Shown: positions 1 to 64,000 of the stretch, piece by piece | How the letters are laid out: each line of letters begins with the position of its first letter | Position numbering within the stretch: position 1 is the first letter of the stretch | NCBI GenBank assembly: GCA_016192825.1 | Contig: JACPTK010000004.1 | Location: 2,905-66,904 of the forward strand | Length of the DNA stretch: 64,000 nt | Direction of reading: 5' to 3' | Source of the DNA: Betaproteobacteria bacterium | GTDB taxonomy: Bacteria; Pseudomonadota; Gammaproteobacteria; Burkholderiales; SG8-41 | The notes under the pieces: generated by a model | Database searches by the model: none | What the model saw: only the letters and a program-made list of their open reading frames with translations | Told to the model about the DNA's origin: nothing | Position numbers and translations under genes: made by a program

Positions 1-105
1 ACAATTTCGAATTCCTCAGCCTGCACGGACCGGCGCCGAAAATCCTTTCCGAAACATGGGAAAAGCTACTCAGAGTAACTTTTCCCGGATGCACGCAATA
101 ACCGG

Positions 106-486
106 CTACCAGACCACTTCAATTGAAGCGAGGCGCTTGAGCCTTGCGTCGGCGCTCAGGAGTCGCGCGCGGTGCGCGATGGCGGTGGCGGCGATGATCC
201 GATCGGCGGGATCGGCGTGGCTGAATTCCGTTGACTGCGCAAGGGCGGCAATTCTCGGCGATATCTCCAGCACTCGCAAGTTGCGCGCCCGAATGATGTC
301 CTCAAGGAACGACTCGACCTGGGTCTCGACGGTCACGCGGCCCTTGGACACCAGCATCCCGATCTCCCACAGGCTGATGTCGCTGCAGGCGAGGGATTCG
401 GTATTGAGCAGCCGTTTCGCCCGGCGCGACAGCCGCGCGGGGGCAAGCGCATCGTGGATCAGGACGTGAGTATCAAGAACGACCAC
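106..486 (-). CDS. vapC: PIN-domain type II toxin (VapC family)
   Basis: 126-aa ORF with GTG start. PIN acidic motifs are visible (VLDTHV, LWEI, ADPADR). It overlaps the upstream small antitoxin ORF by 14 nt. Confidence 0.85.
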   Translation of the reverse strand: MVVLDTHVLIHDALAPARLSRRAKRLLNTESLACSDISLWEIGMLVSKGRVTVETQVESFLEDIIRARNLRVLEISPRIAALAQSTEFSHADPADRIIAATAIAHRARLLSADARLKRLASIEVVW

Positions 487-712
487 GTCCAGCGCGCCAA
501 CGTTCGCCGGTCGGCGAGATGACGTCGCCGACGCGGGCGGTCTTGCGCAGCGCTTTCAGGCGCGCGCGGGCCGCCTCCGGGGCGCTCTCAGCCGGCAGCA
601 AGCGCGCAACCGGCTTGCCGCGCGACGTGATGCGCAGCTCGTGCCCCTTTTCGACCTGCTTGAGGTAGGCCGGCAGGTTCTGGCGTAGCTCTGTTAACTT
701 GACGTCGTCCAT
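473..712 (-). CDS. Phd/YefM-type antitoxin
   Basis: 79-aa ORF. The N-terminus MDDVKLTELRQNLPAYLKQV..ELRITSRGKPVARLLP is typical of Phd/YefM antitoxins. It overlaps the PIN toxin gene. Confidence 0.75.
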   Translation of the reverse strand: MDDVKLTELRQNLPAYLKQVEKGHELRITSRGKPVARLLPAESAPEAARARLKALRKTARVGDVISPTGERWRAGRGRS

Positions 713-727
713 GGGGACCTTAACGCC

Positions 728-750
728 TCTGTACGCTTAAAGTGTACAGA
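728..750. promoter_or_regulatory. Inverted repeat TCTGTAC-N9-GTACAGA upstream of the antitoxin gene (candidate autoregulatory operator)
   Basis: Perfect 7-bp arms lie 16-38 nt upstream of the antitoxin ATG. TA operons are commonly autoregulated at such palindromes. Confidence 0.35.
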
Positions 751-777
751 TTTCCCGCAAGCAGGGCAAGGCGGAAA

Positions 778-2271
778 TCAGCGTCGGTTTAGCAGTATGC
801 GTGCCGCTTCAACGGTCTCGGATGCGGTAAGTCCAACAGGGCCATCGCCGCCAGCTACTGCTTGATCCGCAGCGGCGCCGTGCAAATAGACACCCGCCAG
901 CAGGGCCGTCTTCGGCTCCGCGCCCTGCGCCAGCAAGGCAGCGATGAGTCCCGTGAGCACGTCGCCCTGGCCGGCGCTCGCCATGCCGGGATTGCCAGAA
1001 GTATTGATGTTCCAAGTCCCATCGGGAGACGCGCAGATACTGCCGGCGCCTTTGAGGACTACCAGGCTGTTGAACGTTTCGGCAAGCCGGGTTGCGGCGC
1101 CCACGCGATCGGCCTGGATTTCACGCGTAGTCGTGCCGAGCAGCCGGGCCGCCTCGGCGGGGTGGGGCGTCAGTAGCTTCGGACCCGCGCGCTTCCCGAC
1201 CAGGGCCGCGAGGTGCTTGTCCATGGCAACGAGATTGAGCGCGTCGGCGTCGAGCACGAGCGGCAGCGGCGACTCCAGCGCCCATCCCAGAAAGTACGCG
1301 GCATCGGGCATCTGCCCGAGCCCGGGGCCGACGGCCAGGCAGGAGAGGTGGCCGAGCTTGAGTACTTCGTCGGCGCGGCGCAGCATCAGCTCGGGCTGCT
1401 CCGGATCGAAGAGTGGCGCGTCGCGCGCAAGCAACCCGACATAGACCCGTCCCGTTCCCAGTTTCAGCGCTGCTCGCGCGGCGAGCAGCGCTGCGCCGAC
1501 CATGCCGTAGTCGCCGCCGATGATGCCGACGCTGCCGTAGTCGCCCTTGTGCGTATTGCGCTTGCGTGACTTCAGCGCTGCCGACAGCACCTCACGCCCG
1601 ATCACGAAGCCCCGGGCCGGGCGCAGCGCCTGAGTGTCCAGCTCGAGCGCGCGCAAGTGGATCTCGCCGCAGTAATCGGGCCCGTCGAGCGTGAGCAGGC
1701 CCGGCTTCAGCGCAATGAACGTGACCGTATAGTTCGCGCGCACTGCGCAGCCCATTACGCGGCCGGTGTCGGACTGCAGCCCGCTCGGGACATCGATGGC
1801 GAGGACCGGCGCGCCCAGCCCATTGATCGCGGCTATCCATTCCGCATAGGGGCCGGTCACCTCGCGTTCAAGGCCGATGCCAAAGACGCCGTCCACCACC
1901 AGCCCCCAGTGCCGCGAAGCGGGCAGGGAGGGGGTAATCGTGCCGCCGGCTTTGCGCCATGCGCTCAATGCGGCCTTTGCGTCCGCGGACAGCTTCTTTT
2001 CCTCGCCGGCGAAGACCACCGTGACCTTGAAGTACCATTTCTTGAGATGGCGGGCGACCACGAAGGCATCGCCGCCATTGTTCCCGGGTCCGGCAAGGAT
2101 CAGGACGGGTTTTCCGGTACCGCCCGATACCTCGCGCGCGACCTCGGCGGCCGCCAGTCCCGCCCGCTCCATGAGGTGCGGCGGGTTCGGAGCGGCCGCG
2201 ACGGCAGCTTCCATGGCACGGACGTCGGCGGCGAGGTAAACCGGCGTGTTGTGCGGAAATGCAGCGGTCAT
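778..2271 (-). CDS. nnr: Bifunctional NAD(P)H-hydrate repair enzyme (epimerase / ADP-dependent dehydratase)
   Basis: N-terminal YjeF_N-like region (LAGPGNNGGDAFVVARHL) and a C-terminal carbohydrate-kinase-like region (VLKGAGS.., GNPGMASAGQGDVLTG). The ORF runs to 2319, but the ATG at 2271 (MTAAFPHNTPVY) is the more plausible start. Confidence 0.85.
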   Translation of the reverse strand: MTAAFPHNTPVYLAADVRAMEAAVAAAPNPPHLMERAGLAAAEVAREVSGGTGKPVLILAGPGNNGGDAFVVARHLKKWYFKVTVVFAGEEKKLSADAKAALSAWRKAGGTITPSLPASRHWGLVVDGVFGIGLEREVTGPYAEWIAAINGLGAPVLAIDVPSGLQSDTGRVMGCAVRANYTVTFIALKPGLLTLDGPDYCGEIHLRALELDTQALRPARGFVIGREVLSAALKSRKRNTHKGDYGSVGIIGGDYGMVGAALLAARAALKLGTGRVYVGLLARDAPLFDPEQPELMLRRADEVLKLGHLSCLAVGPGLGQMPDAAYFLGWALESPLPLVLDADALNLVAMDKHLAALVGKRAGPKLLTPHPAEAARLLGTTTREIQADRVGAATRLAETFNSLVVLKGAGSICASPDGTWNINTSGNPGMASAGQGDVLTGLIAALLAQGAEPKTALLAGVYLHGAAADQAVAGGDGPVGLTASETVEAARILLNRR

Positions 2272-2364
2272 AACTGTGGGTAGTGTAACGTGATTCGCAT
2301 CGCGCCCGCTGCGGCGCAATGCGATTTAATATAAAATGCGTTTTTAGCGACTTTGATTCGGCGC

Positions 2365-5300
2365 ATGTCGCAGATCCTGAGGCTCAAGGGACGCAACGCC
2401 CTTTCGGCCTTCCGCTCAAGCAGGCTCCTGCAGTCCACCACCGAAGCAGTTCCGCGGCTTTCAGGCATTCACGCCGGGTTCTGGCATTTCGTCGAGCTCG
2501 AGCGGGCGCTGACGGATGCCGAATCGGGACGACTCGAGCGCATCCTGACGTACGGTCCGGCGGGCTCGGCCGGCGAGACGCGCGGCGACCTCCTGCTGGT
2601 CGTTCCGCGTCCCGGGACCATTTCCCCGTGGTCGTCCAAGGCCACCGACATCGCCCGCCATTGCGGGCTCGAGAGGGTCAGGCGCATCGAGCGCGGCGCG
2701 GCCTATTTCATTTCAACGCGCGATGGCGCGGCGCTTTCCCCGGGTGAACGGGCGGCAATAGCGCCCCTGATCCATGATCGCATGACGGAAGCGGTCCTTT
2801 CCTCGTTCGAGGACGCCGCCCGTTTGTTCGAGCATTTCCCGCCCAGGCCGCTCGAGACGGTGGACGTTCTGGGCGGCGGCATAGCGGCGCTCGAGCGCGC
2901 CAACCGGGCGATGGGGCTCGCGCTGTCCCGGGACGAGGTCGAGTACCTCGCGGAGCAGTTCACCCGGATCGCCCGCAACCCGACCGATGTCGAGCTGATG
3001 ATGTTCGCGCAGGCCAACTCCGAGCATTGCCGGCACAAGATCTTCAATGCCGACTGGGTGATCGACGGCAGGCCGCAGACCGCATCCCTGTTCGGGATGA
3101 TCCGTACCACGCACGAAAGGAATCCCGCCGGCACGGTGGTCGCTTATGCCGACAACGCCGCGGTCATGGAGGGCGCGGGGATCGCGCGGTTCTATCCGCG
3201 CGACGGCGGCGAGTACCGCTACGCCGAGGAGCTCACGCACACGGTCATGAAGGTGGAGACGCACAATCATCCGACGGCGATCGCGCCTTTTCCGGGCGCG
3301 GCCACCGGTTCGGGCGGTGAAATCCGCGACGAGGGCGCGACGGGCCGCGGGGCCAAGCCCAAGGCCGGCCTGACGGGGTTCACGGTGTCTCACCTCCGGG
3401 TCCCGGGCTTCGAGCAGCCCTGGGAGCGCGATGACCCGGGGCGGCCGCGGCGCATCGCCTCGGCCCTGCAAATCATGCTCGAAGGCCCGGTCGGCGGCGC
3501 GTCCTTCAACAACGAATTCGGGCGGCCCAATCTGGCGGGTTATTTCCGCACCTTCGAGCAGCGCGTGGCGGGCGAAACGCGCGGCTATCACAAGCCGATC
3601 ATGATCGCCGGCGGCATCGGCAACCTGTCGGCGCGCCACGCGCGCAAGAGCGAGGTTGCGCCGGGCGCGGCGCTGATCCAGCTTGGCGGGCCCGGCATGC
3701 TGATCGGGCTCGGCGGGGGGGCGGCCTCCAGCATGGACACCGGCGCCAACCTGGAAGATCTCGATTTCGACTCGGTGCAGCGGGGCAATGCCGAAATTCA
3801 GCGCCGCGCGCAGGAGGTGATCGACCGCTGCTGGGCGCTGGGCGCCGGGAACCCGATCCTGTCGATACACGATGTCGGCGCCGGCGGGCTGTCGAATGCG
3901 CTGCCGGAACTGGTGCACTCGGCAAAGCGCGGCGGCCGTTTCGACCTGCGCAAGGTCCCGAGCGAGGAGCCGGGGATGTCGCCGCTGCAGATCTGGTGCA
4001 ACGAAGCGCAGGAGCGCTACGTGCTCGCGGTCGCGCCCGGGGGCCTCGACCGCTTCCGCGCGATCTGCGAGCGCGAGCGCTGCCCGTTTGCCGTGGTCGG
4101 GGAAGCGACGGGTGACGGGCAACTGGTCGTGAGCGACCCGGTGTTCAATAACCGGCCCGTGGACATGGAGCTTGCCGTCCTGCTCGGCAAGCCGCCGAAG
4201 ATGACGCGCGATGTGGCGCGCGCCCGGCGCGAACTGCCGCCGTTCGATACGACCCGCGTGGACCTGCGCGAGGCGGCGTACCGCGTGCTGCGGCTGCCGG
4301 CGGTCGCGGACAAGACCTTTCTCATCACCATCGGCGACCGCACCGTCGGCGGGCTCACCGCGCGCGACCAGATGGTCGGCCCGTGGCAGGTGCCGGTGGC
4401 GGACGCCGCGGTCACGCTGATGGGCTTCAATACGTTCCGCGGCGAGGCCTTTGCGATGGGGGAACGCACCCCGCTGGCGCTGGTCAGCCCGGAAGCATCG
4501 GGCCGCATGGCGGTCGGGGAGGCGATCACCAACATTGCTGCGGCGCCCGTTGCCCGCATCGGCGACATCAAGCTCTCCGCCAACTGGATGGCGGCGGCAG
4601 GCCACCCCGGCGAGGACGCCGCCCTGTTCGATACGGTGCGCGCCGTCGCGCTGGATTTCTGCCCGCAGCTGGGCGTCAGCATCCCGGTCGGCAAGGACAG
4701 CCTGTCCATGAAGACGGCGTGGGAGGAAAACGGCGCGAGGAGGGAAGTGACCGCGCCGCTGTCGCTGATCGTTTCCGCGTTCGCGCCGGTGGCCGACGTC
4801 CGCGGCACCGTCACGCCGCAGTTGCGGACCGATTGCGGTGACACCGTCCTCATGCTGATCGACCTGGGCGGCGGATTATGCCGAATGGGCGGCTCATCGC
4901 TCGCCCAGGTCTATAACGAGATCGGGCAGGTTGCGCCGGACGCGGATGCCGCGCGGCTGAAGGCGTTCTTCAGCGCGGCGCAGGGCCTCAACCGCGGCGG
5001 CAGGATGCTCGCCTATCACGACCGTTCGGACGGCGGCCTGTTCGCCACCGTATGCGAGATGATGTTCGCCGGTCGAATTGGAGTTTCACTCCAATTCGAC
5101 AATATGTCCCATGACAAGTCCCCGCTTGAATTTTTGTTCAACGAGGAGCTTGGCGCGGTCGTGCAGGTGCGCAAAGCCGACCTCGAAGCGGTACGCAGTG
5201 CTTTCGATACCGCCGGCCTTGGGCGCGATCTGCACGTCATCGGGACCCTCAATAGCGAAGACAGCCTGCGCGTGGCGGCGGACGGCAAGGAGATTCTCCG

Positions 5301-6258
5301 TGAAAAGCGCGGAGAGCTTCGCCGCGCCTGGTCGGAGACCACCTATCGCCTGCAGAAACTGCGCGACAACCCGGATTGCGCGCAGCAGGAATACGACCGC
5401 CTGCTCGATGCGGACGATCCGGGCCTAAACGCGCGGTTGACGTTCGATCCGGGCGAGGACATCGCGGCGCCATTTGTCAGCCGGGGCGCGCGCCCGCGCA
5501 TCGCGATCCTGCGCGAGCAGGGCGTGAACGGCCAGGTCGAGATGGCAGCGGCCTTCGACCGGGCGGGGTTTGCCGCGGTCGACGTTCACATGAGCGACAT
5601 CATTGCCGGACGCACGAGCCTGAGCGCCTTCAGGGGGTTCGCGGCATGCGGCGGGTTCTCCTATGGCGACGTGCTGGGGGCGGGGGAGGGATGGGCGAAA
5701 TCGATCCTGTTCAACGCCCGGGCGCGCGCCGAATTCGAGGCGTTTTTCGGGCGCGCGGACACGTTTGCCCTCGGCGTCTGCAACGGGTGCCAGATGATGA
5801 GCAATCTCCACGACCTCATCCCGGGCGCGGCGTCGTGGCCGCATTTCGTGCGCAACCGGTCGGAGCAGTTCGAGGCCCGCTTCGTGATGCTCGAGGTGCA
5901 ACGCTCGCCCTCGCTCTTCTTCGACGGCATGGCCGGCAGCCGCCTGCCAATCGCGGTCGCGCACGGCGAGGGCTATGCCGAGTTTACCGGCGACGCCGCA
6001 CGGAAAAACGCCGAGGCGCTGGTGACGGCGCGCTTCGTCGATCATCGCGGCGCGGTGACCGAGACCTACCCCTGCAACCCCAACGGCTCGCCGGGCGGCA
6101 TCACGGGTCTCACCACGCCCGACGGGCGCTTCACCATCCTGATGCCGCATCCCGAGCGCGTGTTCCGCGCGGTGCAGCATTCGTGGCATCCGGGCGGGTG
6201 GGGCGAGGACGGGCCGTGGCTGCGGCTGTTCAGGAATGCGAGGAAGTGGGTGGGGTAG
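2365..6258 (+). CDS. purL: Phosphoribosylformylglycinamidine synthase, single-chain large form
   Basis: About 1297 aa. It has the characteristic FGAM synthase blocks ([33 protein letters not shown]) and a C-terminal glutaminase domain ([14 protein letters not shown]). ATG 2365 is preferred over the TTG at 2353. Confidence 0.95.
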
Positions 6259-6267
6259 GATCTAACT

Positions 6268-6379
6268 GGATGAGGGATGAGGGATGAGGGATGAGGGATG
6301 AGGGATGAGGGATGAGGGATGCGGGATGAGGGATGAGGGATGCGGGATGAGGGATGAGGGATGAGGGATGAGGGATGAC
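6268..6379 (+). repeat. Tandem heptamer array (GGATGAG) x16
   Basis: Counted directly: 16 contiguous 7-nt units. Units 8 and 11 are GGATGCG and the last unit is GGATGAC. The array starts 10 nt after the purL stop. Confidence 0.97.
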
Positions 6380-6390
6380 CCCCTCCAGCA

Positions 6391-6425
6391 GAAACGGCGC
6401 ACCCAGGTGCGCCGTTTCTTATTTG
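6391..6425 (+). terminator. Rho-independent terminator of purL
   Basis: 12-bp perfect stem GAAACGGCGCAC / GTGCGCCGTTTC with a 4-nt loop, followed by a T-rich tail (CTTATTTG). Confidence 0.7.
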
Positions 6426-6466
6426 TGACGCGTCACCAGTCACGAGTCACCAGTCACCAGTCACGC
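6425..6466. repeat. Tandem heptamer array GTCACCA/GTCACGA (5 units) preceded by palindromic GTGACGC
   Basis: Units are GTCACCA, GTCACGA, GTCACCA, GTCACCA, GTCACGC at 6432-6466. The array abuts the stop codon of the minus-strand PPIase gene. Confidence 0.92.
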
Positions 6467-7248
6467 TACTCAATTTTGGCCTTGGCGCGCAGCCCGGCGA
6501 GGGCCTTGTCATAGGCCAGCTTCCGCTGAAATTGCTGCATCTGCTGCTGCAGATTGGGCTTGACCTGCTCGTACGGCGGGAGCTGCTGCGCACGCACGTC
6601 GTCGAGCCGGATGATGTGCCAGCCGAAGTTGCTCTGGACCGGCGCTTCCGTCATCTGCCCTTTCTTGAGCCGGGTCAGCGCGTCGCCGAAAGGCTTGACG
6701 TACCGGAGAGCGAGGCTCCAGTCGAGCTCGCCGTTGCGCCCTTTGCTGCCGGCGTCCTTCGACTTCTCGCCGGCGAGTTTCTCGAAGCTGGCGCCGTTCC
6801 GGATCTGGGCAATGATCTCCTTTGCCTCGTCCTCGCTCTCCACGAGAATGTGGTGCGCCTTGTATTCCTGCTGTCCCTTTGCGCGCTCGTATTCCTTCTT
6901 CATGTCGTCTTCGCTGACCGGCGCGGGCCGGACCATTTCACCCAGATAGGCGCGCACCAGGACGCTTTGCCGCGCCAGATCGATCTGCGTCGCGACCTCC
7001 GGCTTCTTGTGCAGCCCCCGGCGCGTGGCTTCCTGGGCCAGCAATTCGTAGTCGATGAGCTCCTGCCGGACCGCGTTCCTGAGATCGGGCGAATCGGCGC
7101 GGCCCTGCGACGTGAGGTTGCGTATGAAAAGGTCCATGCGCAACTGCGGGATGGTGACGCCGTTGACCCTGGCAACGCCATTTTGAGCGTGCGCCGGGGA
7201 TGCCGCGAGCAGCCCGGCAAGCACGAGCGAAAATGCGAATGACTTCAT
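6466..7248 (-). CDS. Periplasmic peptidyl-prolyl cis-trans isomerase, parvulin (PpiC) type
   Basis: 260 aa with a signal peptide (MKSFAFSLVLAGLLAASPAHA) and a parvulin core (YKAHHILVESEDEAKEI.., GELDW.., FGWHIIRLDD). Confidence 0.85.
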   Translation of the reverse strand: MKSFAFSLVLAGLLAASPAHAQNGVARVNGVTIPQLRMDLFIRNLTSQGRADSPDLRNAVRQELIDYELLAQEATRRGLHKKPEVATQIDLARQSVLVRAYLGEMVRPAPVSEDDMKKEYERAKGQQEYKAHHILVESEDEAKEIIAQIRNGASFEKLAGEKSKDAGSKGRNGELDWSLALRYVKPFGDALTRLKKGQMTEAPVQSNFGWHIIRLDDVRAQQLPPYEQVKPNLQQQMQQFQRKLAYDKALAGLRAKAKIE

Positions 7249-7273
7249 CGGGGATTCCTTTCGGTAACAGTGA

Positions 7274-7537
7274 TCAGATCTCGCCAGGGGCGTAGGCCTT
7301 GATGGCGAGCGCGTGAATTTCCTTCTTCATCATCGGCCCCAGCGCCTCGTACACCATCCGGTGCCGCAGCTGGATCGGCTTGCCGGCGAACGCCGGAGAC
7401 ACGATCACGAGACGGTAATGCCCGCCGCCGCCCCTGGCGCCTTCGTGCCCGGCGTGCTGGTGCGATTCGTCGAGGATCTCGAGCGATTCGGGACTGAGTG
7501 ATGCGAGCTGCCGCTGGATCCGCTCCGCCACGGTCAT
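7274..7537 (-). CDS. BolA family protein
   Basis: 87 aa from ATG 7537 (MTVAERIQRQL..). BolA signature: DESHQHAGH..HYRLVIVSPAFAGK..RHRMVY. The upstream part of the track ORF reads through a REP element. Confidence 0.8.
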   Translation of the reverse strand: MTVAERIQRQLASLSPESLEILDESHQHAGHEGARGGGGHYRLVIVSPAFAGKPIQLRHRMVYEALGPMMKKEIHALAIKAYAPGEI

Positions 7538-7589
7538 GTCAGGGGCTCCTGTAGGTGCTCGCGCAAATGCCTGACAAGGCATTTGCACC

Positions 7590-7631
7590 TCGAATCGCCC
7601 CTCTCCCCTCGGGAGAGGGCGGGGGTGAGGG
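7590..7631. repeat. REP-like palindromic element (CCCCTCTCCCCTCGGGAGAGGGCGGGGGTGAGGG type), copy 1
   Basis: Internal palindrome CTCTCCC..GGGAGAG. A near-identical copy lies in inverted orientation at 15101-15143. Flanked by hairpins at 7563-7586 and 7631-7666. Confidence 0.7.
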
Positions 7632-7663
7632 ATGAGCATCGTCAAGCATTTCCACGATGCTCA

Positions 7664-8203
7664 TTAATCGGCCTTCTTGTCCTCGATGTAGCGGGCGAGC
7701 ATCAGCGCCTGCAGCACGACGAACGCCAGCATCAGGCCGATGCCGCCGAAGAGCTTGAAGTTGACCCAGGCGTCGGTCGAGAAGTTGAAGGCGACGGCGA
7801 GGTTCAGGGCGCCCATCAGCGCGAAAAAGCCGACCCAGCTGGCGAGCAGCCGGCCCCACACGGCCTCGGGCAGCGACACCTGTCCCTCCATCATGGCGCG
7901 GATCAGGTTTTTCCGGAATCCCAGCGCGGCCACGGCGAGCGCGACGGCAAACAGCCAGTAGAGCACGGTCGGCTTCCACTTGATGAAGGTCTCGTCCTGC
8001 AACACCAGCGTGGCGCCGCCGAATACCACGATCACCGCCAGGCTCGCCCACTGCATGTTTTCGATCTTGCGCCGCCGCAGCCAGGTCCAGCCGATCTGCG
8101 CGAAGGTCGCGGCGATCGCCACCGCCGTGGCCACATAGATGCCGTAGAACTTGAAAGCGACGAAGAACAGGACGACCGGGAAGATGTCGAACAGGAATTT
8201 CAT
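7664..8203 (-). CDS. yciB: Intracellular septation protein A (YciB/IspZ)
   Basis: 179-aa polytopic membrane protein. The N-terminus [18 protein letters not shown] and the overall pattern are typical of YciB. Confidence 0.88.
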
Positions 8204-8248
8204 GGGCGGCTATTATCGCGCTTCGCGAGGAAATGGGAAACAGCAGAT

Positions 8249-9730
8249 CTAACGGTATCGGTCGGCGAGCGCCGGCGTTGCTTCCGTCCGACCCGGCCCA
8301 TTTCCTGATTCGTCCGGCAGCACCTTTCCTGGGTTCATGATGCCGAGGGGGTCGAACGTCGCTTTGAGCGCGCGCATCATCTCGAGTTCCACGCCGGCCT
8401 TGTAACGGGACATTTCCAGCAGCTTGGACTGGCCGATGCCGTGCTCGGCGCTGAAGCTGCCGTGGTGGCGGGCCACGATGTCGAACACGCACTGGGTGAC
8501 GTCGTTTGCCTCGCGTGCCGCGGCGTCCGCGCGCAGCCGCCCCGGCACGAACGCGTTGTAATGCAGGTTGCCATCGCCCAGGTGACCGAAACAGATCACG
8601 TCGATCCCGGGGAATCGTGCCTGCAGCGCGGCCTGCGCCTCTGCGATGAACGCCGGCACCCGGCTCACCGCCACCGCGATATCGTGGCGGTAGAGCATGC
8701 CCGGCTCCGCGCGCGCGGCTTCGGGGATGGTTTCGCGCAGTTTCCACAGCCCCTGCGACTGGCCTGCGTTCTCCGCGATGACGGCGTCGCTCGCCAGGCC
8801 GCGCTCCATGGCCGCGCCAAGCGCTCCCTCGAGCTCGGCGCGGATGGCGCCGCCTTCGCGCACGTCGCCAAGCTCGGCCAGCACGTACCAGCCATGCGGC
8901 GCGGGCAGCGGATCGCGGGTGCCCGGGATGTGGCGCAGGACGAGATCGAGGCAGTTGCGGGAAATCAGCTCGAATGCCGTCATCTTGTCGCCGCAGTGGC
9001 TCCGCAGCAGCGCCAGCAACTCGAGCGCGGCCTCGGGCGATGGCACTGCGGCCCATGCCGTCGCGCCGGAACGGGGCAGGGGGAAGAGCTTCAAGACGGC
9101 GGCGGTGATCACGCCCAGCGTGCCTTCGGCGCCGATAAAAATCTGTTTGAGGTCGTAGCCCGTGTTGTCCTTGCGAAGGCCCCGCATGCCGTCCCAGATG
9201 CGCCCGTCCGGCAGGACGACCTCCAGGCCCAGCACGAGGTCGCGCGTGTTGCCGTAGCGCAGCACGTTGACGCCACCGGCGTTGGTCGAAAGATTGCCGC
9301 CGATCTGGCAGCTGCCTTCCGCGCCCAGGGACAGCGGGAACAGGCGCGATGCCTCGCGCGCCGCCTGCTGGATGTTCGCGAGGATGCAGCCGGCCTCCAC
9401 GCTGAGGGTGTTGTTCAGCGCATCCACCCCGAGTATGCGGTTCATGCGCGCGAGGCTGAGCACGATTTCCCCGCCTTTCTCGCGTGGCACGGACGCGCCG
9501 CACATGCCGGTGTTGCCCCCTTGCGGCACGATGGGGGTGCGGGTTTCGGCGCAAAGCTTGACCACCGCGGCGACCTCGGCGGCGTTGGCCGGGCGCACCA
9601 CGGCGGGCGTTGCGCCGCGGTGGACGCCGCGCCAGTCGACGGTGTAGGGCTCGAGGTCGCCCGGATCGGTGAGCAGCCCCGGCGGGCCGACGATGGCGGC
9701 GAGGCGCTCGATGAGCGTGTGGGCGGTCAT
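8249..9730 (-). CDS. FAD-linked oxidase (GlcD / D-2-hydroxyacid dehydrogenase family)
   Basis: 493 aa. It has a PCMH-type FAD-binding region (PIVPQGGNTGMCGASVP) and C-terminal FAD-oxidase motifs (GHLGDGNLHYN, SAEHGIG). Confidence 0.85.
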   Translation of the reverse strand: MTAHTLIERLAAIVGPPGLLTDPGDLEPYTVDWRGVHRGATPAVVRPANAAEVAAVVKLCAETRTPIVPQGGNTGMCGASVPREKGGEIVLSLARMNRILGVDALNNTLSVEAGCILANIQQAAREASRLFPLSLGAEGSCQIGGNLSTNAGGVNVLRYGNTRDLVLGLEVVLPDGRIWDGMRGLRKDNTGYDLKQIFIGAEGTLGVITAAVLKLFPLPRSGATAWAAVPSPEAALELLALLRSHCGDKMTAFELISRNCLDLVLRHIPGTRDPLPAPHGWYVLAELGDVREGGAIRAELEGALGAAMERGLASDAVIAENAGQSQGLWKLRETIPEAARAEPGMLYRHDIAVAVSRVPAFIAEAQAALQARFPGIDVICFGHLGDGNLHYNAFVPGRLRADAAAREANDVTQCVFDIVARHHGSFSAEHGIGQSKLLEMSRYKAGVELEMMRALKATFDPLGIMNPGKVLPDESGNGPGRTEATPALADRYR

Positions 9731-9742
9731 ACCGGCATTATA

Positions 9743-9778
9743 GAAAAAACAAGCCGGCCTCTTGCGGATGCCGGCTTG
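9743..9778 (-). terminator. Rho-independent terminator downstream of aconitase 1
   Basis: On the minus strand there is a 9-bp stem CAAGCCGGC / GCCGGCTTG followed by TTTTTTC. Confidence 0.6.
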
Positions 9779-9827
9779 CGGGGTAACGGGTGCCCGGTAA
9801 GGCGCCCGTCGTATCCTGGGTCATGCG

Positions 9828-9872
9828 GCGGCGGCGATCAGCTCGCGTAAGAATCCTGCAATGCCGTGCGTC

Positions 9873-9901
<29 letters not shown>
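9828..9901. repeat. 25-nt direct duplication of the 3' end of acnA (copies 9828-9852 and 9877-9901)
   Basis: GCGGCGGCGATCAGCTCGCGTAAGA occurs twice, 49 nt apart. One copy encodes the last residues (..RELIAAA) and the other lies just downstream of the stop. Confidence 0.85.
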
Positions 9902-12557
<2,656 letters not shown>

Positions 12558-12855
12558 GTGGGCTCCTGAGTTTTCCTGGCGCCAGCGCCGGGGGCCGCAA
12601 GGGCGGTTCACGTTGCGGCGGCATGTCCTGCCGCCGGCACGGGGAAAAGATTATATCCGGCACCGCGTCGGACGGATAGCGCATGCCACATCATGGATAC
12701 GGGTTCCAGGACCAGCACAACAGGCGTTGGCGAGGGCACCGCTGAGCTGGAGCCGCGCATTCAAGAGGCCACTTGCGGCTGTGCTACCATCCGCCGGCCC
12801 CACCCGCAAATCCCTCCGCATCCGACCGTCTTCATCCCGGGAAGGCCATCTTATC

Positions 12856-14472
12856 TTGCCTAAGACCGCCGACATCATCGCCCAGGCGCTGAAGGAGCAG
12901 GGCGTGCGCCACGCCTTCGGCATTCCCGGCGGCGAAGTGCTCGAACTGCTGGACGCGTTCCGCAGGGCGGGGATCCGCTTTATCCTGACCAAGCAGGAGC
13001 TGGGAGCCGGTTTCATGGCCGACGCGGCGTTCCAGTTGACCGGCAGGCCGGGCGTGCTGGTGGCGACGCTGGGCCCCGGCATCACCAACACGACGACGGC
13101 CGTCGCGCAGGCCCTGCTCGATCGCTCCGCGGTGATCGTGATCACCGGCGAAATCGCAACGTCGCTCAAGGCGATCTACACGCACCAGATCATCGACCAG
13201 GCCGAGATGCTGCGACCGCTCACCAAGTGGTCCACGACTTTCGCGTCCAGGGGGGCGCTGGCGCAAGCGCGCAAGGGCATCGCCGTCGCGCTCTCGCCGA
13301 TGCCCGGCCCGGTGCATTTCAACGTGCCCACGGACGTGGCCGCGGTGGAGCAGGACGCCGGCGGCGGGCGCAGCGACGCGGCGCACGTCGGGTCACAAGC
13401 GGTGGCGCAGGACCTGGGGCGCGCCGTCAAATGGCTGGGAACGGCGCGCAGCCCGCTTGCGCTGGTCGGCGTCGGGGTCCAGCTCGACGGCGCGGCGCGC
13501 GAGCTGAGGCGCTTCGTCGAGGCGTGGCGGGTTCCGGTCATCACCACCTACAAGGCAAAGGGCGTGATCCCCGAGGATCACCCGCTTTGCATCGGCGGCG
13601 CCGGGCTGTCCCCGGTTGTGGACGCGATCCATATGGCGCGGTTGCGGGAAGCCGACCTCGTGCTTTGCGTGGGCTTCGATCCGGTGGAACTGAGAAGCGA
13701 CTGGATTGCGCCGTGGAGCGGAAGCAAGCGCACGGTGTCGCTCGACCTGGTTCCCAACACGCATCACGTATACCGCTGCGCGATCGAGTGCGCCGCGAGC
13801 ATCAAGGCCGCGCTGGCGCAGCTCGCCTCGGCCGCGCCGGCACGAGCGCCGCGACGCTGGACGGACGCCGGGCTGGATCGCTACCGCAGGACAATACGGG
13901 AGGCAATCGAGCACCGGCCGCAGCGCGGTGTGGGGCCCTACCAAGTTGTCCAGACGCTGCGGGAGGTGTTCCCGCGCGACACCATCGCGACCGTGGACAC
14001 GGGCTCGCACCGCATCCTGATCAACCACGTCTGGCAGTCGTACGAGCCGCGGCGGCTCCTGCAATCGAACGGGCTCGGCTCGATGGGTTACGCGCTGCCC
14101 GCGGCGGTCGCGGCCAAGCTGCTGTTCCCGAAGCGGCCGGTGCTGGCGATGATGGGCGAGGCCGGGCTGGACATGGTGATCGGCGAGATGGCCTTGCTCG
14201 ACCGCCACCGCCTGGCGCCGACCATCGTGGTCTTCCGCGACGATACGCTCTCGCTGATCAAGCTCAAGCAGGAACGCATGAAGCTGCCTGAGACGGGGGT
14301 CGCCACCGGCAGCCCCGACTACGCGGCGCTCGCGAAGGCCTACGGCGGGCAGGGCGTGGTGGTGGAAAGCGCCGGCGAACTCGGCAAAGCAGCCCGGTCC
14401 GCGCTCCGCTCGCGGCGCTTCACGCTGATCGAGGCCCGCATCGATCCGGCCGAATATCGCAAGCAGATGTGA
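12856..14472 (+). CDS. Thiamine-pyrophosphate enzyme, acetolactate-synthase-large-subunit-like
   Basis: Homology begins at ..PKTADIIAQALKEQGVRHAFGIPGGEVLELLDA. The TPP-binding region is GSMGYALPAAVAAKL..MMGEAG. The start is uncertain; I propose the in-frame TTG at 12856 because the track ORF extends implausibly to 12556. Confidence 0.78.
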   Translation: MPKTADIIAQALKEQGVRHAFGIPGGEVLELLDAFRRAGIRFILTKQELGAGFMADAAFQLTGRPGVLVATLGPGITNTTTAVAQALLDRSAVIVITGEIATSLKAIYTHQIIDQAEMLRPLTKWSTTFASRGALAQARKGIAVALSPMPGPVHFNVPTDVAAVEQDAGGGRSDAAHVGSQAVAQDLGRAVKWLGTARSPLALVGVGVQLDGAARELRRFVEAWRVPVITTYKAKGVIPEDHPLCIGGAGLSPVVDAIHMARLREADLVLCVGFDPVELRSDWIAPWSGSKRTVSLDLVPNTHHVYRCAIECAASIKAALAQLASAAPARAPRRWTDAGLDRYRRTIREAIEHRPQRGVGPYQVVQTLREVFPRDTIATVDTGSHRILINHVWQSYEPRRLLQSNGLGSMGYALPAAVAAKLLFPKRPVLAMMGEAGLDMVIGEMALLDRHRLAPTIVVFRDDTLSLIKLKQERMKLPETGVATGSPDYAALAKAYGGQGVVVESAGELGKAARSALRSRRFTLIEARIDPAEYRKQM

Positions 14473-14605
14473 TCGTTGCCCGAACGGGCTTTTGGGGCCG
14501 GCGTTTCTTGGGTAAGATGCGGGCTGCAGCTGCGGAGCGCGGATGTTTCGGCCGCGGGTCCGCGACAACGAAAAAGACGCGTTGGCTGAGGAGCATCCAC
14601 TCGTG

Positions 14606-15067
14606 ATGGTTGACCGGATCATTCTTGTCTGCACGCTCATAGTCGCGGCGGTCTATTTCTACGCCACCACACTCATTCCCTCGCTCGAGATCGGCGACCC
14701 GCTGGGCCCGAAGGCGTTCCCCCGGCTGCTCGGAATCAGCTTGCTCCTCGCGGCGGGCATGCTGTTCCTGGAAATGTGGAAGGACCGCAAGACCGCGGCG
14801 CCGCAGCCGGCCGCGCCCGATCTATGGGACCTGGCGCATCTGCGGGTGCTGGCGGCGGTGGCGGTGTGGACCGCCGTGTACTACGCGGGGCTGGAGACGC
14901 TTGGATACGTCGTTGCTTCGGCCATTTATCTGTTCGCCCTGATGGCCTGGTTCAACCGCGGCAAATGGGTCGCCAACGCTCTCACCGCCGTGCTGTACTC
15001 CGGCGGTAGTTACATCTTGTTCGTCAAGCTCGACGTCAATCTGCCGAAGGGCGTCCTGCCGTTCTGA
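14606..15067 (+). CDS. tctB: Tripartite tricarboxylate transporter small membrane subunit (TctB family)
   Basis: About 153-aa four-helix hydrophobic protein immediately upstream of a TctA gene. ATG 14606 is preceded by GAGGAG. Confidence 0.7.
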   Translation: MVDRIILVCTLIVAAVYFYATTLIPSLEIGDPLGPKAFPRLLGISLLLAAGMLFLEMWKDRKTAAPQPAAPDLWDLAHLRVLAAVAVWTAVYYAGLETLGYVVASAIYLFALMAWFNRGKWVANALTAVLYSGGSYILFVKLDVNLPKGVLPF

Positions 15068-15100
15068 GTGGAGCGACTACGATGATCTCGCCGCTCTGTT

Positions 15101-15143
15101 CCCTCACCCCCGCCCCTCTCCCGAGCGGAGAGGGGAGATTCGA
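15101..15143. repeat. REP-like palindromic element, copy 2 (inverted relative to 7590-7631)
   Basis: CCCTCACCCCCGCCCCTCTCCCGAGCGGAGAGGGGAGATTCGA is the near reverse complement of copy 1. It is followed by the hairpin GATGCGCAC-CG-GTGCGCATC. Confidence 0.7.
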
Positions 15144-15181
15144 GACGCGGATGCGCACCGTGCGCATCGGCGCGTGATTGA

Positions 15182-16696
15182 TTGATGGAAACCCTGACCC
15201 ACATCCTGAACGGTTTCTCGGTCTGCCTGCAGCCGATCAATCTCTGGTACACGTTCGTCGGCGTGTTCCTCGGCACGATCATCGGCGTGCTGCCGGGCAT
15301 CGGGCCCTCCGCGGGAATCGCGCTGCTGATCCCCGTGACCTACGGCATGAATCCGACCTCCGCGCTGATCATGATGGCGGGCATCTACTACGGCACGAAG
15401 TACGGCGGCTCCACCACCGCGATCCTGATCAACACGCCGGGCGAGGCCGCTTCGGTGATGACCGCCATCGACGGCTATCAGATGGCGAAGAAGGGCCGCG
15501 GCGGGGCGGCGCTCGCAATTTCGGCTGTCGGCTCGTTCATTGCCGGGACGCTGGGCGTCGTGGGGCTCACGCTGTTCGCCGTTCCGCTCACGAGCATGGC
15601 CCTGAAATTCGGCCCCGCCGAATACTTCATGCTCATGTTCTTCGCCATGACTGCGGTTTCCACCCTTGCGGGCAAGTCGCCGGCCAAGGCCATGATCTCG
15701 ACGATCCTGGGCCTGATGATCTCCACCATCGGCATCGACCTGCAAAGCGGCCAGCCGCGCTACACCATGGGCGTTCCCGAACTGCAGGACGGCGTCGGGT
15801 TCGTGATCGCCGTGGTGGGCCTGTTCGCGATTTCCGAGGTCTTCACGCAGATGGAGGACATGACCAAGGGCGTGCGGCCGGAAATCATCAAGCTGGAGGG
15901 CAAGCTGTGGTTCACGCGCGACGAATGGAATCGCTCGGTGATGCCGATCATGCGCGGCGGCATCATCGGCTTCATCATCGGCGTGCTGCCCGGCGCCGGC
16001 GGCACCATCGCCTCCATCATGAGCTACGTCTGGGAAAAGCGCCTGTCCAAGCACCCCGAGCAGTTCGGCGAAGGGGCGATCGAAGGCGTCGCCGGACCCG
16101 AGGCCGCCAACAATTCCGATACCGCCGGCGCTCTGGTGCCGTTGCTGACGCTGGGTATCCCCGGCGGCGGCGCCACGGCCGTGATGCTGGGCGCCTTCAT
16201 CATGTACGGCATCCAGCCGGGGCCGATGCTGTTCCAGAATCGCCCGGACCTGGTGTGGGGACTGGTGGACAGCATGTACATCGGGAACATCATGCTGCTG
16301 ATCCTGAACCTGCCGCTGATCGGCCTGTTCGTGCGGCTGCTCTACATACCGGGCGGCATCCTGATGCCGCTGATCATGGGGATCTCGACGATCGGCCTCT
16401 ACGGCATCAATGGCAATCCGGTGGAGCTCTACATCGGGCTGCTGTTCGGAATCCTGGGCTACATCTTCCGCAAGGTGGACATTCCGGTCGCGCCGATGGT
16501 GCTGTCGCTGGTGCTGGGAGGCATGATGGAGCAATCGTTCCGGCAGGCGATGACGATTTCGGGGGCGAACCCCAAGATCTTCGTCGGCAGCGCGATCTGC
16601 CTCGTGCTGCTGGCCCTGTCCGTCCTTTCCGTTGCGCTGCCGTTCCTGCTGCCCCGGCTCAAGGCCTGGCGCGAAGGCTCCGACGCAGCCGCGTAA
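15182..16696 (+). CDS. tctA: Tripartite tricarboxylate transporter large permease (TctA family)
   Basis: 504-aa polytopic protein with TctA blocks (GVLPGIGP, YGGSTTAILINTPGE, GVLPGAGGTIAS, GPEAANNS). Confidence 0.9.
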   Translation: MMETLTHILNGFSVCLQPINLWYTFVGVFLGTIIGVLPGIGPSAGIALLIPVTYGMNPTSALIMMAGIYYGTKYGGSTTAILINTPGEAASVMTAIDGYQMAKKGRGGAALAISAVGSFIAGTLGVVGLTLFAVPLTSMALKFGPAEYFMLMFFAMTAVSTLAGKSPAKAMISTILGLMISTIGIDLQSGQPRYTMGVPELQDGVGFVIAVVGLFAISEVFTQMEDMTKGVRPEIIKLEGKLWFTRDEWNRSVMPIMRGGIIGFIIGVLPGAGGTIASIMSYVWEKRLSKHPEQFGEGAIEGVAGPEAANNSDTAGALVPLLTLGIPGGGATAVMLGAFIMYGIQPGPMLFQNRPDLVWGLVDSMYIGNIMLLILNLPLIGLFVRLLYIPGGILMPLIMGISTIGLYGINGNPVELYIGLLFGILGYIFRKVDIPVAPMVLSLVLGGMMEQSFRQAMTISGANPKIFVGSAICLVLLALSVLSVALPFLLPRLKAWREGSDAAA

Positions 16697-16790
16697 CCAC
16701 CGCAATGGCTTCCTGAAACCGCAGATGAAGTCCCGGGCCGTTCGTGATTTTCATCGGCGCGGATCGCTGCCGGTCCGCGGTTGATCCCGC

Positions 16791-17828
16791 GTGCGAGCAA
16801 TCGCGCTGATCCCCGGTGACGGCATCGGCCCCGAGGTGACCCGGGCGGCGCGCGATGTCGTTGCCGCGTCCGGCGCGGCGGTGCGGTTCGAGGAAGTCGT
16901 GGCCGGCCTGCGGGCGGAGCGGGAATTCGGAACGCCGCTGCCGGGCGCGGTGTTTGAAGCAATCGCCAGGACGAAGCTCGCGCTGAAGGGGCCCACGCAG
17001 ACGCCTTTCGGCGGCGCCTACCGCGTCAACGTCGAGCGCGGCGGCGGCAGGCGCGACTATCCGAGCATCACCATCGCGCTGCGCAAGGAACTGGACCTCT
17101 TCGTCAACGTGAGGCCGGTCAAGAATTATCCTGGCGTCGCCTCGCGCTTCGAGCGCGTGGATCTCGTGATCTTCCGCGAGAACAGCGAGGACCTCTACCT
17201 CGGCAGGGAGCGCATGGTGGACGAGGGCACCGCGGAGGCGGTCAAGATCATCACGGCGCGGGCGACCGCCCGCGCCACGCGCTTCGCGCTGGATTACATG
17301 CGGCGCGAGGGGCGGCGCCGGCTCACGATCGGGCACAAGGCCAACGTGCTGAAGATGACCGACGGGCTGTTCCTGAAGACCGCCCAGGACATCGCCAGGG
17401 ATTCCGGATTCGCCGTGGACCAGCGCGTGGTGGACGCCCTGTGCATGGAGCTGGTGATGCGCCCGGAAGCGTTCGATTGCCTGCTGCTGCCCAATCTCTA
17501 CGGCGACATCATCTCGGACCTCGGCGCGGGACTGGTCGGTGGTCTCGGCGTCGCGCCGGGCGCCAATATCGGCACGGAATGCGCGATGTTCGAGGCGGTT
17601 CACGGCTCGGCGCCGGACATCGCGGGCAAGGACATCGCCAACCCGATGGCGGCGATACTGTCCGCCGGAATGTTGCTGCGATACATTGGGGACGCATCGG
17701 CGGCTGACCGCATCGAGACGGCGTTGACCGCCGTGCTGCGCGAGCAGCGCGCCGTCACGCGCGATCTGGGCGGCACGGCCGGGACGCGGGCGATGACCGA
17801 TGCCATCATTGAGAAGTTGACGGCGTGA
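16791..17828 (+). CDS. Isocitrate/isopropylmalate dehydrogenase family oxidative decarboxylase
   Basis: 345 aa with GTG start. Motifs: IPGDGIGPEV, NLYGDIISDLGAGLVGGLG, EAVHGSAPDIAGK. Confidence 0.85.
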   Translation: MRAIALIPGDGIGPEVTRAARDVVAASGAAVRFEEVVAGLRAEREFGTPLPGAVFEAIARTKLALKGPTQTPFGGAYRVNVERGGGRRDYPSITIALRKELDLFVNVRPVKNYPGVASRFERVDLVIFRENSEDLYLGRERMVDEGTAEAVKIITARATARATRFALDYMRREGRRRLTIGHKANVLKMTDGLFLKTAQDIARDSGFAVDQRVVDALCMELVMRPEAFDCLLLPNLYGDIISDLGAGLVGGLGVAPGANIGTECAMFEAVHGSAPDIAGKDIANPMAAILSAGMLLRYIGDASAADRIETALTAVLREQRAVTRDLGGTAGTRAMTDAIIEKLTA

Positions 17829-17860
17829 CGTGATACCGCGTGACGTGAAGATTCGTGAGG
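17823..17860 (+). repeat. Degenerate direct repeat GCGTGACGTGA (period 15) overlapping the stop codon
   Basis: The 11-mer occurs at 17823-17833 and 17838-17848, with a partial third copy. It is a GTGA-rich relative of the heptamer arrays but does not have period 7. Confidence 0.5.
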
Positions 17861-17867
17861 GAGCAGG

Positions 17868-18226
17868 TTGATGGGCAAGCGCATCGTTTTCGTTGGAGCC
17901 GGCGCCCTGGGCGGCTACGTTGGGGGGCATCTCACGCGCGCGGGCTGCGACGTCACGCTGATCGATCCGTGGCCGGAGCACGTGGACGCCATGCGCAAGA
18001 ACGGCATTCGGCTTTCCGGAACGACGGCGGCCGAGAAGCATACGGTACCCGTCAACGCCGTGCATGTCACCGACGTCCAGGGCCTGGTCAGGCAGAAGCC
18101 GATCGACATCGCCTTCGTGAGCGTCAAGTCGTACGACACCGAATGGGCGACGATGATGATCCGCCAGTACCTCGCGCCCGACGGCTTCGTGGTCTCCCTG
18201 CAGAACTGCATCAACGAGGAGCGCAA
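17868..18226 (+). pseudogene. N-terminal fragment of 2-dehydropantoate 2-reductase (PanE/ApbA family)
   Basis: Rossmann start KRIVFVGAGALGGYVGGHL and the family pattern run up to ..VVSLQNCINEE (about 120 of roughly 300 expected residues). The reading frame then terminates. Confidence 0.6.
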
Positions 18227-18433
18227 TTTGAGCGCATCGCCCATCACGGTTTGCTGGCCGTGACGCTCCCGGATGCCGAGGTTGCCGCCATCCGCGCCCG
18301 GCTGCGCGAGCGGCCCGGCGCGACGCCAAAAATCGATCTGGCCGCGCAGACCGTCACCGACCCCGCGGGGCAGGTGCGCCGCTTCGACATCCACCCGGTG
18401 CGCAGGAAATATGTCCTTTCCGTCCACCTTTGA
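18227..18433 (+). pseudogene. C-terminal fragment of a 3-isopropylmalate dehydratase small-subunit-like (LeuD family) gene
   Basis: In a different frame, directly abutting the panE fragment: F.RIAHHGLLAVTLPDAEV....IDLAAQTVTDPAG..RRFDIHP.RRK resembles LeuD C-termini. The N-terminal two thirds are missing. Confidence 0.5.
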
Positions 18434-18544
18434 TATCATTGCGCCGCAGCCCTGAACCGTGCGGGTGAACGGGCCGCGGACCGGGCGGCACTTTCGCGCG
18501 CCCGGTCCCGGTAGGGCGAAGACACCACGAGGAGGAGGAACACC

Positions 18545-19555
18545 ATGAAAAGCACGCTCGCGCTCACAATCGCATTGGCGGCGCTGGCCGCAGCGCCGCT
18601 CTCCGGAGGGGTCCAGGCGGCTTCGTTCGAAGGCAAGACGATCACGATCGTGGTCGGGTTCAAGGCGGGCGGAGGATACGACCGCACGGCCCGCATCCTG
18701 GCCCGGCACATCCCGAAGTACCTGCCCGGCACGCCGAACGTGATCGTGCAGAACATGCCGGGCGCCAACAGCATCACCGCGGCGAACCACGTCTACAACA
18801 TCGCGAAGCCCGACGGCCTGACCATCGGCACGTTCAACCGCAATCTTGTGCTGGCGCAGCTCACCAACGTGCGCGGGGTGAAATTCGATCAGACGAAGTT
18901 CGCCTGGATCGGCTCGGCGGCGAGCGAGTCCACGGTCCTCGCGATCCGCAACGACCTGCCCTACAAGACCTTCGATGATCTCAAGAAGTCGGGCAAGACG
19001 CTCGTCATCGGCGCGACCGGGCCCGGCGCCAACACCTACGACTTCCCCCTGCTGCTCAAGGAGCTTCTGGGCGTCGATCTCAAGATCGTGAGCGGCTATT
19101 CCAGCAGCTCGGACATCATGCTGGCGATCGAGCGCAAGGAGGTGGACGCGCGGGCCGGCTCGTTCACGTCGCTGCGGCCCTTCATCGACCGCAACCTGGT
19201 GCATCCGGTGATCCGCGCCCGCGCGACCGAGGCCGGGATCGAGCAGTTGCCGGTCGACGAGAATCTGGCCAGCACGCCGCGCGCGAAGGCGATCATGGCG
19301 CTGCGCTCGGCGCCCGAAGTCGTCGGCCGTCCCTACGTGATGGCGCCGGGAACGTCCGACGACATCGTCAGGGTGATGCGGGAGGCGTTCAGCAAGGCCA
19401 TCAACGATCCGGAACTGGTCGCAGAGGCGAAGAAGGGCAAGATGGATCTCGAGTACATGCCGGGCGACGAGGCGCTCAAGATCGTGAAAGACGTCCTGTC
19501 CCAGCCGAAGGACGTCGTGGACGATTTCCGAAAATACATCAAGTTCGGTGAATGA
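18545..19555 (+). CDS. tctC: Tripartite tricarboxylate transporter substrate-binding protein (TctC/Bug family)
   Basis: 336 aa with a signal peptide and Bug-type blocks (GKTITIVVGFKAGGGYDRTARILA.., NMPGANSITAAN). Confidence 0.85.
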   Translation: MKSTLALTIALAALAAAPLSGGVQAASFEGKTITIVVGFKAGGGYDRTARILARHIPKYLPGTPNVIVQNMPGANSITAANHVYNIAKPDGLTIGTFNRNLVLAQLTNVRGVKFDQTKFAWIGSAASESTVLAIRNDLPYKTFDDLKKSGKTLVIGATGPGANTYDFPLLLKELLGVDLKIVSGYSSSSDIMLAIERKEVDARAGSFTSLRPFIDRNLVHPVIRARATEAGIEQLPVDENLASTPRAKAIMALRSAPEVVGRPYVMAPGTSDDIVRVMREAFSKAINDPELVAEAKKGKMDLEYMPGDEALKIVKDVLSQPKDVVDDFRKYIKFGE

Positions 19556-19667
19556 CCGGAGCGCCCATCCAGCTCGAGGGTTGTAGGGAGCGACGCGGAA
19601 ACGGCACCCTGCGCTCAGGCCTGTTCGCGGACACCCGCCCAACGGCCCTTGGCCTGGCGGATGACAA

Positions 19668-19692
19668 AGGGGGCATCGCCCCCTCTTTTTTT
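19668..19692 (+). terminator. Rho-independent terminator/attenuator between tctC and tctA
   Basis: Stem AGGGGGC / GCCCCCT with a 3-nt loop, followed by C + T7. Confidence 0.72.
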
Positions 19693-19709
19693 GACGCCCT
19701 GTTAGCCGA

Positions 19710-21221
19710 GTGATCGACGCGCTCCTCGAGGGCCTGTTCCTCGTCCTGCAGTGGAAGGCGTTCGCCTTCATGCTGCTCGGGATCGGGCTCGGTTTCTGGG
19801 TCGGGCTCCTGCCCGGCCTGGGCGGCGTCACCACGCTGGCGCTGATGCTGCCCTTCATCTACGCGATGAAGCCGGTCGAAGGGTTTGCGTTCCTGCTGGG
19901 CATGCATTCCGTCGTCGCCACGACCGGCGACATCACCTCGGTGCTCTTCGGCATACCCGGAGAAGGCACCACCGCGGCGACGATCCTCGACGGACACGCC
20001 ATGGCGAAGAAAGGCGAGGCCGGGCGCGCCCTCGGCGCGGTGCTCGCCAGCTCCCTGGTCGGCGCGCTCGTCGGCGCGCTGGCGCTGGCGCTGGCGGTCC
20101 CGATCGTGCGCCCGCTGGTGCTCGCCTTCGGCTCGCCCGAGCTGTTCATGATCGCCATCGTGGGCATCGCCTTCATCGCCTCGCTGAGCGCGCAGGGCGG
20201 GCGCGGCATGCTTCGCGGATTTCTCGCGGGCGGTCTGGGGTTGCTGGTCGCCACGGTCGGGCAGGATCCGCAGGCCGGGATCGCGCGCTACACTTTCGAT
20301 TCGTTGTACCTGTGGGGCGGACTTGACCTGGTGCCGGTGCTGATCGGCATCTTCGCCATCCCGGAGATCATCGACCTCGTGGTGCGCGGCACCTCCATCG
20401 CGGGCGACCTGCCCAAGGGCCGTCTGAACCAGGGCGCCCTGGAGGGCGTCAAGGACACGTTCCGCCACTTCTGGCTCACGATCCGCTGCAGCCTGATCGG
20501 CACTTTCATCGGAATCATGCCGGGGCTCGGGGGCGCGGTGGCCCAATGGCTCGCCTACGGTCATGCCGCGCAGAGCGCGCGCAGCGCCGAAGAGCGCCAG
20601 GGATTCGGCAAAGGGGACGTGCGCGGCGTCCTCGGCCCGGGCGCGGCCAACAACTCCAAGGAAGGCGGCGCGCTCATCCCGACGGTGGCGTTCGGCGTGC
20701 CGGGCAGCTCGTCCATGGCGATCCTGCTCGGCGGTTTCTTCCTGCTGGGACTGGTCCCGGGCCCCGACATGCTGACCGCGCACCTGACGGTCACCTTCTC
20801 GATGGTCTGGACGATCGTGCTGGCGAACATCATCACGGTCGTCGTGTGCTTCCTGTTCCTGAACCATCTCGCCCGGCTCACGGTCGTGCGCGGTCATTTC
20901 CTGATCCCGGTGATCCTGGTGCTGGTCTTCATCGGCAGCTACACGTCCAACAATCACTACGGCGACGTGGTCCTGATGCTGTTCTTCGGCGCGGTCGGCT
21001 ACCTGATGGTGGCCGGCGGCTGGCCGCGGGCGCCGTTCGTGCTGGGACTGGTTCTGGGCAAGATCGTCGAGAACAATCTCTACATTTCGGTGGCGCGCTA
21101 CGAGACCGCCTGGCTGACGCGGCCGATCGTGCTGGTGTTGATGGCGCTGGCGGTCGCGGTGGTCCTCTATCCGCTGCTGCAGGCGCGGCGGTCGCGCTCG
21201 AGGAGGGCGGAGCATGGGTAA
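19710..21221 (+). CDS. tctA: TctA family large permease (second copy)
   Basis: 503 aa with GTG start and the same TctA block structure (GLLPGLGG, GIPGEGTTAATILDG, GIMPGLGGAVAQ, GPGAANNS). Confidence 0.9.
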   Translation: MIDALLEGLFLVLQWKAFAFMLLGIGLGFWVGLLPGLGGVTTLALMLPFIYAMKPVEGFAFLLGMHSVVATTGDITSVLFGIPGEGTTAATILDGHAMAKKGEAGRALGAVLASSLVGALVGALALALAVPIVRPLVLAFGSPELFMIAIVGIAFIASLSAQGGRGMLRGFLAGGLGLLVATVGQDPQAGIARYTFDSLYLWGGLDLVPVLIGIFAIPEIIDLVVRGTSIAGDLPKGRLNQGALEGVKDTFRHFWLTIRCSLIGTFIGIMPGLGGAVAQWLAYGHAAQSARSAEERQGFGKGDVRGVLGPGAANNSKEGGALIPTVAFGVPGSSSMAILLGGFFLLGLVPGPDMLTAHLTVTFSMVWTIVLANIITVVVCFLFLNHLARLTVVRGHFLIPVILVLVFIGSYTSNNHYGDVVLMLFFGAVGYLMVAGGWPRAPFVLGLVLGKIVENNLYISVARYETAWLTRPIVLVLMALAVAVVLYPLLQARRSRSRRAEHG

Positions 21222-21690
21222 CCGGGCGTCGCTTATTCTCGGCGTCGGCATCATGATCTGCGCGGGGGCGGCCGTCGTCATCGCGATGGGCTGGCCGTGG
21301 AAAGCCGCGCTGTTCCCGATCGTGATCGGTATCCCTGTCTTCTGCATGGCCGCCGCGGAGGTCGCGTGGGGGCTGCTCGGCTCCGGCCACCGCGGCGAGG
21401 CGATGGACTTCCAGCTTTCGGAGCACGTGCCGCCGAAAATCGCGATCCGGCGGACGCTGCTGGCGATCGCGTGGATGGCCGGCTTCTTCGCGGCGATCGT
21501 CCTGGCGGGATTCCCGCTCGCCGTCGCGCTCGTTGTATTCCTCTACCTGAAGCTCCAGGGACGCGAACGTTGGGTGATATCCATCGGGTTCACCCTCATC
21601 CTGTGGGCGGTTTTCTACGCGATCTTCGACCGTCTCCTCCACCTGCCTTTTCCCGCCGGACTGATACAGGGGTGGACCGGCCTCGGCTGA
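21214..21690 (+). CDS. tctB: TctB-like small membrane subunit
   Basis: 158-aa four-helix hydrophobic protein. Its start overlaps the tctA stop by 8 nt. The gene order C-A-B is atypical. Confidence 0.62.
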   Translation: MGNRASLILGVGIMICAGAAVVIAMGWPWKAALFPIVIGIPVFCMAAAEVAWGLLGSGHRGEAMDFQLSEHVPPKIAIRRTLLAIAWMAGFFAAIVLAGFPLAVALVVFLYLKLQGRERWVISIGFTLILWAVFYAIFDRLLHLPFPAGLIQGWTGLG

Positions 21691-21781
21691 TAAAGCGGGA
21701 ACTGGACCGGCAGCCGCCAGTTTTTCAGCCGCGCAGTTATAATGGCGGCCGCAGGATCTGTTACCGGAAAGAAAAAATTCA

Positions 21782-22654
21782 GTGATTCCCGCGAAGCGCC
21801 TGCGCTATTCCGCCATCGTCGATCGCCCGCCGCTCATGCTCCCCGACAAGGCGCGCGTGGTAGTGTGGCCGGTGGTCAACGTCGAGGTATGGGACATCGG
21901 GCGCCCGATGCCGCGGCAGGTGCTGCCGCCGCCGACCGGCGCCACCCTGCTGCCCGACGTGTCGCACTGGGGCTGGCACGAGTACGGCATGCGGGTCGGT
22001 TTCTGGCGGCTGAAAGCCATACTCGACGAATTGGGAATCGTGCCGTCGCTGTCGGTTAACGCGCGGGTTTGCCTCGACTACCCGCGCGTGGCAAAGGCCG
22101 CGCGCGACTCCGGCTGGGAGTTCATGGGGCATTCATACGACCAGCGGCCGACGCACACCGAGCCGGACCCGGTGGGGATGATCCGCCAGTCGATGAAGGT
22201 GATCCAGGAGTTTACCGGCAGGCGTCCGGTAGGCTGGATGGGGCCGGGATTGACCGAGACGCTCGATACCCCGGAGCAGCTCGCGGCCGCCGGCATCCGC
22301 TACGTCGCCGACTGGGTCATCGACGACGAGCCCTGCACCATCAAGACCCGGGGAGGCAGCCTCGTCACCCTGCCGTACACCCTGGAGCTGAACGACATCG
22401 CGATGATGGTGGTCCAGCACCACGCCGCGAAGGAGTGGGAGACGCGGTGCCTGGACTATTTCGAGCGCGTGCACCGCGAAGGCCGGGAACGCGCGAAAGT
22501 GATGGCGATCGCCGTGCACCCGTACATCTCGGGCGTTCCGCACCGCATCAAGTATTTCGAGAACGTGCTGAGGCGGCTGCGCAAGCAGAAAGGCGTGCTG
22601 ATCTGGAACGGCGCGCAGATCCTGGATTGGTACCTCAAGTCCCGCAAACGATGA
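21782..22654 (+). CDS. Polysaccharide deacetylase (NodB-homology) family protein, PuuE-like
   Basis: 290 aa with no signal peptide. The pattern ..VVWPVVNVEVWD.., WHEYGMRVGFWRL.., GWEFMGHSY resembles cytoplasmic PuuE-type deacetylase-fold hydrolases. Confidence 0.7.
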   Translation: MIPAKRLRYSAIVDRPPLMLPDKARVVVWPVVNVEVWDIGRPMPRQVLPPPTGATLLPDVSHWGWHEYGMRVGFWRLKAILDELGIVPSLSVNARVCLDYPRVAKAARDSGWEFMGHSYDQRPTHTEPDPVGMIRQSMKVIQEFTGRRPVGWMGPGLTETLDTPEQLAAAGIRYVADWVIDDEPCTIKTRGGSLVTLPYTLELNDIAMMVVQHHAAKEWETRCLDYFERVHREGRERAKVMAIAVHPYISGVPHRIKYFENVLRRLRKQKGVLIWNGAQILDWYLKSRKR

Positions 22655-22827
22655 AAATTGGCGCCATCCGCAACAGAGCGCGGCCCGTATGATGAGCGCA
22701 AGATCCGTCCCGCGTGGGTTTTCGCGCCCGCCTTGACAGCGGCTTGATCTTTTCCGTAGATTAACAAATTGACCGCGCCGTCGCAGAGAATCGGCGCGGA
22801 CGTCACCCCACACGCAAGGAGCGCCAA

Positions 22828-24063
22828 ATGGCAAAACAACCCTGGAAGACACACAACTGGTTCGTGAGCCAGTGGAATTACGCCGACGAGGTGCGCAAGG
22901 ATTTCAAGTTTCCCAAGCAGATCAAGATCCACGATATCACGCTGCGTGACGGCGAGCAGCAAACCGGCATCATCCTCAGCAAGGACGACAAGATCCGTAT
23001 TGCCGAAGCGCTGGCGGAAGCCGGGGTGCATCGCATCGAGGCGGGCATGCCGATCGTTTCGCCGTCCGACGCCGAAGCCATCAAGGAGATCGCCAGGCGC
23101 AACCTCGGCCCGCAGATCTTTGCTTTTTCGCGCTGCATGAAGGAGGACGTCCAGCGCGCGATCGACACCGGCGTCAATGGCGTGGTAATGGAGATTCCCT
23201 CCAGCCAGCACATGGTGGATCTCGCCTACAAGTGGCCGATGGAAAAAGCGATCGAGACGTCGATCGAGGCCACCAAGTTCGCTCAAAAGAACGGGCTGGA
23301 AGTCGTGTTCTTCCCCATCGACTTCTCGCGCTCGGAGATGAACTGGGTGTTGAACCTGATCAACCGGGTCGCGACCGAGGGCCACATGGACGCGCTCGCC
23401 CTGGTGGACACGTTCGGGGTCGTCTCGCCGCACGCGATGCGGTACTTCGTCCGCGAGGTCAAGAAGCGCATCAACAAGCGCCTCGAGGCGCACTTCCACC
23501 AGGACTTCGGCATGGGAGTCGCGAACACCATCATGGCGGCGGCCGAAGGCGTCGAGGTGCTGCACACGACCGTGCTCGGTGTCGGCGAGCGCGCCGGCAA
23601 CACGCCGATGGAGGAAACCGTCATGGCGTTGCTGACGATGTACGGCGTGGACGTCGGGCTCGACTACAGCAAGCTCACGCCGCTCGCCAACCTGGTGCAG
23701 AAACTGACCGGAGTGGACGTGCCGTCAAACAAACCCGTGGTGGGCAGGCAGCTCTACCAGATCGAGTCCGGCATCATCGCGAGCTGGTACAAGAACTGCG
23801 GCGAGGAGAATGCAACCGAGCTGTTCCCGGTGCGGTCGGGTTTCGTCGGGCAGCCGCCCGCCGAGGTGGTAATGGGCAAGGGCAGTGGCATCGATTCGGT
23901 CAAGGCATGGCTCGAGCACGTGGGTATCGAGGCGAGCGATGAAGAGGCCCTCAAGATGACGGCCGCGGTCAAGGGCTACTCGTTGAGCAACAAGCGCCTG
24001 CTGACCGAAGCGGAATTCCGCAAGATCGCACAGGACGTCATCGGTCAACGCGCTGCGGCGTAA
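22828..24063 (+). CDS. HMGL-like (DRE-TIM metallolyase) enzyme, homocitrate/isopropylmalate/citramalate-synthase-like
   Basis: 411 aa. Motifs: IHDITLRDGEQQTG, HFHQDFGMGVANT, GVGERAGNTPMEE. Confidence 0.8.
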   Translation: MAKQPWKTHNWFVSQWNYADEVRKDFKFPKQIKIHDITLRDGEQQTGIILSKDDKIRIAEALAEAGVHRIEAGMPIVSPSDAEAIKEIARRNLGPQIFAFSRCMKEDVQRAIDTGVNGVVMEIPSSQHMVDLAYKWPMEKAIETSIEATKFAQKNGLEVVFFPIDFSRSEMNWVLNLINRVATEGHMDALALVDTFGVVSPHAMRYFVREVKKRINKRLEAHFHQDFGMGVANTIMAAAEGVEVLHTTVLGVGERAGNTPMEETVMALLTMYGVDVGLDYSKLTPLANLVQKLTGVDVPSNKPVVGRQLYQIESGIIASWYKNCGEENATELFPVRSGFVGQPPAEVVMGKGSGIDSVKAWLEHVGIEASDEEALKMTAAVKGYSLSNKRLLTEAEFRKIAQDVIGQRAAA

Positions 24064-24113
24064 CACGGCTTGTGCAACAGCGAGCCGGCCACGTCCGAGA
24101 GGAGGATGAGGTC

Positions 24114-24986
24114 ATGACAGCAGCAACCAAGCCGGTAGTCCGGATCGCCCCCAACAACCAGGTATTCGACTTGCCGGTGATGGTCGGCATCGAGGAAGGG
24201 CTGTTCGAGCAGGCCGGGCTGGACGTGAGCTTCTCTGCGACCCACGCGGACCGCGAGCGGGACCGCGCGGAGAAACCGATCCTGTCGCGGCTCAAGGAGC
24301 AGCTGTTCGAGTGCGGGTCGGCCGACAGCTACAACGTTTGCGAGTGGGCGAGCATCGACCGGCTGGAGCGCGGCAAGCGCGGCGGCAACATCGCGGCCTT
24401 GCGCGCAGCAGTCGCGGCGCAGGCGATTCTCACCTTCGATGACGCGCTGCAGACGCCGCGCGACATGGCGGATGTCCCGGTCGTGGTGCAGGAGCTTACC
24501 GGGTCGCACTACACGACGTTGCAGATGCTCGAAAGCGCCGTGGGCAGCGACCATGTCAAGATCGTGCACGGCGGCCTGCCGCAGATGCGCTGGGCGGGAT
24601 TGAAGAACGGCACCGCCCGCGCGGTGACGGTGATGGAGCCGTTCATCAGCCTCGGCCTCAAGGAGGGCGCGCACATCATCGCCTCTTCGTTCTATCGTGG
24701 CGGGGAAGTCGTGGCGGCCGAGCTGACGCCCGGGCAACGCAAGGCCTATTACGACGCCGAGAACCGGGCGGTGGATCTCATCAACGCCGATTTCTACAAG
24801 TACGCGCATCACGTGACGGCGCATGCCAAGGGCGCCTTGGAGCCGAACGAACTGCTGCGGGCATTCGTCCGCTACAAGCACGTCGATTACTACGATCCGG
24901 AGCTGTTCAACCGGGCCTACGACTGGATGCGGGCGCGGGGGATGACCGAAGGCCAGAGCCAGCACGCCGCGCTGGTGGCGGGCTGA
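24114..24986 (+). CDS. NMT1/THI5-like (periplasmic-binding-protein fold) protein without signal peptide
   Basis: About 290 aa from ATG 24114, with GAGAGGAGGA 7 nt upstream. The assignment is a weak fold-level call from overall pattern only. Confidence 0.5.
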   Translation: MTAATKPVVRIAPNNQVFDLPVMVGIEEGLFEQAGLDVSFSATHADRERDRAEKPILSRLKEQLFECGSADSYNVCEWASIDRLERGKRGGNIAALRAAVAAQAILTFDDALQTPRDMADVPVVVQELTGSHYTTLQMLESAVGSDHVKIVHGGLPQMRWAGLKNGTARAVTVMEPFISLGLKEGAHIIASSFYRGGEVVAAELTPGQRKAYYDAENRAVDLINADFYKYAHHVTAHAKGALEPNELLRAFVRYKHVDYYDPELFNRAYDWMRARGMTEGQSQHAALVAG

Positions 24987-25016
24987 TCGCCCGCCTCGAC
25001 GCCGTCAGCTTCGAAT

Positions 25017-26120
25017 CTATAGGGGCTTCTGCAGGTCGGCGATCACGGCGTTCAGGAAGCGTCCCGCCTCGCCGCCCGTCACCACGCGATGGTCGAAGGT
25101 GAGCGAGAGCGGCAGCATGCGGTGTATCGCGGGCCTGTCGTCCGCCACCACGACGCGCTTTTCGATGCGTCCGGCGCCGAGGATGGCAACGGTAGGCGGC
25201 AGCACCAGCGGCGAGGCGTAGCGTCCGGCGATCGAGCCGTAGTTGGACAGCGTGATGGTGTTCGCGCGCAGCTCCTCCGGCGGGACTTTCCTGGCGCGGG
25301 CGTCGACGATAAGTCTTTTCAGCGCGTCCCCGAGGTCGGCCTCGTCGCGCTCGCCGCAATTGCGCAGCACCGGCACCAGCAGTCCGTCCGGTGTGTCCAC
25401 GGCGATGCCGATGTCGATTTTCTTCAGGATCCAGCGGCCGATCTTCTCGCTGTCGTACCAGGCGTTGAGGGCGGGCTCGGCGCGACAGCCCGCGACGAGC
25501 GCGCGGATCAGCCGCAGCATGGTGGGCGCATCCGGGCCCCAGGACTCGATGTCGGCATCGTCCATGATCGTGGCGGAGGCGACTTCGGCGGTCGCGAGCT
25601 CCATGTTCTGCGCCATGGTCCGGCGCACGCCGCGGATCAGCTCGATCGGCCCGATCTCGGAGAGGATGCGCGCCGCGCGCTGCACGTCGCTTGCGGTGAT
25701 GAGCCCGTCGGCCCCGGTCGGCGTGACCATCGCGAGATCCACGTTGAGCCGGCGCGCAAGCGCGCGTACCGCCGGGGTGGCCTTGATGCCGCCGGTGGCG
25801 GGAGCCGGGGCGGCCGGCGCGTCCGCAACAACCTTCTTCCCGACCTCGACGACGCCGACGACGGTCCCGGTATCCGGTGCGTCGCTCTCGCCCTCGAAGG
25901 CGACCAGGGGCGCGCCGATGTGGGCGATGTCGCCGGGATTGCCGTAGAGCCTGGCGATCCTGCCGGCGTAAGGGGCGGGAATGTCCACCACCGCCTTGGC
26001 GGTCTCGACCGACACGATGGGCGTGTCGGCTTTCACCTCGTCGCCGATCTTGACGTGCCACTTGACGATCTCGGCCTCCTGCAGCCCTTCGCCGAGGTCC
26101 GGCAGCTTGAAAATTTTCAT
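25017..26120 (-). CDS. Dihydrolipoamide acyltransferase (E2) of a 2-oxoacid dehydrogenase complex
   Basis: 367 aa with one lipoyl domain (VSVETAKAVVDIPAP), a subunit-binding domain (ATPAVRALARRLNVDL) and a catalytic DHRVVTG. Confidence 0.9.
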   Translation of the reverse strand: MKIFKLPDLGEGLQEAEIVKWHVKIGDEVKADTPIVSVETAKAVVDIPAPYAGRIARLYGNPGDIAHIGAPLVAFEGESDAPDTGTVVGVVEVGKKVVADAPAAPAPATGGIKATPAVRALARRLNVDLAMVTPTGADGLITASDVQRAARILSEIGPIELIRGVRRTMAQNMELATAEVASATIMDDADIESWGPDAPTMLRLIRALVAGCRAEPALNAWYDSEKIGRWILKKIDIGIAVDTPDGLLVPVLRNCGERDEADLGDALKRLIVDARARKVPPEELRANTITLSNYGSIAGRYASPLVLPPTVAILGAGRIEKRVVVADDRPAIHRMLPLSLTFDHRVVTGGEAGRFLNAVIADLQKPL

Positions 26121-26254
26121 TGCATGAAAATCTTAATGAAGATTCGATAGGATGCCCGATTAAAGAATGGACGGCCTGAGCATTTTCGCGCTGAAGGGCG
26201 CGATGTGGTTCGCAACCGTGCTGTCGTCAAAATAGCCACGATCGAAGTCCATTC

Positions 26255-27235
26255 TTAGGCGAAGGCGAGCGTCTTCTTCACCGCCGCCACGATCTGCGCC
26301 TTGCCCGGCTGGTAGTGATGCTCCAGGCGCGGCAGCGGCACCACCACGTCATAACCGGTCACCCGCTGCACCGGGGCGAGCAGGTTGAGCAGGGCCTCTT
26401 CCGCCAGTCGCGCGGCAATCTCCGAGGCAAAGCTGCAGGTGCGGGGCGCTTCCGTGGCCACGATGCAGCGGCCGGTCTTGGCGACGGAGCCCAGTATCGT
26501 CTCCATGTCGAGCGGCTTGAGAGTTGCAACGTCGATCACCTCGGCGGCGACGCCCTGCTCGGCGAGCTCGTCCGCGGCGGCGAGCGCTTCCGGAATCATG
26601 CCGCCCCAGCCGACGAGCGTCACGTCGGAGCCCTCGCGCAGCGTGAAGCAGGCATCGAGCGCCATCGCTTCGCCGCTGTCGGCGACCTCTTCCTTGAACA
26701 GGCGGTAGAGCCGCGTCGGCTCGAGAAAAACAACCGGGTCGGGGTCGCGGATCGCGGCGAGCAGCAGGCCATAGGCGCGGCGGGGCGAGGAGGGGTACAC
26801 CACGCGGATGCCCGGGATATGGGCGTACATCGCTTCGGGACTTTCCGAGTGGTGCTCGGGCGCGTGAATGCCGGCGCCGCACGGCATTCTCAGCACCATC
26901 GGGCAGGAGAGCCGGCCCTGGGTGCGATGGCGCATGCGCCCGGCGTGGTTGAGGATCTGGTCGATCGTGGTGTAGGCGAAGCCGGAGAACTGGATTTCGG
27001 CCACCGGCTTCAAGCCCTCCACCGACATGCCGATTGCCATGCCGGCGATCAGCGCTTCGGCAAGCGGGGTGTCGATCACGCGCTCGGGCCCGAAGCGCTC
27101 GGTGAGCCCCAGCGTCGCGCGGAATACGCCGCCGTCCACGCCGACATCCTCGCCCAGGACGACCACGCCGGGGTCGCGCTCCATCTCGCCCTTCAGCGCG
27201 AGGTTGATGGCTTCAACGAGGGTGATTTGCGCCAT
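26255..27235 (-). CDS. 2-oxoacid dehydrogenase E1 component beta subunit
   Basis: 326 aa with typical transketolase-like E1beta blocks (VVVLGEDVG..GGVFR, RVIDTPLAE, PCGAGIHAPEHHS). Confidence 0.92.
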   Translation of the reverse strand: MAQITLVEAINLALKGEMERDPGVVVLGEDVGVDGGVFRATLGLTERFGPERVIDTPLAEALIAGMAIGMSVEGLKPVAEIQFSGFAYTTIDQILNHAGRMRHRTQGRLSCPMVLRMPCGAGIHAPEHHSESPEAMYAHIPGIRVVYPSSPRRAYGLLLAAIRDPDPVVFLEPTRLYRLFKEEVADSGEAMALDACFTLREGSDVTLVGWGGMIPEALAAADELAEQGVAAEVIDVATLKPLDMETILGSVAKTGRCIVATEAPRTCSFASEIAARLAEEALLNLLAPVQRVTGYDVVVPLPRLEHHYQPGKAQIVAAVKKTLAFA

Positions 27236-27244
27236 CTGCGATCA

Positions 27245-27275
27245 GGTAATGGGTAATGGGTAATGAGTAATGAGC
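27245..27275 (+). repeat. Heptamer array GGTAATG x3, AGTAATG, AGCATCA (left arm of an inverted pair)
   Basis: Read directly. The reverse-complement array lies at 27663-27690. Confidence 0.92.
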
Positions 27276-27287
27276 ATCAAAACCCGG

Positions 27288-27665
27288 TTAGGACCGGACT
27301 GCCTTGTGAAGCCCCGTTACCAATCTGGAGACTTGATTTACAACATTGAAAATTGGATCGTTGCTATTGATGTAGCCCAGATCACTGGCGATAAGCAACT
27401 GTGTCTCCAGTTCGCTCAGCGAGCCTCGTGCCACGTTCAAGAACTGAGCGAACTCCCTGTTTCCTGTGCGCGCGGCACCCTCTGCAATATTGCTGGGAAT
27501 TGAGACTGCGGCGCGACGCATCTGCGAGACCAATCCAAACATCTCTTCCCTGGGAAATTTCTGTGTTAGTAAATAGACGTCCTTGACCAAAGCTCTGGAT
27601 ACCTTCCAGGCCTCCAGCTTGTGGTGGCCCCTTCCAGCACTTTCTGGTTGTCGTTCAGCGCCCAT
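27288..27665 (-). CDS. Four-helix-bundle protein (23S rRNA intervening-sequence protein / S23p family, Avd-like)
   Basis: About 125 aa. Family signature: ..KLEAWK..L....Y.LT..FP..E.FGL.SQMRRAAVSIPSNIAEG..R....EF.QFL..A.GSL.ELETQL. G+C is visibly lower than in the neighbouring genes. The gene is bracketed by inverted heptamer arrays. Confidence 0.9.
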   Translation of the reverse strand: MGAERQPESAGRGHHKLEAWKVSRALVKDVYLLTQKFPREEMFGLVSQMRRAAVSIPSNIAEGAARTGNREFAQFLNVARGSLSELETQLLIASDLGYINSNDPIFNVVNQVSRLVTGLHKAVRS

Positions 27666-27690
27666 CACTCATTACCCATTACTCATTACC
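27663..27690 (+). repeat. Heptamer array CATCACT, CATTACC, CATTACT, CATTACC (right arm, reverse complement of GGTAATG)
   Basis: Read directly. It contains the start of the four-helix-bundle gene and the last codons plus the stop of E1alpha. Confidence 0.92.
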
Positions 27691-28743
27691 CAGTGCAGCG
27701 GCCCGCTGGCGCGCGAGTGCTGCGGGCAACTGCGCGTAGAGATGGTCGAACATCTGCGCTGCGGCCGGAGGCGGCGTGTCGAGGTAGGCCTGCGCCGCGG
27801 CCTGCACCTGCGCGTTGCATTCCCTGAGCAGCGCGTCCTCCTTCGACTTGTCCCAGGCGCCGGATTCCATGAGGTGGGCGCGCAGCCGCACAAGGGGCTC
27901 GAGCTTCCATGCTTCCGCCAACTCGTCCGGGCTGCGGTAGCGCGAGGCGTCGTCGGCCGTGGTGTGGTCGGCGAGCCGGTAGGCAAGGGCCTCGATCAGC
28001 GTGGGGCCGCCGCCGGCGCGGGCTTTCGCGAGCGCCTGCTCCATGGCGTGGCGCACGGCGATGACATCGTTGCCGTCCACCTGCAGGCCTTCGATGCCGG
28101 CGGCGATGGCCTTCTGGGCGAGCGTGTGCGCCGCGGTCTGCTTCGCCCGCGGCACCGAGATCGCCCACTGATTGTTGGCGACGACGAAGACGAGGGGCAG
28201 CTTCCAGACGCCGGCGGCATTGAGACCCTCGTAGAAATCGCCCTTGGAGGTTGCGCCGTCGCCCAGCGCGCACACCGCCACGCGCGGCTCCCGCCGCAGC
28301 TTCATGGCGTAGGCGACTCCGACCGCGTGTGTTGCGTGCGCGGCGATGGTGATGCAAACAGGGAAGTCCCGGCGAGGGCCGGCATAATCGCTTCCGCGTT
28401 CGTCCCCGCCCCAATAGAGAAACAGCTCCTTGAGCGTCACGCCGCGCATCAGCTGCGCGCCGTTCTCGCGGTAGGTCACGAGCAGGACATCGTCCCTCGC
28501 CATCGCGGAACCGACCCCGGCTTCGATCGCCTCGTTGCCGAGCATCGAGGCGAAAGTACCGAGCTGTCCGGTGCGCTGCAGCGCGATCGCCTTGGCGTCA
28601 TAGGCGCGCATCAGCGCCATCCAGCGGTAGAGGGAGACGAGTATCCGGGGATCATGCGCGAAGCCCGGCAGGGCCTGCAGCGCCTTGCCGTGGGGATCGA
28701 GGAACTGTAAGTACCGGACCTCGAATTTGGCGGTGATATTCAA
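27679..28743 (-). CDS. 2-oxoacid dehydrogenase E1 component alpha subunit (TPP-dependent)
   Basis: 354 aa with a TPP motif region (GDGATSKGDFYEGLNAAGVWKLPLVFVVANNQWAIS). The C-terminal ..GNE-stop is encoded by the heptamer array. Confidence 0.9.
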   Translation of the reverse strand: MNITAKFEVRYLQFLDPHGKALQALPGFAHDPRILVSLYRWMALMRAYDAKAIALQRTGQLGTFASMLGNEAIEAGVGSAMARDDVLLVTYRENGAQLMRGVTLKELFLYWGGDERGSDYAGPRRDFPVCITIAAHATHAVGVAYAMKLRREPRVAVCALGDGATSKGDFYEGLNAAGVWKLPLVFVVANNQWAISVPRAKQTAAHTLAQKAIAAGIEGLQVDGNDVIAVRHAMEQALAKARAGGGPTLIEALAYRLADHTTADDASRYRSPDELAEAWKLEPLVRLRAHLMESGAWDKSKEDALLRECNAQVQAAAQAYLDTPPPAAAQMFDHLYAQLPAALARQRAAALGNE

Positions 28744-28891
28744 GCCGGGCCCCCGGAAGTGACCATTGGCCGAATTCTACCTTCCCGGCCCGCATTCCTG
28801 CTGCCCGGTTACGCGGACGAGGGGCGGCAGCGATGCCGCGCGGCTTTGTGGGACAATGCCCGCCATCAATTCACGCATTTCAGGGTCGGAA

Positions 28892-29995
28892 ATGAATCTC
28901 GGTTTCTTCACGATGCCGATGCACCCGCCGGGGCGAAACTATACGCAGACGCTCCGGGAGGATCGCGAGGCGGTGCTGCTGGCGGACCGTCTGGGATATT
29001 GCGAGGCCTTCATCGGCGAGCACATCACCGATGTGTGCGAGACCATCCCGTCGTGCCTGACGTTTATCGCGAGCGTCGCCCACGACACCCGGCAGATCCG
29101 GCTCGGCAGCGGCACCGTCAACCTGCCCAACAACCACCCGGTCCAGGTGGCCGCGCACGTTGCGATGGTGGATCACATGCTGGAGGGGCGTTTCATTTTC
29201 GGCATCGGACCGGGCGGGCTGCGCTCCGACATGGAGGTGTGCGGAAACCTGGACGCCGATCGCAACGCGATGTTCGTCGAATGCATCGACCAGATCCTCG
29301 CGATCTGGGCGGGCGATGCGCCGTACAACCTGAAGGGACGCTACTGGAACATCTCCACCGAGCGCACGCTCATCCGCGAGGCGGGACAGGGCGTGATCCT
29401 GAAGCCGTTCCAGAAGCCGCATCCCCCCATCGTGGTGACCGTCATCGCACCGCACTCGAAGGGGCTGGTCGCGGCGGCGCAGCGCGGCTGGCGACCGATT
29501 TCCGCCAATTTCCTGCAACCCCGTTGGGCGGCGACGCACTGGCCCATGTATCGGCAGGGTCGCGAGCTTGCCGGTCAACGCGCCGATCCACGGGATTGGC
29601 GCGTTTGCAAGAGCATCTTCGTGGCCGACGACGACGTCGCCGCGCGCCGTTACGCTACAAGCGCGGACGGGCCGTACGGATTCTATTACTGGAACCTGCT
29701 GACCAAGCGCAGGGGCCATGGCAACGTGGACATCTTCAAGCACGATCTGGGCGTTCCGGACGCCGCGGTGACCGTGGACTACCTGCTCGACCGGCTGGTG
29801 ATCTGCGGCGGCGTCGCGAGCGTGGTGGACCAGCTGCTCGCGTTCCGCGAAACGGTGGGGGATTTCGGCACGCTGCTCTACTGCGGCCACGACTGGGCCG
29901 ATCCGAAGCTCGCGCGCCGCTCGATGGAGCTGATGGCGGAGAAGGTGATGCCCGCAGTCAACGCGGCGCTTGGCCCTGCGTCATGCGCCGCTTGA
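28892..29995 (+). CDS. Luciferase-like (LLM class) flavin-dependent monooxygenase
   Basis: About 367 aa from ATG 28892 (MNLGFFTMPMHPPGR..). It shows an LLM pattern (IGEH.., LGSGTVNLPNNHP). The track ORF starts earlier, at 28766. Confidence 0.82.
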   Translation: MNLGFFTMPMHPPGRNYTQTLREDREAVLLADRLGYCEAFIGEHITDVCETIPSCLTFIASVAHDTRQIRLGSGTVNLPNNHPVQVAAHVAMVDHMLEGRFIFGIGPGGLRSDMEVCGNLDADRNAMFVECIDQILAIWAGDAPYNLKGRYWNISTERTLIREAGQGVILKPFQKPHPPIVVTVIAPHSKGLVAAAQRGWRPISANFLQPRWAATHWPMYRQGRELAGQRADPRDWRVCKSIFVADDDVAARRYATSADGPYGFYYWNLLTKRRGHGNVDIFKHDLGVPDAAVTVDYLLDRLVICGGVASVVDQLLAFRETVGDFGTLLYCGHDWADPKLARRSMELMAEKVMPAVNAALGPASCAA

Positions 29996-30023
29996 GTGAT
30001 GAGAGATGAGTGACGGGTGACGG
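29993..30023 (+). repeat. Short heptamer array TGAGTGA, TGAGAGA, TGAGTGA, CGGGTGA
   Basis: Four units; the first TGA is the LLM gene stop codon. There is no clear inverted partner. Confidence 0.6.
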
Positions 30024-30055
30024 AAAACAAAACGCCCCGCGTGGTTCTCGCGCGG
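30024..30055 (-). terminator. Weak candidate terminator of aconitase 2 (possibly bidirectional)
   Basis: Short GC stem CCGCG / CGCGG with a 9-nt loop. On the minus strand it is followed by GGCGTTTTGTTTT. Confidence 0.4.
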
Positions 30056-30115
30056 TATTCTTGTTAATTTACTTCTCTCGGTGTCCTGGTGGTTCAGTGC
30101 CTGCCTGTTCATGTT

Positions 30116-32809
<2,694 letters not shown>

Positions 32810-33349
32810 TCAGCTTCCTTTCTCCGGTCTGCGGTGCTGCTTGAATTCCGCGAATTTCCGGGTCTTGTAGGCGCCGCTCGCGACGAATTCGCCCAGCAGC
32901 AGGAATTCATCCGCCTCGCGGATCGTGCCGACGATGCGCACGACCTCGTTGCCGGCGAGATCGTGGAAAACGAGCGTGGGCGTGCCTTTGACTCTTGCCG
33001 ACTGCGCGTAGCTCTTCTCGGTGTGCCCGCGCCCGGCGAAATCGGTGAGCGGCACCGAGCTGTGAATGTCGATCGCGAAATTGAGGAAGCGGCTGCGATA
33101 GAACTTCTGCACCTCGGGGTGGCTGAGCACGTGGGTTTTCATGTGAATGCAGCCGGGACAGCCTTCCTGCTCGAACATGAGGAACACCGCTGTTTTCCCG
33201 GCGCTTTTCGCGTCGGCGAGCTCGTCCTTGAGGTCCCCGGTGTTGGGATTGAAGAAGTGGGTGTAGGGATCGCGGGCCTCCGCCGCAAGCGCAGGGGCGG
33301 CACCGAAGAGGCCGCACAGCATCAGGAGCAACGCGAGATTGCGAATCAT
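32810..33349 (-). CDS. Secreted thioredoxin-fold protein (CPGC motif)
   Basis: About 179 aa from ATG 33349. Sec-type signal peptide MIRNLALLLMLCGLFGAAPALA|AE and the redox motif EQEGCPGCIHM. The track start at 33370 lies inside the heptamer array. Confidence 0.7.
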   Translation of the reverse strand: MIRNLALLLMLCGLFGAAPALAAEARDPYTHFFNPNTGDLKDELADAKSAGKTAVFLMFEQEGCPGCIHMKTHVLSHPEVQKFYRSRFLNFAIDIHSSVPLTDFAGRGHTEKSYAQSARVKGTPTLVFHDLAGNEVVRIVGTIREADEFLLLGEFVASGAYKTRKFAEFKQHRRPEKGS

Positions 33350-33359
33350 CAGCCGCCTT

Positions 33360-33414
33360 TCACCAGTCACGAGTCACGAGTCACGAGTCACGAGTCACGA
33401 GTCACGAGTCACGA
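33360..33414. repeat. Tandem heptamer array: TCACCA + (GTCACGA) x7 perfect
   Basis: Counted directly: seven identical units at 33366-33414, between the prpD stop and the thioredoxin-fold gene start. Confidence 0.97.
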
Positions 33415-33420
33415 GCAGTA

Positions 33421-34863
33421 TCAGACCACGAACCGGTCCACGAATTCATTGACGGGCGTCGCTTCCAGGCGCTGCTGGTCATGGCACAGGGACAGTATCG
33501 CCTGCTGCTGCTTGGGCGCGAAACGCCGCGCGAGATGGGTGCGGAACTTGGCTTCGAGCAGCGGCACGCCTTCCTTGCGACGGCGGCGGTGGCCGACGGG
33601 GTATTCGACGGCGACCGGGTCCGTCTTCGAGCCGTCGTTGAAGAATATCTGCACAGCGTTGGCGATCGAGCGCTTGGCCGGGTCCATATAGTCCCGGCTC
33701 CAGCGCTTGTTTTCCACGCACACCATCCGCGGCCGCAACCGGTCGATTCGGGGATCGGCCGCCGCGCCATCCTCGTAATCGGAGGCCGCGAGCGTGCCCT
33801 TCATGAGCCCGATGGCGACCATGTACTGCAGGCAGTGGTCGCGGTCCGCCGGGTTGTGAAGGGGGCCCTTCTTGTCGATGATGCGGATGGCGGATTCGTG
33901 GGTCGTGATGACGATTTTCTTCACCGCATCGAGGCGGTCACGGACTTGCGGGTGCAGCTGGATCGCGGCTTCGACGGCGGTCTGGGCGTGAAACTCGGCG
34001 GGAAAGGAAATCTTGAACAGCACATTTTCCATGACGTAGGAGCCGAACGGCCGCTTGAAGCGGAACGGCCTGCCCCCGAACAGCACGTCGTAGAAGCCCC
34101 AGGTCTTCGCGGTAAGGGCGGAGGGGTAGCCCATCTCGCCCTTCAACGCGAACAGCGCCAGCCGGACCGCGCGGCTGGTGGCATCGCCCGCCGCCCACGA
34201 TTTGCGCGACCCGGTGTTGGGCGCGTGGCGGTAGGCGCGCAGGGACTGCCCGTCGATCCACGCGTTGGAGACCGCGTTGACGATTTCCTCGCGGGTGCCG
34301 CCCATCATGTGGGTGACGACGGCGGCGGAGGCGACCTTGACCAGCACCACGTGATCCAGCCCGACGCGGTTGAAGCTGTTTTCGAGCGCGATCACGCCCT
34401 GGATTTCGTGCGCCTTGATCATCGCGGTGAGCACGTCGCGCATCACCGGCGGCTTCGCGCCCCGGGAGAGGCGCGTGCGCGCCAGCCAGTCGGCGGTGGC
34501 AAGGATGCCACCCAGGTTGTCGGACGGATGGCCCCACTCGGCGGCGAGCCAGGCGTCGTTGAAATCGAGCCAGCGGACCATCGTGCCGAGGTTGAAGGCC
34601 GCCGTCACGGGGTCGAGCTGGTACGGCGTGCCCGGCACCTTCGCGCCGTCGGGCACCACGGTGCCCGCGACGATGGGACCGAGCAGCTTGGTGCACGCCG
34701 GGTACTCAAGCGCTTCCAGCCCGCAGCCCAGCGTGTCCATCAGGCACAGCCGCGCCGTGTTGTAGGCTTCATCGCTCTTGATCGGGAATCCGGCGACGTA
34801 CTCGGCGATGTCCGTCAGAACTTTATCTGGTTTCGGACGGGTATTGGAGATGCGGGAGCTCAT
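33421..34863 (-). CDS. prpD: 2-methylcitrate dehydratase
   Basis: 480 aa with the MmgE/PrpD family pattern ([11 protein letters not shown].., [13 protein letters not shown]) and adjacency to prpC. Confidence 0.9.
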
Positions 34864-34884
34864 GTGCCTCGAAACGCGCGGCTA

Positions 34885-34956
34885 GCGGATCGCGACTCGC
34901 GGATGGTGACAGCTTGCTTGATTGGCCCGGTCACGAGCCGCGATCCGCGAGTCACT
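34885..34956. repeat. Inverted pair of GC-rich heptamer arrays (GCGGATC GCGACTC GCGGATG GTGACAG ... GGTCACG AGCCGCG ATCCGCG AGTCACT)
   Basis: Left arm 34885-34912 and right arm 34929-34956. GACTCGCGGAT pairs with ATCCGCGAGTC. The right arm overlaps the prpC stop. Confidence 0.75.
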
Positions 34957-36100
34957 TTCGTTCCTGAATGGGAGCGAAGGGCCGCGGCTCGGGCCCGGTG
35001 TAGACCGCGGTGGGGCGGATGATCTTGTTGTCGATGCGCTGCTCGATGACGTGCGCCGACCACCCGCTGGTGCGGGCGATGACGAAGATCGGCGTGAACA
35101 TCGCCGTGGGCACGCCCATTCGGTGGTAGGAAACGGCCGAGAACCAGTCGAGGTTGGCGAACATCTTCTTCTCGCGCATCATCACCTGCTCGATGCGGTC
35201 GGCGATCTCGAACATCTCCATCTCGCCCGCGTCCGCCGAGAGCCGCCGCGCCACTTCCTTGATGATCTTGTTGCGCGGGTCGGCGATGGTGTAGACCGGG
35301 TGCCCGAAGCCGATCACGACCTCCTTGTTGCGCAGGCGCGCCACGATGTCGCGCTCCGCGGCGTCAGGGCTTTCGTAACGGTTCATCACTTCGAACCCGA
35401 CTTCGTTGGCGCCGCCGTGCTTGGGGCCCTTGAGCGCCCCGATCGCGCCGGTGATCGCCGAGTGCATATCGGAGCCGGTGCCGGCGACGACGCGGGCGGC
35501 GAAAGTGGAAGCGTTGAACTCGTGCTCGGCGTAGAGATTGAGGGAGGTGTGCATGGCCCGCACCCACAGCGACTTCGGCGGCTTCCCGTGCAGCAGGTGC
35601 AGGAAGTGACCGCCGATCGAGTCGTCACCGGTTTCGACCTCGATGCGGCGCCCGTCGCGGCTGTAGTGATGCCAGTAGAGCAGCATGGAGCCGAAGCAGG
35701 CCATCAGGCGATCGGCGATGTCGCGGGCGCCGCCGAGGTTGTGATCCTCCGCTTCCGGGAGCACGGTGCCGAGCGCCGAGCAGCCGGTGCGCAGCACGTC
35801 CATGGGATGGGCCGAGGCGGGGATCTGCTCGAGGGTGGTTCGCACCGCGGCGGGCAGGCCACGCAGGGATGCGAGTTTTTTCTTGTACCTCGCGAGCTCG
35901 GCCGCGTTGGGGAGCTTCTCGTGCACCAGCAGGTGCGCGATCTCCTCGAATTCGCACTGCTCGGCCGTGTCGAGTATGTCGTAGCCGCGGTAATGGAGAT
36001 CGTTGCCGCTGCGGCCGACCGTGCACAAGGCGGTGCTGCCGGCGGCAATGCCCGAGAGCGCCACCGATTTCTTAGGCTTCGGACCTTGTGATTCGCTCAT
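34952..36100 (-). CDS. prpC: 2-methylcitrate synthase
   Basis: About 382 aa from ATG 36100 ([17 protein letters not shown]). It closely follows the PrpC pattern ([58 protein letters not shown]). The track start at 36136 lies inside the heptamer array. Confidence 0.88.
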
Positions 36101-36124
36101 GGGCGAAAGCAGCGGCAGACGCGG

Positions 36125-36166
36125 GTCACCAGTCACCAGTCACCAGTCACGAGTCACGAGTCACGG
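36125..36166. repeat. Tandem heptamer array (GTCACCA) x3 (GTCACGA) x2 GTCACGG
   Basis: Six contiguous units between the mdh stop and the prpC start. Confidence 0.96.
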
Positions 36167-36172
36167 TATTAA

Positions 36173-37162
36173 TCAGCCGAGCAGGTGCTTGATGGCATCC
36201 CGCTCCTCGTGCAGTTCCTTGAGCGTCGCCATCATGCGGCCACGGCTGAATTCGCTCACCTCCAGGCCCTTGACGATCCGGTACTGCCCGTTCTTGCAGG
36301 TCACGGGGTAGCCGTAGATCACCCCCTCCGGGATCCCGTAGCTGCCGTCGGACGGTATGCCCATGCTCACCCAGTCGCCGGCGCGGGTGCCGCGAATCCA
36401 GTCGCGCACGTGCTCGATGGCGGCATTGGCGGCGCTCGCAGCCGAGGACAGGCCGCGCGCCTCGATGATGGCCGCACCGCGCTTCTGGATGACCGGGATG
36501 AACTGGCCCTCGAGCCAGGCCTGGTCGTTGACCTGCGGCCAGGCCTTCTTGCCGTCGGCCGTGGCCTGGAAGGGGTCCGGATACTGGGTGGCGGAATGGT
36601 TGCCCCAGACGGTCACCTTCCGGATGCTCGAGACCGGCTTGCCGAGCTTATGCGCGAGCTGCCCGACGGCCCGGTTGTGGTCGAGCCGCATCATCCCGGT
36701 GAAATTGGACGGCTTGAGCCCCGGGGCGTTCTTCATGGCGATCAGGCAGTTGGTATTGGCGGGATTGCCGACCACCAGCACCTTGACCTTGCGGCTCGCC
36801 ACCTCGGACAGGGCTCGCCCCTGGGGCGCGAAGATCTTGCCGTTCGCCTCGAGCAGGTCCTTGCGCTCCATGCCCGGGCCGCGGGGCCGGGCGCCGACCA
36901 GCAGCGCGACTTCGGCGTCCTTGAACGCGACCATCGGGTCCGCGGTGGGAATCATGCCGTGCACGAGGGGAAAGGCGCAGTCGTCGAGCTCCATCATGAC
37001 GCCCTTCAGCGCCTTCTGCGCCTTCTCGTCGGGAATCTCCAGCAGCTGGAAGATGACCGGCTGATCCCTGCCGAGCATTTCGCCGGCGGCGATGCGGAAC
37101 AGGAGGCTGTAGCCGATCTGGCCGGCGGCCCCGGTGACGGCGACGCGGACGGGTCGTTTCAT
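36173..37162 (-). CDS. mdh: Malate dehydrogenase
   Basis: 329 aa from ATG 37162 ([31 protein letters not shown]) with LDH/MDH family blocks ([13 protein letters not shown]). Confidence 0.93.
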
Positions 37163-37416
37163 GACGTGGACTCCTGAATTGCGGAAAATGATTTTGAGCT
37201 TCGGGAAGGAGGCGCGGCGGGACACGCTGCTAGCCGCGATGATAGCGAAGCCGCGCCGGGGGTGACAAGTTGAATCCGAAACAGTGCATTGCGCCCCTGC
37301 TCGCGCTCGGGACACCGGGCGGGTGCCACCGGGTATGCCTTATGCGGTGCGGCGAAAACTGCTAAGATTTCAACTCTCAAGCGTCGCGAACAACCTTCCC
37401 GCCACCCTGATTAGCA

Positions 37417-37791
37417 ATGCCCAAGCCGCGGCCGAAATATCTCAACCTGGTGAAGATCCGGCTTCCCATTCCGGGGATCGTTTCCATCATGCACCGGGTG
37501 AGCGGGGCCGTGCTGTTCGTTTTCATCCCGTTCCTGCTGACGCTGTTCGAACTGAGCCTCGAGTCGGCCCAGACTTTCGCGCGCTTCAAGGCGGTGTATT
37601 CGCACTGGGCGATCAAGCTGATCGTGATCGGACTGCTGTGGGGCTACCTGCACCATCTGTGCGCGGGGCTCCGCCACCTGGCGCTCGACCTCGACTACGG
37701 AACGGAGCTGGAAGCGGCGCGCGCCAGCAGCAAGGCGGTGCTCGTCGTCAGCATTGCCCTGACCGCCGTCGCCGGAGCGATGCTATGGTGA
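37417..37791 (+). CDS. sdhC: Succinate dehydrogenase cytochrome b556 subunit
   Basis: 124-aa three-helix membrane protein (..SIMHRVSGAVLF..) at the head of sdhDAB. Confidence 0.85.
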   Translation: MPKPRPKYLNLVKIRLPIPGIVSIMHRVSGAVLFVFIPFLLTLFELSLESAQTFARFKAVYSHWAIKLIVIGLLWGYLHHLCAGLRHLALDLDYGTELEAARASSKAVLVVSIALTAVAGAMLW

Positions 37792-38132
37792 GGCGCGAGG
37801 TCGTCGGTGCCCACTACGGCCTGCGCGACTGGCTCGCGCAGCGGATCACCGCGGTGATCATGATGGTGTATACCGCGCTGATCGTGTCGGCGCTGATCGG
37901 CGTGCGCCATTGGGACTACTGGCAATGGAAGGCGCTGTGGCAGGTGCCGGTGGTGCGCTACGCGACGCTGCTTTTTCTCGTAAGCCTGCTGCTCCACGCC
38001 TGGATCGGCATGCGCAACATCTTCATGGACTACATCAAGGATCCCGGACTGCGCCTGGCGCTGTACGTGATCGTGATCGGCGCCCTGGTGTGGTATGGCG
38101 TCTGGTCCATCCAGATCGTCTGGAGCCTGTGA
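37785..38132 (+). CDS. sdhD: Succinate dehydrogenase hydrophobic membrane anchor
   Basis: 115 aa from ATG 37785, overlapping the sdhC stop. Motifs: GLRDWLAQRITAV.., HAWIGMRNIFMDY. Confidence 0.85.
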   Translation: MVRREVVGAHYGLRDWLAQRITAVIMMVYTALIVSALIGVRHWDYWQWKALWQVPVVRYATLLFLVSLLLHAWIGMRNIFMDYIKDPGLRLALYVIVIGALVWYGVWSIQIVWSL

Positions 38133-39899
38133 ATGGCACTGCCGGTTCGCACTTTTGACGCGGTGATCGTCGGCGGCGGCGGGTCGGGCATGCGCGCCGC
38201 GCTGGAGCTCGCGCGCGCCGACCTCAAGGTCGCCGTGCTCTCCAAGGTCTTTCCGACGCGCTCGCACACGGTGGCGGCGCAGGGCGGCGTGGCGGCCTCG
38301 CTCGGCAACATCGACGAGGACAACTGGCACTGGCACATGTACGACACCATCAAGGGGTCGGACTACCTGGGCGACCAGGATGCGATCGAGTTCATGTGCC
38401 GCAAGGCGAACGAAGTGGTCTACGAGCTGGAGCACTTCGGCATGCCGTTCGACCGGCTCGCCGGCGGGAAGATCTACCAGCGCCCTTTCGGCGGGCACAT
38501 GCGGGAATACGGCAAATCCCCGGTGCCGCGCGCCTGCGCCGCGGCCGATCGCACGGGGCATGCCTTGCTGCACACGCTCTACCAGGCGAATCTCAAGGCG
38601 CGCACGCAATTTTTCGTGGAGTGGATGGCGCTCGACCTCATTCGCGCCCAGGATGGCACGGTGCTGGGCGTCACGGCGCTCGAGATGGAGACCGGCGAAG
38701 TGATGGTGCTGCAGGCGAAGGCGACGGTGTTCGCCACCGGCGGCGCGGGGCGCATCTTCGCAGCCAGCACCAACGCCTTCATCAACACGGGCGACGGGCT
38801 GGGCATGGCGGCGCGCGCGGGGATCCCGCTCCAGGACCTGGAGTTCTGGCAGTTTCACCCGACCGGAGTGGCGGGCGCGGGCGTATTGATCACGGAAGGC
38901 GTGCGCGGGGAGGGCGGCTACCTGCTGAACAAGAACGGCGAGCGCTTCATGGAGCGCTACGCGCCGAACGCCAAGGACCTCGCGAGCCGCGACGTCGTCT
39001 CGCGCGCGATGGCGACCGAAATCAAGGAGGGGCGCGGCGCCGGCAAGGACGGCGACTGCATCCTGCTCAAGCTCGACCATCTCGGCGAGGAAGTGATCAG
39101 CAAGCGGCTGCCGGGCATACGGGAGATCGCCAAGACGTTCGCCAACGTGGATCCGGTCAAGGACCCGATCCCGGTGGTGCCGACCTGTCATTACCAGATG
39201 GGCGGCATTCCCACCAATTACCGCGGGCAAGTGGTGGTTCCCGCCAACGGCAATCCCGAAACGGTGGTGCCCGGTTTCTACGCCGCGGGCGAGTGCGCCT
39301 GCGTCTCGGTCCACGGCGCCAACCGCCTTGGGTGCAATTCGTTGCTCGATCTGCTCGTGTTCGGCAAGTCCGCGGGCGAGACCGTGATCCGCGACCTCCG
39401 GAGCGAAGGCAAGTCGCACCGCAGCCTGCCCGGGGACGCGAGCGATCTCGCGCTCTCGCGCCTCGCGCGCCTCGATGGCCAGAAGAGCGGCGAGCGCGTG
39501 GCCGATGTTGGGGCCGACATGCGGCGCGTCATGCAGCTGCACTGCGGCGTGTTCCGGTTTCCGGACCTGCTGACCGAAGGCGTCAGGAAGATCAAGGAGG
39601 TGGCCGAGCGCGCCGGCCGCACCGAGATCACCGACAAGAGCCGGACTTTCAACACGGCAAGGGTGGAGGCGCTCGAGCTCGACAACCTCGTCGAGACCGC
39701 TGTCGCTTCCCTGGTGTCGGCGGACGCGCGCAAGGAAAGCCGTGGCTCGCACGACCGCGCCGATTTCCACCAGCGCGACGACGTGAACTGGATGAAGCAC
39801 ACGCTGTGGTACAAGCAGGGCAGCCGGCTGGAGTACAAGCCGGTTCACCGCAAGCCGCTCACCGTCGAGCCCTTCGAGCCCAAGGCCCGCGTCTACTGA
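38133..39899 (+). CDS. sdhA: Succinate dehydrogenase flavoprotein subunit
   Basis: 588 aa. Motifs: [46 protein letters not shown]. Confidence 0.97.
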
Positions 39900-39901
39900 C
39901 G

Positions 39902-40008
39902 GTGAATCGTGATTGGTGATTAGTGAGCGGACCAAACCGAAGAGCGACGCATGATGGACTTCCGTCTTCCCGCTTGTCACCAATCACTAAACACCACTCA
40001 CTAATCAC
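39902..40008. repeat. Inverted pair of heptamer arrays in the sdhA|sdhB spacer (GTGAATC GTGATTG GTGATTA GTGAGCG ... TTGTCAC CAATCAC TAAACAC CACTCAC TAATCAC)
   Basis: Left arm 39902-39929 and right arm 39974-40008. There is a 12-nt perfect complement: GTGATTAGTGAG (39916-39927) with CTCACTAATCAC (39997-40008). Confidence 0.9.
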
Positions 40009-40026
40009 GCAGTTGCGGAGCAGCCG

Positions 40027-40722
40027 ATGAGATTCTCGATCTACCGCTACAACCCCGAGGCCGACGAGAAGCCGCGCCTGCAGAGCTACGATATCGCGCT
40101 CGAGCCGACCGACCGCATGCTGCTCGACGCGCTGGTGCGCATCAAGGCGCGCGACGACACGCTGTCGTTCCGGCGCTCCTGCCGCGAGGGCGTGTGCGGG
40201 TCGGACGCCATGAACATCAACGGCAAGAACGGGCTCGCGTGCGTCACGCGGATCGCCGACCTGAAGGAGCCGGTGGAGATCCGGCCGCTGCCGGGGCTGC
40301 CGGTGGTGCGCGACCTGATCGTGGACATGTCGCAGTTCTTCAAGCAGTACCACTCGGTCAAGCCCTATCTCGTCAACAACGAGCCGCCGCCCGAGAAGGA
40401 GCGGCTGCAGTCCCCGGAGGATCGCGAGGAGCTGGATGGCCTTTATGAATGCATCCTGTGCGCCTGCTGCTCGACCTCCTGCCCGTCGTTCTGGTGGAAC
40501 CCGGACAAGTTCGTCGGTCCGGCCGGCCTGCTGCAGGCGTACCGCTTCATCGCCGACACGCGCGACCAGGCCACCAACGAGCGGCTGGACGATCTGGAAG
40601 ATCCGTACCGCCTGTTCCGTTGCCACTCCATCATGAACTGCGTGGAGGTGTGCCCGAAAGGGCTCAACCCGACGCGGGCGATCGGCAAGATCAAGGATCT
40701 GCTGGTCAAGCGCACCGTCTAG
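40027..40722 (+). CDS. sdhB: Succinate dehydrogenase iron-sulfur subunit
   Basis: 231 aa with three Cys clusters ([39 protein letters not shown]). Confidence 0.97.
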
Positions 40723-40753
40723 GAATTCGTCGGTGCCCTGGCTCGACGAATTT
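40723..40753 (+). other. Hairpin directly after the sdhB stop (possible attenuator/terminator)
   Basis: Stem GAATTCGTCG / CGACGAATT(T) of 9-10 bp with an 11-nt loop; only a short T tail follows. Confidence 0.35.
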
Positions 40754-40842
40754 CATATTGGGCTAATTTGAAATCGGCAATATGGCGTGGTTGCTGCAGA
40801 TGATGGAATTCAGTAGCAGTGCCGAAATGCCGTTATATGCAA

Positions 40843-40874
40843 GGAATTTGCCGGACGATAGGCCGGCAAATTCC
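40843..40874. repeat. REP-like hairpin GGAATTTGCCGG-N8-CCGGCAAATTCC
   Basis: 12-bp perfect stem. A related copy (GGAGTTTGCCGG..CCGACAAACTCC) lies at 48414-48445. Confidence 0.6.
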
Positions 40875-40886
40875 TAGTTCGAGCGA

Positions 40887-41117
40887 ATGCGAGAACTGGA
40901 CCGCATCCGCTGGCGCTGCCGGCGCGGGTTGCTCGAGCTCGATCTCTTGCTCAGCGGATTTCTGGAGCGCCGTTTCGACCGGCTCGACGCGGCTGAGCGG
41001 CAGGCGTTCACGGAGCTGCTCGACCAGCCCGACAACGACCTGCTGGACCTGGTGCTGGGACGGTGCGAGCCGGCGCCGCGCTACCGGGCGGTGGTGGAGA
41101 TGCTGCGGGCGGGGTGA
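40887..41117 (+). CDS. sdhE: FAD assembly factor SdhE (Sdh5/YgfY family)
   Basis: 76 aa with the family motif WRCRRG.LELDLLL and a position between sdhB and gltA. Confidence 0.8.
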
Positions 41118-41188
41118 GGCAGTCCCGGACGCGCAGGGCGTGGGAGCGGCGCAAGCCGCGTGATGGATGGAAAACTGGGGAGACCAAC

Positions 41189-42487
41189 ATGGCAGAGAAA
41201 CTGGCAACCCTGAGCTTCAGTGACGGCACGCCGTCGGTCGATTTCCCCGTGCTGGGCGGCAGCGAAGGCCCGGAAGTGATCGACGTGCGGGCACTCTACG
41301 GCAAGACCGGCAAGTTCACCTACGACCCCGGCTTCATGTCCACGGCCAGCTGCCGCTCCACCATCACCTATATCGACGGCGACAAGGGGATACTGCAATA
41401 CCGCGGCTACCCGATCGAGCAGATCGCCGAGCATTGCACGTTCCTCGAGGTGGCCTACCTGATCCTCAACGGCGAGCTGCCGAACAAGAAGCAGCTCGAG
41501 GAATTCGTGACTACCGTCACCCACCACACCATGGTGCACGAGCAGCTCGGGCGCTTTTACTCGGGTTTCCGGCGCGACGCGCACCCGATGGCGGTGCTGT
41601 GCGGGGTGGTGGGCGCCCTGTCCGCCTTCTACCACGACTCGATCGATATTCACGACGAGCGCAGCCGGGAGATCGCGGCGTTCCGGCTGATCGCGAAGCT
41701 GCCGACCATCACGGCGATGACCTACAAATACAGCGCCGGACAGCCGTTCATGTACCCGAAGAACGCGCTGTCCTACGTGGACAACTTCCTCTACATGATG
41801 TTCGGCACGCCGTGCGAGGAGTACAAGCCCAACCGGACCCTGTCGCGGGCGATGGACCGCATCCTGATCCTTCACGCCGACCACGAGCAGAACGCGTCGA
41901 CCTCCACGGTGCGGCTCGCCGGCTCGACCGGCGCCAACCCGTTCGCGTGCATCTCCGCCGGCATCGCGAGCCTGTGGGGCCCGGCCCACGGCGGCGCCAA
42001 CGAGGCGGTGCTCAAGATGCTCGGCGAAATCGGCGACGTGAAGAACATTCCCGCGTTCATCAAGCGCGTCAAGGACAAGGACGGCCACGCCATGCTGATG
42101 GGCTTCGGCCACCGCGTCTACAAGAACTACGACCCGCGCGCCAAGCTCATCCAGAAGACCTGCCACGAGGTGCTGGAGGAGCTCGACCTCAAGGACGACA
42201 AGCTGTTCAAGCTCGCGATCGCGCTGGAGAAGGTGGCGCTCGAGGACGAGTACTTCGTCAAGCGCAAGCTCTATCCCAACGTGGATTTCTATTCCGGCAT
42301 CGTCTACAAGGCGCTCGGCATTCCGGTCGCGATGTTCACCGCGATATTCGCGCTCGCCCGCACGGTGGGTTGGATCGCCCAGTGGAAGGAGCTGATCAGC
42401 GACCCGGATCAGAAGATCGGGCGCCCGCGGCAGCTCTTCACGGGCGCGGCGCGCCGCGACTTCGTGCCCATGAACAAGCGAAAGTGA
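41189..42487 (+). CDS. gltA: Citrate synthase (type II, hexameric type)
   Basis: 432 aa from ATG 41189 ([13 protein letters not shown]..). Motifs: [30 protein letters not shown]. The track ORF starts earlier, at 41063. Confidence 0.95.
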
Positions 42488-42571
42488 TTCGTGAGTCGTG
42501 AATCGTGATTCGAGGGCGTATCGTGTGCGGACCATAGCGGGCCGAATCACGAATCACCCATCACGATTCAC
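42484..42571. repeat. Inverted pair of heptamer arrays in the gltA|sucA spacer (GTGATTC GTGAGTC GTGAATC GTGATTC ... GAATCAC GAATCAC CCATCAC GATTCAC)
   Basis: Left arm 42484-42511, whose first unit contains the gltA TGA. Right arm 42544-42571. The centre is 32 nt. Confidence 0.92.
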
Positions 42572-42596
42572 GCTCTTGGGTTTCTGAGGCGCAGCC

Positions 42597-45449
42597 ATGA
42601 TGAAGCAGATGCTCGGCAGCTCCCATCTCTTCGGCGCGAACGCGCCGTTCATCGAGGCGCTCTACGACGCCTGGCTCAGGGACCCGGCCTCGGTCGAGCC
42701 GCGCTGGCGCGATTACTTCGAGGAATTGCAGCGTCTCGACCAGGGCGCCGCGGATGTGTCGCACTACGAGGTCCAGGAGCGCTTCGCGCAGCTCGCCCGG
42801 GCGCCGCGCGCGGGCGCGCCGACGGTCGTGATCAACCGCCCGCAGCTCGGCGAGAAGCAATACGCCGTGCTCCATCTCATCACGGCCCATCGCATCCTGG
42901 GCAGCCGCCACGCCGACATCGATCCCCTCCGGCGCCGCGAAAAGCCGGACATTCCCGAGCTCGACCCCGCATTCTACGGGCTGAGCGATGCAGACATGGA
43001 GGCGGCGTTCAACACCGGGACGCTGGTCGGGCCGCGGGAGATGAAGCTCAGCGACATCCTGCAGTTCCTCAAGGACACCTATTGCCGCAGCGTCGGCGTC
43101 GAATACATGCACGTCACCGACATGGCGCAGAAGCGATGGGTGCAGGAGCGTCTGGAGCGCACCCGCTCGACGCCTTCCTACGACGCCGAGTACCGCAAGC
43201 ACATCCTGGAGCGGCTGACCGCCGCCGAGACGCTGGAAAAATACCTGCACACCAAATACGTCGGCCAGAAGCGCTTCTCGCTGGAGGGCGGCGAGTCCCT
43301 GATTCCGCAGCTCGACCACCTGCTGCAGAGCGCGGGGAAAGCGGGCGTGCAGGAACTGGTGATCGGCATGGCCCACCGCGGCCGCATCAACGTCCTCGTC
43401 AATACCCTGGGCAAGATGCCCAAGGATCTTTTCGCGGAGTTCGAAGGCAAGCACGATGACTCGCTGCTTGCCGGCGACGTCAAGTACCACCAGGGCTTCT
43501 CCGCCAACATCATGTCGCCGGGCGGGCCGATGCACGTCTCCCTGGCGTTCAACCCCTCGCACCTCGAGATCGTCAACCCGGTGGTCGAGGGCTCGGTGCG
43601 CGCGCGCCAGCACCGCCGGCGGGATCTAAGGGGCGACCAGGTCCTGCCGGTGCTCATCCACGGCGATGCCGCGTTCGCGGGGCAAGGCGTGAACATGGAA
43701 ACCTTCGAGCTGGCGCAGACGCGCGGCTACGGCACCAGCGGCACGCTGCACCTGGTGGTGAACAACCAGATCGGCTTCACCTGCTCCGACCTGCGCGACG
43801 CCCGCTCGACGCTCTACTGCACCGACATCGCCAAGATGCTCGAAGTGCCGATCTTTCACGTGAACGCCGACGATCCGGAAGCGGTGTGCCTGGTGACGGA
43901 GATCGCGCTGGAATACCGCATGAAGTTCCACAAGGACGTGGTGGTGGACCTGGTGTGCTACCGGCGCCTCGGGCACAACGAGCAGGACGAGCCGATGGTC
44001 ACCCAGCCGCTGATGTACAAGACCATCGCCCGGCTCCCCACCACGCGCAAGCTGTACGCCGACAGGCTCGAGCGCGAAGGCGCGATCCAGCCGGGCGGGG
44101 GCGACGCCATGGTCGTGAACTTCCGCGCCGCGCTCGATGGCGGGCACCACACCAACAAGACCATCCTGTCCAACTACAAGCCCCCGTTCGAGGTCGACTG
44201 GGGCAAGTACCGGGGCGGCAAGTGGAACGAGCACGACGACACGCGGCTCCCGATCGAGACGCTGAAGCGGCTGGGGGAGCGCATCACCACCGTGCCCGAG
44301 AACTTCAAGCTGCATTCCTCGGTGCAGCGGATCATCGAGAACCGGCGCCTGATGGCGCAGGGCAAGCTCCCGCTCGACTGGGGCATGGCCGAGCATCTGG
44401 CCTTCGCCACGCTGCTCGAGGAGGGCTACTCGGTCCGGCTCTCGGGCCAGGACAGCGGGCGCGGAACCTTCTTTCACCGCCATGCCGTGCTGCACGACCA
44501 GAACCGGGAGAAATGGGACCAGGGCACCTACGTTCCGCTGCAGCACCTGAGCGACAAGCAGGGCGATTTCGTGGTGATCGATTCGGTGCTGTCCGAGGAG
44601 GCCGTGATGGGCTTCGAGTTCGGCTACTCGACCTCGGCGCCCAACGAGCTGGTGATCTGGGAAGGACAATTCGGCGATTTCGCGAACGGCGCCCAGGTGG
44701 TCATCGACCAGTTCATCGCCTCGGGCGAGGCCAAGTGGGGCCGGCTGTGCGGGCTGGTGCTGATGCTGCCCCACGGCTACGAGGGGCAGGGGCCGGAGCA
44801 CTCGTCCGCCCGCATCGAGCGCTACATGCAGTTGTGCGCCGACTACAACATGCAGGTCTGCGTCCCGGCAACCCCGGTGCAGCTCTATTACCTGCTGCGG
44901 CGGCAGATGATCCGGCCGTACCGCAAGCCGCTCATCCTGTTCACGCCGAAGAGCCTGCTGCGCCACAAGGAATCGGTCTCGCCGCTGGAGGAATTCGCCA
45001 CCGACAAGTTCAAGCCGGTGAACGAGGACTGGGAATCCAAGGACATCAATCCCGACGCAGTGAAGCGCGTCGTCTTCTGCAGCGGCAAGGTCTATTACGA
45101 TCTGCGCGTCGAACGCAAGGCGCGCGGCCTGAAGGACCTGCCGCTCGCGCGCATCGCGCAGCTCTACCCGTTCGCGCACGACGACTTCCATGCGCAGATC
45201 GAGCGCTACAAAACGGCGAGCGAGATCGTGTGGTGCCAGGAGGAGCCGCGCAACCAGGGCGCGTGGCACCGCATCCAGCACTACCTGGAGCGCCACCTGC
45301 TGCCGCACCAGAAACTGATCTACGCCGGCCGCGACTCCTCGGCCGCGCCGGCCGCGGGGTACAAGTCGCTGCACGACCGTCAGCAGAAGGAGCTCGTGGA
45401 TCTTGCGCTGTCCGTGGGTGTCGTCTCGCGCGCCGACGGGGTGCGGTGA
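42597..45449 (+). CDS. sucA: 2-oxoglutarate dehydrogenase E1 component
   Basis: 950 aa with characteristic blocks (RILGSRHADIDPL, GMAHRGRINVL, HGDAAFAGQGV, LPHGYEGQGPEHSSAR). Confidence 0.97.
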   Translation: MMKQMLGSSHLFGANAPFIEALYDAWLRDPASVEPRWRDYFEELQRLDQGAADVSHYEVQERFAQLARAPRAGAPTVVINRPQLGEKQYAVLHLITAHRILGSRHADIDPLRRREKPDIPELDPAFYGLSDADMEAAFNTGTLVGPREMKLSDILQFLKDTYCRSVGVEYMHVTDMAQKRWVQERLERTRSTPSYDAEYRKHILERLTAAETLEKYLHTKYVGQKRFSLEGGESLIPQLDHLLQSAGKAGVQELVIGMAHRGRINVLVNTLGKMPKDLFAEFEGKHDDSLLAGDVKYHQGFSANIMSPGGPMHVSLAFNPSHLEIVNPVVEGSVRARQHRRRDLRGDQVLPVLIHGDAAFAGQGVNMETFELAQTRGYGTSGTLHLVVNNQIGFTCSDLRDARSTLYCTDIAKMLEVPIFHVNADDPEAVCLVTEIALEYRMKFHKDVVVDLVCYRRLGHNEQDEPMVTQPLMYKTIARLPTTRKLYADRLEREGAIQPGGGDAMVVNFRAALDGGHHTNKTILSNYKPPFEVDWGKYRGGKWNEHDDTRLPIETLKRLGERITTVPENFKLHSSVQRIIENRRLMAQGKLPLDWGMAEHLAFATLLEEGYSVRLSGQDSGRGTFFHRHAVLHDQNREKWDQGTYVPLQHLSDKQGDFVVIDSVLSEEAVMGFEFGYSTSAPNELVIWEGQFGDFANGAQVVIDQFIASGEAKWGRLCGLVLMLPHGYEGQGPEHSSARIERYMQLCADYNMQVCVPATPVQLYYLLRRQMIRPYRKPLILFTPKSLLRHKESVSPLEEFATDKFKPVNEDWESKDINPDAVKRVVFCSGKVYYDLRVERKARGLKDLPLARIAQLYPFAHDDFHAQIERYKTASEIVWCQEEPRNQGAWHRIQHYLERHLLPHQKLIYAGRDSSAAPAAGYKSLHDRQQKELVDLALSVGVVSRADGVR

Positions 45450-45483
45450 GCGGCAATTCGCAGCCGCCGCTGCGAATTGCCGC
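45450..45483 (+). other. 15-bp perfect hairpin immediately after the sucA stop
   Basis: GCGGCAATTCGCAGC-CGCC-GCTGCGAATTGCCGC, followed by an A/T-rich sequence but no clean T-run. Confidence 0.5.
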
Positions 45484-45609
45484 TAATTGAAATTCTGAAA
45501 TGGATATAGGTGAGGTTGGCTGCGGGAACGTTTCCCGTCCTAGAATGAGGTGTCCAGGCGAGTTGGAAATGAACGTTGCACTGCCCCATTCAATCATGTT
45601 CTCTAGGTT

Positions 45610-45643
45610 AGGATTTTTTCGCGCGCCAGCGCGAAAAAATCCT
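45610..45643 (+). promoter_or_regulatory. 14-bp hairpin abutting the sucB Shine-Dalgarno
   Basis: AGGATTTTTTCGCG-N6-CGCGAAAAAATCCT. Its right arm ends 1 nt before GGAG (45644-45647). Confidence 0.4.
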
Positions 45644-45657
45644 GGAGCGGAGTGAGC

Positions 45658-46887
45658 ATGCTGATCGAGGTCAAGGTTCCGCAGTTGTCGGAATCGGTGT
45701 CGGAAGCGACGCTGCTCACCTGGCACAGGAAGGCCGGCGAAGCGGTCAAGCGCGACGAGAACCTGGTGGACATCGAGACCGACAAGGTGGTGCTCGAGAC
45801 CCCCGCGCCGGCAGCGGGCGTGCTGGTCAGGATCATCAAGGGCGACGGCGGCACAGTGACCAGCAACGAAGTGATCGCCCAGATCGACAGCGAAGGCGCG
45901 GCGACGGTGTCCGTCGCCGCGCCTGAACAGAAAGATAGGGCAAGGACGGAAGCTCCGGCCGCGAAGGAGGGAACTCCGGCCATGCCGGCGGCGCAAAGGC
46001 TGGCGGCGGAGAAGCAGGTGGATACCGCCACGATCGCGGGAACGGGACGGGGAGGACGCGTCACCAAGGACGACGTGATGCAGGCGGTGGCGGGCGGGGC
46101 CCAAGCTGCGGTCAAGGCGCCGGCTGCCGCCGCTCCGGCTGTGCAGCGGGCCACCGCGCCTTCAGTGGACCTCGGCGCGCTGGGCGAGCGGCCCGAGCAG
46201 CGCGTGCCGATGTCGCGGCTGCGGGCGCGCGTCGCCGAGCGCCTGGTGCAGTCGCAGCACACGGCGGCGATCCTCACCACCTTCAACGAAGCCAACATGC
46301 AGCCGGTGATGGATCTCAGGAAGAAGCACCAGGAGCGGTTCGAGAAGACCCACGGCGTGCGGCTCGGCTTCATGTCGTTCTTCGTCAAGGCGGCGGTGCA
46401 CGCGCTGAAACAGTACCCCGTAGTCAACGCCTCGGTGGACGGCACCGACATCGTCTACCACGGTTTTTACGACATCGGCATCGCGGTCGGCAGCCCGCGC
46501 GGCCTGGTGGTGCCGATCCTGCGCAATGCCGACCAGCTTTCCCTGGCCGACATCGAGAAGCAGATCGCGGATTTCGGCAAGCGCGCGCAGGAAGGCAAGC
46601 TCACGATCGAGGAACTCACCGGCGGCACGTTCTCGATCTCCAACGGCGGGGTGTTCGGCTCGATGCTGTCCACTCCCATCATCAACCCGCCGCAGAGCGC
46701 GATCCTCGGCGTGCACGCGACGCGCGAGCGGCCAGTGGCCGAAAACGGCCAGGTGGTGATCCGGCCGATCAACTACCTCGCGCTGTCCTACGACCACCGC
46801 ATCATCGACGGCCGGGAGGCGGTGCTGTCCCTGATCGCCATGAAGGAAGCGCTGGAAGACCCGGCGCGCATCCTGCTCGACATCTGA
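45658..46887 (+). CDS. sucB: Dihydrolipoamide succinyltransferase (E2o)
   Basis: About 409 aa. Lipoyl domain [35 protein letters not shown] and catalytic [12 protein letters not shown] 45658 is preferred over GTG 45652. Confidence 0.95.
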
Positions 46888-46893
46888 AAGGGC

Positions 46894-46978
46894 GTGAATG
46901 GTGAGTGGTGAGTGGTGAATGGCAGAAACGGCCGGTTTCCGGGTTCAGCCCAATCACTACTCACCAATCACTATTCAC
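46894..46978. repeat. Inverted pair of heptamer arrays in the sucB|lpdA spacer (GTGAATG GTGAGTG GTGAGTG GTGAATG ... CAATCAC TACTCAC CAATCAC TATTCAC)
   Basis: Left arm 46894-46921 and right arm 46951-46978. The centre is 29 nt and contains a small GAAAC..GTTTC stem. Confidence 0.92.
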
Positions 46979-46989
46979 GCAGTTCAATC

Positions 46990-48414
46990 ATGGCCAAATT
47001 ATTTGATGTCGTCGTGATCGGCGCCGGTCCGGGCGGCTACATCGCCGCGATCCGCGCCGCCCAGCTGGGGCTGGCAACGGCGTGCATCGACGAATGGAAA
47101 ACCGCCGACGGCAAGCCGGCGCCGGGCGGCACCTGCACCAACGTCGGCTGCATACCGTCGAAAGCCCTGTTGCAGTCCTCGGAGAATTATCATCATGCTG
47201 CACACGCATTCTCGGATCACGGCATACAGATCAAGGGCCTGGCCCTTGATCTGGCGCAGATGCTCAGGCGCAAGGACAAAGTCGTCAGGCAGAACAACGA
47301 GGGCATCCTGTTCCTGTTCAAGAAGAACAAGGTCGCGTTCTACCACGGCCGCGGCAGTTTCGCCGGCGGCAAGGCCGGGGCGTGGGACATCAAGGTCGCC
47401 GGCAAGCCGGATGAAACGCTGAGCGCGAAGCACGTTATCGTCGCCACCGGCTCCACTCCGCGCGCCCTGCCCGGCGCCGCTTTCGACGACAAGCTCATCC
47501 TCGACAACGACGGTGCGCTTGCGATACCGGAAGTGCCGAAGCGGCTGGGCGTGATCGGCGCGGGCGTGATCGGTCTCGAGATGGGCAGCGTGTGGCGGCG
47601 GCTCGGCGCCGAGGTCGTCATCCTGGAGGCGCTGCCGGCGTTTCTCGGGGCGGCGGACGAGCAGGTCGCGCGCGAAGCCCTCAAGATCTTCACAAAGCAG
47701 GGACTCGGCATCCACACCGGCGTGAAGGTCGGCAAGGTGACGACGGGCAGGGATGTGAGGGTCGAATACGCCGATGGCGTGGGCAAGGCGCAGACGCTGA
47801 CGGTGGACAAGCTCATCGTCTCCATCGGCCGCATGCCCAACACGGAGGGGCTCAATGCGGGGGCGGTCGGGCTCAAGGTGGACGAGCGCGGCTTCATCGC
47901 GGTGGACGACGAATGCCGCACGAACCTGCCCAACGTGTGGGCTGTGGGCGACGTGGTGCGCGGGCCGATGCTCGCGCACAAGGCGGAAGAGGAGGGCGTG
48001 GCCGTCGCCGAGCACATCGCGGGCAAGCACGGCCACGTCGATTTCAACACGATCCCGTGGGTGATCTATACCTCGCCGGAGATCGCCTGGGTGGGGAAGA
48101 CCGAGCAGCAGCTCCGGAGCGAGGGGGTGCGCTACAAGGCTGGCCAGTTTCCGTTCATGGCCAACGGCCGCGCCCGCGCGCTCGGCGACACCGCGGGCTT
48201 CGTGAAATTCCTGGCCGACGAGAAGACCGACCGCATCCTGGGCGTGCACATCATCGGGCCGATGGCCTCCGAAACGATCGCCGAGGCGGTGGTGGCGATG
48301 GAGTTCCGCGCCTCGGCCGAGGACATCGCGCTGATCTGCCACGCCCATCCGTCGCTCTCCGAGGCGATGAAGGAGGCTGCGCTGGCGGTCGCTCAGCGCA
48401 GCCTGAATGTCTAG
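46990..48414 (+). CDS. lpdA: Dihydrolipoyl dehydrogenase (E3)
   Basis: 474 aa from ATG 46990. Motifs: [23 protein letters not shown], redox-active [14 protein letters not shown]-terminal HAHPSLSE. Confidence 0.95.
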
Positions 48415-48445
48415 GAGTTTGCCGGACTTGGGGCCGACAAACTCC
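48414..48445. repeat. REP-like hairpin GGAGTTTGCCGG-N8-CCGACAAACTCC, overlapping the last base of the lpdA stop
   Basis: 12-bp stem with one mismatch. Same family as 40843-40874. Confidence 0.6.
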
Positions 48446-48452
48446 TAAATGC

Positions 48453-48577
48453 AAATCCGCCTGCGCAAAAACGAATGAAAAGGCAGTGAAAACCTTATGT
48501 TCAGCCTGCTCGCGTGCCCGTTGGAGGCCAAGAAGGGTCGTCATCCCGTATTTCATTCGAAATGCGCAGGCGGTTTT
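48453..48577. repeat. Long-range inverted repeat (about 27-nt arms) enclosing about 70 nt
   Basis: The left arm AAATCCGCCTGCGCAAAAACGAATGAAA pairs with the right arm TTTCATTCGAAATGCGCAGGCGGTTTT. The match is 11 + 9 nt perfect segments separated by a small bubble. Confidence 0.6.
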
Positions 48578-48584
48578 GCTGTGA

Positions 48585-48618
48585 GCAGCCTGTCGGAATG
48601 CCAAGTCCGACGGGCTGC
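48585..48618. repeat. REP-like hairpin GCAGCCTGTCGG-AATGCCAAGT-CCGACGGGCTGC (family with 52064 and 62663)
   Basis: 12-bp stem with one mismatch. It shares stem and loop sequence with the two other copies. Confidence 0.7.
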
Positions 48619-48698
48619 CAGGAACCGTTCAACGGACCGTGTTTCCGGGTAGCCGTTGCCAATCCTGCTTTCATTCAGGCCGGCTCCAGGAATGGTGA

Positions 48699-49868
48699 TT
48701 GCCGGTGACTGAGGATGCCACCGAGGCGCCCAGGGTCGCCACGCCGCTCTTGAGGGAGCCGGCCTCCGTCCTGGAGCTGTACCGGGAGACGCTCAGGAAA
48801 CGAGGATTCGCGCCCGACGATTCGCAGTACGCGGCGGTGTTGCGCCTCCAGAACCTGTACGAAGCGTGGACCGACTACAAGCGCCGGCGCCGGACCGCGC
48901 TGCATCGCCTGGTGGTCCGCCCACCGCTGCCACGGGGAGTCTACTTGTGGGGCGCGGTCGGGCGCGGCAAGACCTTCCTCATGGACAGCTTCTACCGCTG
49001 CCTGCCGCTCGTGCGCCAGCGCCGCGTGCACTTCCATCACTTTATGCGCGACGTGCACCGGGAACTCGACGAGCTGAAGGGTACCGTGGACCCGCTCGAT
49101 GCGCTCGCCGGGCGGGTTTCCAAGCGCTACCGGCTGGTGTGTTTCGACGAGATCGCGCTGTCGGACGTCGCGGATGCCATGATCCTCGGGCGGCTCCTGA
49201 CGCGCACTCTGGACCGGGGGGTGGTCTACTGCATGACCTCGAACTACCACCCCGACGAGCTCTACAAGGACGGCCTTAAGCGCGAGGACTTCCTGCCGAC
49301 CATCGAGCTCATCAAGCAGCGCCTCGACGTGATCCGCGTGGATGGCGGGACCGACTACCGCAGGCGTGCCCTGCAGCAGGTCAAGGTCTACCACACGCCG
49401 CTCGCGCCCGAAACCGACCGGGCGCTGATGGATGCGTTCCGGCAGATCGCGGAAGTCGAAGAGGAGAACCACGAACTCGACGTCGAGGGGCGGGTCATTC
49501 CCTATCGGCACCGGGCCGGCGGCGTGGTGTGGTTCGATTTCAGGATAATCTGCGGCTGGGGCCGCTCGCAGAATGACTACATCGACCTCGCCAAGCGTTT
49601 TCATACGCTCATCGTCTCGGGGGTGCCGCGCATGGACCTGGAGCGCGCCGACGAGGCGCGCCGCTTCACGCTGCTGGTTGACGTCCTCTACGACCAGCGC
49701 GTAAAAATGATCGTCTCGGCGGAGGCGCCGCCGGACGGGTTGCTCGCGCGGGGCGCCGGTTCCGCTGACGCACAGCTGCAGGCGATGATGTTCCAGTTCG
49801 ACCGCACCGCGAGCCGCCTCACCGAAATGCAGTCACGGGAGTACCTGGAACAGCCGCGCGGGGGTTAG
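48699..49868 (+). CDS. zapE: AFG1-family ATPase (cell division protein ZapE)
   Basis: 389 aa with Walker A GVYLWGAVGRGKTFLMD and Walker B LVCFDE. It sits downstream of lpdA, as in many proteobacteria. The start is TTG 48699 or GTG 48705. Confidence 0.85.
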   Translation: MPVTEDATEAPRVATPLLREPASVLELYRETLRKRGFAPDDSQYAAVLRLQNLYEAWTDYKRRRRTALHRLVVRPPLPRGVYLWGAVGRGKTFLMDSFYRCLPLVRQRRVHFHHFMRDVHRELDELKGTVDPLDALAGRVSKRYRLVCFDEIALSDVADAMILGRLLTRTLDRGVVYCMTSNYHPDELYKDGLKREDFLPTIELIKQRLDVIRVDGGTDYRRRALQQVKVYHTPLAPETDRALMDAFRQIAEVEEENHELDVEGRVIPYRHRAGGVVWFDFRIICGWGRSQNDYIDLAKRFHTLIVSGVPRMDLERADEARRFTLLVDVLYDQRVKMIVSAEAPPDGLLARGAGSADAQLQAMMFQFDRTASRLTEMQSREYLEQPRGG

Positions 49869-49877
49869 GGACGGAAC

Positions 49878-50864
49878 ATGGAATCCTTCAAGGCCTATCG
49901 CATCTTCAGCGAGAACGACCGGGTGGCCGGGCGGGTCGTCGACGCGCGACTGGAAGAGCTGTCGGCGGGCGAGGTGGTGTTCCGGGCCGCGTACTCGAGC
50001 GTCAACTACAAGGATGCGCTGGCGGCGACCGGGACCGGCGGCAGGATCATCAAGGCTTTTCCGCGCATCGGCGGGATAGACGCCGCCGGCACGGTGATTT
50101 CGTCCGCTGATCCACGGCTCAAGGCCGGAGATGAGGTGATCTGCACGAGCTACGAATTCGGCGTTGGCCACGACGGCGGCTACTCCCAGGTGTGCCGGGT
50201 GCCCGCCAACTGGATCGTGCCGCTGCCCAAAGGGCTCACGCTGCACGAAGCGGGATCTCTCGGCGTCGCGGGTTATACCGCGGGGCTTGCCGTGGAGCTG
50301 CTGGAGCTGAACGGAATGGCGCCCAGCCGGGGAAACGTCCTGGTCAACGGCGCGACCGGGGGCGTGGCGACACTCGCCATCGATATGCTGGCTCGCCTCG
50401 GGTATCGGGTGGTCGCGGTCACCGGCAAGGACGCCGAGCACGGATTCCTGAAGAAACTCGGAGCGGCGGAAGTGCTGTCCCGCCACCAGCTGGAGTTGGG
50501 AACGCGCCCGCTGGAGAAACCGCTGTGGGCGGCTGCGTTCGACTCCGTGGGCGGCGATCAGCTCGCCTGGCTCATCCGCACCATGCAGCCCGAAGGCGTC
50601 ATCGCGAGCTTCGGCAACGCGGGCGGCATCGAGTTCAAGGCCACGGTGCTGCCCTTTATCCTGCGCGGCGTGCGGCTGATCGGCGTCGATTCCGGCTACA
50701 CGCCGATGCCGCTGCGCCGCAAGATCTGGGGCCGGCTCGCCGCCGACCTGAGGCCGCGGCATTTCGCCGACATCGTGAGCGCCATCACCCTGGAGGAACT
50801 GCCCGCTTATTTCGAGAAGATGCTCAAGGGGCAGATCAAGGGGAGGGCGGTCATCAAGCTCTGA
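49878..50864 (+). CDS. YhdH/YhfP-type MDR oxidoreductase (acrylyl-CoA reductase AcuI-like)
   Basis: 328 aa. Pattern: SSVNYKDALA.TG.G.I...P.I.GID.AG.V, VTGATGGV... Confidence 0.82.
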   Translation: MESFKAYRIFSENDRVAGRVVDARLEELSAGEVVFRAAYSSVNYKDALAATGTGGRIIKAFPRIGGIDAAGTVISSADPRLKAGDEVICTSYEFGVGHDGGYSQVCRVPANWIVPLPKGLTLHEAGSLGVAGYTAGLAVELLELNGMAPSRGNVLVNGATGGVATLAIDMLARLGYRVVAVTGKDAEHGFLKKLGAAEVLSRHQLELGTRPLEKPLWAAAFDSVGGDQLAWLIRTMQPEGVIASFGNAGGIEFKATVLPFILRGVRLIGVDSGYTPMPLRRKIWGRLAADLRPRHFADIVSAITLEELPAYFEKMLKGQIKGRAVIKL

Positions 50865-50867
50865 CCT

Positions 50868-50950
50868 CAGCTTCCAGCTTCCAGCAACCAGCAGTCAGCC
50901 GAAACCGCAAACTGGAAGCTCTAAGCTGGCAGCTCGTAGCTGATAGCTGC
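50868..50950. repeat. Inverted pair of heptamer arrays with unit CAGCTTC (CAGCTTC x2, CAGCAAC, CAGCAGT, CAGCCGA ... GGAAGCT CTAAGCT GGCAGCT CGTAGCT GATAGCT)
   Basis: Left arm 50868-50902 and right arm 50914-50948, between convergent genes. Confidence 0.85.
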
Positions 50951-50952
50951 GG

Positions 50953-51933
50953 TTATTCCGGCTCGACGCCGGCGAGCTTCACCAGCTCCGCGAACCGCTT
51001 GATATTGGAGACAACCAGTTTCCTGAATTCCTCCGGCGTGCCGCCGATCGGCGCGAGGCGGACCGCCTCGATGCGCTGCCGCATCCGGGGGTTCTTGAAG
51101 GCCTTCTGGATCTCGCCAGACAGCTTCGCCAGCACGGCGGGCGGGAGCTTCGCAGGCGACAGCAGTCCGTGCCAGCTGGGCGGCATATCGGTACCGGTTA
51201 CGCCGGACTCGACCATCGTCGGCACGTCCGGCAGGAAGGACGCGCGCTTGGCGCCGTTGTAGGCGATCGCCCTCGCGCGACCGGCCGTGATGTGCGGCAT
51301 GCCCAGCGGGGCCGTGGCGAACATGACCTGGATCTCGCCTGCCACCAGCGCCGTCAGCGCCGGGCCGGCGCCCTTGTAGGGCACGTGCACCATGTTGGCC
51401 CCGGTGCGAGCGGCGAACACGGCGGTCGCCATGTGGATGGTGTTGCCGACGCCCGGCGACCCGTAGGCGAGCTTGCCGCCCGGCTTGCGGGCCAGCTCGA
51501 TCAGTTCCTTCACGTTGCGCACGGGCAGCGACGGATTGACGACGACGATGTGCGCTTCGCCTTCGGTGATCTGCGAGACGGGCGTGAAATCCTTCACCGT
51601 GTCGTAGGGCAGCTTCTTCCGGACGCTGGGATTGACCACGAACGAACCGGACGTGTACAGCAGGGTGTGGCCGTCCGGAGTGGCCTTGGCGACGATGTCG
51701 GCGGCGATGATGCCGTTCGCGCCTGGCCGGTTGTCCACGACGAAGGTCTGTTTCGTCTGGGCGGCGAGCTGCTGCGCCAGGATGCGCGCCGTGGTGTCGG
51801 GCCCGCCCGCGCCGAAGCCGAGCACGATGCGCACGGGGCGGCCGGGATACTCGGCGCCGGCGGCACCGAACGACAGGAGCGCCGCAGCGAGCGGCGCCAG
51901 CAAGAACGGCGGCAGTAGCCTGAAGCTGACCAT
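50953..51933 (-). CDS. Bug/TctC-family substrate-binding protein (solitary)
   Basis: 326 aa with a signal peptide and Bug blocks (RPVRIVLGFGAGGPDTTARILAQ, DNRPGANGIIAAD, LPDVPTMVESG). Confidence 0.88.
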   Translation of the reverse strand: MVSFRLLPPFLLAPLAAALLSFGAAGAEYPGRPVRIVLGFGAGGPDTTARILAQQLAAQTKQTFVVDNRPGANGIIAADIVAKATPDGHTLLYTSGSFVVNPSVRKKLPYDTVKDFTPVSQITEGEAHIVVVNPSLPVRNVKELIELARKPGGKLAYGSPGVGNTIHMATAVFAARTGANMVHVPYKGAGPALTALVAGEIQVMFATAPLGMPHITAGRARAIAYNGAKRASFLPDVPTMVESGVTGTDMPPSWHGLLSPAKLPPAVLAKLSGEIQKAFKNPRMRQRIEAVRLAPIGGTPEEFRKLVVSNIKRFAELVKLAGVEPE

Positions 51934-52063
51934 GTCTCTCCTCGCTATGTAATGACGTGGGGCAATGCGTGCGTCAGCGGAATTGAAACGAAATGCAGTT
52001 AGCGGCGGGAGCGTAGTTGCCGCGGTACCGGATCTTGATGACCAGAGTGGCGGCTTCCATGCC

Positions 52064-52101
52064 TAGCAGCCTGTCGGAGTTGAAGTTCCGACAGGCTGCT
52101 A
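52064..52101. repeat. REP-like hairpin TAGCAGCCTGTCGG-N10-CCGACAGGCTGCTA
   Basis: 14-bp perfect stem. Confidence 0.8.
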
Positions 52102-52308
52102 AAGGCGAAGCGGCTCATTCCGCCGTCGACCGGCGTCACGGTGCCGGTAATATACCGCCTCCCGCGCGAGCCCCTCGAGCAGGTTGACGCGCCGCGCGGC
52201 GACGGCGGGCTTCACGCCTCCGCGCGCGAGGCCCAGCGCGATAGCGCGCCCGATGCCGCGCGAGGCGCCGGTGGCGAGGGCGGCGCGGGATTCAAGTTGA
52301 AGGTCCAT
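52099..52308 (-). pseudogene. Short-chain dehydrogenase/reductase remnant with a large internal deletion
   Basis: The N-terminus MDLQLESRAALATGASRGIGRAIALGLARGG.. (about 50 aa) is joined out of frame directly to an SDR C-terminal motif YITGTVTPVDGGM. The catalytic core is missing. Confidence 0.6.
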
Positions 52309-52320
52309 ATGTTGAAAGGC

Positions 52321-52348
52321 GTGACTGGTGACTGGTGATTGGTGGATT
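52321..52348 (+). repeat. Heptamer array GTGACTG x2, GTGATTG, GTGGATT
   Basis: Four units. It is the reverse-orientation, phase-shifted relative of the GTCACCA arrays. Confidence 0.8.
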
Positions 52349-52494
52349 ATACGGCCTCGTGCGGGCAGCGCGCCTCCCGAAGTTTGATGACCAAGGCGCA
52401 ATGGTTACGGGATGCGATGCGGGTCCGGCCCAGCCGATTGTCATCCGGCAATACCGCCCTTAGAATGAGTTATTGATCCGTCAAGAGACTCGAC

Positions 52495-53274
52495 ATGGAC
52501 TTCGAGACCATAATCTACCGGGAAGAAGAGCCGATCGGCTGGCTGACCCTGAACCGTCCCGACGACGGCAACATGTTCACGCCGACCATGTGTCACGAGA
52601 TTCGCGACTGCATCAACGCGGTGCGGCAGGAGACGCGTACGCGCGTGCTGGTGGTCACCGGGGCCGGCGACAGATTTTTCTGCATAGGCGGGCGCAAGGA
52701 GGGCATGGAGGATACGACACTCCATGCCGGCATGCTGCCGACGCTGGAAATCTACGAGAGCATAGAACGGCTGCAAAAACCGGTGATTGCCTCGGTCAAC
52801 GGCTACGCGGTGGGCGGCGGCCAGGTGCTGCAGGTGATGTGCGACATCACGATTGCGAAGGAGAGCGCAGTGTTTCGGCAGGTCGGGCCGATGATGGGTA
52901 GTTTCGACGCGGGTTACGGCACCTGGTACCTTGAAGACCTGGTCGGCAAAAAGAAGGCAAAGGAGATATGGTTCGCCAATCCGCGGTTAACCGCGCGCGA
53001 GGCGCTGGCGATCGGTCTCATCAATAAGGTCGTGCCCGACGACAAGCTGGGGGAAGAGACGCGCAAGATGGCGCTCGAGATCGCCGAGCGCGGCGCGTTC
53101 GCGCTGGCGGCCCTCAAAGCGGCGTTCACCGCGCGCCATGGCGGGGTGTCAGGGCTCGCGCGCATGTCGCACGACCTGCTGCTGCGGCTGTACCTTGACT
53201 CCGAGGAATCGCGGGAACTGGGCGAGGCGTTTGGCAGCAAACGCAAGCCCGACCCGAAAAAGTTTGGGCATTGA
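52495..53274 (+). CDS. Crotonase-superfamily enzyme of the MenB/BadI subfamily (2-ketocyclohexanecarboxyl-CoA hydrolase-like)
   Basis: 259 aa. MenB/BadI-type blocks: KPVIASVNGYAVGGGQVLQVMCDITIA, FRQVGPMMGSFDAGYG, GKKKAKEIW, C-terminal EESRELGEAFGSKRKP. Confidence 0.8.
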   Translation: MDFETIIYREEEPIGWLTLNRPDDGNMFTPTMCHEIRDCINAVRQETRTRVLVVTGAGDRFFCIGGRKEGMEDTTLHAGMLPTLEIYESIERLQKPVIASVNGYAVGGGQVLQVMCDITIAKESAVFRQVGPMMGSFDAGYGTWYLEDLVGKKKAKEIWFANPRLTAREALAIGLINKVVPDDKLGEETRKMALEIAERGAFALAALKAAFTARHGGVSGLARMSHDLLLRLYLDSEESRELGEAFGSKRKPDPKKFGH

Positions 53275-54977
53275 CGGGGCTCGCTTTGAGCACGCTGCTC
53301 ACGCTGCACGACCCGCAGACCGCACGCCGCTATTACGAGGCCGGGTACTGGTGCGAGGACACGCTGTATACGCGACTCGCGCACCATGCGCGGAAGCGTC
53401 CCGACGCATACGCGCTGCGCGACAGCCGGCGCCGTCTCACGTGGTCGGGGCTGCTCGCATGGGTGGATGCGCTAGCGTTCGATTTCCACAGGACGGGGCT
53501 CAAGCGCGGGCAGCGCGTGTCGGTCTGGCTGCCGAATCGCGCCGAAGCGGCCGTCGTGCTGCTTGCGTGCTCCCGGAATGGTTACGTATGCAATCCATCG
53601 CTGCACCAGAACTATACGGTGGGCGAGGTCGTGGCGCTCCTGGAGCGCATCCAAAGCGCGGCGTTGTTCGCGCAGCCCGGCTACGGAGCTGATGCCGATC
53701 GCGCGGACATCTTCATTGCGGCGAAGGCGCTGCCGGCGATGAGGCGCCTCTATTGCCTGGATGCGGCGGCAATCCGTAACCCGGTGATGCCGGGGGTCGC
53801 CACTTTCCCCGAGCAGGGTGCTGCGGTTGACACCCTGGCCCTGCCCGAAGTGGATGCCAATCCCGACAAGGTCTGTTATCTCGCGTTCACTTCCGGTACG
53901 ACGGGTCTGCCCAAAGGCGTGATGCACTCGGACAACACGCTGCTTGCAAACGGCCGGGCAATGGTGCGCGACTGGCGTCATGGCGAGCGCACGGTGATCT
54001 ACAGCATGAGCCCGCTGTCGCACCACATCGCGACGGTGGCCATCGAGCAGAGTCTGGTCGCGGGATTCGAGTTGGTGGTGAACGACTTGCCCGGCGGCAG
54101 GAAGCCGCTCGACTGGATTGTCGAGACCGGCGCGACGTACGTGATGGGCGTGCCCACCCACGGCATCGATATCCTCGCGGACATGAAACGGCGCGGCTTG
54201 ACGAAGCTGGGCAATGTCACCGTGTTTTACATGGCTGGATCCGTTATCCCGCCGGAGACGGCAAGAGCCTTCCTCGACATGGGGATCAAGCCGCAGAACA
54301 TCTATGGCATGACCGAGAACGGCTCCCATCAGTACACGCTGCCCGACGATGATGCACGAATCGTGACCACGACGTGCGGCAAGGCTTGCCACGGCTACGA
54401 GACACGGCTGTGGGACCAGGAGAACCCCGATATGGAAGCGAAACCCGGCGAGATCGGTGAGATCGGCACCCGTGGCGCGCTACTCACGCTAGGCTACTTC
54501 GATAACCAGGCCGCGACTGAGGCTTCGTTCAATCGCAGCGGCTGGTTCATGAGCGGGGACCTGGGGCGCTTCGACGCGAATGGCAATCTCCAGATCGTCG
54601 GCCGCAAGAAGGACCTGATCATCCGCGGCGGATACAACGTTCACCCGGCGCGCATCGAGAACCTGGCGTTGAAGCATCCCGCGGTATTGAAGGCTGCGGC
54701 ATTTCCGGTCGCCGATGCGCGGCTCGGCGAGCGCGTGTGCCTGGCCGTAATAGCGCGCGAAGGCGCCGGCGTGGACGCCGATGAATTGCTCTCGCATCTT
54801 GCCGGCGCCGGGCTTTCGAAATACGACATGCCCGAATACTTCATCACGCTGGATGCGTTCCCCCTCACGGCGAGCGGCAAGATACTCAAGCGCGAGCTGG
54901 TGGAATGGACCAAGAGCGGCAGGATCAGGCCTGCGCAAGTGCGCTGGGTGGCCGATAGGGCGAAACACGAGACATGA
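53271..54977 (+). CDS. AMP-forming acyl-CoA synthetase (cyclohexanecarboxylate-CoA ligase AliA-like)
   Basis: 568 aa with AMP-binding motifs (LAFTSGTTGLPKGVMH, YGMTE, SGDLGRFDANGNLQIVGRKKD). The TTG start overlaps the upstream stop. Confidence 0.85.
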   Translation: MTGLALSTLLTLHDPQTARRYYEAGYWCEDTLYTRLAHHARKRPDAYALRDSRRRLTWSGLLAWVDALAFDFHRTGLKRGQRVSVWLPNRAEAAVVLLACSRNGYVCNPSLHQNYTVGEVVALLERIQSAALFAQPGYGADADRADIFIAAKALPAMRRLYCLDAAAIRNPVMPGVATFPEQGAAVDTLALPEVDANPDKVCYLAFTSGTTGLPKGVMHSDNTLLANGRAMVRDWRHGERTVIYSMSPLSHHIATVAIEQSLVAGFELVVNDLPGGRKPLDWIVETGATYVMGVPTHGIDILADMKRRGLTKLGNVTVFYMAGSVIPPETARAFLDMGIKPQNIYGMTENGSHQYTLPDDDARIVTTTCGKACHGYETRLWDQENPDMEAKPGEIGEIGTRGALLTLGYFDNQAATEASFNRSGWFMSGDLGRFDANGNLQIVGRKKDLIIRGGYNVHPARIENLALKHPAVLKAAAFPVADARLGERVCLAVIAREGAGVDADELLSHLAGAGLSKYDMPEYFITLDAFPLTASGKILKRELVEWTKSGRIRPAQVRWVADRAKHET

Positions 54978-54984
54978 GACGGGA

Positions 54985-55752
54985 ATGGCGATCGAGCTGA
55001 CACGGGTCGACGAATTCGCGCTGATCACGCTGAACCGACCAGAGGCGCTGAATGCGCTTTCGTTCTCCCTGATCCGCGACCTCGGGCGCGCGCTTGACGA
55101 GGTCGCTGCGGGTGAAGCGCGTGGGCTCATCATTACCGGTGCGGGCGTAAAGGCGTTCTGCGCGGGCGCCGACATCAAGGAGCTGACGGGCCGCTCGATG
55201 ATGCCGCAGAGGGCGGGCGCCGAGCTCGGGCAGGCGACGTTTGCAAAGCTCGATCGCTTGCCGGTGCCATCGGTGGCGGTCATCAACGGCTACGCATTCG
55301 GCGGCGGGCTTGAGCTTGCGCTCGCCTGCACCTTCCGGATCGCCACGCGCAACGCAAAGATGGGGCTGCCTGAAATCAAGCTCGGGCTCATTCCAGGCTA
55401 CGGCGGCACGCAGCGGTTGCCGCGTCTCGTTGGCGAAGCGCGTGCGCTGGAGATGATCATGACCGGCCGCACGGTAGACGCCGAAGAAGCGCACCGCATC
55501 GGACTCGTGAACCGGATGGTGGATGGCGACCCGGTGGCGCAGGGCGTCGCGTTCGCTCGCGGGTTCGCAGAATACAGCCGGCCGGTGCTGGCGCTTGCGC
55601 GCGACGCGGCGACCCGAGCGCTCGACGTGCCGCTCACCGAGGGCCTCAAGGTCGAGGCGGACCTCTCGACGCTCGCATTTCAGACGAAGGACGCGGCCGA
55701 GGGCATGGCGGCGTTCATCGATAAGCGCAAGCCGAAGTTCAGGGATGAATAA
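54985..55752 (+). CDS. Enoyl-CoA hydratase (BadK-like)
   Basis: 255 aa from ATG 54985. Crotonase motifs: AFCAGADIKE, INGYAFGGGLELALACTFRIA, GLPEIKLGLIPGYGGTQRL. Confidence 0.88.
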   Translation: MAIELTRVDEFALITLNRPEALNALSFSLIRDLGRALDEVAAGEARGLIITGAGVKAFCAGADIKELTGRSMMPQRAGAELGQATFAKLDRLPVPSVAVINGYAFGGGLELALACTFRIATRNAKMGLPEIKLGLIPGYGGTQRLPRLVGEARALEMIMTGRTVDAEEAHRIGLVNRMVDGDPVAQGVAFARGFAEYSRPVLALARDAATRALDVPLTEGLKVEADLSTLAFQTKDAAEGMAAFIDKRKPKFRDE

Positions 55753-55755
55753 CGG

Positions 55756-56490
55756 GTGCAGGGCAAGACCATTGCCGTAACCGGGGCAAGCCGCGGCATC
55801 GGCGCGGCGATCGCCCTGGAGCTCGCGCAGCGCGGATTCACCGTGGCCTGCCTGACGCGCAAGGGTGCGGGGGCCGAAGCCGCGGGCGTGCCTGCGGAGC
55901 GCGTGATCGACGTGCAATGCGACGTGACCGACGAAGCCAGCGTGAAGCGCGCCTTCTCCGAGACTGTGACAAGAGCCGGAGGACTCCACGGGCTGGTCAA
56001 CAACGCGGGTATCCACATCGATGCGCCCAGCCATGAGATGTCTACCGACACCTACGAGCAAGTGATGGCGACCAACGCAACGGCCGTATTCGCGGCGTGC
56101 CGCGAGGCATACCCCCACCTCGTGCGAGCGGGCGGCGGCGTGATCGTCAACATCGGCTCGTTTTTCGACCGGATCGGCGTCAAGCGTAATCTCGCCTATT
56201 GCGCGTCAAAGGCCGCCGTGGGGGCAATCACGCGGTGCCTTGCGGTGGAATGGGCGGGCAAAGGGGTGCGGGTGCTGGACGTCGCGCCCGGTTACATCGA
56301 GACCGACCTCAATCGCGACACGCTCGCGAGCGGGCCGCTGCGCGACTTCCTGGCGAAGCGGATTCCCGGCGGCAGGACCGGCTCGACGCGCGACGTGGCG
56401 CGGCTCGTCGCGGCGATCTTCAGCGAAGACATTCCGTTTCTGACCGGCGAGACGATCTATCTCGACGGCGGCCAGGGCATCGCGCACTAG
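55756..56490 (+). CDS. Short-chain dehydrogenase/reductase (BadH-like 2-hydroxyacyl-CoA dehydrogenase candidate)
   Basis: 244 aa with GTG start. Motifs: TGASRGIGAAIA, NNAG, YCASKAAV. Confidence 0.85.
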   Translation: MQGKTIAVTGASRGIGAAIALELAQRGFTVACLTRKGAGAEAAGVPAERVIDVQCDVTDEASVKRAFSETVTRAGGLHGLVNNAGIHIDAPSHEMSTDTYEQVMATNATAVFAACREAYPHLVRAGGGVIVNIGSFFDRIGVKRNLAYCASKAAVGAITRCLAVEWAGKGVRVLDVAPGYIETDLNRDTLASGPLRDFLAKRIPGGRTGSTRDVARLVAAIFSEDIPFLTGETIYLDGGQGIAH

Positions 56491-56496
56491 GATCCC

Positions 56497-57663
56497 ATGA
56501 GCGTATTCGACCGGCTTGATGCGGGCGTTCCCCTGTCCAGCGAAGAGCGCATGCTGCTCGAGAGCGTACGGCAGCTCGCGCGCGACGCGATTGCGCCGCG
56601 CGCCGAGCACTATGACAGGACCGGCGAGTTCCCGTTCGATAACATTGATAAAATCAATGTATTGGGGTTGAACGGGGTGTTTATCCCCGAGGCTTACGGC
56701 GGCGCGCCGCTGTCGTATGCCGCCTATCTTGCGTGCGTGCGGGAGCTCAGCAGGGCGTGCGCTTCCACCGGCGCCATCTGGGCGACCAACTTCCACGCGA
56801 TCAAGCCGCTGATCGACTTCGGGACCGAGGACCAGAGGAAACGGCTCCTGCCGGTGATCGCAAAGGGCGGATTGGCATCGCTCGTCATCACCGAGCCCAC
56901 GGCGGGATCCGATGCGACCGGCATGAAGACGACGTTTCGGCCCGACGGCGACGCGATCGTCGTCAACGGCACGAAGACCTTCATCACCAACGGGGCGCAT
57001 GCCGATCTTTACCTTGTCTTCGGCAAGTGGAGCGGGATCGATGACGGCAAGGCGGCGATCTCCACATTGGTGGTCGAGAAGGGCGCGGCGGGGCTCAAGG
57101 TGGGGCGCGAGGAGGACAAAATGGGTCTCCGGGCCTCCAGCACTGCGGGGCTCGCGTTCGACAACTGCCGGGTTCCCCGCGCGAACCTGCTCCGTGAGCC
57201 GGGCGAGGGGTTGAAGATCCTGCTGGCATCGCTCAACAAATCGCGTCCGAGCATCGCGGCCCATGCACTCGGCATCGCGCGTGCGGCATTCGAGGATGCG
57301 GTGGCCTATATCAACCAGCGCAGGCAGTCGGGGCGGCGAATCGTCGAGTTCCAGGGCATCCAGTTCATGCTCGCGGACATGGCGACCGAGCTTGCGCAAT
57401 GCGAGGCGTGGCTATGGTACGTGGCGCGGCTGGTGGATTCCGGCGCGACCGACTTCGGCATCGAGGCCTCGATGCTCAAGCTGCGCGCCTCCGATCTCGC
57501 GATGCGGATTGCGACCGATGCGGTGCAACTGCACGGCGGCTACGGTTACTGCAAGGACTACCGCGTCGAGCGGCTGATGCGGGATGCCAAGATTACGCAA
57601 ATCTGGGAAGGCACGAACCAGATCCACCGCCAGCTGATCGGCCGCAGCTTCATAAGAAAGTGA
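56497..57663 (+). CDS. Acyl-CoA dehydrogenase (AliB-like)
   Basis: 388 aa with ACAD blocks (TEPTAGSDATGM, QLHGGYGYCKDYRVERLMRDAKITQIWEGTNQI). Confidence 0.92.
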   Translation: MSVFDRLDAGVPLSSEERMLLESVRQLARDAIAPRAEHYDRTGEFPFDNIDKINVLGLNGVFIPEAYGGAPLSYAAYLACVRELSRACASTGAIWATNFHAIKPLIDFGTEDQRKRLLPVIAKGGLASLVITEPTAGSDATGMKTTFRPDGDAIVVNGTKTFITNGAHADLYLVFGKWSGIDDGKAAISTLVVEKGAAGLKVGREEDKMGLRASSTAGLAFDNCRVPRANLLREPGEGLKILLASLNKSRPSIAAHALGIARAAFEDAVAYINQRRQSGRRIVEFQGIQFMLADMATELAQCEAWLWYVARLVDSGATDFGIEASMLKLRASDLAMRIATDAVQLHGGYGYCKDYRVERLMRDAKITQIWEGTNQIHRQLIGRSFIRK

Positions 57664-57737
57664 AAGCAGGAACGCGTGTCATTGGAACGATCACTTCCAC
57701 CCGCCGAAGGAGGACGTCATGCACTTAACCTTGCGTC

Positions 57738-58136
57738 GTGTCGCTGGTGAGCGGCGAGACTTCGATGCTGTTCGCCACGATCCCTTCGGCAATCCAGCAC
57801 ATCCAGGCGGGAAGGCTGCGCGGCCTGGCGGTCAGCCGGGCGAAGCGCAGTTCCGCGCTTCCCGACATCCCGACGGTTGCCGAGGCGGGCGTTCCCGGCT
57901 ATGAGGCGATCGAATGGAACGGCGGCATGGTCCCGGCCGGCACCCCTCAGGCTGTCATCCGGCGAATTCACGCATCGCTTTCCAAGGTGCTGTCGATGCC
58001 CGCCATAAGCGAACGTATCGTCGGATTGGGTGCGGAGCCGGTGGGAAGCTCGCCGGCAGAATTCGCCGCATTCATCAAAAGCGAGCTCGCCACGTGGTCG
58101 AAAGTGATCAAAGAAGTGGGAATTTCCATCGAGTGA
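57738..58136 (+). pseudogene. 5'-truncated Bug/TctC-family gene (C-terminal third only)
   Basis: Homology starts abruptly at ..LVSGETSMLFATIPSAIQHIQAGRLRGLAVS..LPDIPTVAEAG, 3 codons after an in-frame stop. About 200 N-terminal residues and the signal peptide are absent. Confidence 0.65.
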
Positions 58137-59014
58137 TGACAACAGCAATCAAGACCGTGGGAGTTGCGGGCAGCGGCACGATGGGCGCGGGAATCGCCAT
58201 CGTTGCCGCGCGCGCCGGCTTCAAGACCATCATCTATGACGTGCGCGAGGAGGCGCTGTCCCGTGCGCGCAAGCAGACCGAGGGATTTTTCGCGAAATCG
58301 GTCGAGCGGAAAAAGCTCACGCAGCCGCAGGTGGACAAGATCATCGGCGATCTCACCGGCACGACCCGCATCGCGGAGCTTGCGGCGTGCGATATCGTGA
58401 TCGAGGCGGTGTTCGAGGACCTGAAGGTGAAGCACGCGCTGCTCGGAGAGCTGGACAAGGTCTGTCCGGCGCACACTCTGTTCGCGTCCAACACGTCCAC
58501 CCTGTCGATCACCGAGATCGCCGCCGGCTCCGGGCGCGACGAACGTGTCGTCGGCATGCATTTCTGCCTGCCGGCGCAGCTGATGAAGCTCGTGGAAATG
58601 TCGCCGGGCATCCGCACCGGCGATGACGCATTTCGCGCGGCGTGGGAATTCTGCATGGCGCTGGGCCAGATCCCGGTCAGGACCAAGGACAATCCGGGAT
58701 TCATCCTCAATTACTTTTTGGTGCCGTTCAACAACGATGCCATCCGGCTGGTGGAGGCGGGCGTCGCCGCGCCGGCCGATATCGACCGCGCGGTGAAGAG
58801 CGGCCTCGGCTACCCGATGGGGCCGCTCGAGCTGCTCGATCTCGTCGGGCTCGACACGCACCTGCTGGTCGCCGAGGCGCTTTACGCGTCGACCCACGAG
58901 CCGCGCACGGCGGTACCGGCGCTGGTGAAGCGCATGATCGCGGCGGGCCACTTGGGCCGAAAGACCGGGCGGGGGTTCTACACCTACCAAGGCAACGCGA
59001 TGTTCGGAGGATGA
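58136..59014 (+). CDS. 3-hydroxyacyl-CoA (3-hydroxybutyryl-CoA type) dehydrogenase
   Basis: 292 aa. The ATG overlaps the upstream TGA (TGATG). Motifs: VGVAGSGTMGAGIA, SNTSTLSITE, GMHFC.P, NPGFILNY, GYPMGPLELLDLVGLD. Confidence 0.9.
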   Translation: MTTAIKTVGVAGSGTMGAGIAIVAARAGFKTIIYDVREEALSRARKQTEGFFAKSVERKKLTQPQVDKIIGDLTGTTRIAELAACDIVIEAVFEDLKVKHALLGELDKVCPAHTLFASNTSTLSITEIAAGSGRDERVVGMHFCLPAQLMKLVEMSPGIRTGDDAFRAAWEFCMALGQIPVRTKDNPGFILNYFLVPFNNDAIRLVEAGVAAPADIDRAVKSGLGYPMGPLELLDLVGLDTHLLVAEALYASTHEPRTAVPALVKRMIAAGHLGRKTGRGFYTYQGNAMFGG

Positions 59015-59048
59015 ACGCTCCGCGTTCATCCTTAATGGGAAAACGGAA

Positions 59049-59690
59049 ATGAAATATCAAATCATTCACGCCGGCGAAAGTCGGTCGTTTGCCGATGACC
59101 ATCCGTTGGTCGCGGGTGCGGCAGAAAGCGGGGAAATTGCGGTCGTCATCGGTACGATGGCAGGGACGGTCTTCACGGAACTTGTTGATCGTGGGCGCAA
59201 GCTCGCGATACTGATCGAGCTCGGGACCGAATGCCTGGGCGCGCATACGGGCGAATCGCGCGGCGAGGAAGGCTCCAACGTGCTGGGATTCGCCCGTTTC
59301 CGCCTCGGCGACGCCGATCCCTCGAATCTCGTGGAGCTGGTGCGCCAGCCGCGCACGACCGAAGCCGCGCTTGCCGCCGCAAAACAGGTGCTGGAGGGCG
59401 CCGGCCTTCAGGTCGCTGTATGCGCCGACTTCGCCGGACGCATCATCGACCGGCTCGTGCGGCCATACTACAACGCGGCGCTCAGGCGGCTCGACGAAGG
59501 ACTGGCGACCGCTGACGATCTCGACACGACGCTGAAACTGGGCCTGGGCTACCCCGAAGGCCCCATCGCGCTGCTGGAGCGCACGGGCCTCAGCCATCAC
59601 TTCCATGTCACGCAGGCGCTCTACGAGGCTTACGGCGATCCGGCCTACGCGCCCGCCCGACGCGCGCATGTCGCGAAACAGAGGGGATAG
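59049..59690 (+). CDS. 3-hydroxyacyl-CoA dehydrogenase-like protein lacking a recognisable N-terminal dinucleotide-binding motif
   Basis: 213 aa. The C-terminal two thirds align by eye with HADH (FAGRIIDRLVRPYYN.A.RRLDEGLATADDLD...KLGLGYPEGPIALLERTGL). The N-terminus has no GxGxxG. Confidence 0.55.
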   Translation: MKYQIIHAGESRSFADDHPLVAGAAESGEIAVVIGTMAGTVFTELVDRGRKLAILIELGTECLGAHTGESRGEEGSNVLGFARFRLGDADPSNLVELVRQPRTTEAALAAAKQVLEGAGLQVAVCADFAGRIIDRLVRPYYNAALRRLDEGLATADDLDTTLKLGLGYPEGPIALLERTGLSHHFHVTQALYEAYGDPAYAPARRAHVAKQRG

Positions 59691-59695
59691 GACCC

Positions 59696-60805
59696 ATGCA
59701 ACCACTCGAAGGCGTGCGCGTTCTCGACTTCGGCACGCTGTTGCCGGGGCCGCTCGCGACGTTGATCCTCGCCGAAGCCGGCGCGGAAGTCATCAAGATC
59801 GAGCGTCCCGGCCGCGGCGACGAGATGCGCTCGTACGAGCCCAAATTCGGCGCTGACAGTGTCAACTTCGCGCTGCTGAATCGCGGTAAACGCAGCATCG
59901 CGATCGATCTCAAGGCGCCGGGCGCAGTGGACAGGCTCGCGCCGCTCATCGTGGGCGCGGACGTAGTGGTGGAGCAGTTCCGGCCGGGCGTCATGGACCG
60001 GTTGGGCCTGGGGTACGAGGTTCTGAGGAACATCAACCCGCGCCTTATCTACTGCGCGATCACCGGCTACGGCCAGCACGGGCCCCGCAAGGATGTCGCA
60101 GCGCACGACCTCAACTACGTGGCCGAGGCAGGCATGCTGTCGCTTGCGGCGGGCGCGGATGGCGCGCCGGTGCCGCCGGCGGCGTTGGTTGCCGACATCG
60201 GCGGCGGGACCTACCCCGCGGTCATCAACATCCTGCTCGCCCTGCGGAACCGCGAGCGCACCGGCGAGGGCTGCAAGCTCGACCTCGCAATGGCCGATAA
60301 CCTGTTCACGTTCCTGTACTGGGCGCTCGGAAACGGGCTCGCCGCGGGCGAATGGCCGAAGCCCGGCAGCGATCTCGTAACCGGCGGCAGCCCGCGCTAT
60401 AACGTCTACCGTAGCAAGGACGGCAAGTTCATCGCCGCCGCGCCGCTCGAGCAGAAGTTCTGGGAGAACTTCTGCGATGCGATCGGGCTTCCGCCGGCGC
60501 TGCGCGATGATGCTCCGGATCCCGCCGCCACGAAGCGGGCCGTGGCGGAGATCATCCGCGGGAAATCGGCGGCAGAGTGGCGCAGCCGCTTCGAGCGCCG
60601 CGACGTCTGCTGCTCGGTGATGGCGAGCATCGAAGAGGCGCTGCGCGATGCGCACTTTGCGGCGCGCGGGGTGTTCGCGCGCAAGCTCGTGGCCGGCGGC
60701 GAGACCATTACCGCCCTGCCGGTGCCGGTGGCGGAGATCTTCCGTCCGCGCGGGACTGAAGCGGGATATCCGGCGCTTGGCGAAGCGAATTCCCTGATGA
60801 AGTAA
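59696..60805 (+). CDS. Family III CoA-transferase (CaiB/BaiF), alpha-methylacyl-CoA racemase-like
   Basis: 369 aa. Motifs: GVRVLDFGTLLPGPLATLILAEAGAEVIKIE, EQFRPGVMDRLGLGYE, ITGYGQHGP...AAHDLNY. Confidence 0.85.
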   Translation: MQPLEGVRVLDFGTLLPGPLATLILAEAGAEVIKIERPGRGDEMRSYEPKFGADSVNFALLNRGKRSIAIDLKAPGAVDRLAPLIVGADVVVEQFRPGVMDRLGLGYEVLRNINPRLIYCAITGYGQHGPRKDVAAHDLNYVAEAGMLSLAAGADGAPVPPAALVADIGGGTYPAVINILLALRNRERTGEGCKLDLAMADNLFTFLYWALGNGLAAGEWPKPGSDLVTGGSPRYNVYRSKDGKFIAAAPLEQKFWENFCDAIGLPPALRDDAPDPAATKRAVAEIIRGKSAAEWRSRFERRDVCCSVMASIEEALRDAHFAARGVFARKLVAGGETITALPVPVAEIFRPRGTEAGYPALGEANSLMK

Positions 60806-61815
60806 TGGCGGCGGAGAAACCGGTGCGCGCGTTGGTGGTGAAAGAACACGGCCCGATCGAAAACGTGGCGCTCAGCGATATTCCCGACCCTCGTCCGGGC
60901 AGGGCCGCGGTACTGATCGACGTGCGCGCGGCCAGCGTCAACTTCCCCGACTTGCTGGTCATTGGCGGGACCTATCAGAATCTTCCGCCGCGGCCGTTCG
61001 TGCCGGGCAAGGACCTCGCCGGTGTCGTCGCCGCGGTGGGCGAGGGCGTGACGCTGGTGAAAGCTGGCGACCGCGTGATGGCGCAGATCGAGCACGGCGC
61101 TTACGCCGAGCGCTGTGTGGTGCCCGAGCAGAACTGCTCCGTGATGCCGGCGGGCATGAGCTACGCGGAAGGCGCCGCGATGGGGCTCGCCTATCTCACC
61201 GCGCATTTTGCGCTGGTGGAACGCGCGGGCTGCCGGGCCGGCGAGACCGTGCTCGTGACGGGCGCTGCTGGCGGCGTCGGGCTCGCCGCGGTGCAGGTGG
61301 CAAAGGCGCTCGGCGCAACGGTGGTCGCGGCCGTGAGCTCGGCGGAGAAGGCCGCAGTAGCGAAGACCTCCGGCGCCGACCATGTCGTGCGCACTGACGT
61401 ACCCGACCTGCGCGAGACGTTCCGCACGCAGGTATTCGACGCCGTCGGGAAGCGCGGCGTGGATATCGTGATCGATCCCGTCGGCGGCAACGTATTCGAC
61501 GCCAGCCTGCGCGCGGTTGGCTGGTGTGGACGCATCGTCATCGTCGGTTTCGCCGAAGGGCGCGTCCCCGAGATCAAGACCGGGCTCGTCCTCGTGAAAA
61601 ACATCGCGCTGATCGGGCTGCAAGTCAGCGATTACCGCGACCGCGAGCCCGCGAAGGTGCGCCGCGTGCTGGCCGAACTTTTCGCCTGGTACCAGCAGGG
61701 CAAGGTGAAACCGCACGTGATGGCGCGCTTTCCATTGCACGAGCACCGCGCGGCGCTTGCGGCCGTGCGCGACCGCAGGGTGGTGGGCAAGGTGGTGCTC
61801 GTGATGCGCGATTGA
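60805..61815 (+). CDS. Zinc-free MDR NADPH:quinone oxidoreductase family protein
   Basis: 336 aa. Motifs: VNFPDLL.IGGTYQ, VLVTGAAGGVGLAAVQVAKALGA. Confidence 0.82.
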   Translation: MAAEKPVRALVVKEHGPIENVALSDIPDPRPGRAAVLIDVRAASVNFPDLLVIGGTYQNLPPRPFVPGKDLAGVVAAVGEGVTLVKAGDRVMAQIEHGAYAERCVVPEQNCSVMPAGMSYAEGAAMGLAYLTAHFALVERAGCRAGETVLVTGAAGGVGLAAVQVAKALGATVVAAVSSAEKAAVAKTSGADHVVRTDVPDLRETFRTQVFDAVGKRGVDIVIDPVGGNVFDASLRAVGWCGRIVIVGFAEGRVPEIKTGLVLVKNIALIGLQVSDYRDREPAKVRRVLAELFAWYQQGKVKPHVMARFPLHEHRAALAAVRDRRVVGKVVLVMRD

Positions 61816-61934
61816 CCCGCAGTGGTTCCACACTGCGGACGGCGTGCGCCGTTGCGTTGACACCCACACGGCCCGACATTATAAAGAGGCTGGTCCCAGC
61901 GGCTCGGGACGGATTCGACGATCCGGAGTTTTTC

Positions 61935-62666
61935 ATGATGTCTCGCATCGGCCTGCTGGTCCCATCCTCCAACACCACGGTGGAGCCGGAGTTCTACCGC
62001 GCGCTGCCGGCGGGCGTCACGCTGCACACGGCGCGCCTCTACCTCACCAAGATCACCCCCGATGCCATACTCGGCATGGTGCAGGATATGGAGACGCAGG
62101 CGAAGCTGCTCGCATCGGCCGATGTGGATGTCATCGTGCTGGGCGCCACCGCGCCGAGTTTCTTGAAGGGCTTGGGCTACGACCGCGAGCTGATCGGCAA
62201 GATCGAGGCCGCGAGCGGCAAGCCCGCGACCACCACCTCCACGGCATTGATCGAGGCGATCCGCTGCCTCGGCGCGAAACGGGTCGTGCTGGGCTCGGCC
62301 TACGACGAGAAGGTGAGCGCGATTGCGCAATCGTTCATCGAAGCGAGCGGCATCACGGTGCTCGATGCGCAGGGGCTGGGATACGTCGACAACCTCAAGG
62401 TCGGGCGGCTCGCCGCCGACACGGCATACGACCTCGCGCGCAAGGTGGATCGTCCCGATGCCGATGCGATCGTGCTCGCCTGCACCAACTGGAAGACCAT
62501 GGACGCGATCGACCGGATCGAGCGCGACACCGGCAAGCCGGTGGTCTCGACGACGCAGGCAAGCGTCTGGGCGGCGCTGCGGATGATCGGTGCGCCGGGC
62601 GTCACCGGATACGGCCGGCTGCTGCGCGAGGTGGCGGCTGCCGGCAAGCAAGTACAACCCGCCTAG
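61935..62666 (+). CDS. Asp/Glu/hydantoin-racemase-superfamily protein, arylmalonate-decarboxylase-like (single-Cys pattern)
   Basis: 243 aa from ATG 61935. Pattern: RIGLLVPSSNTTVEPEF. The first catalytic position reads VLGATAPSF (no Cys) and the second reads VLACTNW (Cys). Confidence 0.72.
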   Translation: MMSRIGLLVPSSNTTVEPEFYRALPAGVTLHTARLYLTKITPDAILGMVQDMETQAKLLASADVDVIVLGATAPSFLKGLGYDRELIGKIEAASGKPATTTSTALIEAIRCLGAKRVVLGSAYDEKVSAIAQSFIEASGITVLDAQGLGYVDNLKVGRLAADTAYDLARKVDRPDADAIVLACTNWKTMDAIDRIERDTGKPVVSTTQASVWAALRMIGAPGVTGYGRLLREVAAAGKQVQPA

Positions 62667-62752
62667 CAGCCTGTCGGCTCGGCGCTAACCAGGAGCGACT
62701 GCCCATGCGTTCACACCGACCGCTCATGATGCCAAGTCCGACAGTCTGCTAG
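62663..62752. repeat. Split REP-like element: CTAGCAGCCTGTCGG ... GATGCCAAGT-CCGACAGTCTGCTAG with about 50 nt inserted in the loop
   Basis: The two halves match the compact copies at 48585 and 52064, including the loop motif ATGCCAAGT. The left half contains the upstream TAG stop and the right half contributes AGGAG before the next ATG. Confidence 0.7.
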
Positions 62753-62762
62753 GAGAAAGATC

Positions 62763-63557
62763 ATGTACGGATGGCGCGGCCGCATCGGCCTGCTGGTGCC
62801 CTCGATCAATACCACCATGGAGACGGAGTTCTGGCGCATCGCTCCCGCAGGCGTGTCGGTGCATTCGGCACGCATATCGGGCGGCCGCCACGGCACCCCG
62901 GAGGAGCTGCGCGGCATGGAGAATGCAAGCAAGGCCGCTGCGCGCGACGTGGCGATGATCGAGCCTGACGTGGTGGCCTACGGCTGCACCAGCGGCAGCT
63001 TCTTCGAGGGGCCCGAGTGGAACGCGAAGATCTGCGAGCAGCTGACCGAAATCACCGGAGCACCGACAGTGACCACCGCCGGCGCCATGGCGGCGTGCCT
63101 CCTCGCCGGGGGGCATCGCAAGGTCGACGTGGTGACGCCGTACGTCGAGCTTACCAACGAGCGCCTGAAGCAGTTCTTGCGCGCCCACGGCATCGAAGTC
63201 TCCCGGCTCGGCACCTTCGATATGCTGGACATGTTCGACCACGCGAAGATCCAGCCCGAGGAGATCTACCAGAAGGTGAAGGAAACCAACAGCGCCGATA
63301 CTGAGGCGATTTTCGTGGCCTGTACCCAGCTCCGCGCGCTCGAGGTGATCGATCTGCTGGAGCGGGACCTGGGCAAGCCGGTATATTCGGCGGTGCAGGC
63401 GAGCGCGTGGCAGGCGTATGCGGAGATGGGCATCGACCCGCGTATCGCAGACTGCGGCAGCCTTTTGCGCAAGCTCTCGGAACCCGGCGCGCTCAAGCAG
63501 CCGGCGAAGCGCCTGCGCAGGTCGGCTTGGGCGGCGAAGGCAATCGCCGACAAGTGA
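62763..63557 (+). CDS. Asp/Glu/hydantoin-racemase-superfamily protein, maleate cis-trans isomerase-like (two-Cys pattern)
   Basis: 264 aa. Pattern: RIGLLVPSINTTMETEF. Both catalytic positions carry Cys (AYGCTSGSF and FVACTQL). Confidence 0.75.
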   Translation: MYGWRGRIGLLVPSINTTMETEFWRIAPAGVSVHSARISGGRHGTPEELRGMENASKAAARDVAMIEPDVVAYGCTSGSFFEGPEWNAKICEQLTEITGAPTVTTAGAMAACLLAGGHRKVDVVTPYVELTNERLKQFLRAHGIEVSRLGTFDMLDMFDHAKIQPEEIYQKVKETNSADTEAIFVACTQLRALEVIDLLERDLGKPVYSAVQASAWQAYAEMGIDPRIADCGSLLRKLSEPGALKQPAKRLRRSAWAAKAIADK

Positions 63558-64000
63558 CAGCAGATTCCGAGACATTCGACGTCGTCGTCGTGGGTGGCGG
63601 CGGCGCGGGCCTGGCGGCGGCCGCCGAAGCCGCGCGGCTCGGCCGCAGCGTGGTGCTGCTCGAGAAGAATCCCGAGCCCGGCGGCTCGACCTCGTGGTCT
63701 GTGGGATCGATGACGGTAACCAACAGCCCGCATCAGAGGAAGGCGGGGATCCAGGACACGCCGCAGGCGCACTTCGAGGACATGGAAAAGCACGCCGGGC
63801 CGCTGGCGCAGCGCGACAACCCGGTGCTCCGACGCATCCTGGTCGAGAACACGACCGACATGCTCGAATGGCTCATGCGCATCGGTGTCGTGTTCGTGGG
63901 GCCCATGCCCGAGCCGCCGCACCGCTACAATCGCATGCACAACGTAGTGCCCAATTCGCGCTCGTTCGCCTATCATCTCGCGCGGCACTGCCGCCGGCTG
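63554..64000 (+). CDS. FAD-dependent oxidoreductase (fumarate reductase / KstD-like flavoprotein), 5' part only
   Basis: The GTG start overlaps the upstream TGA (GTGA). Translation: TFDVVVVGGGGAGLAAAAEAARLGRSVVLLEKNPEPGGSTSWS. The frame stays open to the window end. Confidence 0.75.
   Translation, partial: MTADSETFDVVVVGGGGAGLAAAAEAARLGRSVVLLEKNPEPGGSTSWSVGSMTVTNSPHQRKAGIQDTPQAHFEDMEKHAGPLAQRDNPVLRRILVENTTDMLEWLMRIGVVFVGPMPEPPHRYNRMHNVVPNSRSFAYHLARHCRRL

Follow-up and report, generated by a model that had tools for sequence, protein, structure and literature searches.

Short tandem arrays of 7-nt units lie between the genes of the window (the whole 64-kb stretch of DNA analysed here), and some are arranged as inverted pairs, one of which encloses an S23p gene. 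Across many phyla, S23p genes lodged between housekeeping genes are flanked in the same way. We give a probability of about one half to the reading that the arrays here are IVS-like stem-loop cassettes within operon transcripts.

Period-7 arrays in the intergenic spacers of the window

The 18 period-7 arrays described in a first-pass annotation of this DNA were all recovered where it had placed them. At each of these loci, Tandem Repeats Finder detects an array of period 7 (or 14): 6268-6378 (15.9 copies), 6432-6464, 27245-27272, 27661-27692, 29993-30013, 33360-33415 (8 copies), 34877-34904, 36125-36164, 39901-39926, 39977-40008, 42484-42512, 42543-42572, 46894-46922, 46950-46978, 50868-50885, 50912-50942, and 52321-52344. 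A search for (GTGANNN)3, i.e., GTGANNNGTGANNNGTGA with at most one mismatch, gave 31 matches against 0.22 expected, and the maximum over 100 shuffles of the sequence was 2. Separately, a scan for strict arrays found 8 with period 7 (345 nt), and the remaining periods between 4 and 15 gave 0-2 apiece. Of the 8 period-7 arrays, seven lie outside coding sequence, though 88% of the window is coding. These figures support the view that the arrays are real, intergenic, and well beyond chance expectation. They are not an assembly artefact, because the same kind of array is present in independent assemblies of relatives.

The arrays are placed behind stop codons: 9 of the 37 same-strand junctions, 3 of the 4 convergent ones, and none of the 4 clean divergent ones have them, and one further array, outside these classes, adjoins a truncated SDR gene. 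The earlier tally of seven same-strand and three convergent loci is correct. The degenerate relative proposed at 17823-17860 is a doubtful member: it is an irregular spacer, rich in CGTGA, that contains a direct repeat of about 16 nt and no period-7 array.

Empty inverted pairs fold into predicted stem-loops

The four empty pairs in same-strand spacers fold as RNA with dG of -43 to -57 kcal/mol (z -2.9 to -8.5). One, of the GTGACTC/GCGGATC type with a 16-nt loop (34885..34956, minus strand), lies between a prpC-like citrate synthase gene and prpD, and its first unit includes the TGA stop of the upstream gene. The other three are on the plus strand: a GTGAnTn pair between sdhA and sdhB (39902..40008; 4 + 5 units, 44-nt loop; dG -46.4 kcal/mol, z -3.3), a GTGAWTC pair between gltA and sucA (42484..42571; 4 + 4 units, 32-nt loop; dG -52.2 kcal/mol, z -3.4), with the gltA TGA stop inside its first unit, and a GTGARTG pair between sucB and lpd (46894..46978; 4 + 4 units, 29-nt loop; dG -57.2 kcal/mol, z -8.5). 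Where a zinc-ADH-type and a TctC-type gene converge, a pair of CAGCTNN arrays (50868..50948; 5 + 5 units) gives a weak, bulged hairpin (-36.5 kcal/mol, z about -2.4). The suggestion that paired arrays can form hairpins is supported, with stems of 20-30 bp that fold on either strand, and about equally well on both.

Stable stems between cistrons and at convergent gene ends are also what one would expect of transcription terminators or attenuators that set the expression ratio of adjacent cistrons. Such a role is hardly probable: no pair has a T-rich tail, a consensus scan calls none of them, and terminator-like sites are not in excess between 26 and 46 kb (10 found, 10.8 expected). Moreover, at two 3' ends a canonical terminator hairpin, distinct from the array, lies behind it, and the elements sit inside operons whose genes are obligatorily co-expressed (sdhA-sdhB, 2-oxoacid dehydrogenase E1 alpha-beta, accB-accC).

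The first-pass annotation held that the unit differs between loci, but GTGAWTC, GTGARTG, and GTGATTR make up one GTGAnTn family, and the arms of the sdhA-sdhB, gltA-sucA, and sucB-lpd pairs are nearly interchangeable in pairing (own 15-21, cross 13-20). Private units are limited to the pairs at S23p, prpC-prpD, and adh. Complementarity between arms is imperfect, with mismatches chiefly at the variable positions of the unit, and is maintained in the unit core rather than base by base. Hairpin selection, as proposed earlier, is not supported by compensatory changes: arm mismatches are not biased towards G:U for either transcript (39 vs 46 at S23p loci, 9 vs 12 in the empty pairs) and include many transversions, and so give no evidence of base-by-base covariation for a selected RNA helix. 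Explanations at the DNA level or by protein binding suit this mismatch pattern equally well.

Within the window, the loops of the empty pairs show no similarity to one another or to the S23p interior, and no remnants of S23p or other ORFs were found in them. With at least four unit families coexisting in the window and no master-copy or footprint signature, the arrays do not behave as the single element family first envisaged. Empty pairs are tied to S23p cassettes only through their shared architecture and related units.

Solo arrays follow genes on the sense strand

The convergent junction near 6.4 kb had been taken for a further inverted pair. Its units, GGGATGA and GTGACTG/GTGACTC, are not reverse complements, and the two arrays are solo ones, each of which follows a different gene in that gene's sense orientation. 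The first, (GGGATGA)x16 (6268..6379, plus strand), begins 10 nt past the purL stop codon and has its TGA-bearing strand in the purL sense. The second (6425..6466, minus strand; GTGACTG/GTGACTC, about 5-6 units) abuts the stop codon of a PpiC-type isomerase gene (6466-7248, minus strand). Between the two, and outside both, lies a terminator-like hairpin with a 13-bp stem and a T-rich tail (6390..6419, plus strand). As a side observation, the G3N4 spacing of the 6268-6379 array matches a G-quadruplex motif.

A TGAGTGA-type array of about 4 units (29993..30023, plus strand) begins at the stop codon of a luciferase-like monooxygenase gene and is followed by a terminator-like hairpin (30037-30055). 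Two more are on the minus strand, (GTGACTC)x8 between a thioredoxin-like gene and prpD, whose stop is at 33421 (33360..33414), and GTGACTG/GTGACTC x6 between mdh and the prpC-like gene (36125..36166). The last, about 4 units of GTGACTG (52321..52348, plus strand), lies 10 nt upstream of the start of the truncated SDR-like ORF, which is on the minus strand, and this array is ambiguous in its orientation to any gene. The TGA strand is the sense strand of the upstream gene in all six orientable solo arrays (5 in the window and 1 in L093). Solo arrays cannot form a hairpin, so they need a separate rationale and count against the stem-loop reading.

An S23p gene between heptamer arms

The first-pass annotation was right that an inverted heptamer pair encloses the S23p gene (27288..27665, minus strand; 125 aa), and the arrangement proved general across phyla. 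The 5' arm (27661..27692, minus strand), which reads GGGTAATGAGTAATGGGTAATGAGTGATGG on the minus strand, includes both the TAA stop of PDH E1-alpha and the S23p ATG. The 3' arm (27245..27275, minus strand; CTCATTA CTCATTA CCCATTA CCCATTA CC on that strand) ends 9 nt ahead of the E1-beta ATG. Copy-number polymorphism was seen in this arm, with 5 units vs 4 in a 98%-identical S23p element from another sample. By its matches to PF05635 (1.9e-36), TIGR02436 (2.4e-34), and PDB 2GSC (Xanthomonas XCC0516; 1.2e-31), the protein is an Avd-like four-helix bundle of the PF05635 family.

We surveyed 80 S23p loci from species-representative genomes of many phyla, 76 of which were testable for flanking stems. 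Period-7 arrays lie within 220 nt of the S23p gene upstream at 38 loci and downstream at 41; the remaining periods in the range 4-12 are each found at 1-4 loci. Beside the S23p ORF there are 0.21-0.39 arrays per 100 nt, vs about 0.01-0.05 elsewhere (full-depth bins). Inverted stems flank the gene and exceed all 70 displaced controls at 43 of the 76 loci, and 37 of these 43 stems have an internal period of 7. Within the same loci, 37% of S23p junctions have arrays vs 10% of the others (odds ratio 5.3, p = 0.0009), a moderate enrichment obtained with only 40 control junctions and crude gene calls. The commonest arm length is 4 units (44 of 97), and in 37 loci vs 4 the leading arm is the G-rich one.

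The gene is oriented like its upstream neighbour in 69 of 74 loci and like its downstream neighbour in 66 of 76. Its sites include those between dnaK and dnaJ, ahcY and metF, nuoF-like and nuoG-like genes, hisS and aspS, carA and carB, POR alpha and beta subunits, and leuB-type and asd genes. In Xanthomonas its arms are of the GGGAATC type and its neighbours are accC and accB, the latter read by eye. Units differ on average at 1.0 position between S23p pairs with at least 65% identity vs 3.6 at 30-45%, and S23p identity is associated with unit similarity (0 of 2000 permutations), a correlation in which shared ancestry confounds most high-identity pairs. The window cassette shares its GTAATGA/GTGATGA arms with the S23p gene of L008 (73% identity), which lies in another gene context. 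The S23p ORF and its arms are thus a single unit, and close S23p relatives have heptamer units in common.

These associations would also follow if the arrays were tandem DNA or RNA sites for a trans-acting protein, the pentameric S23p or another factor, with each S23p lineage reading its own unit, a role in regulation or cassette propagation, and a hairpin of secondary importance. Five chains make up 2GSC, the closest solved relative, and the related protein Avd is a nucleic-acid-binding pentamer. Beyond the tracking of unit by protein, one unit core recurs at many loci per genome, arm mismatches spare that core, lengths of 4-5 units are preferred, and solo arrays exist. We nevertheless consider this explanation possible but unlikely: the window has at least four unit families and a single S23p gene, simple binding sites do not require the convergent arm pairing seen at 43 of 76 loci, and co-variation is equally explained by ORF and arms inherited as one piece.

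Turnover at orthologous spacers

Comparing orthologous spacers among relatives, as the first-pass annotation advised, revealed both presence/absence and differing units. The sdhA-sdhB, gltA-sucA, and sucB-lpd spacers hold pairs with different units in L002, L003, and the window, and none or a vestige in L006. The content of the E1alpha-E1beta spacer varies with the relative: it may be a solo array, a cassette with S23p, or a pair, either an empty one of heptamers or one with period 9. Period 7 is thus preferred but not obligatory, since period-9 inverted arrays occupy equivalent spacers in some relatives. Unit cores recur at many loci within a genome: GTGAnTn in the window, CTCGTTN in L002, and GGGAATC in Xanthomonas. 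Between 99.9%-identical strains the arrays are identical across 5 spacers, which argues that they are not hypermutable.

Could the arrays be functionless microsatellites, born by slippage with period 7 and tolerated only outside genes, with S23p landing or surviving in the same permissive spacers? Heptamers are the most abundant intergenic periodic repeat in 7006 prokaryotic genomes and have no known function (PMC6344855), and a polymerase-footprint explanation has been proposed, as cited in PMC4692102. The 16-unit array, the polymorphism of 4 vs 5 units, and the quick replacement of units between relatives fit such an origin. Yet slippage alone gives neither a reverse-complement partner 16-45 nt away nor arms on either side of a 375-nt ORF in 43 of 76 loci. 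It also leaves unexplained the 4-unit mode, the recurrent core, the 37:4 G-rich-first bias, and the sense orientation of solo arrays. The identity of arrays between near-identical strains also speaks against it, and we hold it to be distinctly unlikely.

Mobile DNA hairpins (REP/REPIN- or MITE-like), with S23p as passenger cargo and a transposase that is encoded elsewhere and acts in trans, are still less probable. The intergenic, 3'-proximal inverted doublet has a REPIN-like layout, homologue contigs are mostly shorter than 2 kb, as expected of assembly-breaking repeats, the same S23p-plus-arms unit recurs in different gene contexts, and an orthologous site may be occupied in one relative but empty in another. 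Against this, no transposase, reverse transcriptase, or integrase was found in the 64-kb window, copies have only the 7-nt unit in common, with interior and ends not conserved, no target-site duplications were seen at the junctions compared, and different units occupy the same orthologous site.

Proposed stem-loop cassettes within operon transcripts

A typical element has two convergent arms of about 4 units (28 nt) each, built from a G/T-rich heptamer that is here mostly GTGAnTn. It begins at the upstream stop codon or a few bases past it and ends just before the next gene's ribosome-binding site, so that the polycistronic RNA can form a stem of 20-30 bp closed by a loop of 16-45 nt; in one element the loop holds the 125-aa S23p gene. 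This anatomy, the statistics, the S23p association, the co-variation of protein and unit, and the turnover at orthologous spacers are what the sequences show. In the stem-loop reading, a long stem with a perfect core may be an RNase III substrate, or may at least impede exonucleases and ribosomes. The stem would let an insert sit between cistrons without harm to them, because RNA continuity would be dispensable there, as at rRNA helix tips. Processing by RNase III at heptamer stems, an insulating role, and a part for S23p in making or using the repeats are what we infer from this anatomy and from analogy.

Placing the G-rich, stop-bearing arm first would halt read-through ribosomes and may avoid an exposed, unpaired C-rich stretch before its partner is made. 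In a solo array this kind of repeat stands behind a gene in sense orientation and puts TGA in all three frames. Arms made of tandem repeats could originate and alter by slippage and pair in any register after gain or loss of a unit; S23p and its arms would be inherited and transferred jointly, and spacers behind the stop codons of conserved operons may serve as repeated landing or origin sites.

The first-pass annotation knew of no inverted-pair heptamer arrays linked to an S23p gene in a high-GC proteobacterium, but convergent heptamer pairs have been published for Xanthomonas. Its arrays, 183-186 of the GGGAATC type, mostly have 4 units and are 89-93% intergenic; they lie on average 28 nt from the upstream ORF and include 70-75 convergent pairs (Rehm et al. 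2015, PMC4692102). In Coxiella, the IVS of the 23S rRNA has heptamer repeats beside an S23p ORF, with a 28-bp stem, the repeats in its 5' region, and RNase III cuts within the stem (PMC4990558). The window cassette is like it in having an ORF between stem-forming inverted repeats with tandem heptamers. Of the 80 surveyed S23p loci, none falls within rRNA. The searchable literature yielded no account of S23p stem statistics, siting in non-rRNA operons, unit sharing, or spacer turnover.

The heptamer arrays of the window therefore belong to a known but unexplained class of intergenic repeats. The new clue to this class is that, across many phyla, inverted heptamer arrays flank S23p genes wedged between housekeeping genes, cassettes that resemble the inserts excised from 23S rRNA by RNase III.

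Tandem heptamers between the genes of the window

Tandem Repeats Finder returned arrays of period 7 or 14 at all the loci where the first-pass annotation had listed them, and the observation is real. In a window of ~66% G+C, from an uncultured betaproteobacterium (order Burkholderiales), the motif (GTGANNN)3 with at most one mismatch has 31 matches, against 0.22 expected from shuffled sequences. An autocorrelation scan of the window identified eight strict arrays at period 7 and 0–2 at each of the remaining periods between 4 and 15; of the eight, seven are non-coding, in a window that is 88% coding. The placement proposed initially, in same-strand spacers and at convergent gene ends, was also correct: arrays occupy 9 out of 37 same-strand junctions, 3 out of 4 convergent ones, and 0 out of 4 clean divergent ones, with one more beside a truncated SDR-like ORF. 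They start at the stop codon of the upstream gene, overlap it, or begin 0–10 nt past it, and for gltA, a prpC-like gene, a luciferase-like gene, and E1alpha the first unit includes this stop codon. The genes of the window are metabolic: purL, a 2-oxoacid dehydrogenase E1alpha-E1beta-E2 operon, mdh-prpC-prpD-thioredoxin-acnA, and sdhCDAB-sdhE-gltA-sucA-sucB-lpd. No transposase, integrase, reverse transcriptase, rRNA, or tRNA was found in the 64 kb, and the Rfam scan gave no matches.

The units of eight loci follow the consensus GTGAnTn, and the minor families are GTAATGR, GGGATGA, GCGGATC, and CAGCTNN. The idea that each locus has its own unit holds for the pairs at S23p (GTAATGR), prpC-prpD (GCGGATC), and adh (CAGCTNN), which are private, whereas the units initially distinguished as GTGAWTC, GTGARTG, and GTGATTR form one GTGAnTn family. 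The arms at sdhA-sdhB, gltA-sucA, and sucB-lpd pair with one another as well as they do with their own partners. No period-7 array exists at 17823–17860, where a degenerate relative had been placed, and the arrays at 6268 and 6425 had been wrongly joined into an inverted pair: their units do not complement each other, and they are separated by a terminator-like hairpin (6390–6419). They are solo arrays, i.e., single arrays without an inverted partner. The first, (GGGATGA)x16, is on the plus strand behind purL (6268–6379), with G3 tracts at 7-nt intervals on the sense strand of purL; the second, GTGACTG/GTGACTC x5–6, is on the minus strand behind a PpiC-type gene. Another solo array (52321–52348) is located just upstream of the truncated SDR-like ORF (52099–52310, minus strand, ~70 codons, start at 52310). 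This ORF lies in a 561-nt gap between TctC-type and enoyl-CoA hydratase genes and is probably a pseudogene fragment.

The arrays have the features of intergenic heptanucleotide tandem repeats (STRR-like or Xanthomonas-type SSRs): period 7, at least three units, an intergenic position close to where the upstream ORF ends, fixed and variable positions in a consensus that many loci share, and a subset arranged as convergent inverted pairs. They are a dense instance of this known but unexplained repeat class. The G-quadruplex sub-class of GGGAATC repeats (Rehm et al.), with at least four G3 tracts and short loops, was rejected for them. The unit is GTGA in the window and GGGA in Xanthomonas, and since GTGA-type units have no G3 tracts, most window arrays are incapable of forming G-quadruplexes; the array at 6268–6379 is the sole one to fit the motif studied for the Xanthomonas repeats.

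Many S23p genes lie within inverted heptamer arms across phyla

One inverted pair of the window encloses a gene. This ORF of 125 aa (27288–27665, minus strand), located between the E1alpha and E1beta genes (PDH-type), matches the S23p family (PF05635, 1.9e-36; TIGR02436, 2.4e-34) and resembles XCC0516 of Xanthomonas (PDB 2GSC, 1.2e-31, five chains). Its annotated start is the ATG at 27665; a version with a GTG start has no exact-protein match. Within the 5' arm lie the stop codon of E1alpha (TAA) and the ATG that starts S23p, and the 3' arm ends 9 nt ahead of the ATG of E1beta. The pairing score of its own arms (23) is the highest among the six window pairs. Identical NCBI MAG proteins exist for both S23p and E1-beta. 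The cassette has two components of the intervening sequences (IVS) of 23S rRNA, namely a PF05635 protein, present in the window only at 27288–27665, and terminal inverted repeats forming a stem of ~20–30 bp. No ORF was found in the other elements of the window.

The family name of PF05635 derives from a rare rRNA context, and the insertion sites of IVS in the 23S rRNA are helix 9, 25, or 45. Such an insertion was rejected here, because the window has no rRNA and the genes on either side of the cassette encode E1 alpha and E1 beta (PDH-type). PADLOC gave no defence-system match for S23p. The protein shares a homologous four-helix-bundle fold with Avd, the accessory protein of DGRs (PF22296 bAvd, E = 8e-4; NF033474, E = 1.8e-4), but its scores are far under the family cut-offs (21.7 versus 80 bits for NF033474) and there is neither a reverse transcriptase nor a template/variable repeat nearby. 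We therefore rejected this assignment as well.

We aligned S23p homologues and retrieved 80 loci, taken from species-representative genomes across many phyla. The family is very large, with 7,969 out of 8,000 candidates scoring at E<=1e-10. Within 220 nt of the gene, 38 loci have a period-7 array on the upstream side and 41 on the downstream side, and each other period from 4 to 12 is present in 1–4 of the 80. The density of arrays in the 100-nt bins flanking the ORF is 0.21 and 0.39 per bin, against ~0.01–0.05 elsewhere in the same loci (full-depth bins). The best flank-to-flank inverted stem outscores each of 70 displaced controls in 43 out of 76 loci, and 37 of these 43 stems have an internal period of 7. 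The junction-matched enrichment is less dramatic than the other measures, yet still significant: with crude gene calls and 40 control junctions, 37% of the S23p junctions have an array versus 10% of the other junctions of the same loci (odds ratio 5.3, p = 0.0009). The arms most often have 4 units (44 of 97), and the G-rich arm comes first in 37 loci versus 4. S23p has the orientation of its upstream neighbour in 69 out of 74 loci and that of its downstream neighbour in 66 out of 76.

None of the 80 S23p loci has an rRNA context, and Rfam scans yielded only two tRNAs in the flanks. The spacers that they occupy include those of conserved operons: dnaK|dnaJ, ahcY|metF, nuoF-like|nuoG-like, hisS|aspS, carA|carB, 2-oxoacid:ferredoxin oxidoreductase alpha|beta, leuB-type|asd, and DUF444|SpoVR. 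In Xanthomonas and one Lysobacterales genome, S23p is between accB (read by eye) and accC, with GGGAATC-type arrays on both sides. Plasmid homologues come mainly from STRR-rich Nostocales; the copy of Nostoc punctiforme has (TCAGGAG)x5 directly before the ATG and the complement after the ORF. A Desulfobacterales locus (L027, ~1050–1200) shows three tandem copies of a '(GGTTTTC)n + GGTAGGNGGGCATGG' module (5' arm and ORF start) upstream of S23p. The contigs with close S23p homologues are mostly shorter than 2 kb, which is consistent with repeat-flanked cassettes breaking short-read metagenome assemblies.

The gene and its arms behave as one unit

The S23p ORF and its arms behave as one unit. 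The heptamers differ on average at 1.0 position between proteins with at least 65% identity and at 3.6 positions between those with 30–45%, a difference that 0 out of 2,000 permutations of the unit labels reached; shared ancestry confounds most of the high-identity pairs in this correlation. The closest genome relative (L008, 73% identity in S23p) carries GTAATGA/GTGATGA arms, as in the window, behind an unrelated gene. In some pairs from different phyla, with ~61–63% identity of the protein, units are also shared (Mariprofundus/Altibacter, Nitrospirae/Methylomirabilis). The main rival to the IVS-like reading given below, which we regard as unlikely, would have S23p or some other factor bind to the arrays, each serving as a row of tandem sites.

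Samples with 86–100% identical S23p keep the cassette at the PDH-type locus, with some unit substitutions, and at 98% identity the 3' arm passed from 4 to 5 units while the 5' arm is unchanged. This gain of one unit and the substitutions are the pattern expected from slippage in arms that tolerate register shifts; neutral slippage alone is a reading that fits less well. The copy-number polymorphism that the first-pass annotation suggested looking for was found once, in this 3' arm, but not in the TCA-cluster spacers: five spacers are identical between contigs of 99.87% identity. We rejected phase-variation (contingency) SSRs, characterised by coding or promoter sites and hypervariability, given this identity and the position of the arrays after stop codons.

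Two samples show rearranged cassettes of another sort. In L099 (~1410–1500) and L101 (1–73), the 5' arm of S23p is reduced to ~2 units by an insertion carrying the 23-nt direct repeat GTGTCCAACTAACGCTGAAACTC twice, 25 nt apart, and L099 also has an opposite-strand transposase-like ORF; this looks like an IS element that landed in the array. In the contig L106 (1–853), the 3' end of E1alpha is found on both sides of S23p, inverted, as alleles …AALSDE* and …AALGNE*. Either the assembly folded back through the inverted arms and produced a chimera, or the inversion is real.

In the comparison that the first-pass annotation had proposed, orthologous spacers differ in the presence of arrays. The best relatives of SdhB are MAG proteins with 92% identity, and in the corresponding relatives three TCA-cluster spacers hold inverted heptamer pairs whose units differ from those of the window. 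One of them (L002) has GTGACTC then GTTNCTC in the sdhA-sdhB and sucB-lpd spacers and a period-14 array in gltA-sucA, another (L003) has the unit AGTGTTT in gltA-sucA, and in L006 the 26-nt and 1-nt spacers are array-free, with one vestige. In the E1alpha-E1beta spacer, the window has the S23p cassette, the relatives L088/L089 have an empty heptamer pair (arms without ORF), and L093/L094 have a solo array of 4 units that overlaps the stop codon. Two further relatives have inverted arrays of period 9, with unit ACAGGATTA / TAATCCTGT, in the E1alpha-E1beta and E1beta-E2 spacers (L090, 2395–2500 and 3482–3597; L091, 2370–2500), showing that tandem-repeat hairpins of other periods can occupy such sites.

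Inverted pairs are predicted to fold as hairpins of the transcripts

The window has six inverted pairs. The paired elements have 4–5 units per arm and loops of 11–44 nt, and they end just ahead of the ribosome-binding site of the next cistron. RNA folding of the four same-strand empty pairs gave dG of -43 to -57 kcal/mol (z -2.9 to -8.5), and the convergent CAGCTNN pair folds more weakly (-36.5 kcal/mol, z -2.4). Wherever both strands were folded, both fold. An inverted pair reads alike on both strands; we therefore rejected "GTGA arm first" as a transcription-orientation rule for pairs, "G-rich arm first" being a configuration, and the information on orientation lies only in the solo arrays. 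In all five of these that can be oriented in the window, and in one in the relative L093, TGA is on the sense strand of the gene upstream. A search for compensatory changes between arms had been proposed; the mismatches show no G:U versus A:C bias in either transcript, and transversions at variable unit positions are common among them, so that the RNA helix is without base-by-base covariation support. What is conserved is the core of the unit, which has opposite orientations in the two arms.

Empty pairs had been suggested to be cargo-less derivatives. Alignments of their loops with each other and with the S23p interior do not score above shuffles, and a six-frame hmmsearch found no S23p remnants in the empty spacers of the window and of 15 related loci. 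A derivation from S23p cassettes by deletion, from a master copy, or as MITEs therefore finds no support in these comparisons. REP/MITE-type transposition fits less well. The REP/BIME/REPIN elements, to which stabilisation of upstream mRNA is commonly attributed in enterobacteria and pseudomonads, are like the window elements in being intergenic, 3'-proximal, and present at many loci, and they often form inverted doublets that fold into hairpins in operon transcripts. However, REPs are conserved palindromes of 20–40 nt that are copied whole and linked to RAYT, whereas in the window the arms are periodic, loops and flanks are unrelated, and only the 7-nt unit is common to the copies; no RAYT (IS200/IS605-like) transposase was found within the 64 kb. 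The arrays could also be terminators, given their position at gene ends. Yet scans for intrinsic terminators (a GC-rich stem and a direct T run) call no heptamer pair, and separate terminator hairpins follow the arrays at two gene ends (6390–6419 and 30037–30055), so this explanation also fits less well and is rejected by the scans.

This genome has many kinds of intercistronic hairpin. A second repeat family of near-perfect intergenic palindromes, GCAGCCTGTCGG...CCGACAGGCTGC, is found at 48585–48618, 52066–52099, and 62666–62749, and a similar palindrome is present in the sucA-sucB spacer of the relative L003 (8919–8960). These palindromes look REP-like and are unrelated to the heptamers. The sucA-sucB spacer of the window (202 nt) has no heptamer array and contains two perfect hairpins, GCGGCAATTCGCAGC...GCTGCGAATTGCCGC (45450–45487) and GGATTTTTTCGCGCG...CGCGAAAAAATCC (45608–45640). 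In the E1beta-E2 spacer (26121–26254, minus-strand sense), the 10-nt inverted repeat AAGAATGGAC ... GTCCATTCTT encloses ~90 nt; it is non-heptameric and conserved in the 89%-identical relative L088 (3482–3615).

Relation to known repeats and intervening sequences

The first-pass annotation knew of no inverted heptamer pairs linked to an S23p-family gene in a high-GC proteobacterium; inverted heptamer pairs in such a host, and heptamers beside an S23p ORF, had each been described. The GGGAATC repeats of Xanthomonas have positions 1–4 and 6 conserved (GGGAnTn), mostly 4 units, and lengths and sequences that vary among related species; 89–93% are intergenic, near the end of the upstream ORF, and each genome has 70–75 convergent inverted pairs (Rehm et al. 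2015, PMC4692102). The window resembles them in host (a high-GC proteobacterium), consensus (GTGAnTn), number of units, intergenic position, and convergent pairs, and GGGAATC-type arrays bracket the S23p genes in the Xanthomonas loci fetched here, as the heptamer arms do in the window. The density differs, with 18 arrays in 64 kb against ~186 per whole Xanthomonas genome (PMC4692102). Rehm et al. read these repeats as G4 elements and did not mention S23p (PMC4692102). Tandem heptamers are known from other taxa with other units: TAACTGA repeats in Beggiatoaceae, cyanobacteria, and Bacteroidetes, which in Beggiatoaceae are mostly just upstream of start codons, with one inverted set reported (PMC4679880), and heptanucleotide sites in Geobacter, drawn as paired arrays on opposite strands (PMC2700814). 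These and the STRRs are also intergenic and at many loci per genome, and stop triplets are frequent in their units (TAACTGA, MTYCTGA), as in the window. We found no link to S23p in either paper (PMC4679880, PMC2700814). Across 7,006 surveyed genomes, no other periodic repeat was as abundant between genes as tandem heptamers, for whose function there was "no clear clue" (PMC6344855).

The IVS in the 23S rRNA of Coxiella burnetii has an S23p ORF between terminal inverted repeats forming a 28-bp stem, with GACAGAT x3–4, in strain-variable copy number, directly upstream of the ORF start; RNase III was shown experimentally to cut within the stem (PMC4990558). That paper cites S23p-bearing IVS in Leptospira as well. 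The 28 bp equal 4 x 7, as in the heptamer arms, and the Coxiella IVS and the window cassette share a PF05635 ORF in an inverted-repeat stem, heptamers, and a GC content lower than that of the host. They differ in that the Coxiella IVS is in rRNA, whereas the window element and 80 out of 80 surveyed S23p loci are between protein-coding genes, and most window elements have no ORF. The Xanthomonas, Geobacter, and Coxiella precedents indicate that the arrays and the idea of S23p in a heptamer stem were each already known, separately. Among the openly accessible papers searched, the Coxiella paper is the only one found to tie S23p or four-helix-bundle genes to heptamer arrays, and we found in them no general statement that S23p genes across phyla lie in operon spacers within inverted heptamer arrays whose units track the protein, nor any that assigns a function to PF05635.

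We give a probability of about one half to the most likely reading, in which the arrays form IVS-like stem-loop cassettes within operon transcripts and one such cassette carries S23p. By analogy, such stem-loops may act through RNase III processing or insulation; the evidence of excision by RNase III comes only from Coxiella and other rRNA IVSs (PMC4990558). A broader proposal is tentative, and less likely than not: inverted-heptamer S23p cassettes might be pan-bacterial 'intervening sequences' of operon transcripts, of which the 23S rRNA IVS would be a special case, and might be the source or trans-acting partner of the ubiquitous intergenic heptamers. On this view, the 7-nt unit would be specific to an S23p lineage, which would recognise or propagate it, and the many pairs without an ORF, like the solo arrays, would be its non-autonomous kin.

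The finding does not establish a mechanism; it is a concrete, testable link between two long-standing unknowns. Practically, the heptamer elements break short-read assemblies, their stop and start codons mislead gene callers, and they are markers of turnover hot spots within otherwise conserved operons. Among the operons concerned are housekeeping ones (dnaK-dnaJ, accB-accC, carA-carB, sdhA-sdhB). Should the heptamer repeats and PF05635 prove to be linked, the two puzzles could be tested in organisms that can be cultured: the structure of the X. campestris relative XCC0516 (PDB 2GSC) is solved, and related Xanthomonas genomes carry accB-S23p-accC.

Follow-up and report, generated by a model that had tools for sequence, protein, structure and literature searches.

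The window analysed here, a stretch of 64,000 nucleotides taken at its full length, carries on its minus strand a 2-oxoacid dehydrogenase operon in which the E1alpha and E1beta genes are parted by a spacer of 443 nt (27236-27678), and this spacer holds a gene for a four-helix-bundle (4HB) protein together with two inverted heptamer arrays (Table 1). An earlier note on this DNA had claimed just such an insert, bounded by reverse-complementary heptamer arrays and carrying a cargo gene richer in AT than its surroundings, and had added that the array supplies both the last codons of E1alpha (G-N-E-stop) and the start of the cargo gene; coordinates, repeat search, composition and sequence bear out each of these points. 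Period-7 arrays were returned by TRF at 27245-27272 and 27661-27692, the two arms being 31 nt long, 90% complementary and 384 nt apart, and GC content was 0.47-0.535 in the insert as against 0.62-0.72 in the flanks. Genes with Pfam matches in the ~4 kb around the 4HB gene were E1alpha, E1beta, E2, a luciferase-like monooxygenase, an aconitase and an HMGL-like gene, and a nearby ORF of 304 aa (24072-24986) had no Pfam match. No promoter-like or terminator-like sites were found within the insert, no Shine-Dalgarno-like sequence was visible in the 9-nt linker before E1beta, and no Rfam family matched in 26000-29000 at E <= 1. An exact-protein look-up returned the 125-aa 4HB protein as a record from a betaproteobacterial MAG (P0001); the 126-aa version, read from an alternative GTG start at 27668, was absent from the records.

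Table 1. Features of the dehydrogenase operon junction and inverted array pairs elsewhere in the window.
Feature	Position	Strand	Evidence or description
E1alpha	27679..28743	-	TIGR03181 (pyruvate dehydrogenase E1 alpha type) 455 bits vs cut-off 411; PF00676 259 bits
5' arm	27660..27692	-	sense GGTAATG AGTAATG GGTAATG AGTGATG GGC
Stop-start relay (TAATG then TGATG)	27665..27681	-	read from sequence
4HB gene	27288..27665	-	125 aa; PF05635 / TIGR02436 / 23S_rRNA_IVP (S23p)
3' arm	27245..27275	-	sense GCTCATTACT CATTACC CATTACC CATTACC; complementary to 5' arm
9-nt linker TGATCGCAG, 3' arm to E1beta ATG	27236..27244	-	sequence
E1beta	26255..27235	-	PF02779 + PF02780
E2 acyltransferase, same operon	25017..26120	-	PF00198, PF00364, PF02817
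'Empty' inverted pair, GTGAnnn arrays	39901..40008	+	just past stop codon to just before next ATG; -40.3 kcal/mol
'Empty' inverted pair, GTGATTC / GAATCAC	42484..42572	+	between two plus-strand genes; -44.6 kcal/mol
'Empty' inverted pair, GTGAATG/GTGAGTG + complement	46893..46978	+	stop codon to next ATG; -55.7 kcal/mol

The 5' array is shared with coding sequence on both of its sides. The end of E1alpha (27690-27679) lies inside it and reads GGT AAT GAG TAA, and the 4HB ATG is array-supplied as well. Within TAATG, the E1alpha TAA (27681-27679) overlaps the ATG that opens a mini-ORF, ATG GGT AAT GAG TGA (27679-27665), and the TGA of this mini-ORF overlaps the 4HB ATG in turn, within TGATG (27665-27663). 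The 5' arm is G-rich, with three ATGs and, in each of the three frames, a TAA or TGA, and the 3' arm is C-rich, with zero stop codons and zero ATGs. With up to two mismatches allowed, GGTAATGRGTAATG had seven matches where 0.06 were expected, a number reached in none of 100 shuffles, and six of the seven lay within the two arrays.

Folding of the minus-strand RNA, a check proposed in the earlier note, predicted arm-arm pairing: the minimum-free-energy fold of 27225-27710 joins both arrays (z = -5.0), and for the arms alone the duplex energy is -49.9 kcal/mol. Terminal inverted repeats forming a stem around an ORF, a mark of an intervening sequence (IVS), are thus present at this locus. A wobble-asymmetry test on 49 cassettes gave no RNA-strand-specific signal, with 41 G.U-compatible arm mismatches in sense and 46 in antisense (p = 0.67), and arm mismatches comprised more transversions than transitions; since there is no sense-strand G.U excess, the complementarity of the arms could be maintained by copying at the DNA level, not by selection on RNA. 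Arm identity in a mirror test was 0.88 in register and 0.72 when the arms were displaced by 7 or 14 nt, a difference that can be called suggestive at most because the alignment itself picked the register.

Profile searches placed the 4HB protein in PF05635 (124.9 bits vs cut-off 33.8) and TIGR02436 (117.8 bits vs cut-off 24), the sole family matches above cut-off. It also matched PDB 2GSC (XCC0516), a crystal structure from Xanthomonas, over residues 7-119 (E = 1.2e-31), and homology to this solved structure predicts a four-helix-bundle fold. A motif GxxRxxxSxxxNxxE has been reported for XCC0516 homologues (as quoted in PMC3936711), and its RxxxSxxxNxxE part is present here as R51, S55, N59 and E62 in ...RRAAVSIPSNIAEG..., with the leading G off the quoted spacing; in an alignment of 26 sequences S55, N59 and E62 are invariant and R51 is nearly so (>= 90%). 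Purifying selection acts on the protein, with dN/dS values of 0.07-0.13, or about 0.1. We know of no function established for the S23p/IVS family in 30 years. No family among the PADLOC defence models was matched at E <= 0.01, and a reading as anti-phage defence was rejected. At 75 of 78 loci the ORF had a lower GC content than the sequence on either side, with a value that tracked host GC (r = 0.93); because the offset is family-wide and follows the host, low GC is not evidence of recent foreign origin, and recent transfer was rejected as its explanation.

The E1alpha-E1beta junction was compared across orthologous operons. The spacer was at most 6 nt at 57 of 76 orthologous junctions, the two genes abutting or overlapping as the earlier note had supposed; another 15 had repeat-armed spacers of 72-221 nt devoid of the 4HB gene, and one had the cassette, so that 75 of the 76 orthologous metagenome operons were without the 4HB gene. 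Empty sites, which the earlier note had suggested looking for, were found in the close relatives L087, L093 and L104, where the E1alpha end ...GGTGATGAGTGA is followed at once by ATG. Several relatives have the 4HB gene at this junction, with 76-98% protein identity, and every one of these carriers (L112, L162 and L164-L171) has kept the arrays; the case that the earlier note named as telling against its proposal, relatives with the gene at the junction and no flanking arrays, was not encountered among them. Near-identical cassettes vary by whole heptamer units, and a rearrangement breakpoint lies within the 5' array in L161/L163. No target-site duplication emerged on comparing filled and empty sites, and the native E1alpha end, GGTGATGAGTGA, is itself so similar to two heptamer units that the left border is ill-defined. 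No recombinase was evident for movement of the cassette. An insertion sequence or MITE was ruled out, as there is no target-site duplication, no transposase in the cassette and no uniformity of arms within a genome. The junction in relatives is thus found with the cassette present, absent or swapped for a short hairpin.

The same architecture recurs widely. A survey of family members for flanking period-7 arrays, also proposed in the earlier note, found inverted arms scoring >=30 at 49 of 77 genome loci from many phyla (8 of 77 in a direct-orientation control), with detectable arms missing in about a third of loci; an ungapped search gave 50 of 80 against 8 of 80, and inverted heptamer arms were present in 17 of 25 viral contigs. 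Within 150 nt of the ORF ends there were 1.56 period-7 arrays per kb, compared with 0.096 per kb over the rest of the sequence, an enrichment of about 16-fold, with no enrichment near the ORF for periods 5, 6 and 9-11 and few near-ORF arrays of period 8 (3 vs 1). Median arm length was 32 nt, and median distances were 14 nt from the end of the 5' arm to the start codon and 11 nt from the stop codon to the 3' arm. The arms are polar: G exceeded C in the 5' arm at 44 of 48 loci (p = 1.5e-9), stop codons numbered 155 in 5' arms vs 69 in 3' arms, stops in all three frames were found in 26 of 49 vs 7 of 49, and ATGs numbered 26 vs 4. Beyond this G-richness and C-poverty of the 5' arm, no heptamer motif was common to all phyla.

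None of the 80 genome loci, drawn from the nearest genomic relatives, was located in rRNA. Gene calls gave the contexts E1a-4HB-E1b, TctC-4HB-hydrolase and rmlB-4HB-rmlA, the last in two lineages, and at two loci the 4HB gene lay downstream of a SAH riboswitch and one ORF. By a crude GC3-based ORF heuristic, which made wrong gene calls around 46893 in the window, neighbour strands were ++ at 47 loci, +- at 10, -+ at 8 and -- at 4, placing the 4HB gene at most loci in sense between co-directional genes. Closely related 4HB genes with GGTAATG-type arms were found at several different operon junctions. Operon junctions are therefore the normal home of this 4HB subfamily and not the scene of a rare colonisation. 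Genes annotated 23S_rRNA_IVP have likewise been reported between co-directional genes of cas operons, e.g., cmr3/cmr2 in Pleurocapsa, but that report interpreted them as having a functional link with CRISPR-Cas and gave no description of flanking arrays (PMC3936711); our data point to promiscuous insertion into operons rather than a CRISPR-Cas link.

Heptamer arrays were not confined to the cassette. Besides this one cassette, at least 10 further heptamer arrays lie in the window, and several of these form 'empty' inverted pairs (Table 1). Period-7 arrays have a density of 0.109 per kb in the window. For close relatives the value is 0.081, for distant relatives 0.005, and shuffled sequence gives 0.0008. 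When arrays more than 150 nt from a 4HB gene were compared with arms, the arm heptamer was common to both (<=1 mismatch) in 55% of within-locus and 4.6% of between-locus comparisons. Arm sequences differ among elements of one genome, and L192/L193 has an empty hairpin and a cassette in tandem with the same heptamer type. Heptamer families are thus genome-specific and common to cassette arms and other intergenic arrays. The claim of the earlier note that a stem-bounded S23p cassette occupies an mRNA intercistronic spacer accordingly stands as to the kind of cassette, one that was discovered within intervening sequences of 23S rRNA, and its setting, but the cassette is not rare, its low GC does not mark import, and its arrays are not private to it.

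Intergenic heptamers as such have been described before. Heptamer repeats are the most over-represented among long simple repeats in many bacterial genomes, with a role that 'remains to be elucidated', and GGGAATC arrays number 186 in Xanthomonas, with 70 inverted pairs among them and no known function (PMC4692102). Annotators of Geobacter metallireducens took paired tandem heptamers between genes for regulator sites (PMC2700814). The arrays of these bacteria, like GGGGAYT in Nostoc and the STRR of cyanobacteria, resemble ours in being intergenic with ~4 units (PMC4692102; PMC2700814), in often forming convergent inverted pairs between consecutive genes, in varying in length among close relatives and in having no known function. 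Those reports draw no link to PF05635, whereas the arrays here enclose a PF05635 gene and are enriched ~16-fold. In X. vasicola (L028), the 4HB gene has GGGAATC-type arms on both sides. Full-text searches, with most subscription journals outside their coverage, returned no publication connecting heptamer arrays with PF05635 genes that they flank outside rRNA, so an earlier description is possible.

Taken together, these results describe a widespread, promoterless, polar cassette, G-rich array, 4HB/S23p gene and C-rich array in that order, lying in sense exactly between the E1alpha stop and the E1beta start and probably acting at the level of RNA. The cassette would be transcribed as part of the operon mRNA, its 5' arm would stop an upstream ORF in any frame, and ribosomes could be handed over to the 4HB start through the overlapping TAATG and then TGATG, a coupling suggested by these overlaps. 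Pairing of the arms would give a stem of ~31 bp, which would serve as a substrate for RNase III in the manner of the homologous rRNA intervening sequences, and cutting would release the 4HB segment and part the E1alpha and E1beta messages. The element would spread among operon junctions with its arms included, the likely route being recombination or template switching, for which the heptamer arrays that are common between genes in these genomes would provide the sites. Several findings speak against this scheme: E1beta has no visible Shine-Dalgarno sequence and its coupling to E1alpha is lost after insertion, the wobble bias is missing (41 vs 46), about a third of loci are armless, and there is neither target-site duplication nor recombinase.

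Cleavage of the stem by RNase III at this locus is plausible by analogy with the Coxiella IVS, whose 28-bp stem on GACAGAT heptamers RNase III cleaves in vitro, RACE having been used to map the ends (PMC4990558). In the S23p-bearing IVS of 23S rRNA (Leptospira, Coxiella burnetii, Xanthomonas and others) the protein is of the same family, PF05635, and its ORF lies in sense in a loop closed by a ~30-bp stem of terminal inverted repeats; in Coxiella, the tandem GACAGAT heptamers lie at the 5' end of the stem, vary in number among strains and have the start codon beside the stem (PMC4990558). Our cassette differs from these in its host, an mRNA at the E1alpha-E1beta junction and not 23S rRNA helix 25 or 45, and in an arm that extends over the end of a protein-coding gene and rewrites it. 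Unlike the decaying Coxiella ORF, the ORF here is under purifying selection, and cleavage, shown in vitro for the Coxiella stem, is putative here.

A reading that we regard as rather unlikely, and that is compatible with the operon cassette, resembles REPIN/RAYT systems: the 4HB protein would bind, protect or help propagate the heptamer arrays of its genome in trans, the 'empty' inverted pairs being non-autonomous copies or landing pads. As in REP/REPIN with RAYT, a gene lies between inverted copies of a genome-specific repeat that is scattered intergenically as hairpin pairs. The within-locus sharing of the arm heptamer by distant arrays (55% vs 4.6%), the one cassette beside at least 10 other arrays, the fall in array density from window (0.109) and close relatives (0.081) to distant relatives (0.005) and shuffles (0.0008), the tandem in L192/L193 and the pairing of Xanthomonas GGGAATC arrays (PMC4692102) with a 4HB gene in GGGAATC-type arms all favour it, as does the correspondence between arrays of mostly 4-5 units and a protein described as a homopentamer (Lin 2006, as relayed in PMC4990558). 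However, the product of the flanked gene is not a Y1/HUH transposase but a small bundle of helices in which no catalytic motif is known, and the repeats are tandem heptamer arrays and not a single palindrome. Recognition of specific sequences would require co-evolution, given that heptamers differ widely and the core of the protein is conserved, and sharing of heptamers could mean that the gene simply adopts local arrays. A role of the 4HB protein in moving the repeats would be putative. It is unlikely that the arrays act at the DNA level only, as cruciform, G-quadruplex or protein-binding (e.g., IHF/HU-type) sites or as hot spots of slippage or template switching, with an incidental, unprocessed RNA stem. 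Such action would accord with the absent sense-strand wobble bias, the change of unit number through slippage, the L161/L163 breakpoint inside the 5' array, the regulator-site reading in Geobacter metallireducens (PMC2700814) and the G4 formation proposed by Rehm et al., but polarity relative to the ORF and to operon transcription (44 of 48 loci) ill fits a strand-symmetric site in duplex DNA, the arrays abut start and stop codons, GGTAATG units have no G-tracts suited to G4, and the stem of the homologous rRNA IVS is cut as RNA (PMC4990558).

The remaining readings concern the gene. Retention at the junction in several relatives (76-98% protein identity) and purifying selection might point to a dedicated accessory or regulatory subunit of the 2-oxoacid dehydrogenase operon, with the arrays as ordinary intercistronic hairpins; this is very unlikely, since absence of the gene from 75 of 76 orthologous metagenome operons nearly refutes it, and close homologues occur in unrelated operons (rml, TctC/hydrolase, behind SAH riboswitches and, per the literature, cas; PMC3936711). 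An Avd accessory gene of a diversity-generating retroelement (DGR), or its remnant, is extremely improbable: the protein has in common with Avd the four-helix-bundle fold and a distant sequence similarity, but its matches to bAvd PF22296 (20.2 bits) and DivGenRetAVD NF033474 (21.7 bits) fall far under the cut-offs of 40 and 80 bits, and no recognisable reverse transcriptase was present among neighbours within ~4 kb and no template/variable repeat here. We consider the sub-cut-off scores and the missing reverse transcriptase to rule this origin out at this locus.

The S23p/IVS family has so far been viewed through the special case of rRNA, and its usual home proves to be the junctions of ordinary operons, where it sits in a polar cassette of stereotyped layout. 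The ~16-fold array enrichment and the genome-specific sharing of heptamers make the 4HB family a concrete, testable candidate partner of heptamer repeats. We tentatively put forward, as possible rather than probable, that PF05635 genes and genome-specific heptamer arrays belong together as the two halves of a single system, widespread but hitherto unrecognised, in which the polar cassette would form the whole unit and invade operon junctions, with rRNA as a special case, and the 'empty' hairpins would be derivatives or landing pads. If true, this would account for the heptanucleotide excess in Xanthomonas, Nostoc, Geobacter and the present betaproteobacterium, and the 'association' of the 4HB protein with CRISPR-Cas, rml and other operons would be promiscuous insertion. 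An insert of ~440 nt with a 31-bp stem, in an operon that needs matched subunit amounts, is also a natural experiment in mRNA processing and translational coupling. On the practical side, cassettes of this kind can mislead function prediction by guilt-by-association, and heptamer arrays give rise to rearrangement breakpoints, as in L161, and to misassemblies, a fold-back misassembly having been caused by them in L168.

E1alpha and E1beta of a 2-oxoacid dehydrogenase operon are separated in the window by a 443-nt spacer with a period-7 array at each end (27661-27692 and 27245-27272), between which lies a four-helix-bundle (4HB) gene. E1alpha reaches the TIGR03181 equivalog cut-off (pyruvate dehydrogenase E1 alpha), and the nearest solved structure to the 4HB ORF is XCC0516 of Xanthomonas campestris (PDB 2GSC, E = 1e-31). 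The two arrays are mutual inverted copies (31 nt, 90% complementary, 384 nt between them), and matches to their heptamer pattern number 7 across the window, with 0.06 expected. GC is 0.47-0.535 within the insert versus 0.62-0.72 outside, and simple scans of the insert detected neither a promoter-like nor a terminator-like site. The sequence statements of the earlier note (443-nt spacer, inverted period-7 arrays, AT-rich cargo, family membership) were all borne out, and the arm-arm pairing it proposed appears in the predicted fold of the minus-strand RNA, where both arrays are paired (z = -5.0); for the arms by themselves the predicted duplex is -49.9 kcal/mol. The same operon has a second unusual intercistronic spacer, between E1beta and E2 (26121-26254; 134 nt, GC ~0.51), whose edges carry a 10-nt inverted repeat that is not heptameric (AAGAATGGAC ... 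GTCCATTCTT), with the start of E2 inside a small palindrome (TTTTCATGCAATGAAAA).

Features of the window, and of two loci from other genomes (L005, L007)
Feature	Position	Strand	Remarks
E1alpha	28743..27679	minus	E1_dh (Pfam); 2-oxoacid dehydrogenase operon
4HB gene, 125-codon ORF	27665..27288	minus	PF05635/TIGR02436, clear member
E1beta	27235..26255	minus	Transket_pyr/Transketolase_C (Pfam)
E2	26120..25017	minus	2-oxoacid_dh/lipoyl/E3-binding (Pfam)
Inverted array pairs	39901-40008; 42484-42572; 46893-46978; 50868-50942		Intergenic, 20-60-nt loops, fold -30 to -56 kcal/mol; the last between convergent genes
GGATGAG array, 16 units	within 6266-6466		Begins 7 nt past stop of 1301-aa plus-strand ORF (2353-6258)
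Terminator-like hairpin	about 6384-6420		After GGATGAG array
GTCACCA/GTCACGA array	6432-6466		GTGACnn on minus strand; just past apparent end of convergent gene
TCACGAG x8	33359-33417		GTGACTC on transcribed minus strand; whole spacer of minus-strand genes 33421-34863 and 32810-33370; single array, no inverted partner
Solitary GTGAnnn-type arrays	29993-30013; 36122-36167; 52320-52345		Gene ends or 5' regions; G-rich on transcribed strand
SAH riboswitch, L005	1372-1448		Upstream of 472- to 491-aa ORF
SAH riboswitch, L007	1398-1486		Upstream of 472- to 491-aa ORF

We fetched 80 metagenomic loci with E1beta at 66-89% identity and measured the E1alpha-E1beta junction in 76. The two genes abut or overlap in 57 of these (spacer +6 to -23 nt), in agreement with the earlier note's claim that they usually do, and because this set takes in every relative below ~76% identity, abutting genes represent the ancestral state. 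Among the closer relatives (n = 39), the empty site that was sought is present at 22 junctions, e.g., in loci L093 (...GGTGATGAGTGA/ATG), L087 and L104, while 15 have 72-221-nt spacers with tandem-repeat arms and no 4HB gene. The arms of these gene-less spacers are mostly GTGAnnn heptamers opposite nnnTCAC heptamers; those of L083, L092 and L103 include period 8, 9 or 14 units or very different sequences. A full cassette, i.e., a G-rich 5' array, the 4HB gene and a complementary C-rich 3' array, occurs at the junction in one fetched locus (L112; 4HB protein 76% identical), and exact-protein look-ups placed two homologous proteins between E1alpha and E1beta as well, P0005 (86% identical, 439-nt spacer, five assemblies) and P0002 (98% identical). 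The arms of the cassettes at this junction in relatives are of the GGTAATG/AGTGATG type in all cases, with unit number varying (five 3' units in locus L162 versus four in the window). The E1alpha-E1beta junction is repeatedly filled by differing repeat-armed hairpins. The native end of E1alpha, GGT GAT GAG TGA (G-D-E-stop), already resembles a pair of heptamer units; the window has GGT AAT GAG TAA (G-N-E-stop) instead, and therefore the array overwrote the end of the gene. Comparison of filled with empty junctions revealed no target-site duplication.

Several further variants of this junction were observed. In L083, L092, L103/L105/L117, L114 and L096 it is occupied by hairpins whose arms have a period of 8, 9, 10 or 14 or an unrelated sequence (CACAGAGAT, ACAGGATTA). 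In two independent assemblies (L161, 2380-2460; L163, 1-80), a 98%-identical cassette has its 5' array shortened to ~1.5 units, with unrelated sequence and a ~23-nt direct repeat (GTCCAACTAACGCTGAAACTC) upstream in place of E1alpha, which indicates a rearrangement breakpoint inside the array. Past its 3' array, the 853-nt contig L168 runs on into the reverse-complemented 3' end of E1alpha; it is a fold-back contig and most likely an artefact that the inverted arrays caused during assembly.

A homologue scan with an alignment of 26 homologues, restricted to one genome per species, resulted in 596 confirmed loci, the best 80 of which were kept; these derive from Beta- and Gammaproteobacteria, Acidobacteriota, Planctomycetota, Bacteroidota, Nitrospirota, Firmicutes, Melainabacteria, Verrucomicrobiota, Xanthomonas and others. 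Arms, defined as an inverted repeat with a score of 30 or more between the 160 nt upstream and the 160 nt downstream of the ORF, were present in 49/77 of these loci in inverted versus 8/77 in direct orientation (ungapped, 50/80 versus 8/80). Almost all of them consist of tandem heptamers, whose sequence depends on the lineage (GTGAGGA, CGTGAAA, CAGTTCT, GGTTTTC, TAGTGGT, GGCGACG and more); the median arm is 32 nt long and lies 14 nt from the start codon or 11 nt past the stop codon. Within the same loci, period-7 arrays reached 1.56 per kb at <=150 nt from the ORF ends versus 0.096 per kb elsewhere, with no enrichment near the ends for periods 5, 6 and 9-11 and only a few arrays near the ORF for period 8 (3 versus 1). 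The cassette interpretation of the earlier note is supported by these data and extends to viruses, an independent set of IMG/VR contigs showing the pattern in 17 of 25. Furthermore, where the 4HB protein and its context are the same (L182 versus L183, 2884-2946; L172 versus L175 versus L180), the 3' arms differ by 7 or 14 nt, and such differences of one or two whole heptamers are direct evidence of slippage. At least two 4HB homologues or fragments share a strand within one 6-kb locus in L012, L020 and L053, where successive junctions of a single gene string may each be occupied by a homologue.

None of the best 80 of the 596 loci lies within an rRNA gene. Gene calls from the exact-protein look-ups place the 4HB gene in sense orientation with co-directional genes on either side (TctC-4HB-alpha/beta-hydrolase; rmlB-4HB-rmlA, in two lineages; E1alpha-4HB-E1beta), and a crude strand assignment of the neighbours in the 80 loci gave ++ 47, +- 10, -+ 8 and -- 4. 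In L005 and L007 the gene lies directly 3' of a 472- to 491-aa ORF, presumably ahcY, that is preceded by an SAH riboswitch, and thus the cassette also occurs inside a riboswitch-controlled operon; among related Betaproteobacteria, one and the same type of gene and arms recurs at several junctions between operon genes (window, L172, L182). Family members are also known within cas operons, e.g., between cmr3 and cmr2 (PMC3936711). Taken together, the absence from rRNA, the co-directional neighbours and the cas-operon cases indicate that members of this subfamily normally reside at operon junctions, and that the rRNA intervening sequence is a special case, the one noticed first.

The 4HB protein is a bona fide member of PF05635/TIGR02436, and its cassette resembles an rRNA intervening sequence in how it works, yet lies outside the location that defines that family. 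RAYT genes and REPINs show a similar relation between a gene and dispersed arrays, although the 4HB protein, unlike RAYT, is not a transposase. DGR Avd was rejected, with scores under the cut-off and no reverse transcriptase nearby, and no known defence protein matched. Neither the general cassette nor its link to heptamer repeats turned up in a full-text literature search, which had most subscription journals outside its coverage.

Against the four homologues (74-98% identical) for which dS could be measured, dN/dS came to 0.07-0.13, as would be found for a functional protein under purifying selection; in this the 4HB ORF differs from that of the Coxiella IVS, which is decaying whereas the one here is selectively kept. 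GC of the ORF is below that of the flanks in 75/78 loci, by ~6-10 points at every host GC (r = 0.93). Since this offset tracks host GC, the gene has become adjusted to each of its hosts, and AT-richness characterises the family as a whole; low GC as a sign of foreignness was rejected on the same grounds.

In 44/48 loci, the arm 5' of the 4HB ORF is rich in G and poor in C (p = 1.5e-9). Stop codons number 155 in 5' arms versus 69 in 3' arms, three-frame stops occur in 26/49 versus 7/49, and ATGs number 26 versus 4; each heptamer shifts the reading frame, 7 not being divisible by 3, and three consecutive stop-bearing units thus close all three frames. The G-rich units often resemble Shine-Dalgarno sequences too, e.g., GTGAGGA. 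In the window, the TAA of E1alpha overlaps an ATG (TAATG) that opens the mini-ORF ATG GGT AAT GAG TGA, the TGA of which overlaps the 4HB ATG (TGATG), and stops and starts are both absent from the 3' arm; in relatives, the first 4HB codons (M-G-N, ATGGGTAATG) are array units themselves. This codon content suggests that the 5' arm closes the upstream ORF in any frame and hands ribosomes to the cargo gene, a polarity that would not be expected of a strand-symmetric DNA site.

The data thus establish that the three-part cassette is polar and, at the junction, polymorphic, with slippage of arm units and a protein under purifying selection. It would be co-transcribed with the operon, the stop-start relay would carry ribosomes from E1alpha to the 4HB gene, and the arms would pair in the RNA as a 31-bp stem that RNase III could cleave, as the earlier note proposed. 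Such processing is plausible by analogy with the Coxiella IVS, where RNase III cuts a 28-bp heptamer-built stem (PMC4990558). The arm mismatches show no sense-strand G.U bias (41 versus 46), which counts against the RNA step, and complementarity may therefore be kept by DNA-level copying, e.g., template switching within the hairpin, and not by selection on the RNA. After insertion, E1beta has lost its coupling to E1alpha and no ribosome-binding site is visible. Neither a recombinase nor a target-site duplication was found for the cassette; movement most likely proceeds by recombination or template switching at arrays already present.

As a lead, our analysis points to the 4HB family and bacterial heptamer repeats belonging together, and we consider this link its most valuable outcome. 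The window has a single 4HB gene, yet at least 10 other period-7 arrays, all but one intergenic and usually beginning no more than a few bases from a stop codon. Per kb, array density was 0.109 for the window and 0.081 among close relatives; it drops to 0.005 for distant relatives and to 0.0008 for shuffled sequence. Across the 80 loci, arrays distant from the gene matched the 4HB-arm heptamer (<=1 mismatch) in 55% of within-locus versus 4.6% of between-locus comparisons. In the rmlB-rmlA spacers of L192 (2384-2500) and L193 (1856-1989), an empty GGTGATT/TGGTAAC hairpin, i.e., facing arrays with no 4HB gene between them, stands directly upstream of a 4HB cassette with arms of the same heptamer type. 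Published work reports 186 GGGAATC arrays in Xanthomonas campestris, mostly of four units and including 70 inverted pairs, with a function "still to be elucidated" (PMC4692102), and paired tandem heptamers between consecutive genes of Geobacter metallireducens, interpreted as regulator sites (PMC2700814). These descriptions do not connect the arrays with a PF05635 protein; in L028, from Xanthomonas vasicola, arms of the GGGAATC type flank the 4HB gene.

Follow-up and report, generated by a model that had tools for sequence, protein, structure and literature searches.

Intergenic heptamer repeats (STRR, GGGAATC, TAACTGA) have been catalogued for decades, to our knowledge without a mechanism emerging, and STRR repeats are said (Vioque, 1997) to occur inside the RNase P RNA gene. 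The REP/BIME elements of E. coli and Pseudomonas are dispersed intergenic palindromes, situated inside operons and at 3' ends, that serve as mRNA decay barriers; the partner gene of REP, RAYT, encodes a Y1 transposase and is flanked by inverted copies of the repeat. Gene-less intervening sequences (IVSs) of ~ 100 nt exist in bacteria other than Coxiella. The S23p or four-helix-bundle proteins form a large family for which we know of no function and no enzymatic activity.

Among the heptamer repeats, the GGGAATC family of Xanthomonas counts 70–75 inverted pairs in convergent orientation per genome and favours arrays of about four units; its sites are intergenic and mostly transcribed, lie near stop or start codons, mostly between aligned ORFs and rarely between divergent ORFs, and the type of inverted pair is conserved between species (Rehm et al. 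2015, PMC4692102). That study makes no mention of RNase III, intervening sequences, S23p or four-helix-bundle genes (PMC4692102). In cyanobacteria, the hupS-hupL spacer contains STRR heptamers able to fold into a hairpin, for which a role in transcript stability or translational coupling was proposed (PMC2670836). In marine Beggiatoaceae, TAACTGA repeats occur between genes in sets of 2–6 units, near start codons and with stop triplets inside them; they have been suggested to be bound post-transcriptionally (MacGregor 2015, PMC4679880). Finally, the 23S rRNA IVS of Coxiella burnetii (428 nt) contains an S23p ORF and inverted repeats forming a 28-bp stem; its 5' part holds a degenerate unit together with tandem GACAGAT heptamers, two or three of them according to strain. 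RNase III excises the IVS with a cut where the first repeat begins, an outcome obtained both in vitro and by RACE (Warrier et al. 2016, PMC4990558). An older idea, as cited there, regards the IVS ORF as the mobility component of a mobile intervening sequence (PMC4990558).

Here we describe a stretch of 64,000 nucleotides from a betaproteobacterium (hereafter the window; G+C 65.7%, non-coding share ~ 11%), in which the spacer between sdhA and sdhB is filled by two opposed heptamer arrays. This element is a GTGAnnn, betaproteobacterial case of intergenic heptamer inverted pairs, a class already described though not explained.

Anatomy and predicted fold of the sdhA-sdhB spacer

As sdhA, which had sdhC upstream of it, ended at 39899 and sdhB started at 40027, the spacer between them (39900-40026) was 127 nt long. 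Its 5' arm began 2 nt past the sdhA stop, with CG intervening and a TGA in each unit, and the complete order was TGA, CG, four heptamers, 44 nt, five heptamers, GCAGTTGCGGAGCAGCCG and the ATG of sdhB (Table 1). The first unit of the 3' arm, TTGTCAC, was degenerate. A 12-nt perfect complement (39916-39927 with 39997-40008) joined the arms and was extended by the repeat finder to 15 nt at 93%, while alternative registers, shifted by 7 nt, gave 25–32 nt at 72–84% complementarity. The 44-nt centre held no ORF of the S23p family (PF05635) and was not kept in the orthologous element of relative L162 when the two were aligned. A remnant of a four-helix-bundle ORF was considered for this centre and rejected, the segment being too short and its sole likeness being ATGATGG compared with the start of the cargo gene described below.

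Most of this anatomy had been proposed in a sequence-only reading of the same DNA, whose gene boundaries and heptamers agreed with the sequence and the profile hits, whose 12-nt complement was recovered by the repeat finder, and whose description of the spacer as carrying no gene stood for the S23p family. It had also taken the spacer to be unusually long, which was borne out by a comparison of spacer lengths: the median sdhA-sdhB gap over 70 related loci was ~ 35 nt, with many gaps from -1 to 40 nt. The stable stem that it described was likewise obtained by RNA structure prediction, with 21 predicted pairs and a folding energy of -45.3 kcal/mol, compared with -31.1 ± 3.1 kcal/mol for 200 dinucleotide shuffles (z = -4.6; 0/200 as good). 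The spacer pattern is far beyond chance. In the predicted fold only G40017 and G40018 of the sdhB Shine-Dalgarno sequence GGAG (40017-40020) were base-paired, and the AUG was free.

Table 1 Features of the window discussed in the text
Feature	Coordinates	Strand	Evidence or remarks
(GGATGAG)x16 array, 14-bp perfect hairpin (6390-6419) and opposite-strand GTGACTG-type array (6432-6464)	6268-6464	.	Convergent spacer
Gene-bearing element, GGTAATG-type arms (27245-27275 and 27660-27690)	27245-27692	-	Arms 31 nt, 90% complementary
Cargo gene, 126 aa, four-helix-bundle (S23p)	27288-27668	-	PF05635 23S_rRNA_IVP, 1.9e-36; TIGR02436 'four helix bundle protein', 2.4e-34
Lone heptamer array, beginning at stop codon of + gene 28766-29995	29992-30025	+	Period scan
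Lone (GTGACTC)x8 array, just past stop of prpD-like gene	33360-33415	-	Fold z = +0.8
Lone GTGACTG/GTGACTC array, just past mdh stop	36125-36165	-	Fold z about 0
sdhA, succinate dehydrogenase flavoprotein	38133-39899	+	TIGR01816, E = 6e-282; stop TGA 39897-39899
Spacer 5' arm, four heptamers GTGAATC GTGATTG GTGATTA GTGAGCG	39902-39929	+	Sequence, repeat finder
Main stem, 5' strand	39907-39927	+	RNA fold; 21 bp predicted
Spacer centre (loop), 44 nt, with small internal hairpin	39930-39973	+	RNA fold
Spacer 3' arm, five heptamers TTGTCAC CAATCAC TAAACAC CACTCAC TAATCAC	39974-40008	+	Complement of GTGAnnn family
Main stem, 3' strand, bulge at 40009 (pairs 39997-40008, 40010-40018)	39997-40018	+	RNA fold
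sdhB, iron-sulfur subunit	40027-40722	+	NF004616, E = 3.5e-114
gltA-sucA element, GTGATTC-type inverted pair (arms at 42484 and 42543)	42484-42572	+	29-nt arms, 83% complementary; fold z = -3.4
sucB-lpd element, GTGAATG/GTGAGTG inverted pair (arms at 46892 and 46950)	46892-46980	+	31-nt arms, 87% complementary; fold z = -9.1
CAGCTTC-type heptamer inverted pair, convergent spacer (arms at 50868 and 50912)	50868-50942	.	Fold z = -2.3
Lone GTGACTG array	52321-52344	+	Repeat finder

A stable stem directly after the sdhA stop codon could in principle be an intrinsic terminator or attenuator, lowering transcription of sdhB relative to sdhA. We consider this very improbable, however, since the stem is followed by CACGCAGTTGCGGAG instead of a T-run, a terminator and promoter scan of the + strand of the spacer returned no site, and SdhB is needed 1:1 with SdhA while a promoter-like site ahead of sdhB is absent from that strand. 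A G-quadruplex, as proposed for Xanthomonas and Nostoc heptamers, would be suggested by membership of the same repeat class as the GGGAATC and GGGGAYT arrays; but direct reading of both strands of the two arms found no GGG, and most units in this lineage (GTGAnTn, CTCGTTn, AGTGTTT) cannot make G-tetrads. For the sdh element this structure is refuted by the sequence itself and retains practically no probability, and as GTGAnnn units lack the ability altogether, it cannot be the general explanation of the heptamer class.

Rfam gave nothing at gathering thresholds across the window, and within 39700-40200 only a chance-level match (E = 9.6). A REP/BIME identity was rejected on the grounds that the arms are tandem arrays varying by locus, with no shared centre on reading the sequences. 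The element was also rejected as a MITE: the centres of the three pairs of the TCA cluster were unrelated on inspection, and orthologues keep arms, not centres. Judged by eye, no target-site duplication was evident at the element.

Heptamer arrays in the window and at the same junctions in relatives

When lags 4–12 were scanned across the window, 13 regions with a period of 7 (at least 76% self-match at lag 7) were detected, 12 of them mostly intergenic; lags 4–6 and 8–12 produced 0–3 regions each, none of which was intergenic. Tandem Repeats Finder recovered about a dozen period-7 arrays, and GTGANNNGTGANNNGTGA occurred 24 times against 0.00 expected. Within the arrays the period was strictly 7, the GTGA core was conserved, positions 5–7 were free, and arms usually counted 4–5 units. 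Arrays were found in 7/36 co-oriented, 3/7 convergent and 0/7 divergent spacers, which assigns them to transcribed spacers, not to promoters.

Five inverted pairs were identified: those at E1-alpha/E1-beta (27245/27660), sdhA/sdhB, gltA/sucA and sucB/lpd, and one in a convergent spacer. For each of them the fold was significant (z between -2.3 and -9.1). No significant fold was obtained for the two lone arrays examined in this way (33360-33415 and 36125-36165), so a hairpin cannot explain the whole family, and the two arrays within 6268-6464 were not mutually complementary. The sequence-only reading had noted that the sdh spacer shares its architecture with the cargo-bearing element at 27245-27690, and here the two did match, the cargo being a PF05635/TIGR02436 protein. 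A regulatory role of the stem specific to sdh did not hold up: the spacer carries one copy of a genome-wide family that is also found at gltA-sucA, sucB-lpd and other spacers, and it is patchy among close relatives.

Arrays were strongly polarised with respect to stop codons. Across the elements, 107 stop triplets were counted in 1348 nt of 5' arms and 43 in 1554 nt of 3' arms (~ 3x), the 5' arm being the richer in 24 elements compared with 5 (p = 4e-5); the preferred palindrome type has a 5' arm rich in stops (GTGA, TGA, TAA). For the lone arrays of the window, the stop-containing strand was, by reading, the sense strand of the gene immediately upstream in 7/7 cases, and these arrays either started 0–10 nt past the upstream stop or provided it. 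Stops located inside arrays were the TAA of E1-alpha, the TGA of gltA (which is the TGA of the first unit of the gltA-sucA array) and the TGA of the gene at 28766-29995, all three in phase with the array; the stops of sdhA and sucB were out of phase. Since 3 does not divide 7, heptamer arrays put stops in all three frames.

Several origins of this polarity may be considered. Arrays might have been seeded by stop-codon duplication, with which the phase agrees in only some cases; other candidate causes, besides an origin at stops, are a filter against C-terminal extensions upon changes in copy number, and a role in translation. The core motifs GTGA, ATGA and TAATG double as overlapping stop-start motifs.

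Identity of the window's SdhB protein to its counterparts in GTDB species genomes (mostly MAGs, Burkholderiales/Betaproteobacteria) did not exceed 88%, and the best metagenome proteins reached 92%; an exact look-up returned no record. The top SdhB homologue (P0001, locus L161) turned out to be a distinct and longer SdhB-like gene, lying on a contig of 1 kb, and told nothing about the spacer. Gene order, with mdh pointing away from sdhCDAB-sdhE-gltA-sucA-sucB-lpd, was conserved in relatives. In ~ 12 lineages the sdhA-sdhB gap was 67–299 nt long and filled with tandem arrays, mostly inverted pairs, of differing units and sometimes periods: GGCGTGA in L001, GTGAAGGA (8-mer) in L003 and L026, GTGAGGG in L039, a 10-mer in L053, AAGTGAAC (8-mer) in L066 and CAGGnAT in L069 and L075. 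Among closer relatives, L162-165 had a gap of 118 nt with a GTGAATC/GAATCAC pair, while a CTCGTTn/nAACGAG pair occupied 75–82 nt in L166-170, L172 and L173, and the same type 123 nt in L171. Additionally, pairs with units of 7, 8, 10 or 14 nt were present in relatives at gltA-sucA, sucB-lpd, sucA-sucB, mdh-prpC and prpC-prpD. A tblastn search of 80 sdhB loci with the four-helix-bundle protein gave no match, so the gene-less pairs there do not sit beside such a gene.

The same junctions were repeatedly refilled with other units and periods (L001, L016 and L023; L162 and L166; L171-L173), and many close relatives had a short, element-free sdhA-sdhB spacer, for instance 11 nt in L002 and L005; presence and absence among close relatives indicate that the element is dispensable. 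In every pair one locus-specific unit was common to both arms, even where other loci of the genome differed, which shows that the two arms of a pair are coupled. Units varied widely between the loci of a single genome in L171 and L173. Between the window and L166, the arms at gltA-sucA were near-identical (the sole arm change seen was GTGAATC to GTGGATC) and the loop was far less conserved, 38% of sdhB synonymous sites differed, and the sdhA-sdhB units were entirely different. Judging by these alignments, evolution of the elements looks like stasis broken by wholesale replacement.

All 29 intercistronic pairs from the window and relatives (29/29) folded into long stems of 25–100 predicted pairs. 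Selection on the sense RNA should favour G-U pairs in the sense strand; their numbers were 117 in sense and 115 in antisense folds, and of the two folds the sense one was more stable in 16 pairs, the antisense one in 13 (Wilcoxon p = 0.25), so that the mRNA strand is not singled out. Mirrored unit order between arms showed no excess over permutation in 15 pairs (Stouffer z = 0.04). The latter result implies that complementarity comes from a shared unit family rather than base-by-base compensation, and a shared unit family allows the stem to form in several registers. Both tests that did not DISCRIMINATE, sense versus antisense and mirrored unit order, were thus null, and they are compatible with a neutral or selfish explanation at the level of DNA.

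According to this explanation the elements would be purely neutral or selfish repeat DNA, whose RNA hairpin has no consequence visible to selection; arrays would arise by replication slippage beside stop codons, and the likeness of the arms by insertion of a ready-made palindrome or by template switching at quasi-palindromes. Apart from the missing strand asymmetry and the unmirrored unit order, it accommodates the patchy distribution among close relatives, the wholesale turnover of units at one junction, the unfolded lone arrays and the variation of heptamer copy number among Coxiella strains (PMC4990558). It does not readily account for gltA-sucA arms that stay near-identical, with a much less conserved loop, despite the synonymous divergence of sdhB, for the avoidance of divergent (promoter) spacers, or for the repeated occupation of the same junctions in separate lineages. 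On balance we regard it as possible but rather unlikely.

Four-helix-bundle genes enclosed by heptamer arrays

The gene-bearing element of the window sits between the E1-alpha and E1-beta genes, with the E1-alpha stop inside its array. Its cargo protein weakly resembles DGR Avd, and its closest solved structure is 2GSC, the XCC0516 protein of Xanthomonas campestris (1.2e-31). A cassette at the same E1-alpha/E1-beta site was found in L082, L083 and L103 with 82–84% nucleotide identity, and a cargo dN/dS of 0.05–0.12 indicates purifying selection. The GGTAATG arms of the window cassette are unlike the GTGAnnn arms of the gene-less copies, a mismatch that we count against the explanation preferred below.

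Scanning metagenomes with the cargo protein yielded 80 loci of 42–98% identity. The best period was 7 in 124/140 flanks of four-helix-bundle genes (220–280 nt scanned on each side), compared with 109/592 control segments from the same contigs. Flanks were inverted-complementary (ungapped inverted-match score of at least 12) in 58/70 metagenome loci and in 3/70 mismatched controls; this score was used instead of RNAduplex flank energies, because the latter were very negative in all comparisons and hence uninformative. Cassettes in the metagenome loci ran from a stop codon through an array, the four-helix-bundle gene and a complementary array to the Shine-Dalgarno sequence and ATG of the next gene. 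Their units changed by lineage, and GTGATTC arms, like the family of the sdh spacer, were present in L117, L130 and L136.

Orthologues of XCC0516 in Xanthomonas lie between accB and accC with GGGAATC arrays on both sides, GGGAATC GGGAGTG GAGAATC GGGAATC upstream and ATTCCCC ATTCTCG ACTCCCT ATTCCC downstream, the latter ending at the accC ATG. Both arrays are members of the GGGAATC family that Rehm et al. 2015 described across the genome. In the literature searched, no link between genome-wide heptamer arrays and S23p or four-helix-bundle genes was found, the description of the Coxiella IVS excepted.

An association of this kind raises the question of whether the arrays are putative multivalent RNA or DNA sites for a repeat-recognising protein, acting other than through a hairpin. 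Such a protein might be a translation factor or the four-helix-bundle pentamer, and the effect might be translation re-initiation or coupling, or the element's own spread. Such recognition would fit the strict period of 7 with its conserved GTGA core, free positions 5–7 and usual 4–5 units per arm, as well as the stop polarity of the lone arrays (7/7) and 5' arms; the constrained four-helix-bundle gene is almost always enclosed by heptamer arrays, and binding partners have already been proposed for the heptamers of Beggiatoaceae and Nostoc. One sequence-specific protein, however, would not explain units that differ as widely within one genome as in L171 and L173, and the arms of pairs are predicted to be base-paired. 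We think this unlikely.

A broader and tentative proposal, doubtful but worth stating, is that period-7 inverted arrays and S23p genes make up one element system, like REPs and RAYT. The partner specific to the arrays would be the four-helix-bundle pentamer, with a part in spread, maintenance or protection; gene-less pairs would be non-autonomous copies, rRNA IVSs would be copies that landed in an rRNA helix, and the elements would persist in essential operons by being tolerated in the transcript or removed from it through RNase III. If true, it would give a common account of STRR, the Xanthomonas GGGAATC repeats, S23p proteins and rRNA fragmentation.

Proposed role of the spacer and comparison with known systems

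Starting from the anatomy, heptamer family, positional recurrence, arm coupling and four-helix-bundle gene link documented above, we give an even chance to the sdh spacer being a gene-less, IVS-like heptamer hairpin in the sdh mRNA, that is, a double-stranded stem serving as an RNase III site or decay barrier within a tolerated, semi-selfish insertion. The element of ~ 107 nt (39902-40008) is a copy of a dispersed intergenic family with two opposed heptamer arrays around a short centre; the gene-bearing form holds the S23p or four-helix-bundle gene, the Coxiella IVS is one instance of that form, and the window copies lie in mRNA spacers. The spacer would presumably be transcribed within the sdhCDAB(-sdhE-gltA-sucAB-lpd) message, whereupon its arms could zip into an imperfect double-stranded stem of at least 21 bp, with several registers 7 nt apart being available. 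This stem might be cut by RNase III, or it might at least block exonucleases; either way the polycistronic RNA would be split between sdhA and sdhB, with the sdhB ribosome-binding site largely free. The insertion is probably tolerated and semi-selfish rather than a device evolved for sdh, and a change in the SdhA:SdhB ratio, if there is one, would be a side effect.

A processing or stabilisation site at the spacer, as the sequence-only reading had suggested, is plausible by this comparison, and the idea gains indirect support because the Coxiella IVS shares the design and is cut by RNase III within its stem. Imperfect stems of this sort, 21 bp long here, are among the substrates that RNase III cuts, the step to the sdh element being one of analogy.

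Arrays and the four-helix-bundle gene occur together in the window, in relatives, in ~ 70 metagenome loci and in Xanthomonas, the gene lying between inverted arrays and usually in an intercistronic spacer of the operon for a multi-subunit enzyme; the sole experimentally studied case, the Coxiella IVS, is an RNase III substrate. This association of arrays with S23p genes across the window, metagenome loci, Xanthomonas and Coxiella is a by-product of the analysis, and the more valuable one. It leads to the proposal that IVS-like elements may live in mRNAs, and makes a vague class of repeats testable. Cutting at sdhA-sdhB, gltA-sucA and sucB-lpd could occur, and would then shape expression of the TCA-cycle operon.

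Compared with the systems introduced at the outset, the sdh spacer differs from the TAACTGA sets of Beggiatoaceae in being an inverted pair, as nearly all of those sets are direct (1/170 inverted). It resembles the hupS-hupL spacer in placing 7-bp tandem repeats with a potential hairpin between two subunit genes of one respiratory or redox enzyme; the units and the phylum are different, however, and the cyanobacterial study drew no link to four-helix-bundle genes. The position of RAYT between inverted REPs parallels that of the four-helix-bundle gene between heptamer arrays, although REPs are single palindromes of 20–40 nt with a family consensus and the window elements are tandem arrays. In an unsystematic look, no Y1 transposase (RAYT-type) gene was noticed in the window.

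With the IVSs of Coxiella and Leptospira the element shares inverted termini that form a long stem (21 bp with one bulge here, 28 bp there), tandem heptamers in the 5' terminus and a dispensable centre. The PF05635 cargo protein of IVSs is optional, being absent from the sdh spacer and present in the 27245-27692 element of the window. Classical IVSs lie in helix 9, 25 or 45 of 23S rRNA and are excised by RNase III, whereas the sdh element lies in an mRNA spacer, not inside a 16S/23S helix (the Rfam scan found no rRNA in the window), and its cleavage is proposed by analogy.

In distribution the elements resemble the Xanthomonas heptamers, for which the same placement in co-oriented and convergent but not divergent spacers has been reported. 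The sdh spacer has the at least three head-to-tail units and convergent second array of the Xanthomonas-Nostoc class, and the many copies typical of that class were seen within the 64-kb window alone (13 arrays, 12 intergenic). It departs from the Xanthomonas family in its GTGAnnn unit, which has no G-quadruplex ability, and in its betaproteobacterial host.

Insertions and inverted pairs at gene junctions

Junctions of the TCA-operon genes were found to vary among relatives. In one of them (locus L060, 8330-10000), sdhA and sdhB are separated by a 1668-nt insertion holding at least one ORF, and large insertions are therefore tolerated at this junction. In two other loci (L171 and L173) the repeat unit of the inverted pairs is 14 nt (GCGTCACTGATnnn, GCGAGACTGATnnn) or 10 nt long (ACGCAGATRA), so that a period of 7 is usual for this architecture, not obligatory.

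Coordinates of the features discussed
Feature	Location	Strand	Context
Four-helix-bundle (S23p, PF05635) gene cassette	window 27245-27692	-	inside 2-oxoacid dehydrogenase operon, E1-alpha/E1-beta
XCC0516-type four-helix-bundle gene	L174-L179 (Xanthomonas campestris, X. citri), ~1424-1872		between accB and accC
Inverted pairs with 14-nt or 10-nt units	L171 10314-10483; L173 2547-2692, 5546-5661		gltA/sucA, sucA/sucB spacers
Second-family elements	window 40719-40882, 45448-45650, 48411-~48610		
Second-family elements in relatives	L162 4198-4373, 8916-9137; L172 8694-8866		
(GGATGAG)x16 array, very long	window 6268-6464 region		3' of 1302-aa gene
Perfect 14-bp hairpin, T-rich tail	window 6390-6419		after (GGATGAG)x16 array
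GTGACTG array	window 6268-6464 region		after 14-bp hairpin; belongs to convergent gene

Besides the heptamer pairs, a second family of intergenic elements, ~160-220 nt long, was observed at the sdhB/sdhE and sucA/sucB junctions and between lpd and the next gene, at positions kept across relatives. Each element has a low-GC centre and, at either end, a perfect hairpin of ~32 nt (consensus TAGGAATTTGYCGG...CCGRCAAATTCCTA); the upstream TAG stop codon often falls inside the first hairpin. The elements had no match in Rfam.

Stop-triplet polarity

Across 29 intercistronic pairs from the window and its relatives (L001-L173), stop triplets were ~3 times commoner in 5' arms than in 3' arms (p = 4e-5). 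Lone arrays, which begin at the stop codon of the upstream gene or just 3' of it, always carried the stop-containing strand as the sense strand of that gene (window 6268, 6432, 29992, 33360, 36125 and 52321). With (GGATGAG)x16 on one side and GTGACTG on the other, the terminator-like hairpin at window 6390-6419 is flanked by two different heptamer families.

Cassettes with a four-helix-bundle gene

The GGTAATG array of the window cassette encodes the final E1-alpha codons and stop (GNE*), and dN/dS of the four-helix-bundle gene was 0.05-0.12. Its insertion between E1-alpha and E1-beta is shared by L082, L083 and L103. A further contig, L081, shares 97% identity with the window over the cassette; its upstream heptamer arm (2380-2450) is reduced to ~2 units preceded by two copies of the direct repeat GTGTCCAACTAACGCTGAAACTC, and upstream of this arm E1-alpha is replaced by unrelated DNA. 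This arrangement is due to an event at the array (rearrangement or insertion) or to a join made in metagenome assembly.

A cassette is likewise present in Xanthomonas, where the gene for the crystallised four-helix-bundle protein XCC0516 (PDB 2GSC) is bordered on both sides by inverted GGGAATC-type heptamer arrays, the 3' array ending exactly at the accC ATG.

Follow-up and report, generated by a model that had tools for sequence, protein, structure and literature searches.

Three-frame stop codons in heptanucleotide arrays at bacterial gene boundaries as a probable by-product of a GTGA-core repeat family

At the end of gltA, four consecutive heptads (GTGATTC GTGAGTC GTGAATC GTGATTC, that is, (GTGAnTC)x4) can be read directly at positions 42484-42511 of the 64,000-nucleotide stretch of DNA analysed here (the window), and their TGA triplets at 42485-42487, 42492-42494, 42499-42501 and 42506-42508 fall in frames 2, 0, 1 and 2. 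A sequence-only reading had pointed out this three-frame stop, which is confirmed, and had interpreted it as a translational insulator that would let an element insert near a gene end without creating read-through fusions. The question raised by the locus is whether the stops are what organises such arrays. From the genome-wide evidence described below, the three-frame stop is probably an arithmetical by-product and not the organising function. It would come along with a GTGA-core family that owes its direction to its own architecture, as the arrays face gene starts in the same way as gene ends.

The gltA-sucA spacer and the other arrays of the window

The array at the end of gltA is one arm of an inverted pair, with the following layout.

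41189-42487, plus strand: gltA (citrate synthase)
42484-42512, plus strand: left arm, (GTGAnTC)x4.1, with TGA in three plus-strand frames
42513-42542, no strand: non-repeat spacer (loop) separating both arms
42543-42572, minus strand: right arm, (GTGAnnn)x4.3 in minus-strand reading, with the sucA start 24 nt downstream
42597-45449, plus strand: sucA (2-oxoglutarate dehydrogenase E1), the gene downstream of the pair

The natural gltA stop is the first TGA of the left arm (42485-42487). The right arm (GAATCAC GAATCAC CCATCAC GATTCAC), when read on the minus strand, also shows TGA in three frames; as it precedes the sucA start, these stops run antisense to gltA as well as sucA, two co-directional genes with the array pair between them. 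Folded as a hairpin, the pair reaches a free energy of -52 kcal/mol (z -3.6). A rho-independent terminator (a GC-rich stem-loop followed by a T-run) was sought within 42300-42700, where no terminator-like site was found, and Rfam 15 at the gathering score gave no match across the whole window; both a terminator and a known RNA family were accordingly rejected as the identity of the pair. The pair may instead act as an intercistronic stem in the transcript, comparable to REP elements or to rRNA intervening sequences, and could serve, for example, as a substrate for a double-strand RNase or as a barrier against 3' exonucleases. The GltA C-terminus (...KRK and stop) ends at the identical codon position in 15 of 15 congeners, array present or absent, and the corresponding spacer holds differing units or no array across congeners. 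Among named records, the best GltA matches (a Burkholderiales MAG, Oxalobacteraceae) reach an identity of only about 74%.

Further arrays are scattered over the window, and their flanking genes were checked with NCBIfam (purL and LLM on the plus strand; PPIase, E1beta, E1alpha, prpD, prpC and mdh on the minus strand).

6268-6378, plus strand: (GGATGAG)x16, unpaired, with the purL stop 9 nt before it
6432-6464, minus strand: (TGGTGAC/TCGTGAC)x4.7, unpaired, with the PPIase stop (gene 6466-7248, minus strand) 1 nt before it
27245-27272, plus strand: (GGTAATG)x4, left arm of a four-helix-bundle cassette, upstream of the E1beta start (gene 26255-27235, minus strand) and 9 nt away from it
27288-27668, minus strand: low-GC four-helix-bundle gene (TIGR02436, E 2e-34), the cargo between GGTAATG-type arms
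27661-27692, minus strand: (TAATGGG/TAATGAG)x4.6, overlapping the end of E1alpha (27679-28743, minus strand) with its last codons and TAA stop
29993-30013, plus strand: (TGAGTGA)x3, its first base coinciding with the natural stop of the LLM oxidoreductase gene (28892-29995)
33360-33415, minus strand: (CTCGTGA)x8, unpaired, with the prpD stop 5 nt before it
34877-34956, no strand: GC-rich GCGGATC/GCGACTC inverted pair in the prpC/prpD spacer, its units lacking a stop triplet
36125-36164, minus strand: (TGGTGAC/TCGTGAC)x5.7, unpaired, with the mdh stop 8 nt before it
39901-40008, no strand: inverted pair in the putative sdhA/sdhB spacer, GGTGATT x3.7 (39901-39926) and TCACCAA x4.6 (39977-40008), the latter 18 nt ahead of the next gene's start
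46894-46978, no strand: inverted pair in the putative sucB/lpd spacer, GTGAATG x4.1 (46894-46922) and AATCACT x3.9 (46952-46978), the latter 11 nt ahead of the next gene's start
50868-50942, no strand: CAGCTTC/GAAGCTG-type inverted pair between convergent genes, its left arm lacking a stop triplet
52321-52344, plus strand: (GTGACTG)x3.4, 11 nt upstream of the start (ATG 52310) of a minus-strand SDR-like gene fragment, with the stops facing the gene start

Five of the window arrays thus face the start of a gene and not its end (27245-27272, 39977-40008, 42543-42572, 46952-46978 and 52321-52344). The array said to follow E1alpha does so, E1alpha being a minus-strand gene and the array in question the right-hand one (27661-27692). 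On the 3' side of the (GGATGAG)x16 array, a T-tailed hairpin resembling an ordinary terminator is located at about 6392-6424.

Density and polarity of arrays across the genome

At the level of the whole genome, TRF detected 1,513 arrays of period 7, the neighbouring periods 6 and 8 giving 353 and 437, and in non-coding DNA the respective numbers are 1,244, 24 and 256. This amounts to about 1,244 intergenic arrays per 5.1 Mb, or about one array per 3.5 genes, an extreme density that allows the rules of placement to be measured with good statistics. The most frequent length is four units (440 of 1,156 intergenic arrays; median 4.1), and 339 of these 1,156 have no stop triplet on either strand. 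Units are specific to each locus and comprise 258 distinct heptad types, nearly all of which fall into one cluster under single linkage at a Hamming distance of 1, so that this procedure does not tell how many families are independent. An inverted partner in the same spacer (score of at least 15 out of 21) is present for about half of the arrays, versus 8% for the direct-repeat control. Between divergent genes, array density drops to 0.71 per kb from the 1.5-1.7 per kb found elsewhere, an approximately twofold depletion. Genome counts are based on TRF arrays with a score of at least 30 and on home-made gene calls (80.7% coding, some genes missed). A strict set from a purpose-written period-7 detector (mismatch -3, score of at least 14; 487 arrays, 35 pairs) agrees with them in direction and does not contain the 42484-42511 array.

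At gene 3' ends, 344 arrays have their stops on the sense strand of the adjacent gene versus 91 with the opposite arrangement, and the numbers are 258 versus 36 when only confident genes at a distance of at most 30 nt are considered. The earlier claim that the stop strand faces the preceding gene therefore holds genome-wide. Arrays next to gene starts likewise have stops that read inward, away from the boundary, at 270:84 (168:31 for confident genes within 30 nt), and the polarities at ends and starts are indistinguishable (Fisher p=0.35). The same picture emerges from 60 loci in congeners, with 10:0 at ends and 13:1 at starts. Since the polarity persists with confident genes at distances of up to 30 nt and of up to 20 nt, an artefact of ORF calling was rejected as its origin; the automatic counts in fact understate the polarity, given that the arrays at 27661-27692 and 52321-52344 were classified as outward and proved to be inward on inspection. 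Among unpaired arrays between same-strand neighbours, sense and antisense orientations are balanced (123 versus 111) and separate by position, with 99:31 in favour of sense near the upstream end and 24 sense to 80 antisense near the downstream start. Orientation relative to gene direction, which the sequence-only reading had named as a check on the insulator, is consequently random for these arrays. It is the orientation relative to the nearest boundary that is non-random, and equally so at gene starts, which ribosomes do not enter.

Base composition follows the same direction as the stops. The strand reading inward from the boundary has G in excess of C in 747 arrays versus 229, and in 642 of 654 arrays the stops lie on the strand richer in G. 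Arrays devoid of stops are also G-rich on the inward strand (204:91; 84:26 for paired ones), with a polarity of 2.2:1 versus about 3.9:1 for stop-bearing arrays. The ratio of inward-stop to stopless arrays, 1.71 at 3' ends versus 1.96 at 5' ends, shows that stop-bearing arrays are not enriched at gene ends relative to starts. Polarity is weakest between divergent genes (57:30), and together with the depletion of arrays in those spacers this points to some link to gene 3' ends.

These results bear directly on the possibility that the insulator was selected at the level of the element, with the outer strands of the arms stopping host ribosomes from both sides, so that the element would land on stop-start junctions without fusions and start-side arms would be explained by symmetry. 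A symmetric mobile element with stops facing outward on both sides is what such an insulator would be expected to look like, and pairs are inward at 16:1 in the strict set. All seven four-helix-bundle genes of the genome are bracketed by inverted arrays, whose polarity is independent of the cargo strand and inward in five of the seven cassettes; the depletion between divergent genes also fits. However, the unpaired start-adjacent arrays with antisense stops (80:24), the equal polarity of stopless pairs and the lack of enrichment of stop-bearing arrays at ends over starts all argue against it, and a selected insulator is regarded as quite unlikely.

Stop triplets, the GTGA core and natural stop codons

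Stops are in excess at the level of arrays, with 642 observed versus 434 under composition-matched permutation (z=15), which speaks for selection on them. Outside the GTGA-core family, however, 185 inward stops were observed versus 188 expected and 100 outward stops versus 110, and at the level of unit types 76 of the 258 bear stops versus 65 expected (z=1.9). Composition-matched shuffles, the second check that had been proposed, thus reproduce the stop frequency outside that family and per unit type, and the excess resides in the most successful family, which contributes 444 inward arrays. Permutations of this kind cannot tell the motif from the stop, and the success of GTGA could itself stem from its TGA. 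Accordingly, GTGA units might have won in this lineage through their built-in three-frame stop, with heptad hairpins and four-helix-bundle cassettes colonising the stop-start junctions of operons from either side without producing fusions, as an insulator symmetric by design whose start-side arms are passengers of that symmetry; this variant is considered improbable, to the same degree as the element-level insulator above.

The dominant heptad has the skeleton G-TGA-n-T-n. Mismatches within arrays amount to 3-5% at positions 5 and 7, like those at T, G and A, and to 10-14% at positions 4 and 6, and the position-wise conservation is alike at gene ends and starts. The commonest units (GTGACTC, GTGATTC, GTGATTG and GTGAGTG) are free of GGG, which occurs only in those of the GGGATGA type (about 48 arrays). 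Five fixed and two free positions per heptad, together with the preference for four units and the co-occurrence with four-helix-bundle genes, are the features that would be expected if each heptad bound one protein, such as a cold-shock or S1-type OB fold, CsrA for GGA-containing units or the four-helix-bundle protein, with GTGA as the candidate recognition core. Similar candidates have been proposed for the TAACTGA repeats (PMC4679880). As 258 unit types within one genome are hard to square with a single sequence-specific binder, arrays of binding sites are held to be highly improbable.

With regard to the natural stop codons, it had been claimed that they often lie within or overlap an array. 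This is seen in gltA, E1alpha and the LLM gene, and of the 344 arrays that adjoin a gene end and have an inward stop, 34% overlap that end. In 135 of 285 cases (47%, versus 14% expected), the natural stop falls in the stop phase of the array, a signal that is partly forced because an array overlapping the end of an ORF necessarily provides its stop. In several congeners, E1alpha has had its final 2-6 residues recoded by an array, which also provides the stop; in gltA and the LLM gene the position of the natural stop is unchanged and the array begins exactly there. As these cases show, an array can lie against a natural stop, take it in or substitute for it, and long read-through does not result. 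The in-register stops, the recoding of E1alpha and the stop excess speak for an insulator. Against it, real stops occur in all three sense frames in only 271 of 648 end-adjacent arrays (42%), and the preferred length is four units and not three. Moreover, no array is present at 77% of the confident gene ends that have a spacer, and just 3.7% of these array-free ends show three-frame stops within 45 nt, so that a general selective demand for out-of-frame stops after genes is not seen. The stop in any frame, the overlap with natural stops and the recoding are real, and the earlier interpretation is partly supported to that extent; an insulating function directed against ribosomes from the flanking gene largely runs into the refuting conditions that had been named for it.

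Natural stops also raise the possibility that arrays grew in situ by heptad slippage from proto-repeats at a stop codon or a stop-start overlap (e.g. the native GGTGATGAGTGATGG), with stops inherited rather than selected and the start-side arm added afterwards by inverted copying. Congener L073 offers an example: its E1alpha/E1beta junction, natively GATGAGTGATGG, has grown into (GTGATGR)x4, in which the natural stop keeps the register and the last unit contains the E1beta ATG, and the GGTAATG/AGTAATG unit of the present genome matches the native ...GGTAATGAGTAATGG junction. Growth of this kind would agree with the unmoved gltA and LLM stops, the share of natural stops in register, the locus-specific units of 258 types and the congeners that differ in unit, or have no array, at one and the same spacer. 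It leaves unexplained the unpaired antisense arrays near starts, the G-rich polarity of stopless arrays and the arrays located 10 nt or more from any stop, as well as the share of TGA, which accounts for 85% of array stops and 59% of gene stops. Seeding by stop codons is thus rated as unlikely.

The by-product explanation, which is preferred here, would accommodate these observations as follows. The arrays belong to the known, unexplained class of over-represented bacterial heptanucleotide repeats, dominated in this genome by the GTGA core. Each array would sit flush with a gene boundary, its G-rich strand running 5' to 3' from the boundary into the spacer; two facing arrays would form the arms of a long imperfect hairpin, such as that at 42484-42572, sometimes enclosing a four-helix-bundle gene, and single arrays would represent half-elements. 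TGA can be accommodated on a strand rich in G, T and A and, as 7 is coprime with 3, three or more GTGA units give inward stops in all frames, at ends or starts.

If this is correct, the purpose-built three-frame stop is removed as an explanation and replaced by a sharper rule that any mechanism must satisfy. The G-rich strand runs away from the boundary and into the spacer, whether the boundary is a start or an end; four units are the preferred length, with five fixed and two free positions per heptad; and each locus has its own units, which turn over from one congener to another without a shift of the gene stop. Annotation should allow for genes whose C-terminal tail is defined or recoded by an array, and for open frames that cross the C-rich strand of arrays upstream of starts.

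Relation to known repeat systems

REP and BIME elements of enterobacteria and pseudomonads are abundant intergenic hairpins, often intercistronic or just past stop codons, that are thought to affect mRNA stability and are built from one conserved sequence per genome, mobilised by RAYT transposases. The pairs described here resemble them in abundance, hairpin form and location between cistrons or after stops. Unlike REPs and REPINs, their arms are tandem heptads that are locus-specific and represent 258 units rather than one conserved palindrome.

An excess of heptamers in bacterial genomes has been described since at least 2009 (PMC2700814; earlier surveys are summarised in PMC4679880). In Geobacter metallireducens, Aklujkar et al. 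2009 describe an element of four heptads (GGGACCG) in 49 copies, as well as paired sites of 3-5 tandem units (TCTCCGTS[Y] and MTYCTGA) on opposite strands at variable distance, annotated as putative binding sites of regulators or as RNA elements (PMC2700814). Both systems share a dispersed, multicopy four-heptad element and paired sites on opposite strands, whereas the GGGACCG unit has no stop triplet and polarity relative to gene ends is not analysed in the sections consulted.

Closer in terms of stops are the intergenic TAACTGA repeats, 2-6 direct units long, that MacGregor 2015 described for marine Beggiatoaceae, some cyanobacteria and Bacteroidetes (PMC4679880). Their author noted that forward repeats stop all three frames, as a mere consequence, and are for that reason located at the ends of ORFs, some of them overlapping the upstream stop (PMC4679880). 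Intergenic heptamer arrays, three-frame stops and occasional overlap with the upstream stop are common to both systems. The TAACTGA repeats, however, consist of one conserved unit, mostly forward (sense) just upstream of the downstream gene's start codon, with one inverted pair only (PMC4679880), whereas the arrays near starts are antisense here, about half of all arrays form inverted pairs and many unit types are found. TAACTGA itself is absent among the 60 commonest of the 258 types.

The nearest counterparts are the G-rich heptamers reported by Rehm et al. 2015, GGGAATC in Xanthomonas and GGGGAYT in Nostoc PCC 7120 (PMC4692102). In both, the heptamers are over-represented in non-coding DNA with a preference for four units, and lie on the sense strand within 50 bp of stops, often overlapping them, and on the antisense strand within 50 bp of starts; those of Xanthomonas are mostly found between aligned or convergent ORFs, are depleted between divergent ones, and form 70-75 convergent inverted pairs per genome, and in sister species the repeats are found at other genes (PMC4692102). 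Read from the units, GGGAATC and GGGGAYT, like the GGGACCG of Geobacter, contain no stop triplet on either strand, and the equivalent placement of stopless heptads in Xanthomonas and Nostoc is a further argument against a selected insulator. The differences concern the unit: those of Xanthomonas and Nostoc have G3-4 tracts and form quadruplexes in vitro (PMC4692102), whereas the dominant GTGAnTn found here has no G-tract and one TGA per unit, and unit diversity is much larger (258 types). The period-7 excess, the four-unit mode, the G-rich strand in sense near stops and antisense near starts, the depletion between divergent genes and the inverted pairs are shared, and the arrays of this genome are a further member of the heptamer-repeat class known from Xanthomonas, Geobacter and the TAACTGA repeats of Beggiatoa.

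Heptamer arrays at the gltA-sucA spacer and across the genome

Direct reading of the sequence gives GTGATTC GTGAGTC GTGAATC GTGATTC at 42484-42511 (+), with TGA at 42485, 42492, 42499 and 42506, in frames 2, 0, 1 and 2. The sequence-only reading had assigned the same frames, correctly noting that 7 is coprime with 3, and had placed the natural gltA stop inside the array or overlapping it; gltA (41189-42487) indeed terminates on its first TGA. The partner arm (42543-42572), an imperfect reverse complement of the array, ends 24 nt upstream of the sucA start (42597), and the 125-nt spacer forms, as RNA, a long stem (dG -52 kcal/mol, z -3.6 relative to shuffles). Within this spacer no terminator-like T-run, promoter-like site or match to an Rfam family was found, and the hairpin may have a role at the RNA level.

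In the 5.1-Mb draft genome containing the window, a TRF search shows that period-7 arrays are more numerous than expected by chance.

Arrays detected by TRF in the draft genome, by period
Period 6: 353 arrays in all, 24 in non-coding DNA
Period 7: 1,513 arrays in all, 1,244 in non-coding DNA
Period 8: 437 arrays in all, 256 in non-coding DNA

Among the 1,156 intergenic arrays with two called neighbours, four units is the commonest length (440 arrays). For approximately half of the arrays, the same spacer contains an inverted partner, against 8% in a direct-repeat control, and the density of arrays between divergent genes (0.71 per kb) is half of that elsewhere (1.5-1.7 per kb). The arrays use 258 distinct units, led by GTGACTC, GTGATTC, GTGATTG, GGATGAG and GTGAGTG. 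Another 253 period-7 arrays lie mostly within called genes, and 183 of these lack stop triplets on both strands.

Regarding the window itself, most of the flanking genes had been named in agreement with NCBIfam (purL, PPIase, PDH-type E1alpha/E1beta, LLM oxidoreductase, prpD, prpC and mdh); the placement of E1alpha had to be corrected: this is a minus-strand gene, followed by the right-hand array (27661-27692). Five arrays of the window face gene starts, including 52321-52344 (unit GTGACTG), which precedes by 11 nt the ATG of an SDR-like fragment on the minus strand. What is encoded there (52099-52310, minus strand) is the N-terminal portion of an SDR-type dehydrogenase (MDLQLESRAALATGASRGIGRAIA...), probably a gene fragment, which codon-usage gene calling had missed. 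The purL and PPIase arrays have no mutual complementarity and are separated by an ordinary hairpin-plus-T-tail (6379-6431; GAAACGGCGCACC CAGG GGTGCGCCGTTTC TTATTT) that looks like a bidirectional terminator.

Polarity and conservation of the stop-bearing strand

The arrays had been proposed to act as frame-independent translational insulators against ribosomes coming from the flanking gene, with the stop-bearing orientation directed toward the adjacent gene end. Genes were called with a codon-usage model, and the consensus unit of each intergenic array was scored for stops on both strands. At gene 3' ends the stops are on the sense strand in 344 arrays and on the antisense strand in 91 (258 against 36 for confident genes at a distance of 30 nt or less); the proposed orientation is therefore true genome-wide. 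Gene starts, where no ribosome enters, present the same inward polarity (reading 5' to 3' from the gene boundary into the spacer), with the stop strand antisense to the gene (270:84; confident genes, 168:31), and 3' ends and starts do not differ (Fisher p=0.35). In unpaired arrays between same-strand genes, the transcribed strand is not preferred (sense 123, antisense 111): stops are sense near the end of the upstream gene (99:31) and antisense near the start of the downstream one (80:24). Loci of congeneric species, 229 kb in total, show the polarity again (3', 10:0; 5', 13:1).

Of 654 informative arrays, 642 have their stops on the G-rich strand. In the 339 arrays without a stop triplet on either strand, the G-rich strand is still inward (204:91; paired arrays, 84:26), so that the polarity exists without stops. 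A further view of this polarity comes from the four-helix-bundle genes (TIGR02436), all seven of which lie between inverted heptamer arrays (window 27245-27692 and contigs C60, C86, C90, C79, C99 and C56 of the source genome), with units of their own (GGTAATG, CGTGACT, AGGATTG, GATAAGG, AGTTTCG and GTAGCTC). In five of these cassettes stops face outward-arriving readers on both sides, one is reversed and one is stopless. The arm pattern is independent of the strand of the cargo gene, and the arm after the cargo stop thus has the 'wrong' polarity for the cargo. Polarity is a property of the element and not of neighbouring translation.

Against the exact permutation expectation of the units, inward stops are in excess at the array level (642 observed, 434 expected) and outward stops fall slightly short of it (203 against 255). 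The inward excess is due entirely to the GTGA motif family, which is inward in 444 arrays and outward in 77. Outside this family, the other 635 arrays contain stops exactly as often as their permuted units do (inward, 185 against 188 expected; outward, 100 against 110). When distinct units are counted, inward stops are present in 76 of 258, the expectation being 65 (z=1.9). TGA represents 85% of array stops and 59% of gene stops. Mismatch between units of an array amounts to 10-14% at positions 4 and 6 (the first and third bases after TGA) and to 3-5% at the other five, the T, G and A being no better conserved than positions 5 and 7; this profile is the same at ends, starts and every other context. 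Together, the TGA share and the mismatch profile argue for a heptad skeleton, G-TGA-n-T-n, as the conserved object, rather than the stop triplet.

Arrays on gene ends

Real stops in all three sense frames are present in 271 of 648 end-adjacent arrays (42%), and in 223 of 508 start-adjacent arrays (44%) on the irrelevant strand. Stop-bearing arrays are not enriched at ends over starts (inward-to-stopless ratio 1.71 and 1.96, respectively). No general demand for a three-frame barrier is seen among 2,270 confident gene ends with a spacer of at least 45 nt; 1,743 (77%) have no array downstream, and array-free ends show three-frame stops within 45 nt in 3.7% of cases, versus 2.2% on the antisense strand.

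Across 15 congeners the gltA end is fixed at one codon (...KRK*), be the stop TGA, TAG or TAA, and with or without an array. Their gltA-sucA spacer measures between 4 nt (TGAccctATG) and about 190 nt; at least four species lack an array in it, and others have arrays that differ widely in unit and period, nnnGTGA, GTGTTKA and 14-mers among them. In the congener loci L002-L015, with the gltA stop fixed, the hairpin arms of this spacer have a period of 7, 9, 10, 14 or 16, or are absent. The stop of the LLM gene also keeps its position, the array beginning exactly on it. At the E1alpha/E1beta junction the ancestral state is a stop-start overlap (TAATGG or TGATGG), and in several congeners the last 2-6 E1alpha codons have given way to an array, from which the stop now comes. 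Congener L073 has (GTGATGR)x4 where the native GATGAGTGATGG was expanded in situ, with the E1beta ATG inside the last unit; from the sequence, this looks like the birth of an array. The ancestral overlap (L073, L058, L061, L068) already contains two tandem heptads, GTGATGA GTGATGG, and some arrays may have been seeded from a stop-containing junction. Relatives from other species (L059, L060, L043) have analogous inverted-arm elements, built from a family of 9-mers (ACAGGATTA with its variants) and placed immediately behind the E1alpha and LLM stops; there E1alpha is extended by KQE.

In 135 of 285 cases across the genome (47%; expected, 14%), the natural stop falls in register with the stop phase of the array. 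Of the 344 arrays that lie next to a gene end with their stop inward, 34% overlap that end. Together with the recoded E1alpha tails, these figures make the position of arrays on gene ends, which they sometimes redefine, a real consequence.

Relation to known heptamer repeats

The insulator proposal receives only partial support. The three-frame stop stands as a physical property, and it makes the arrays tolerable on gene ends, but orientation, enrichment, conservation and distribution all look the way they would if the arrays formed a G-rich, GTGA-core heptad family that has an inward polarity of its own and yields the stops as a by-product. For TAACTGA repeats, the three-frame stop property has already been described as a consequence (PMC4679880). 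In Geobacter metallireducens there are paired tandem-repeat sites as well as GGGACCG elements of four heptads (PMC2700814). The arrays described here are a new, very dense addition to this known and still unexplained class. The same placement as here has been reported for the Xanthomonas GGGAATC and Nostoc GGGGAYT repeats, although neither unit has a stop triplet on either strand: these repeats prefer four units and are found no more than 50 bp from a stop when on the sense strand, or from a start when on the antisense strand (PMC4692102). The Xanthomonas repeats often occur as convergent pairs and are rare between divergent ORFs (PMC4692102), a rarity matched here by the halved density.
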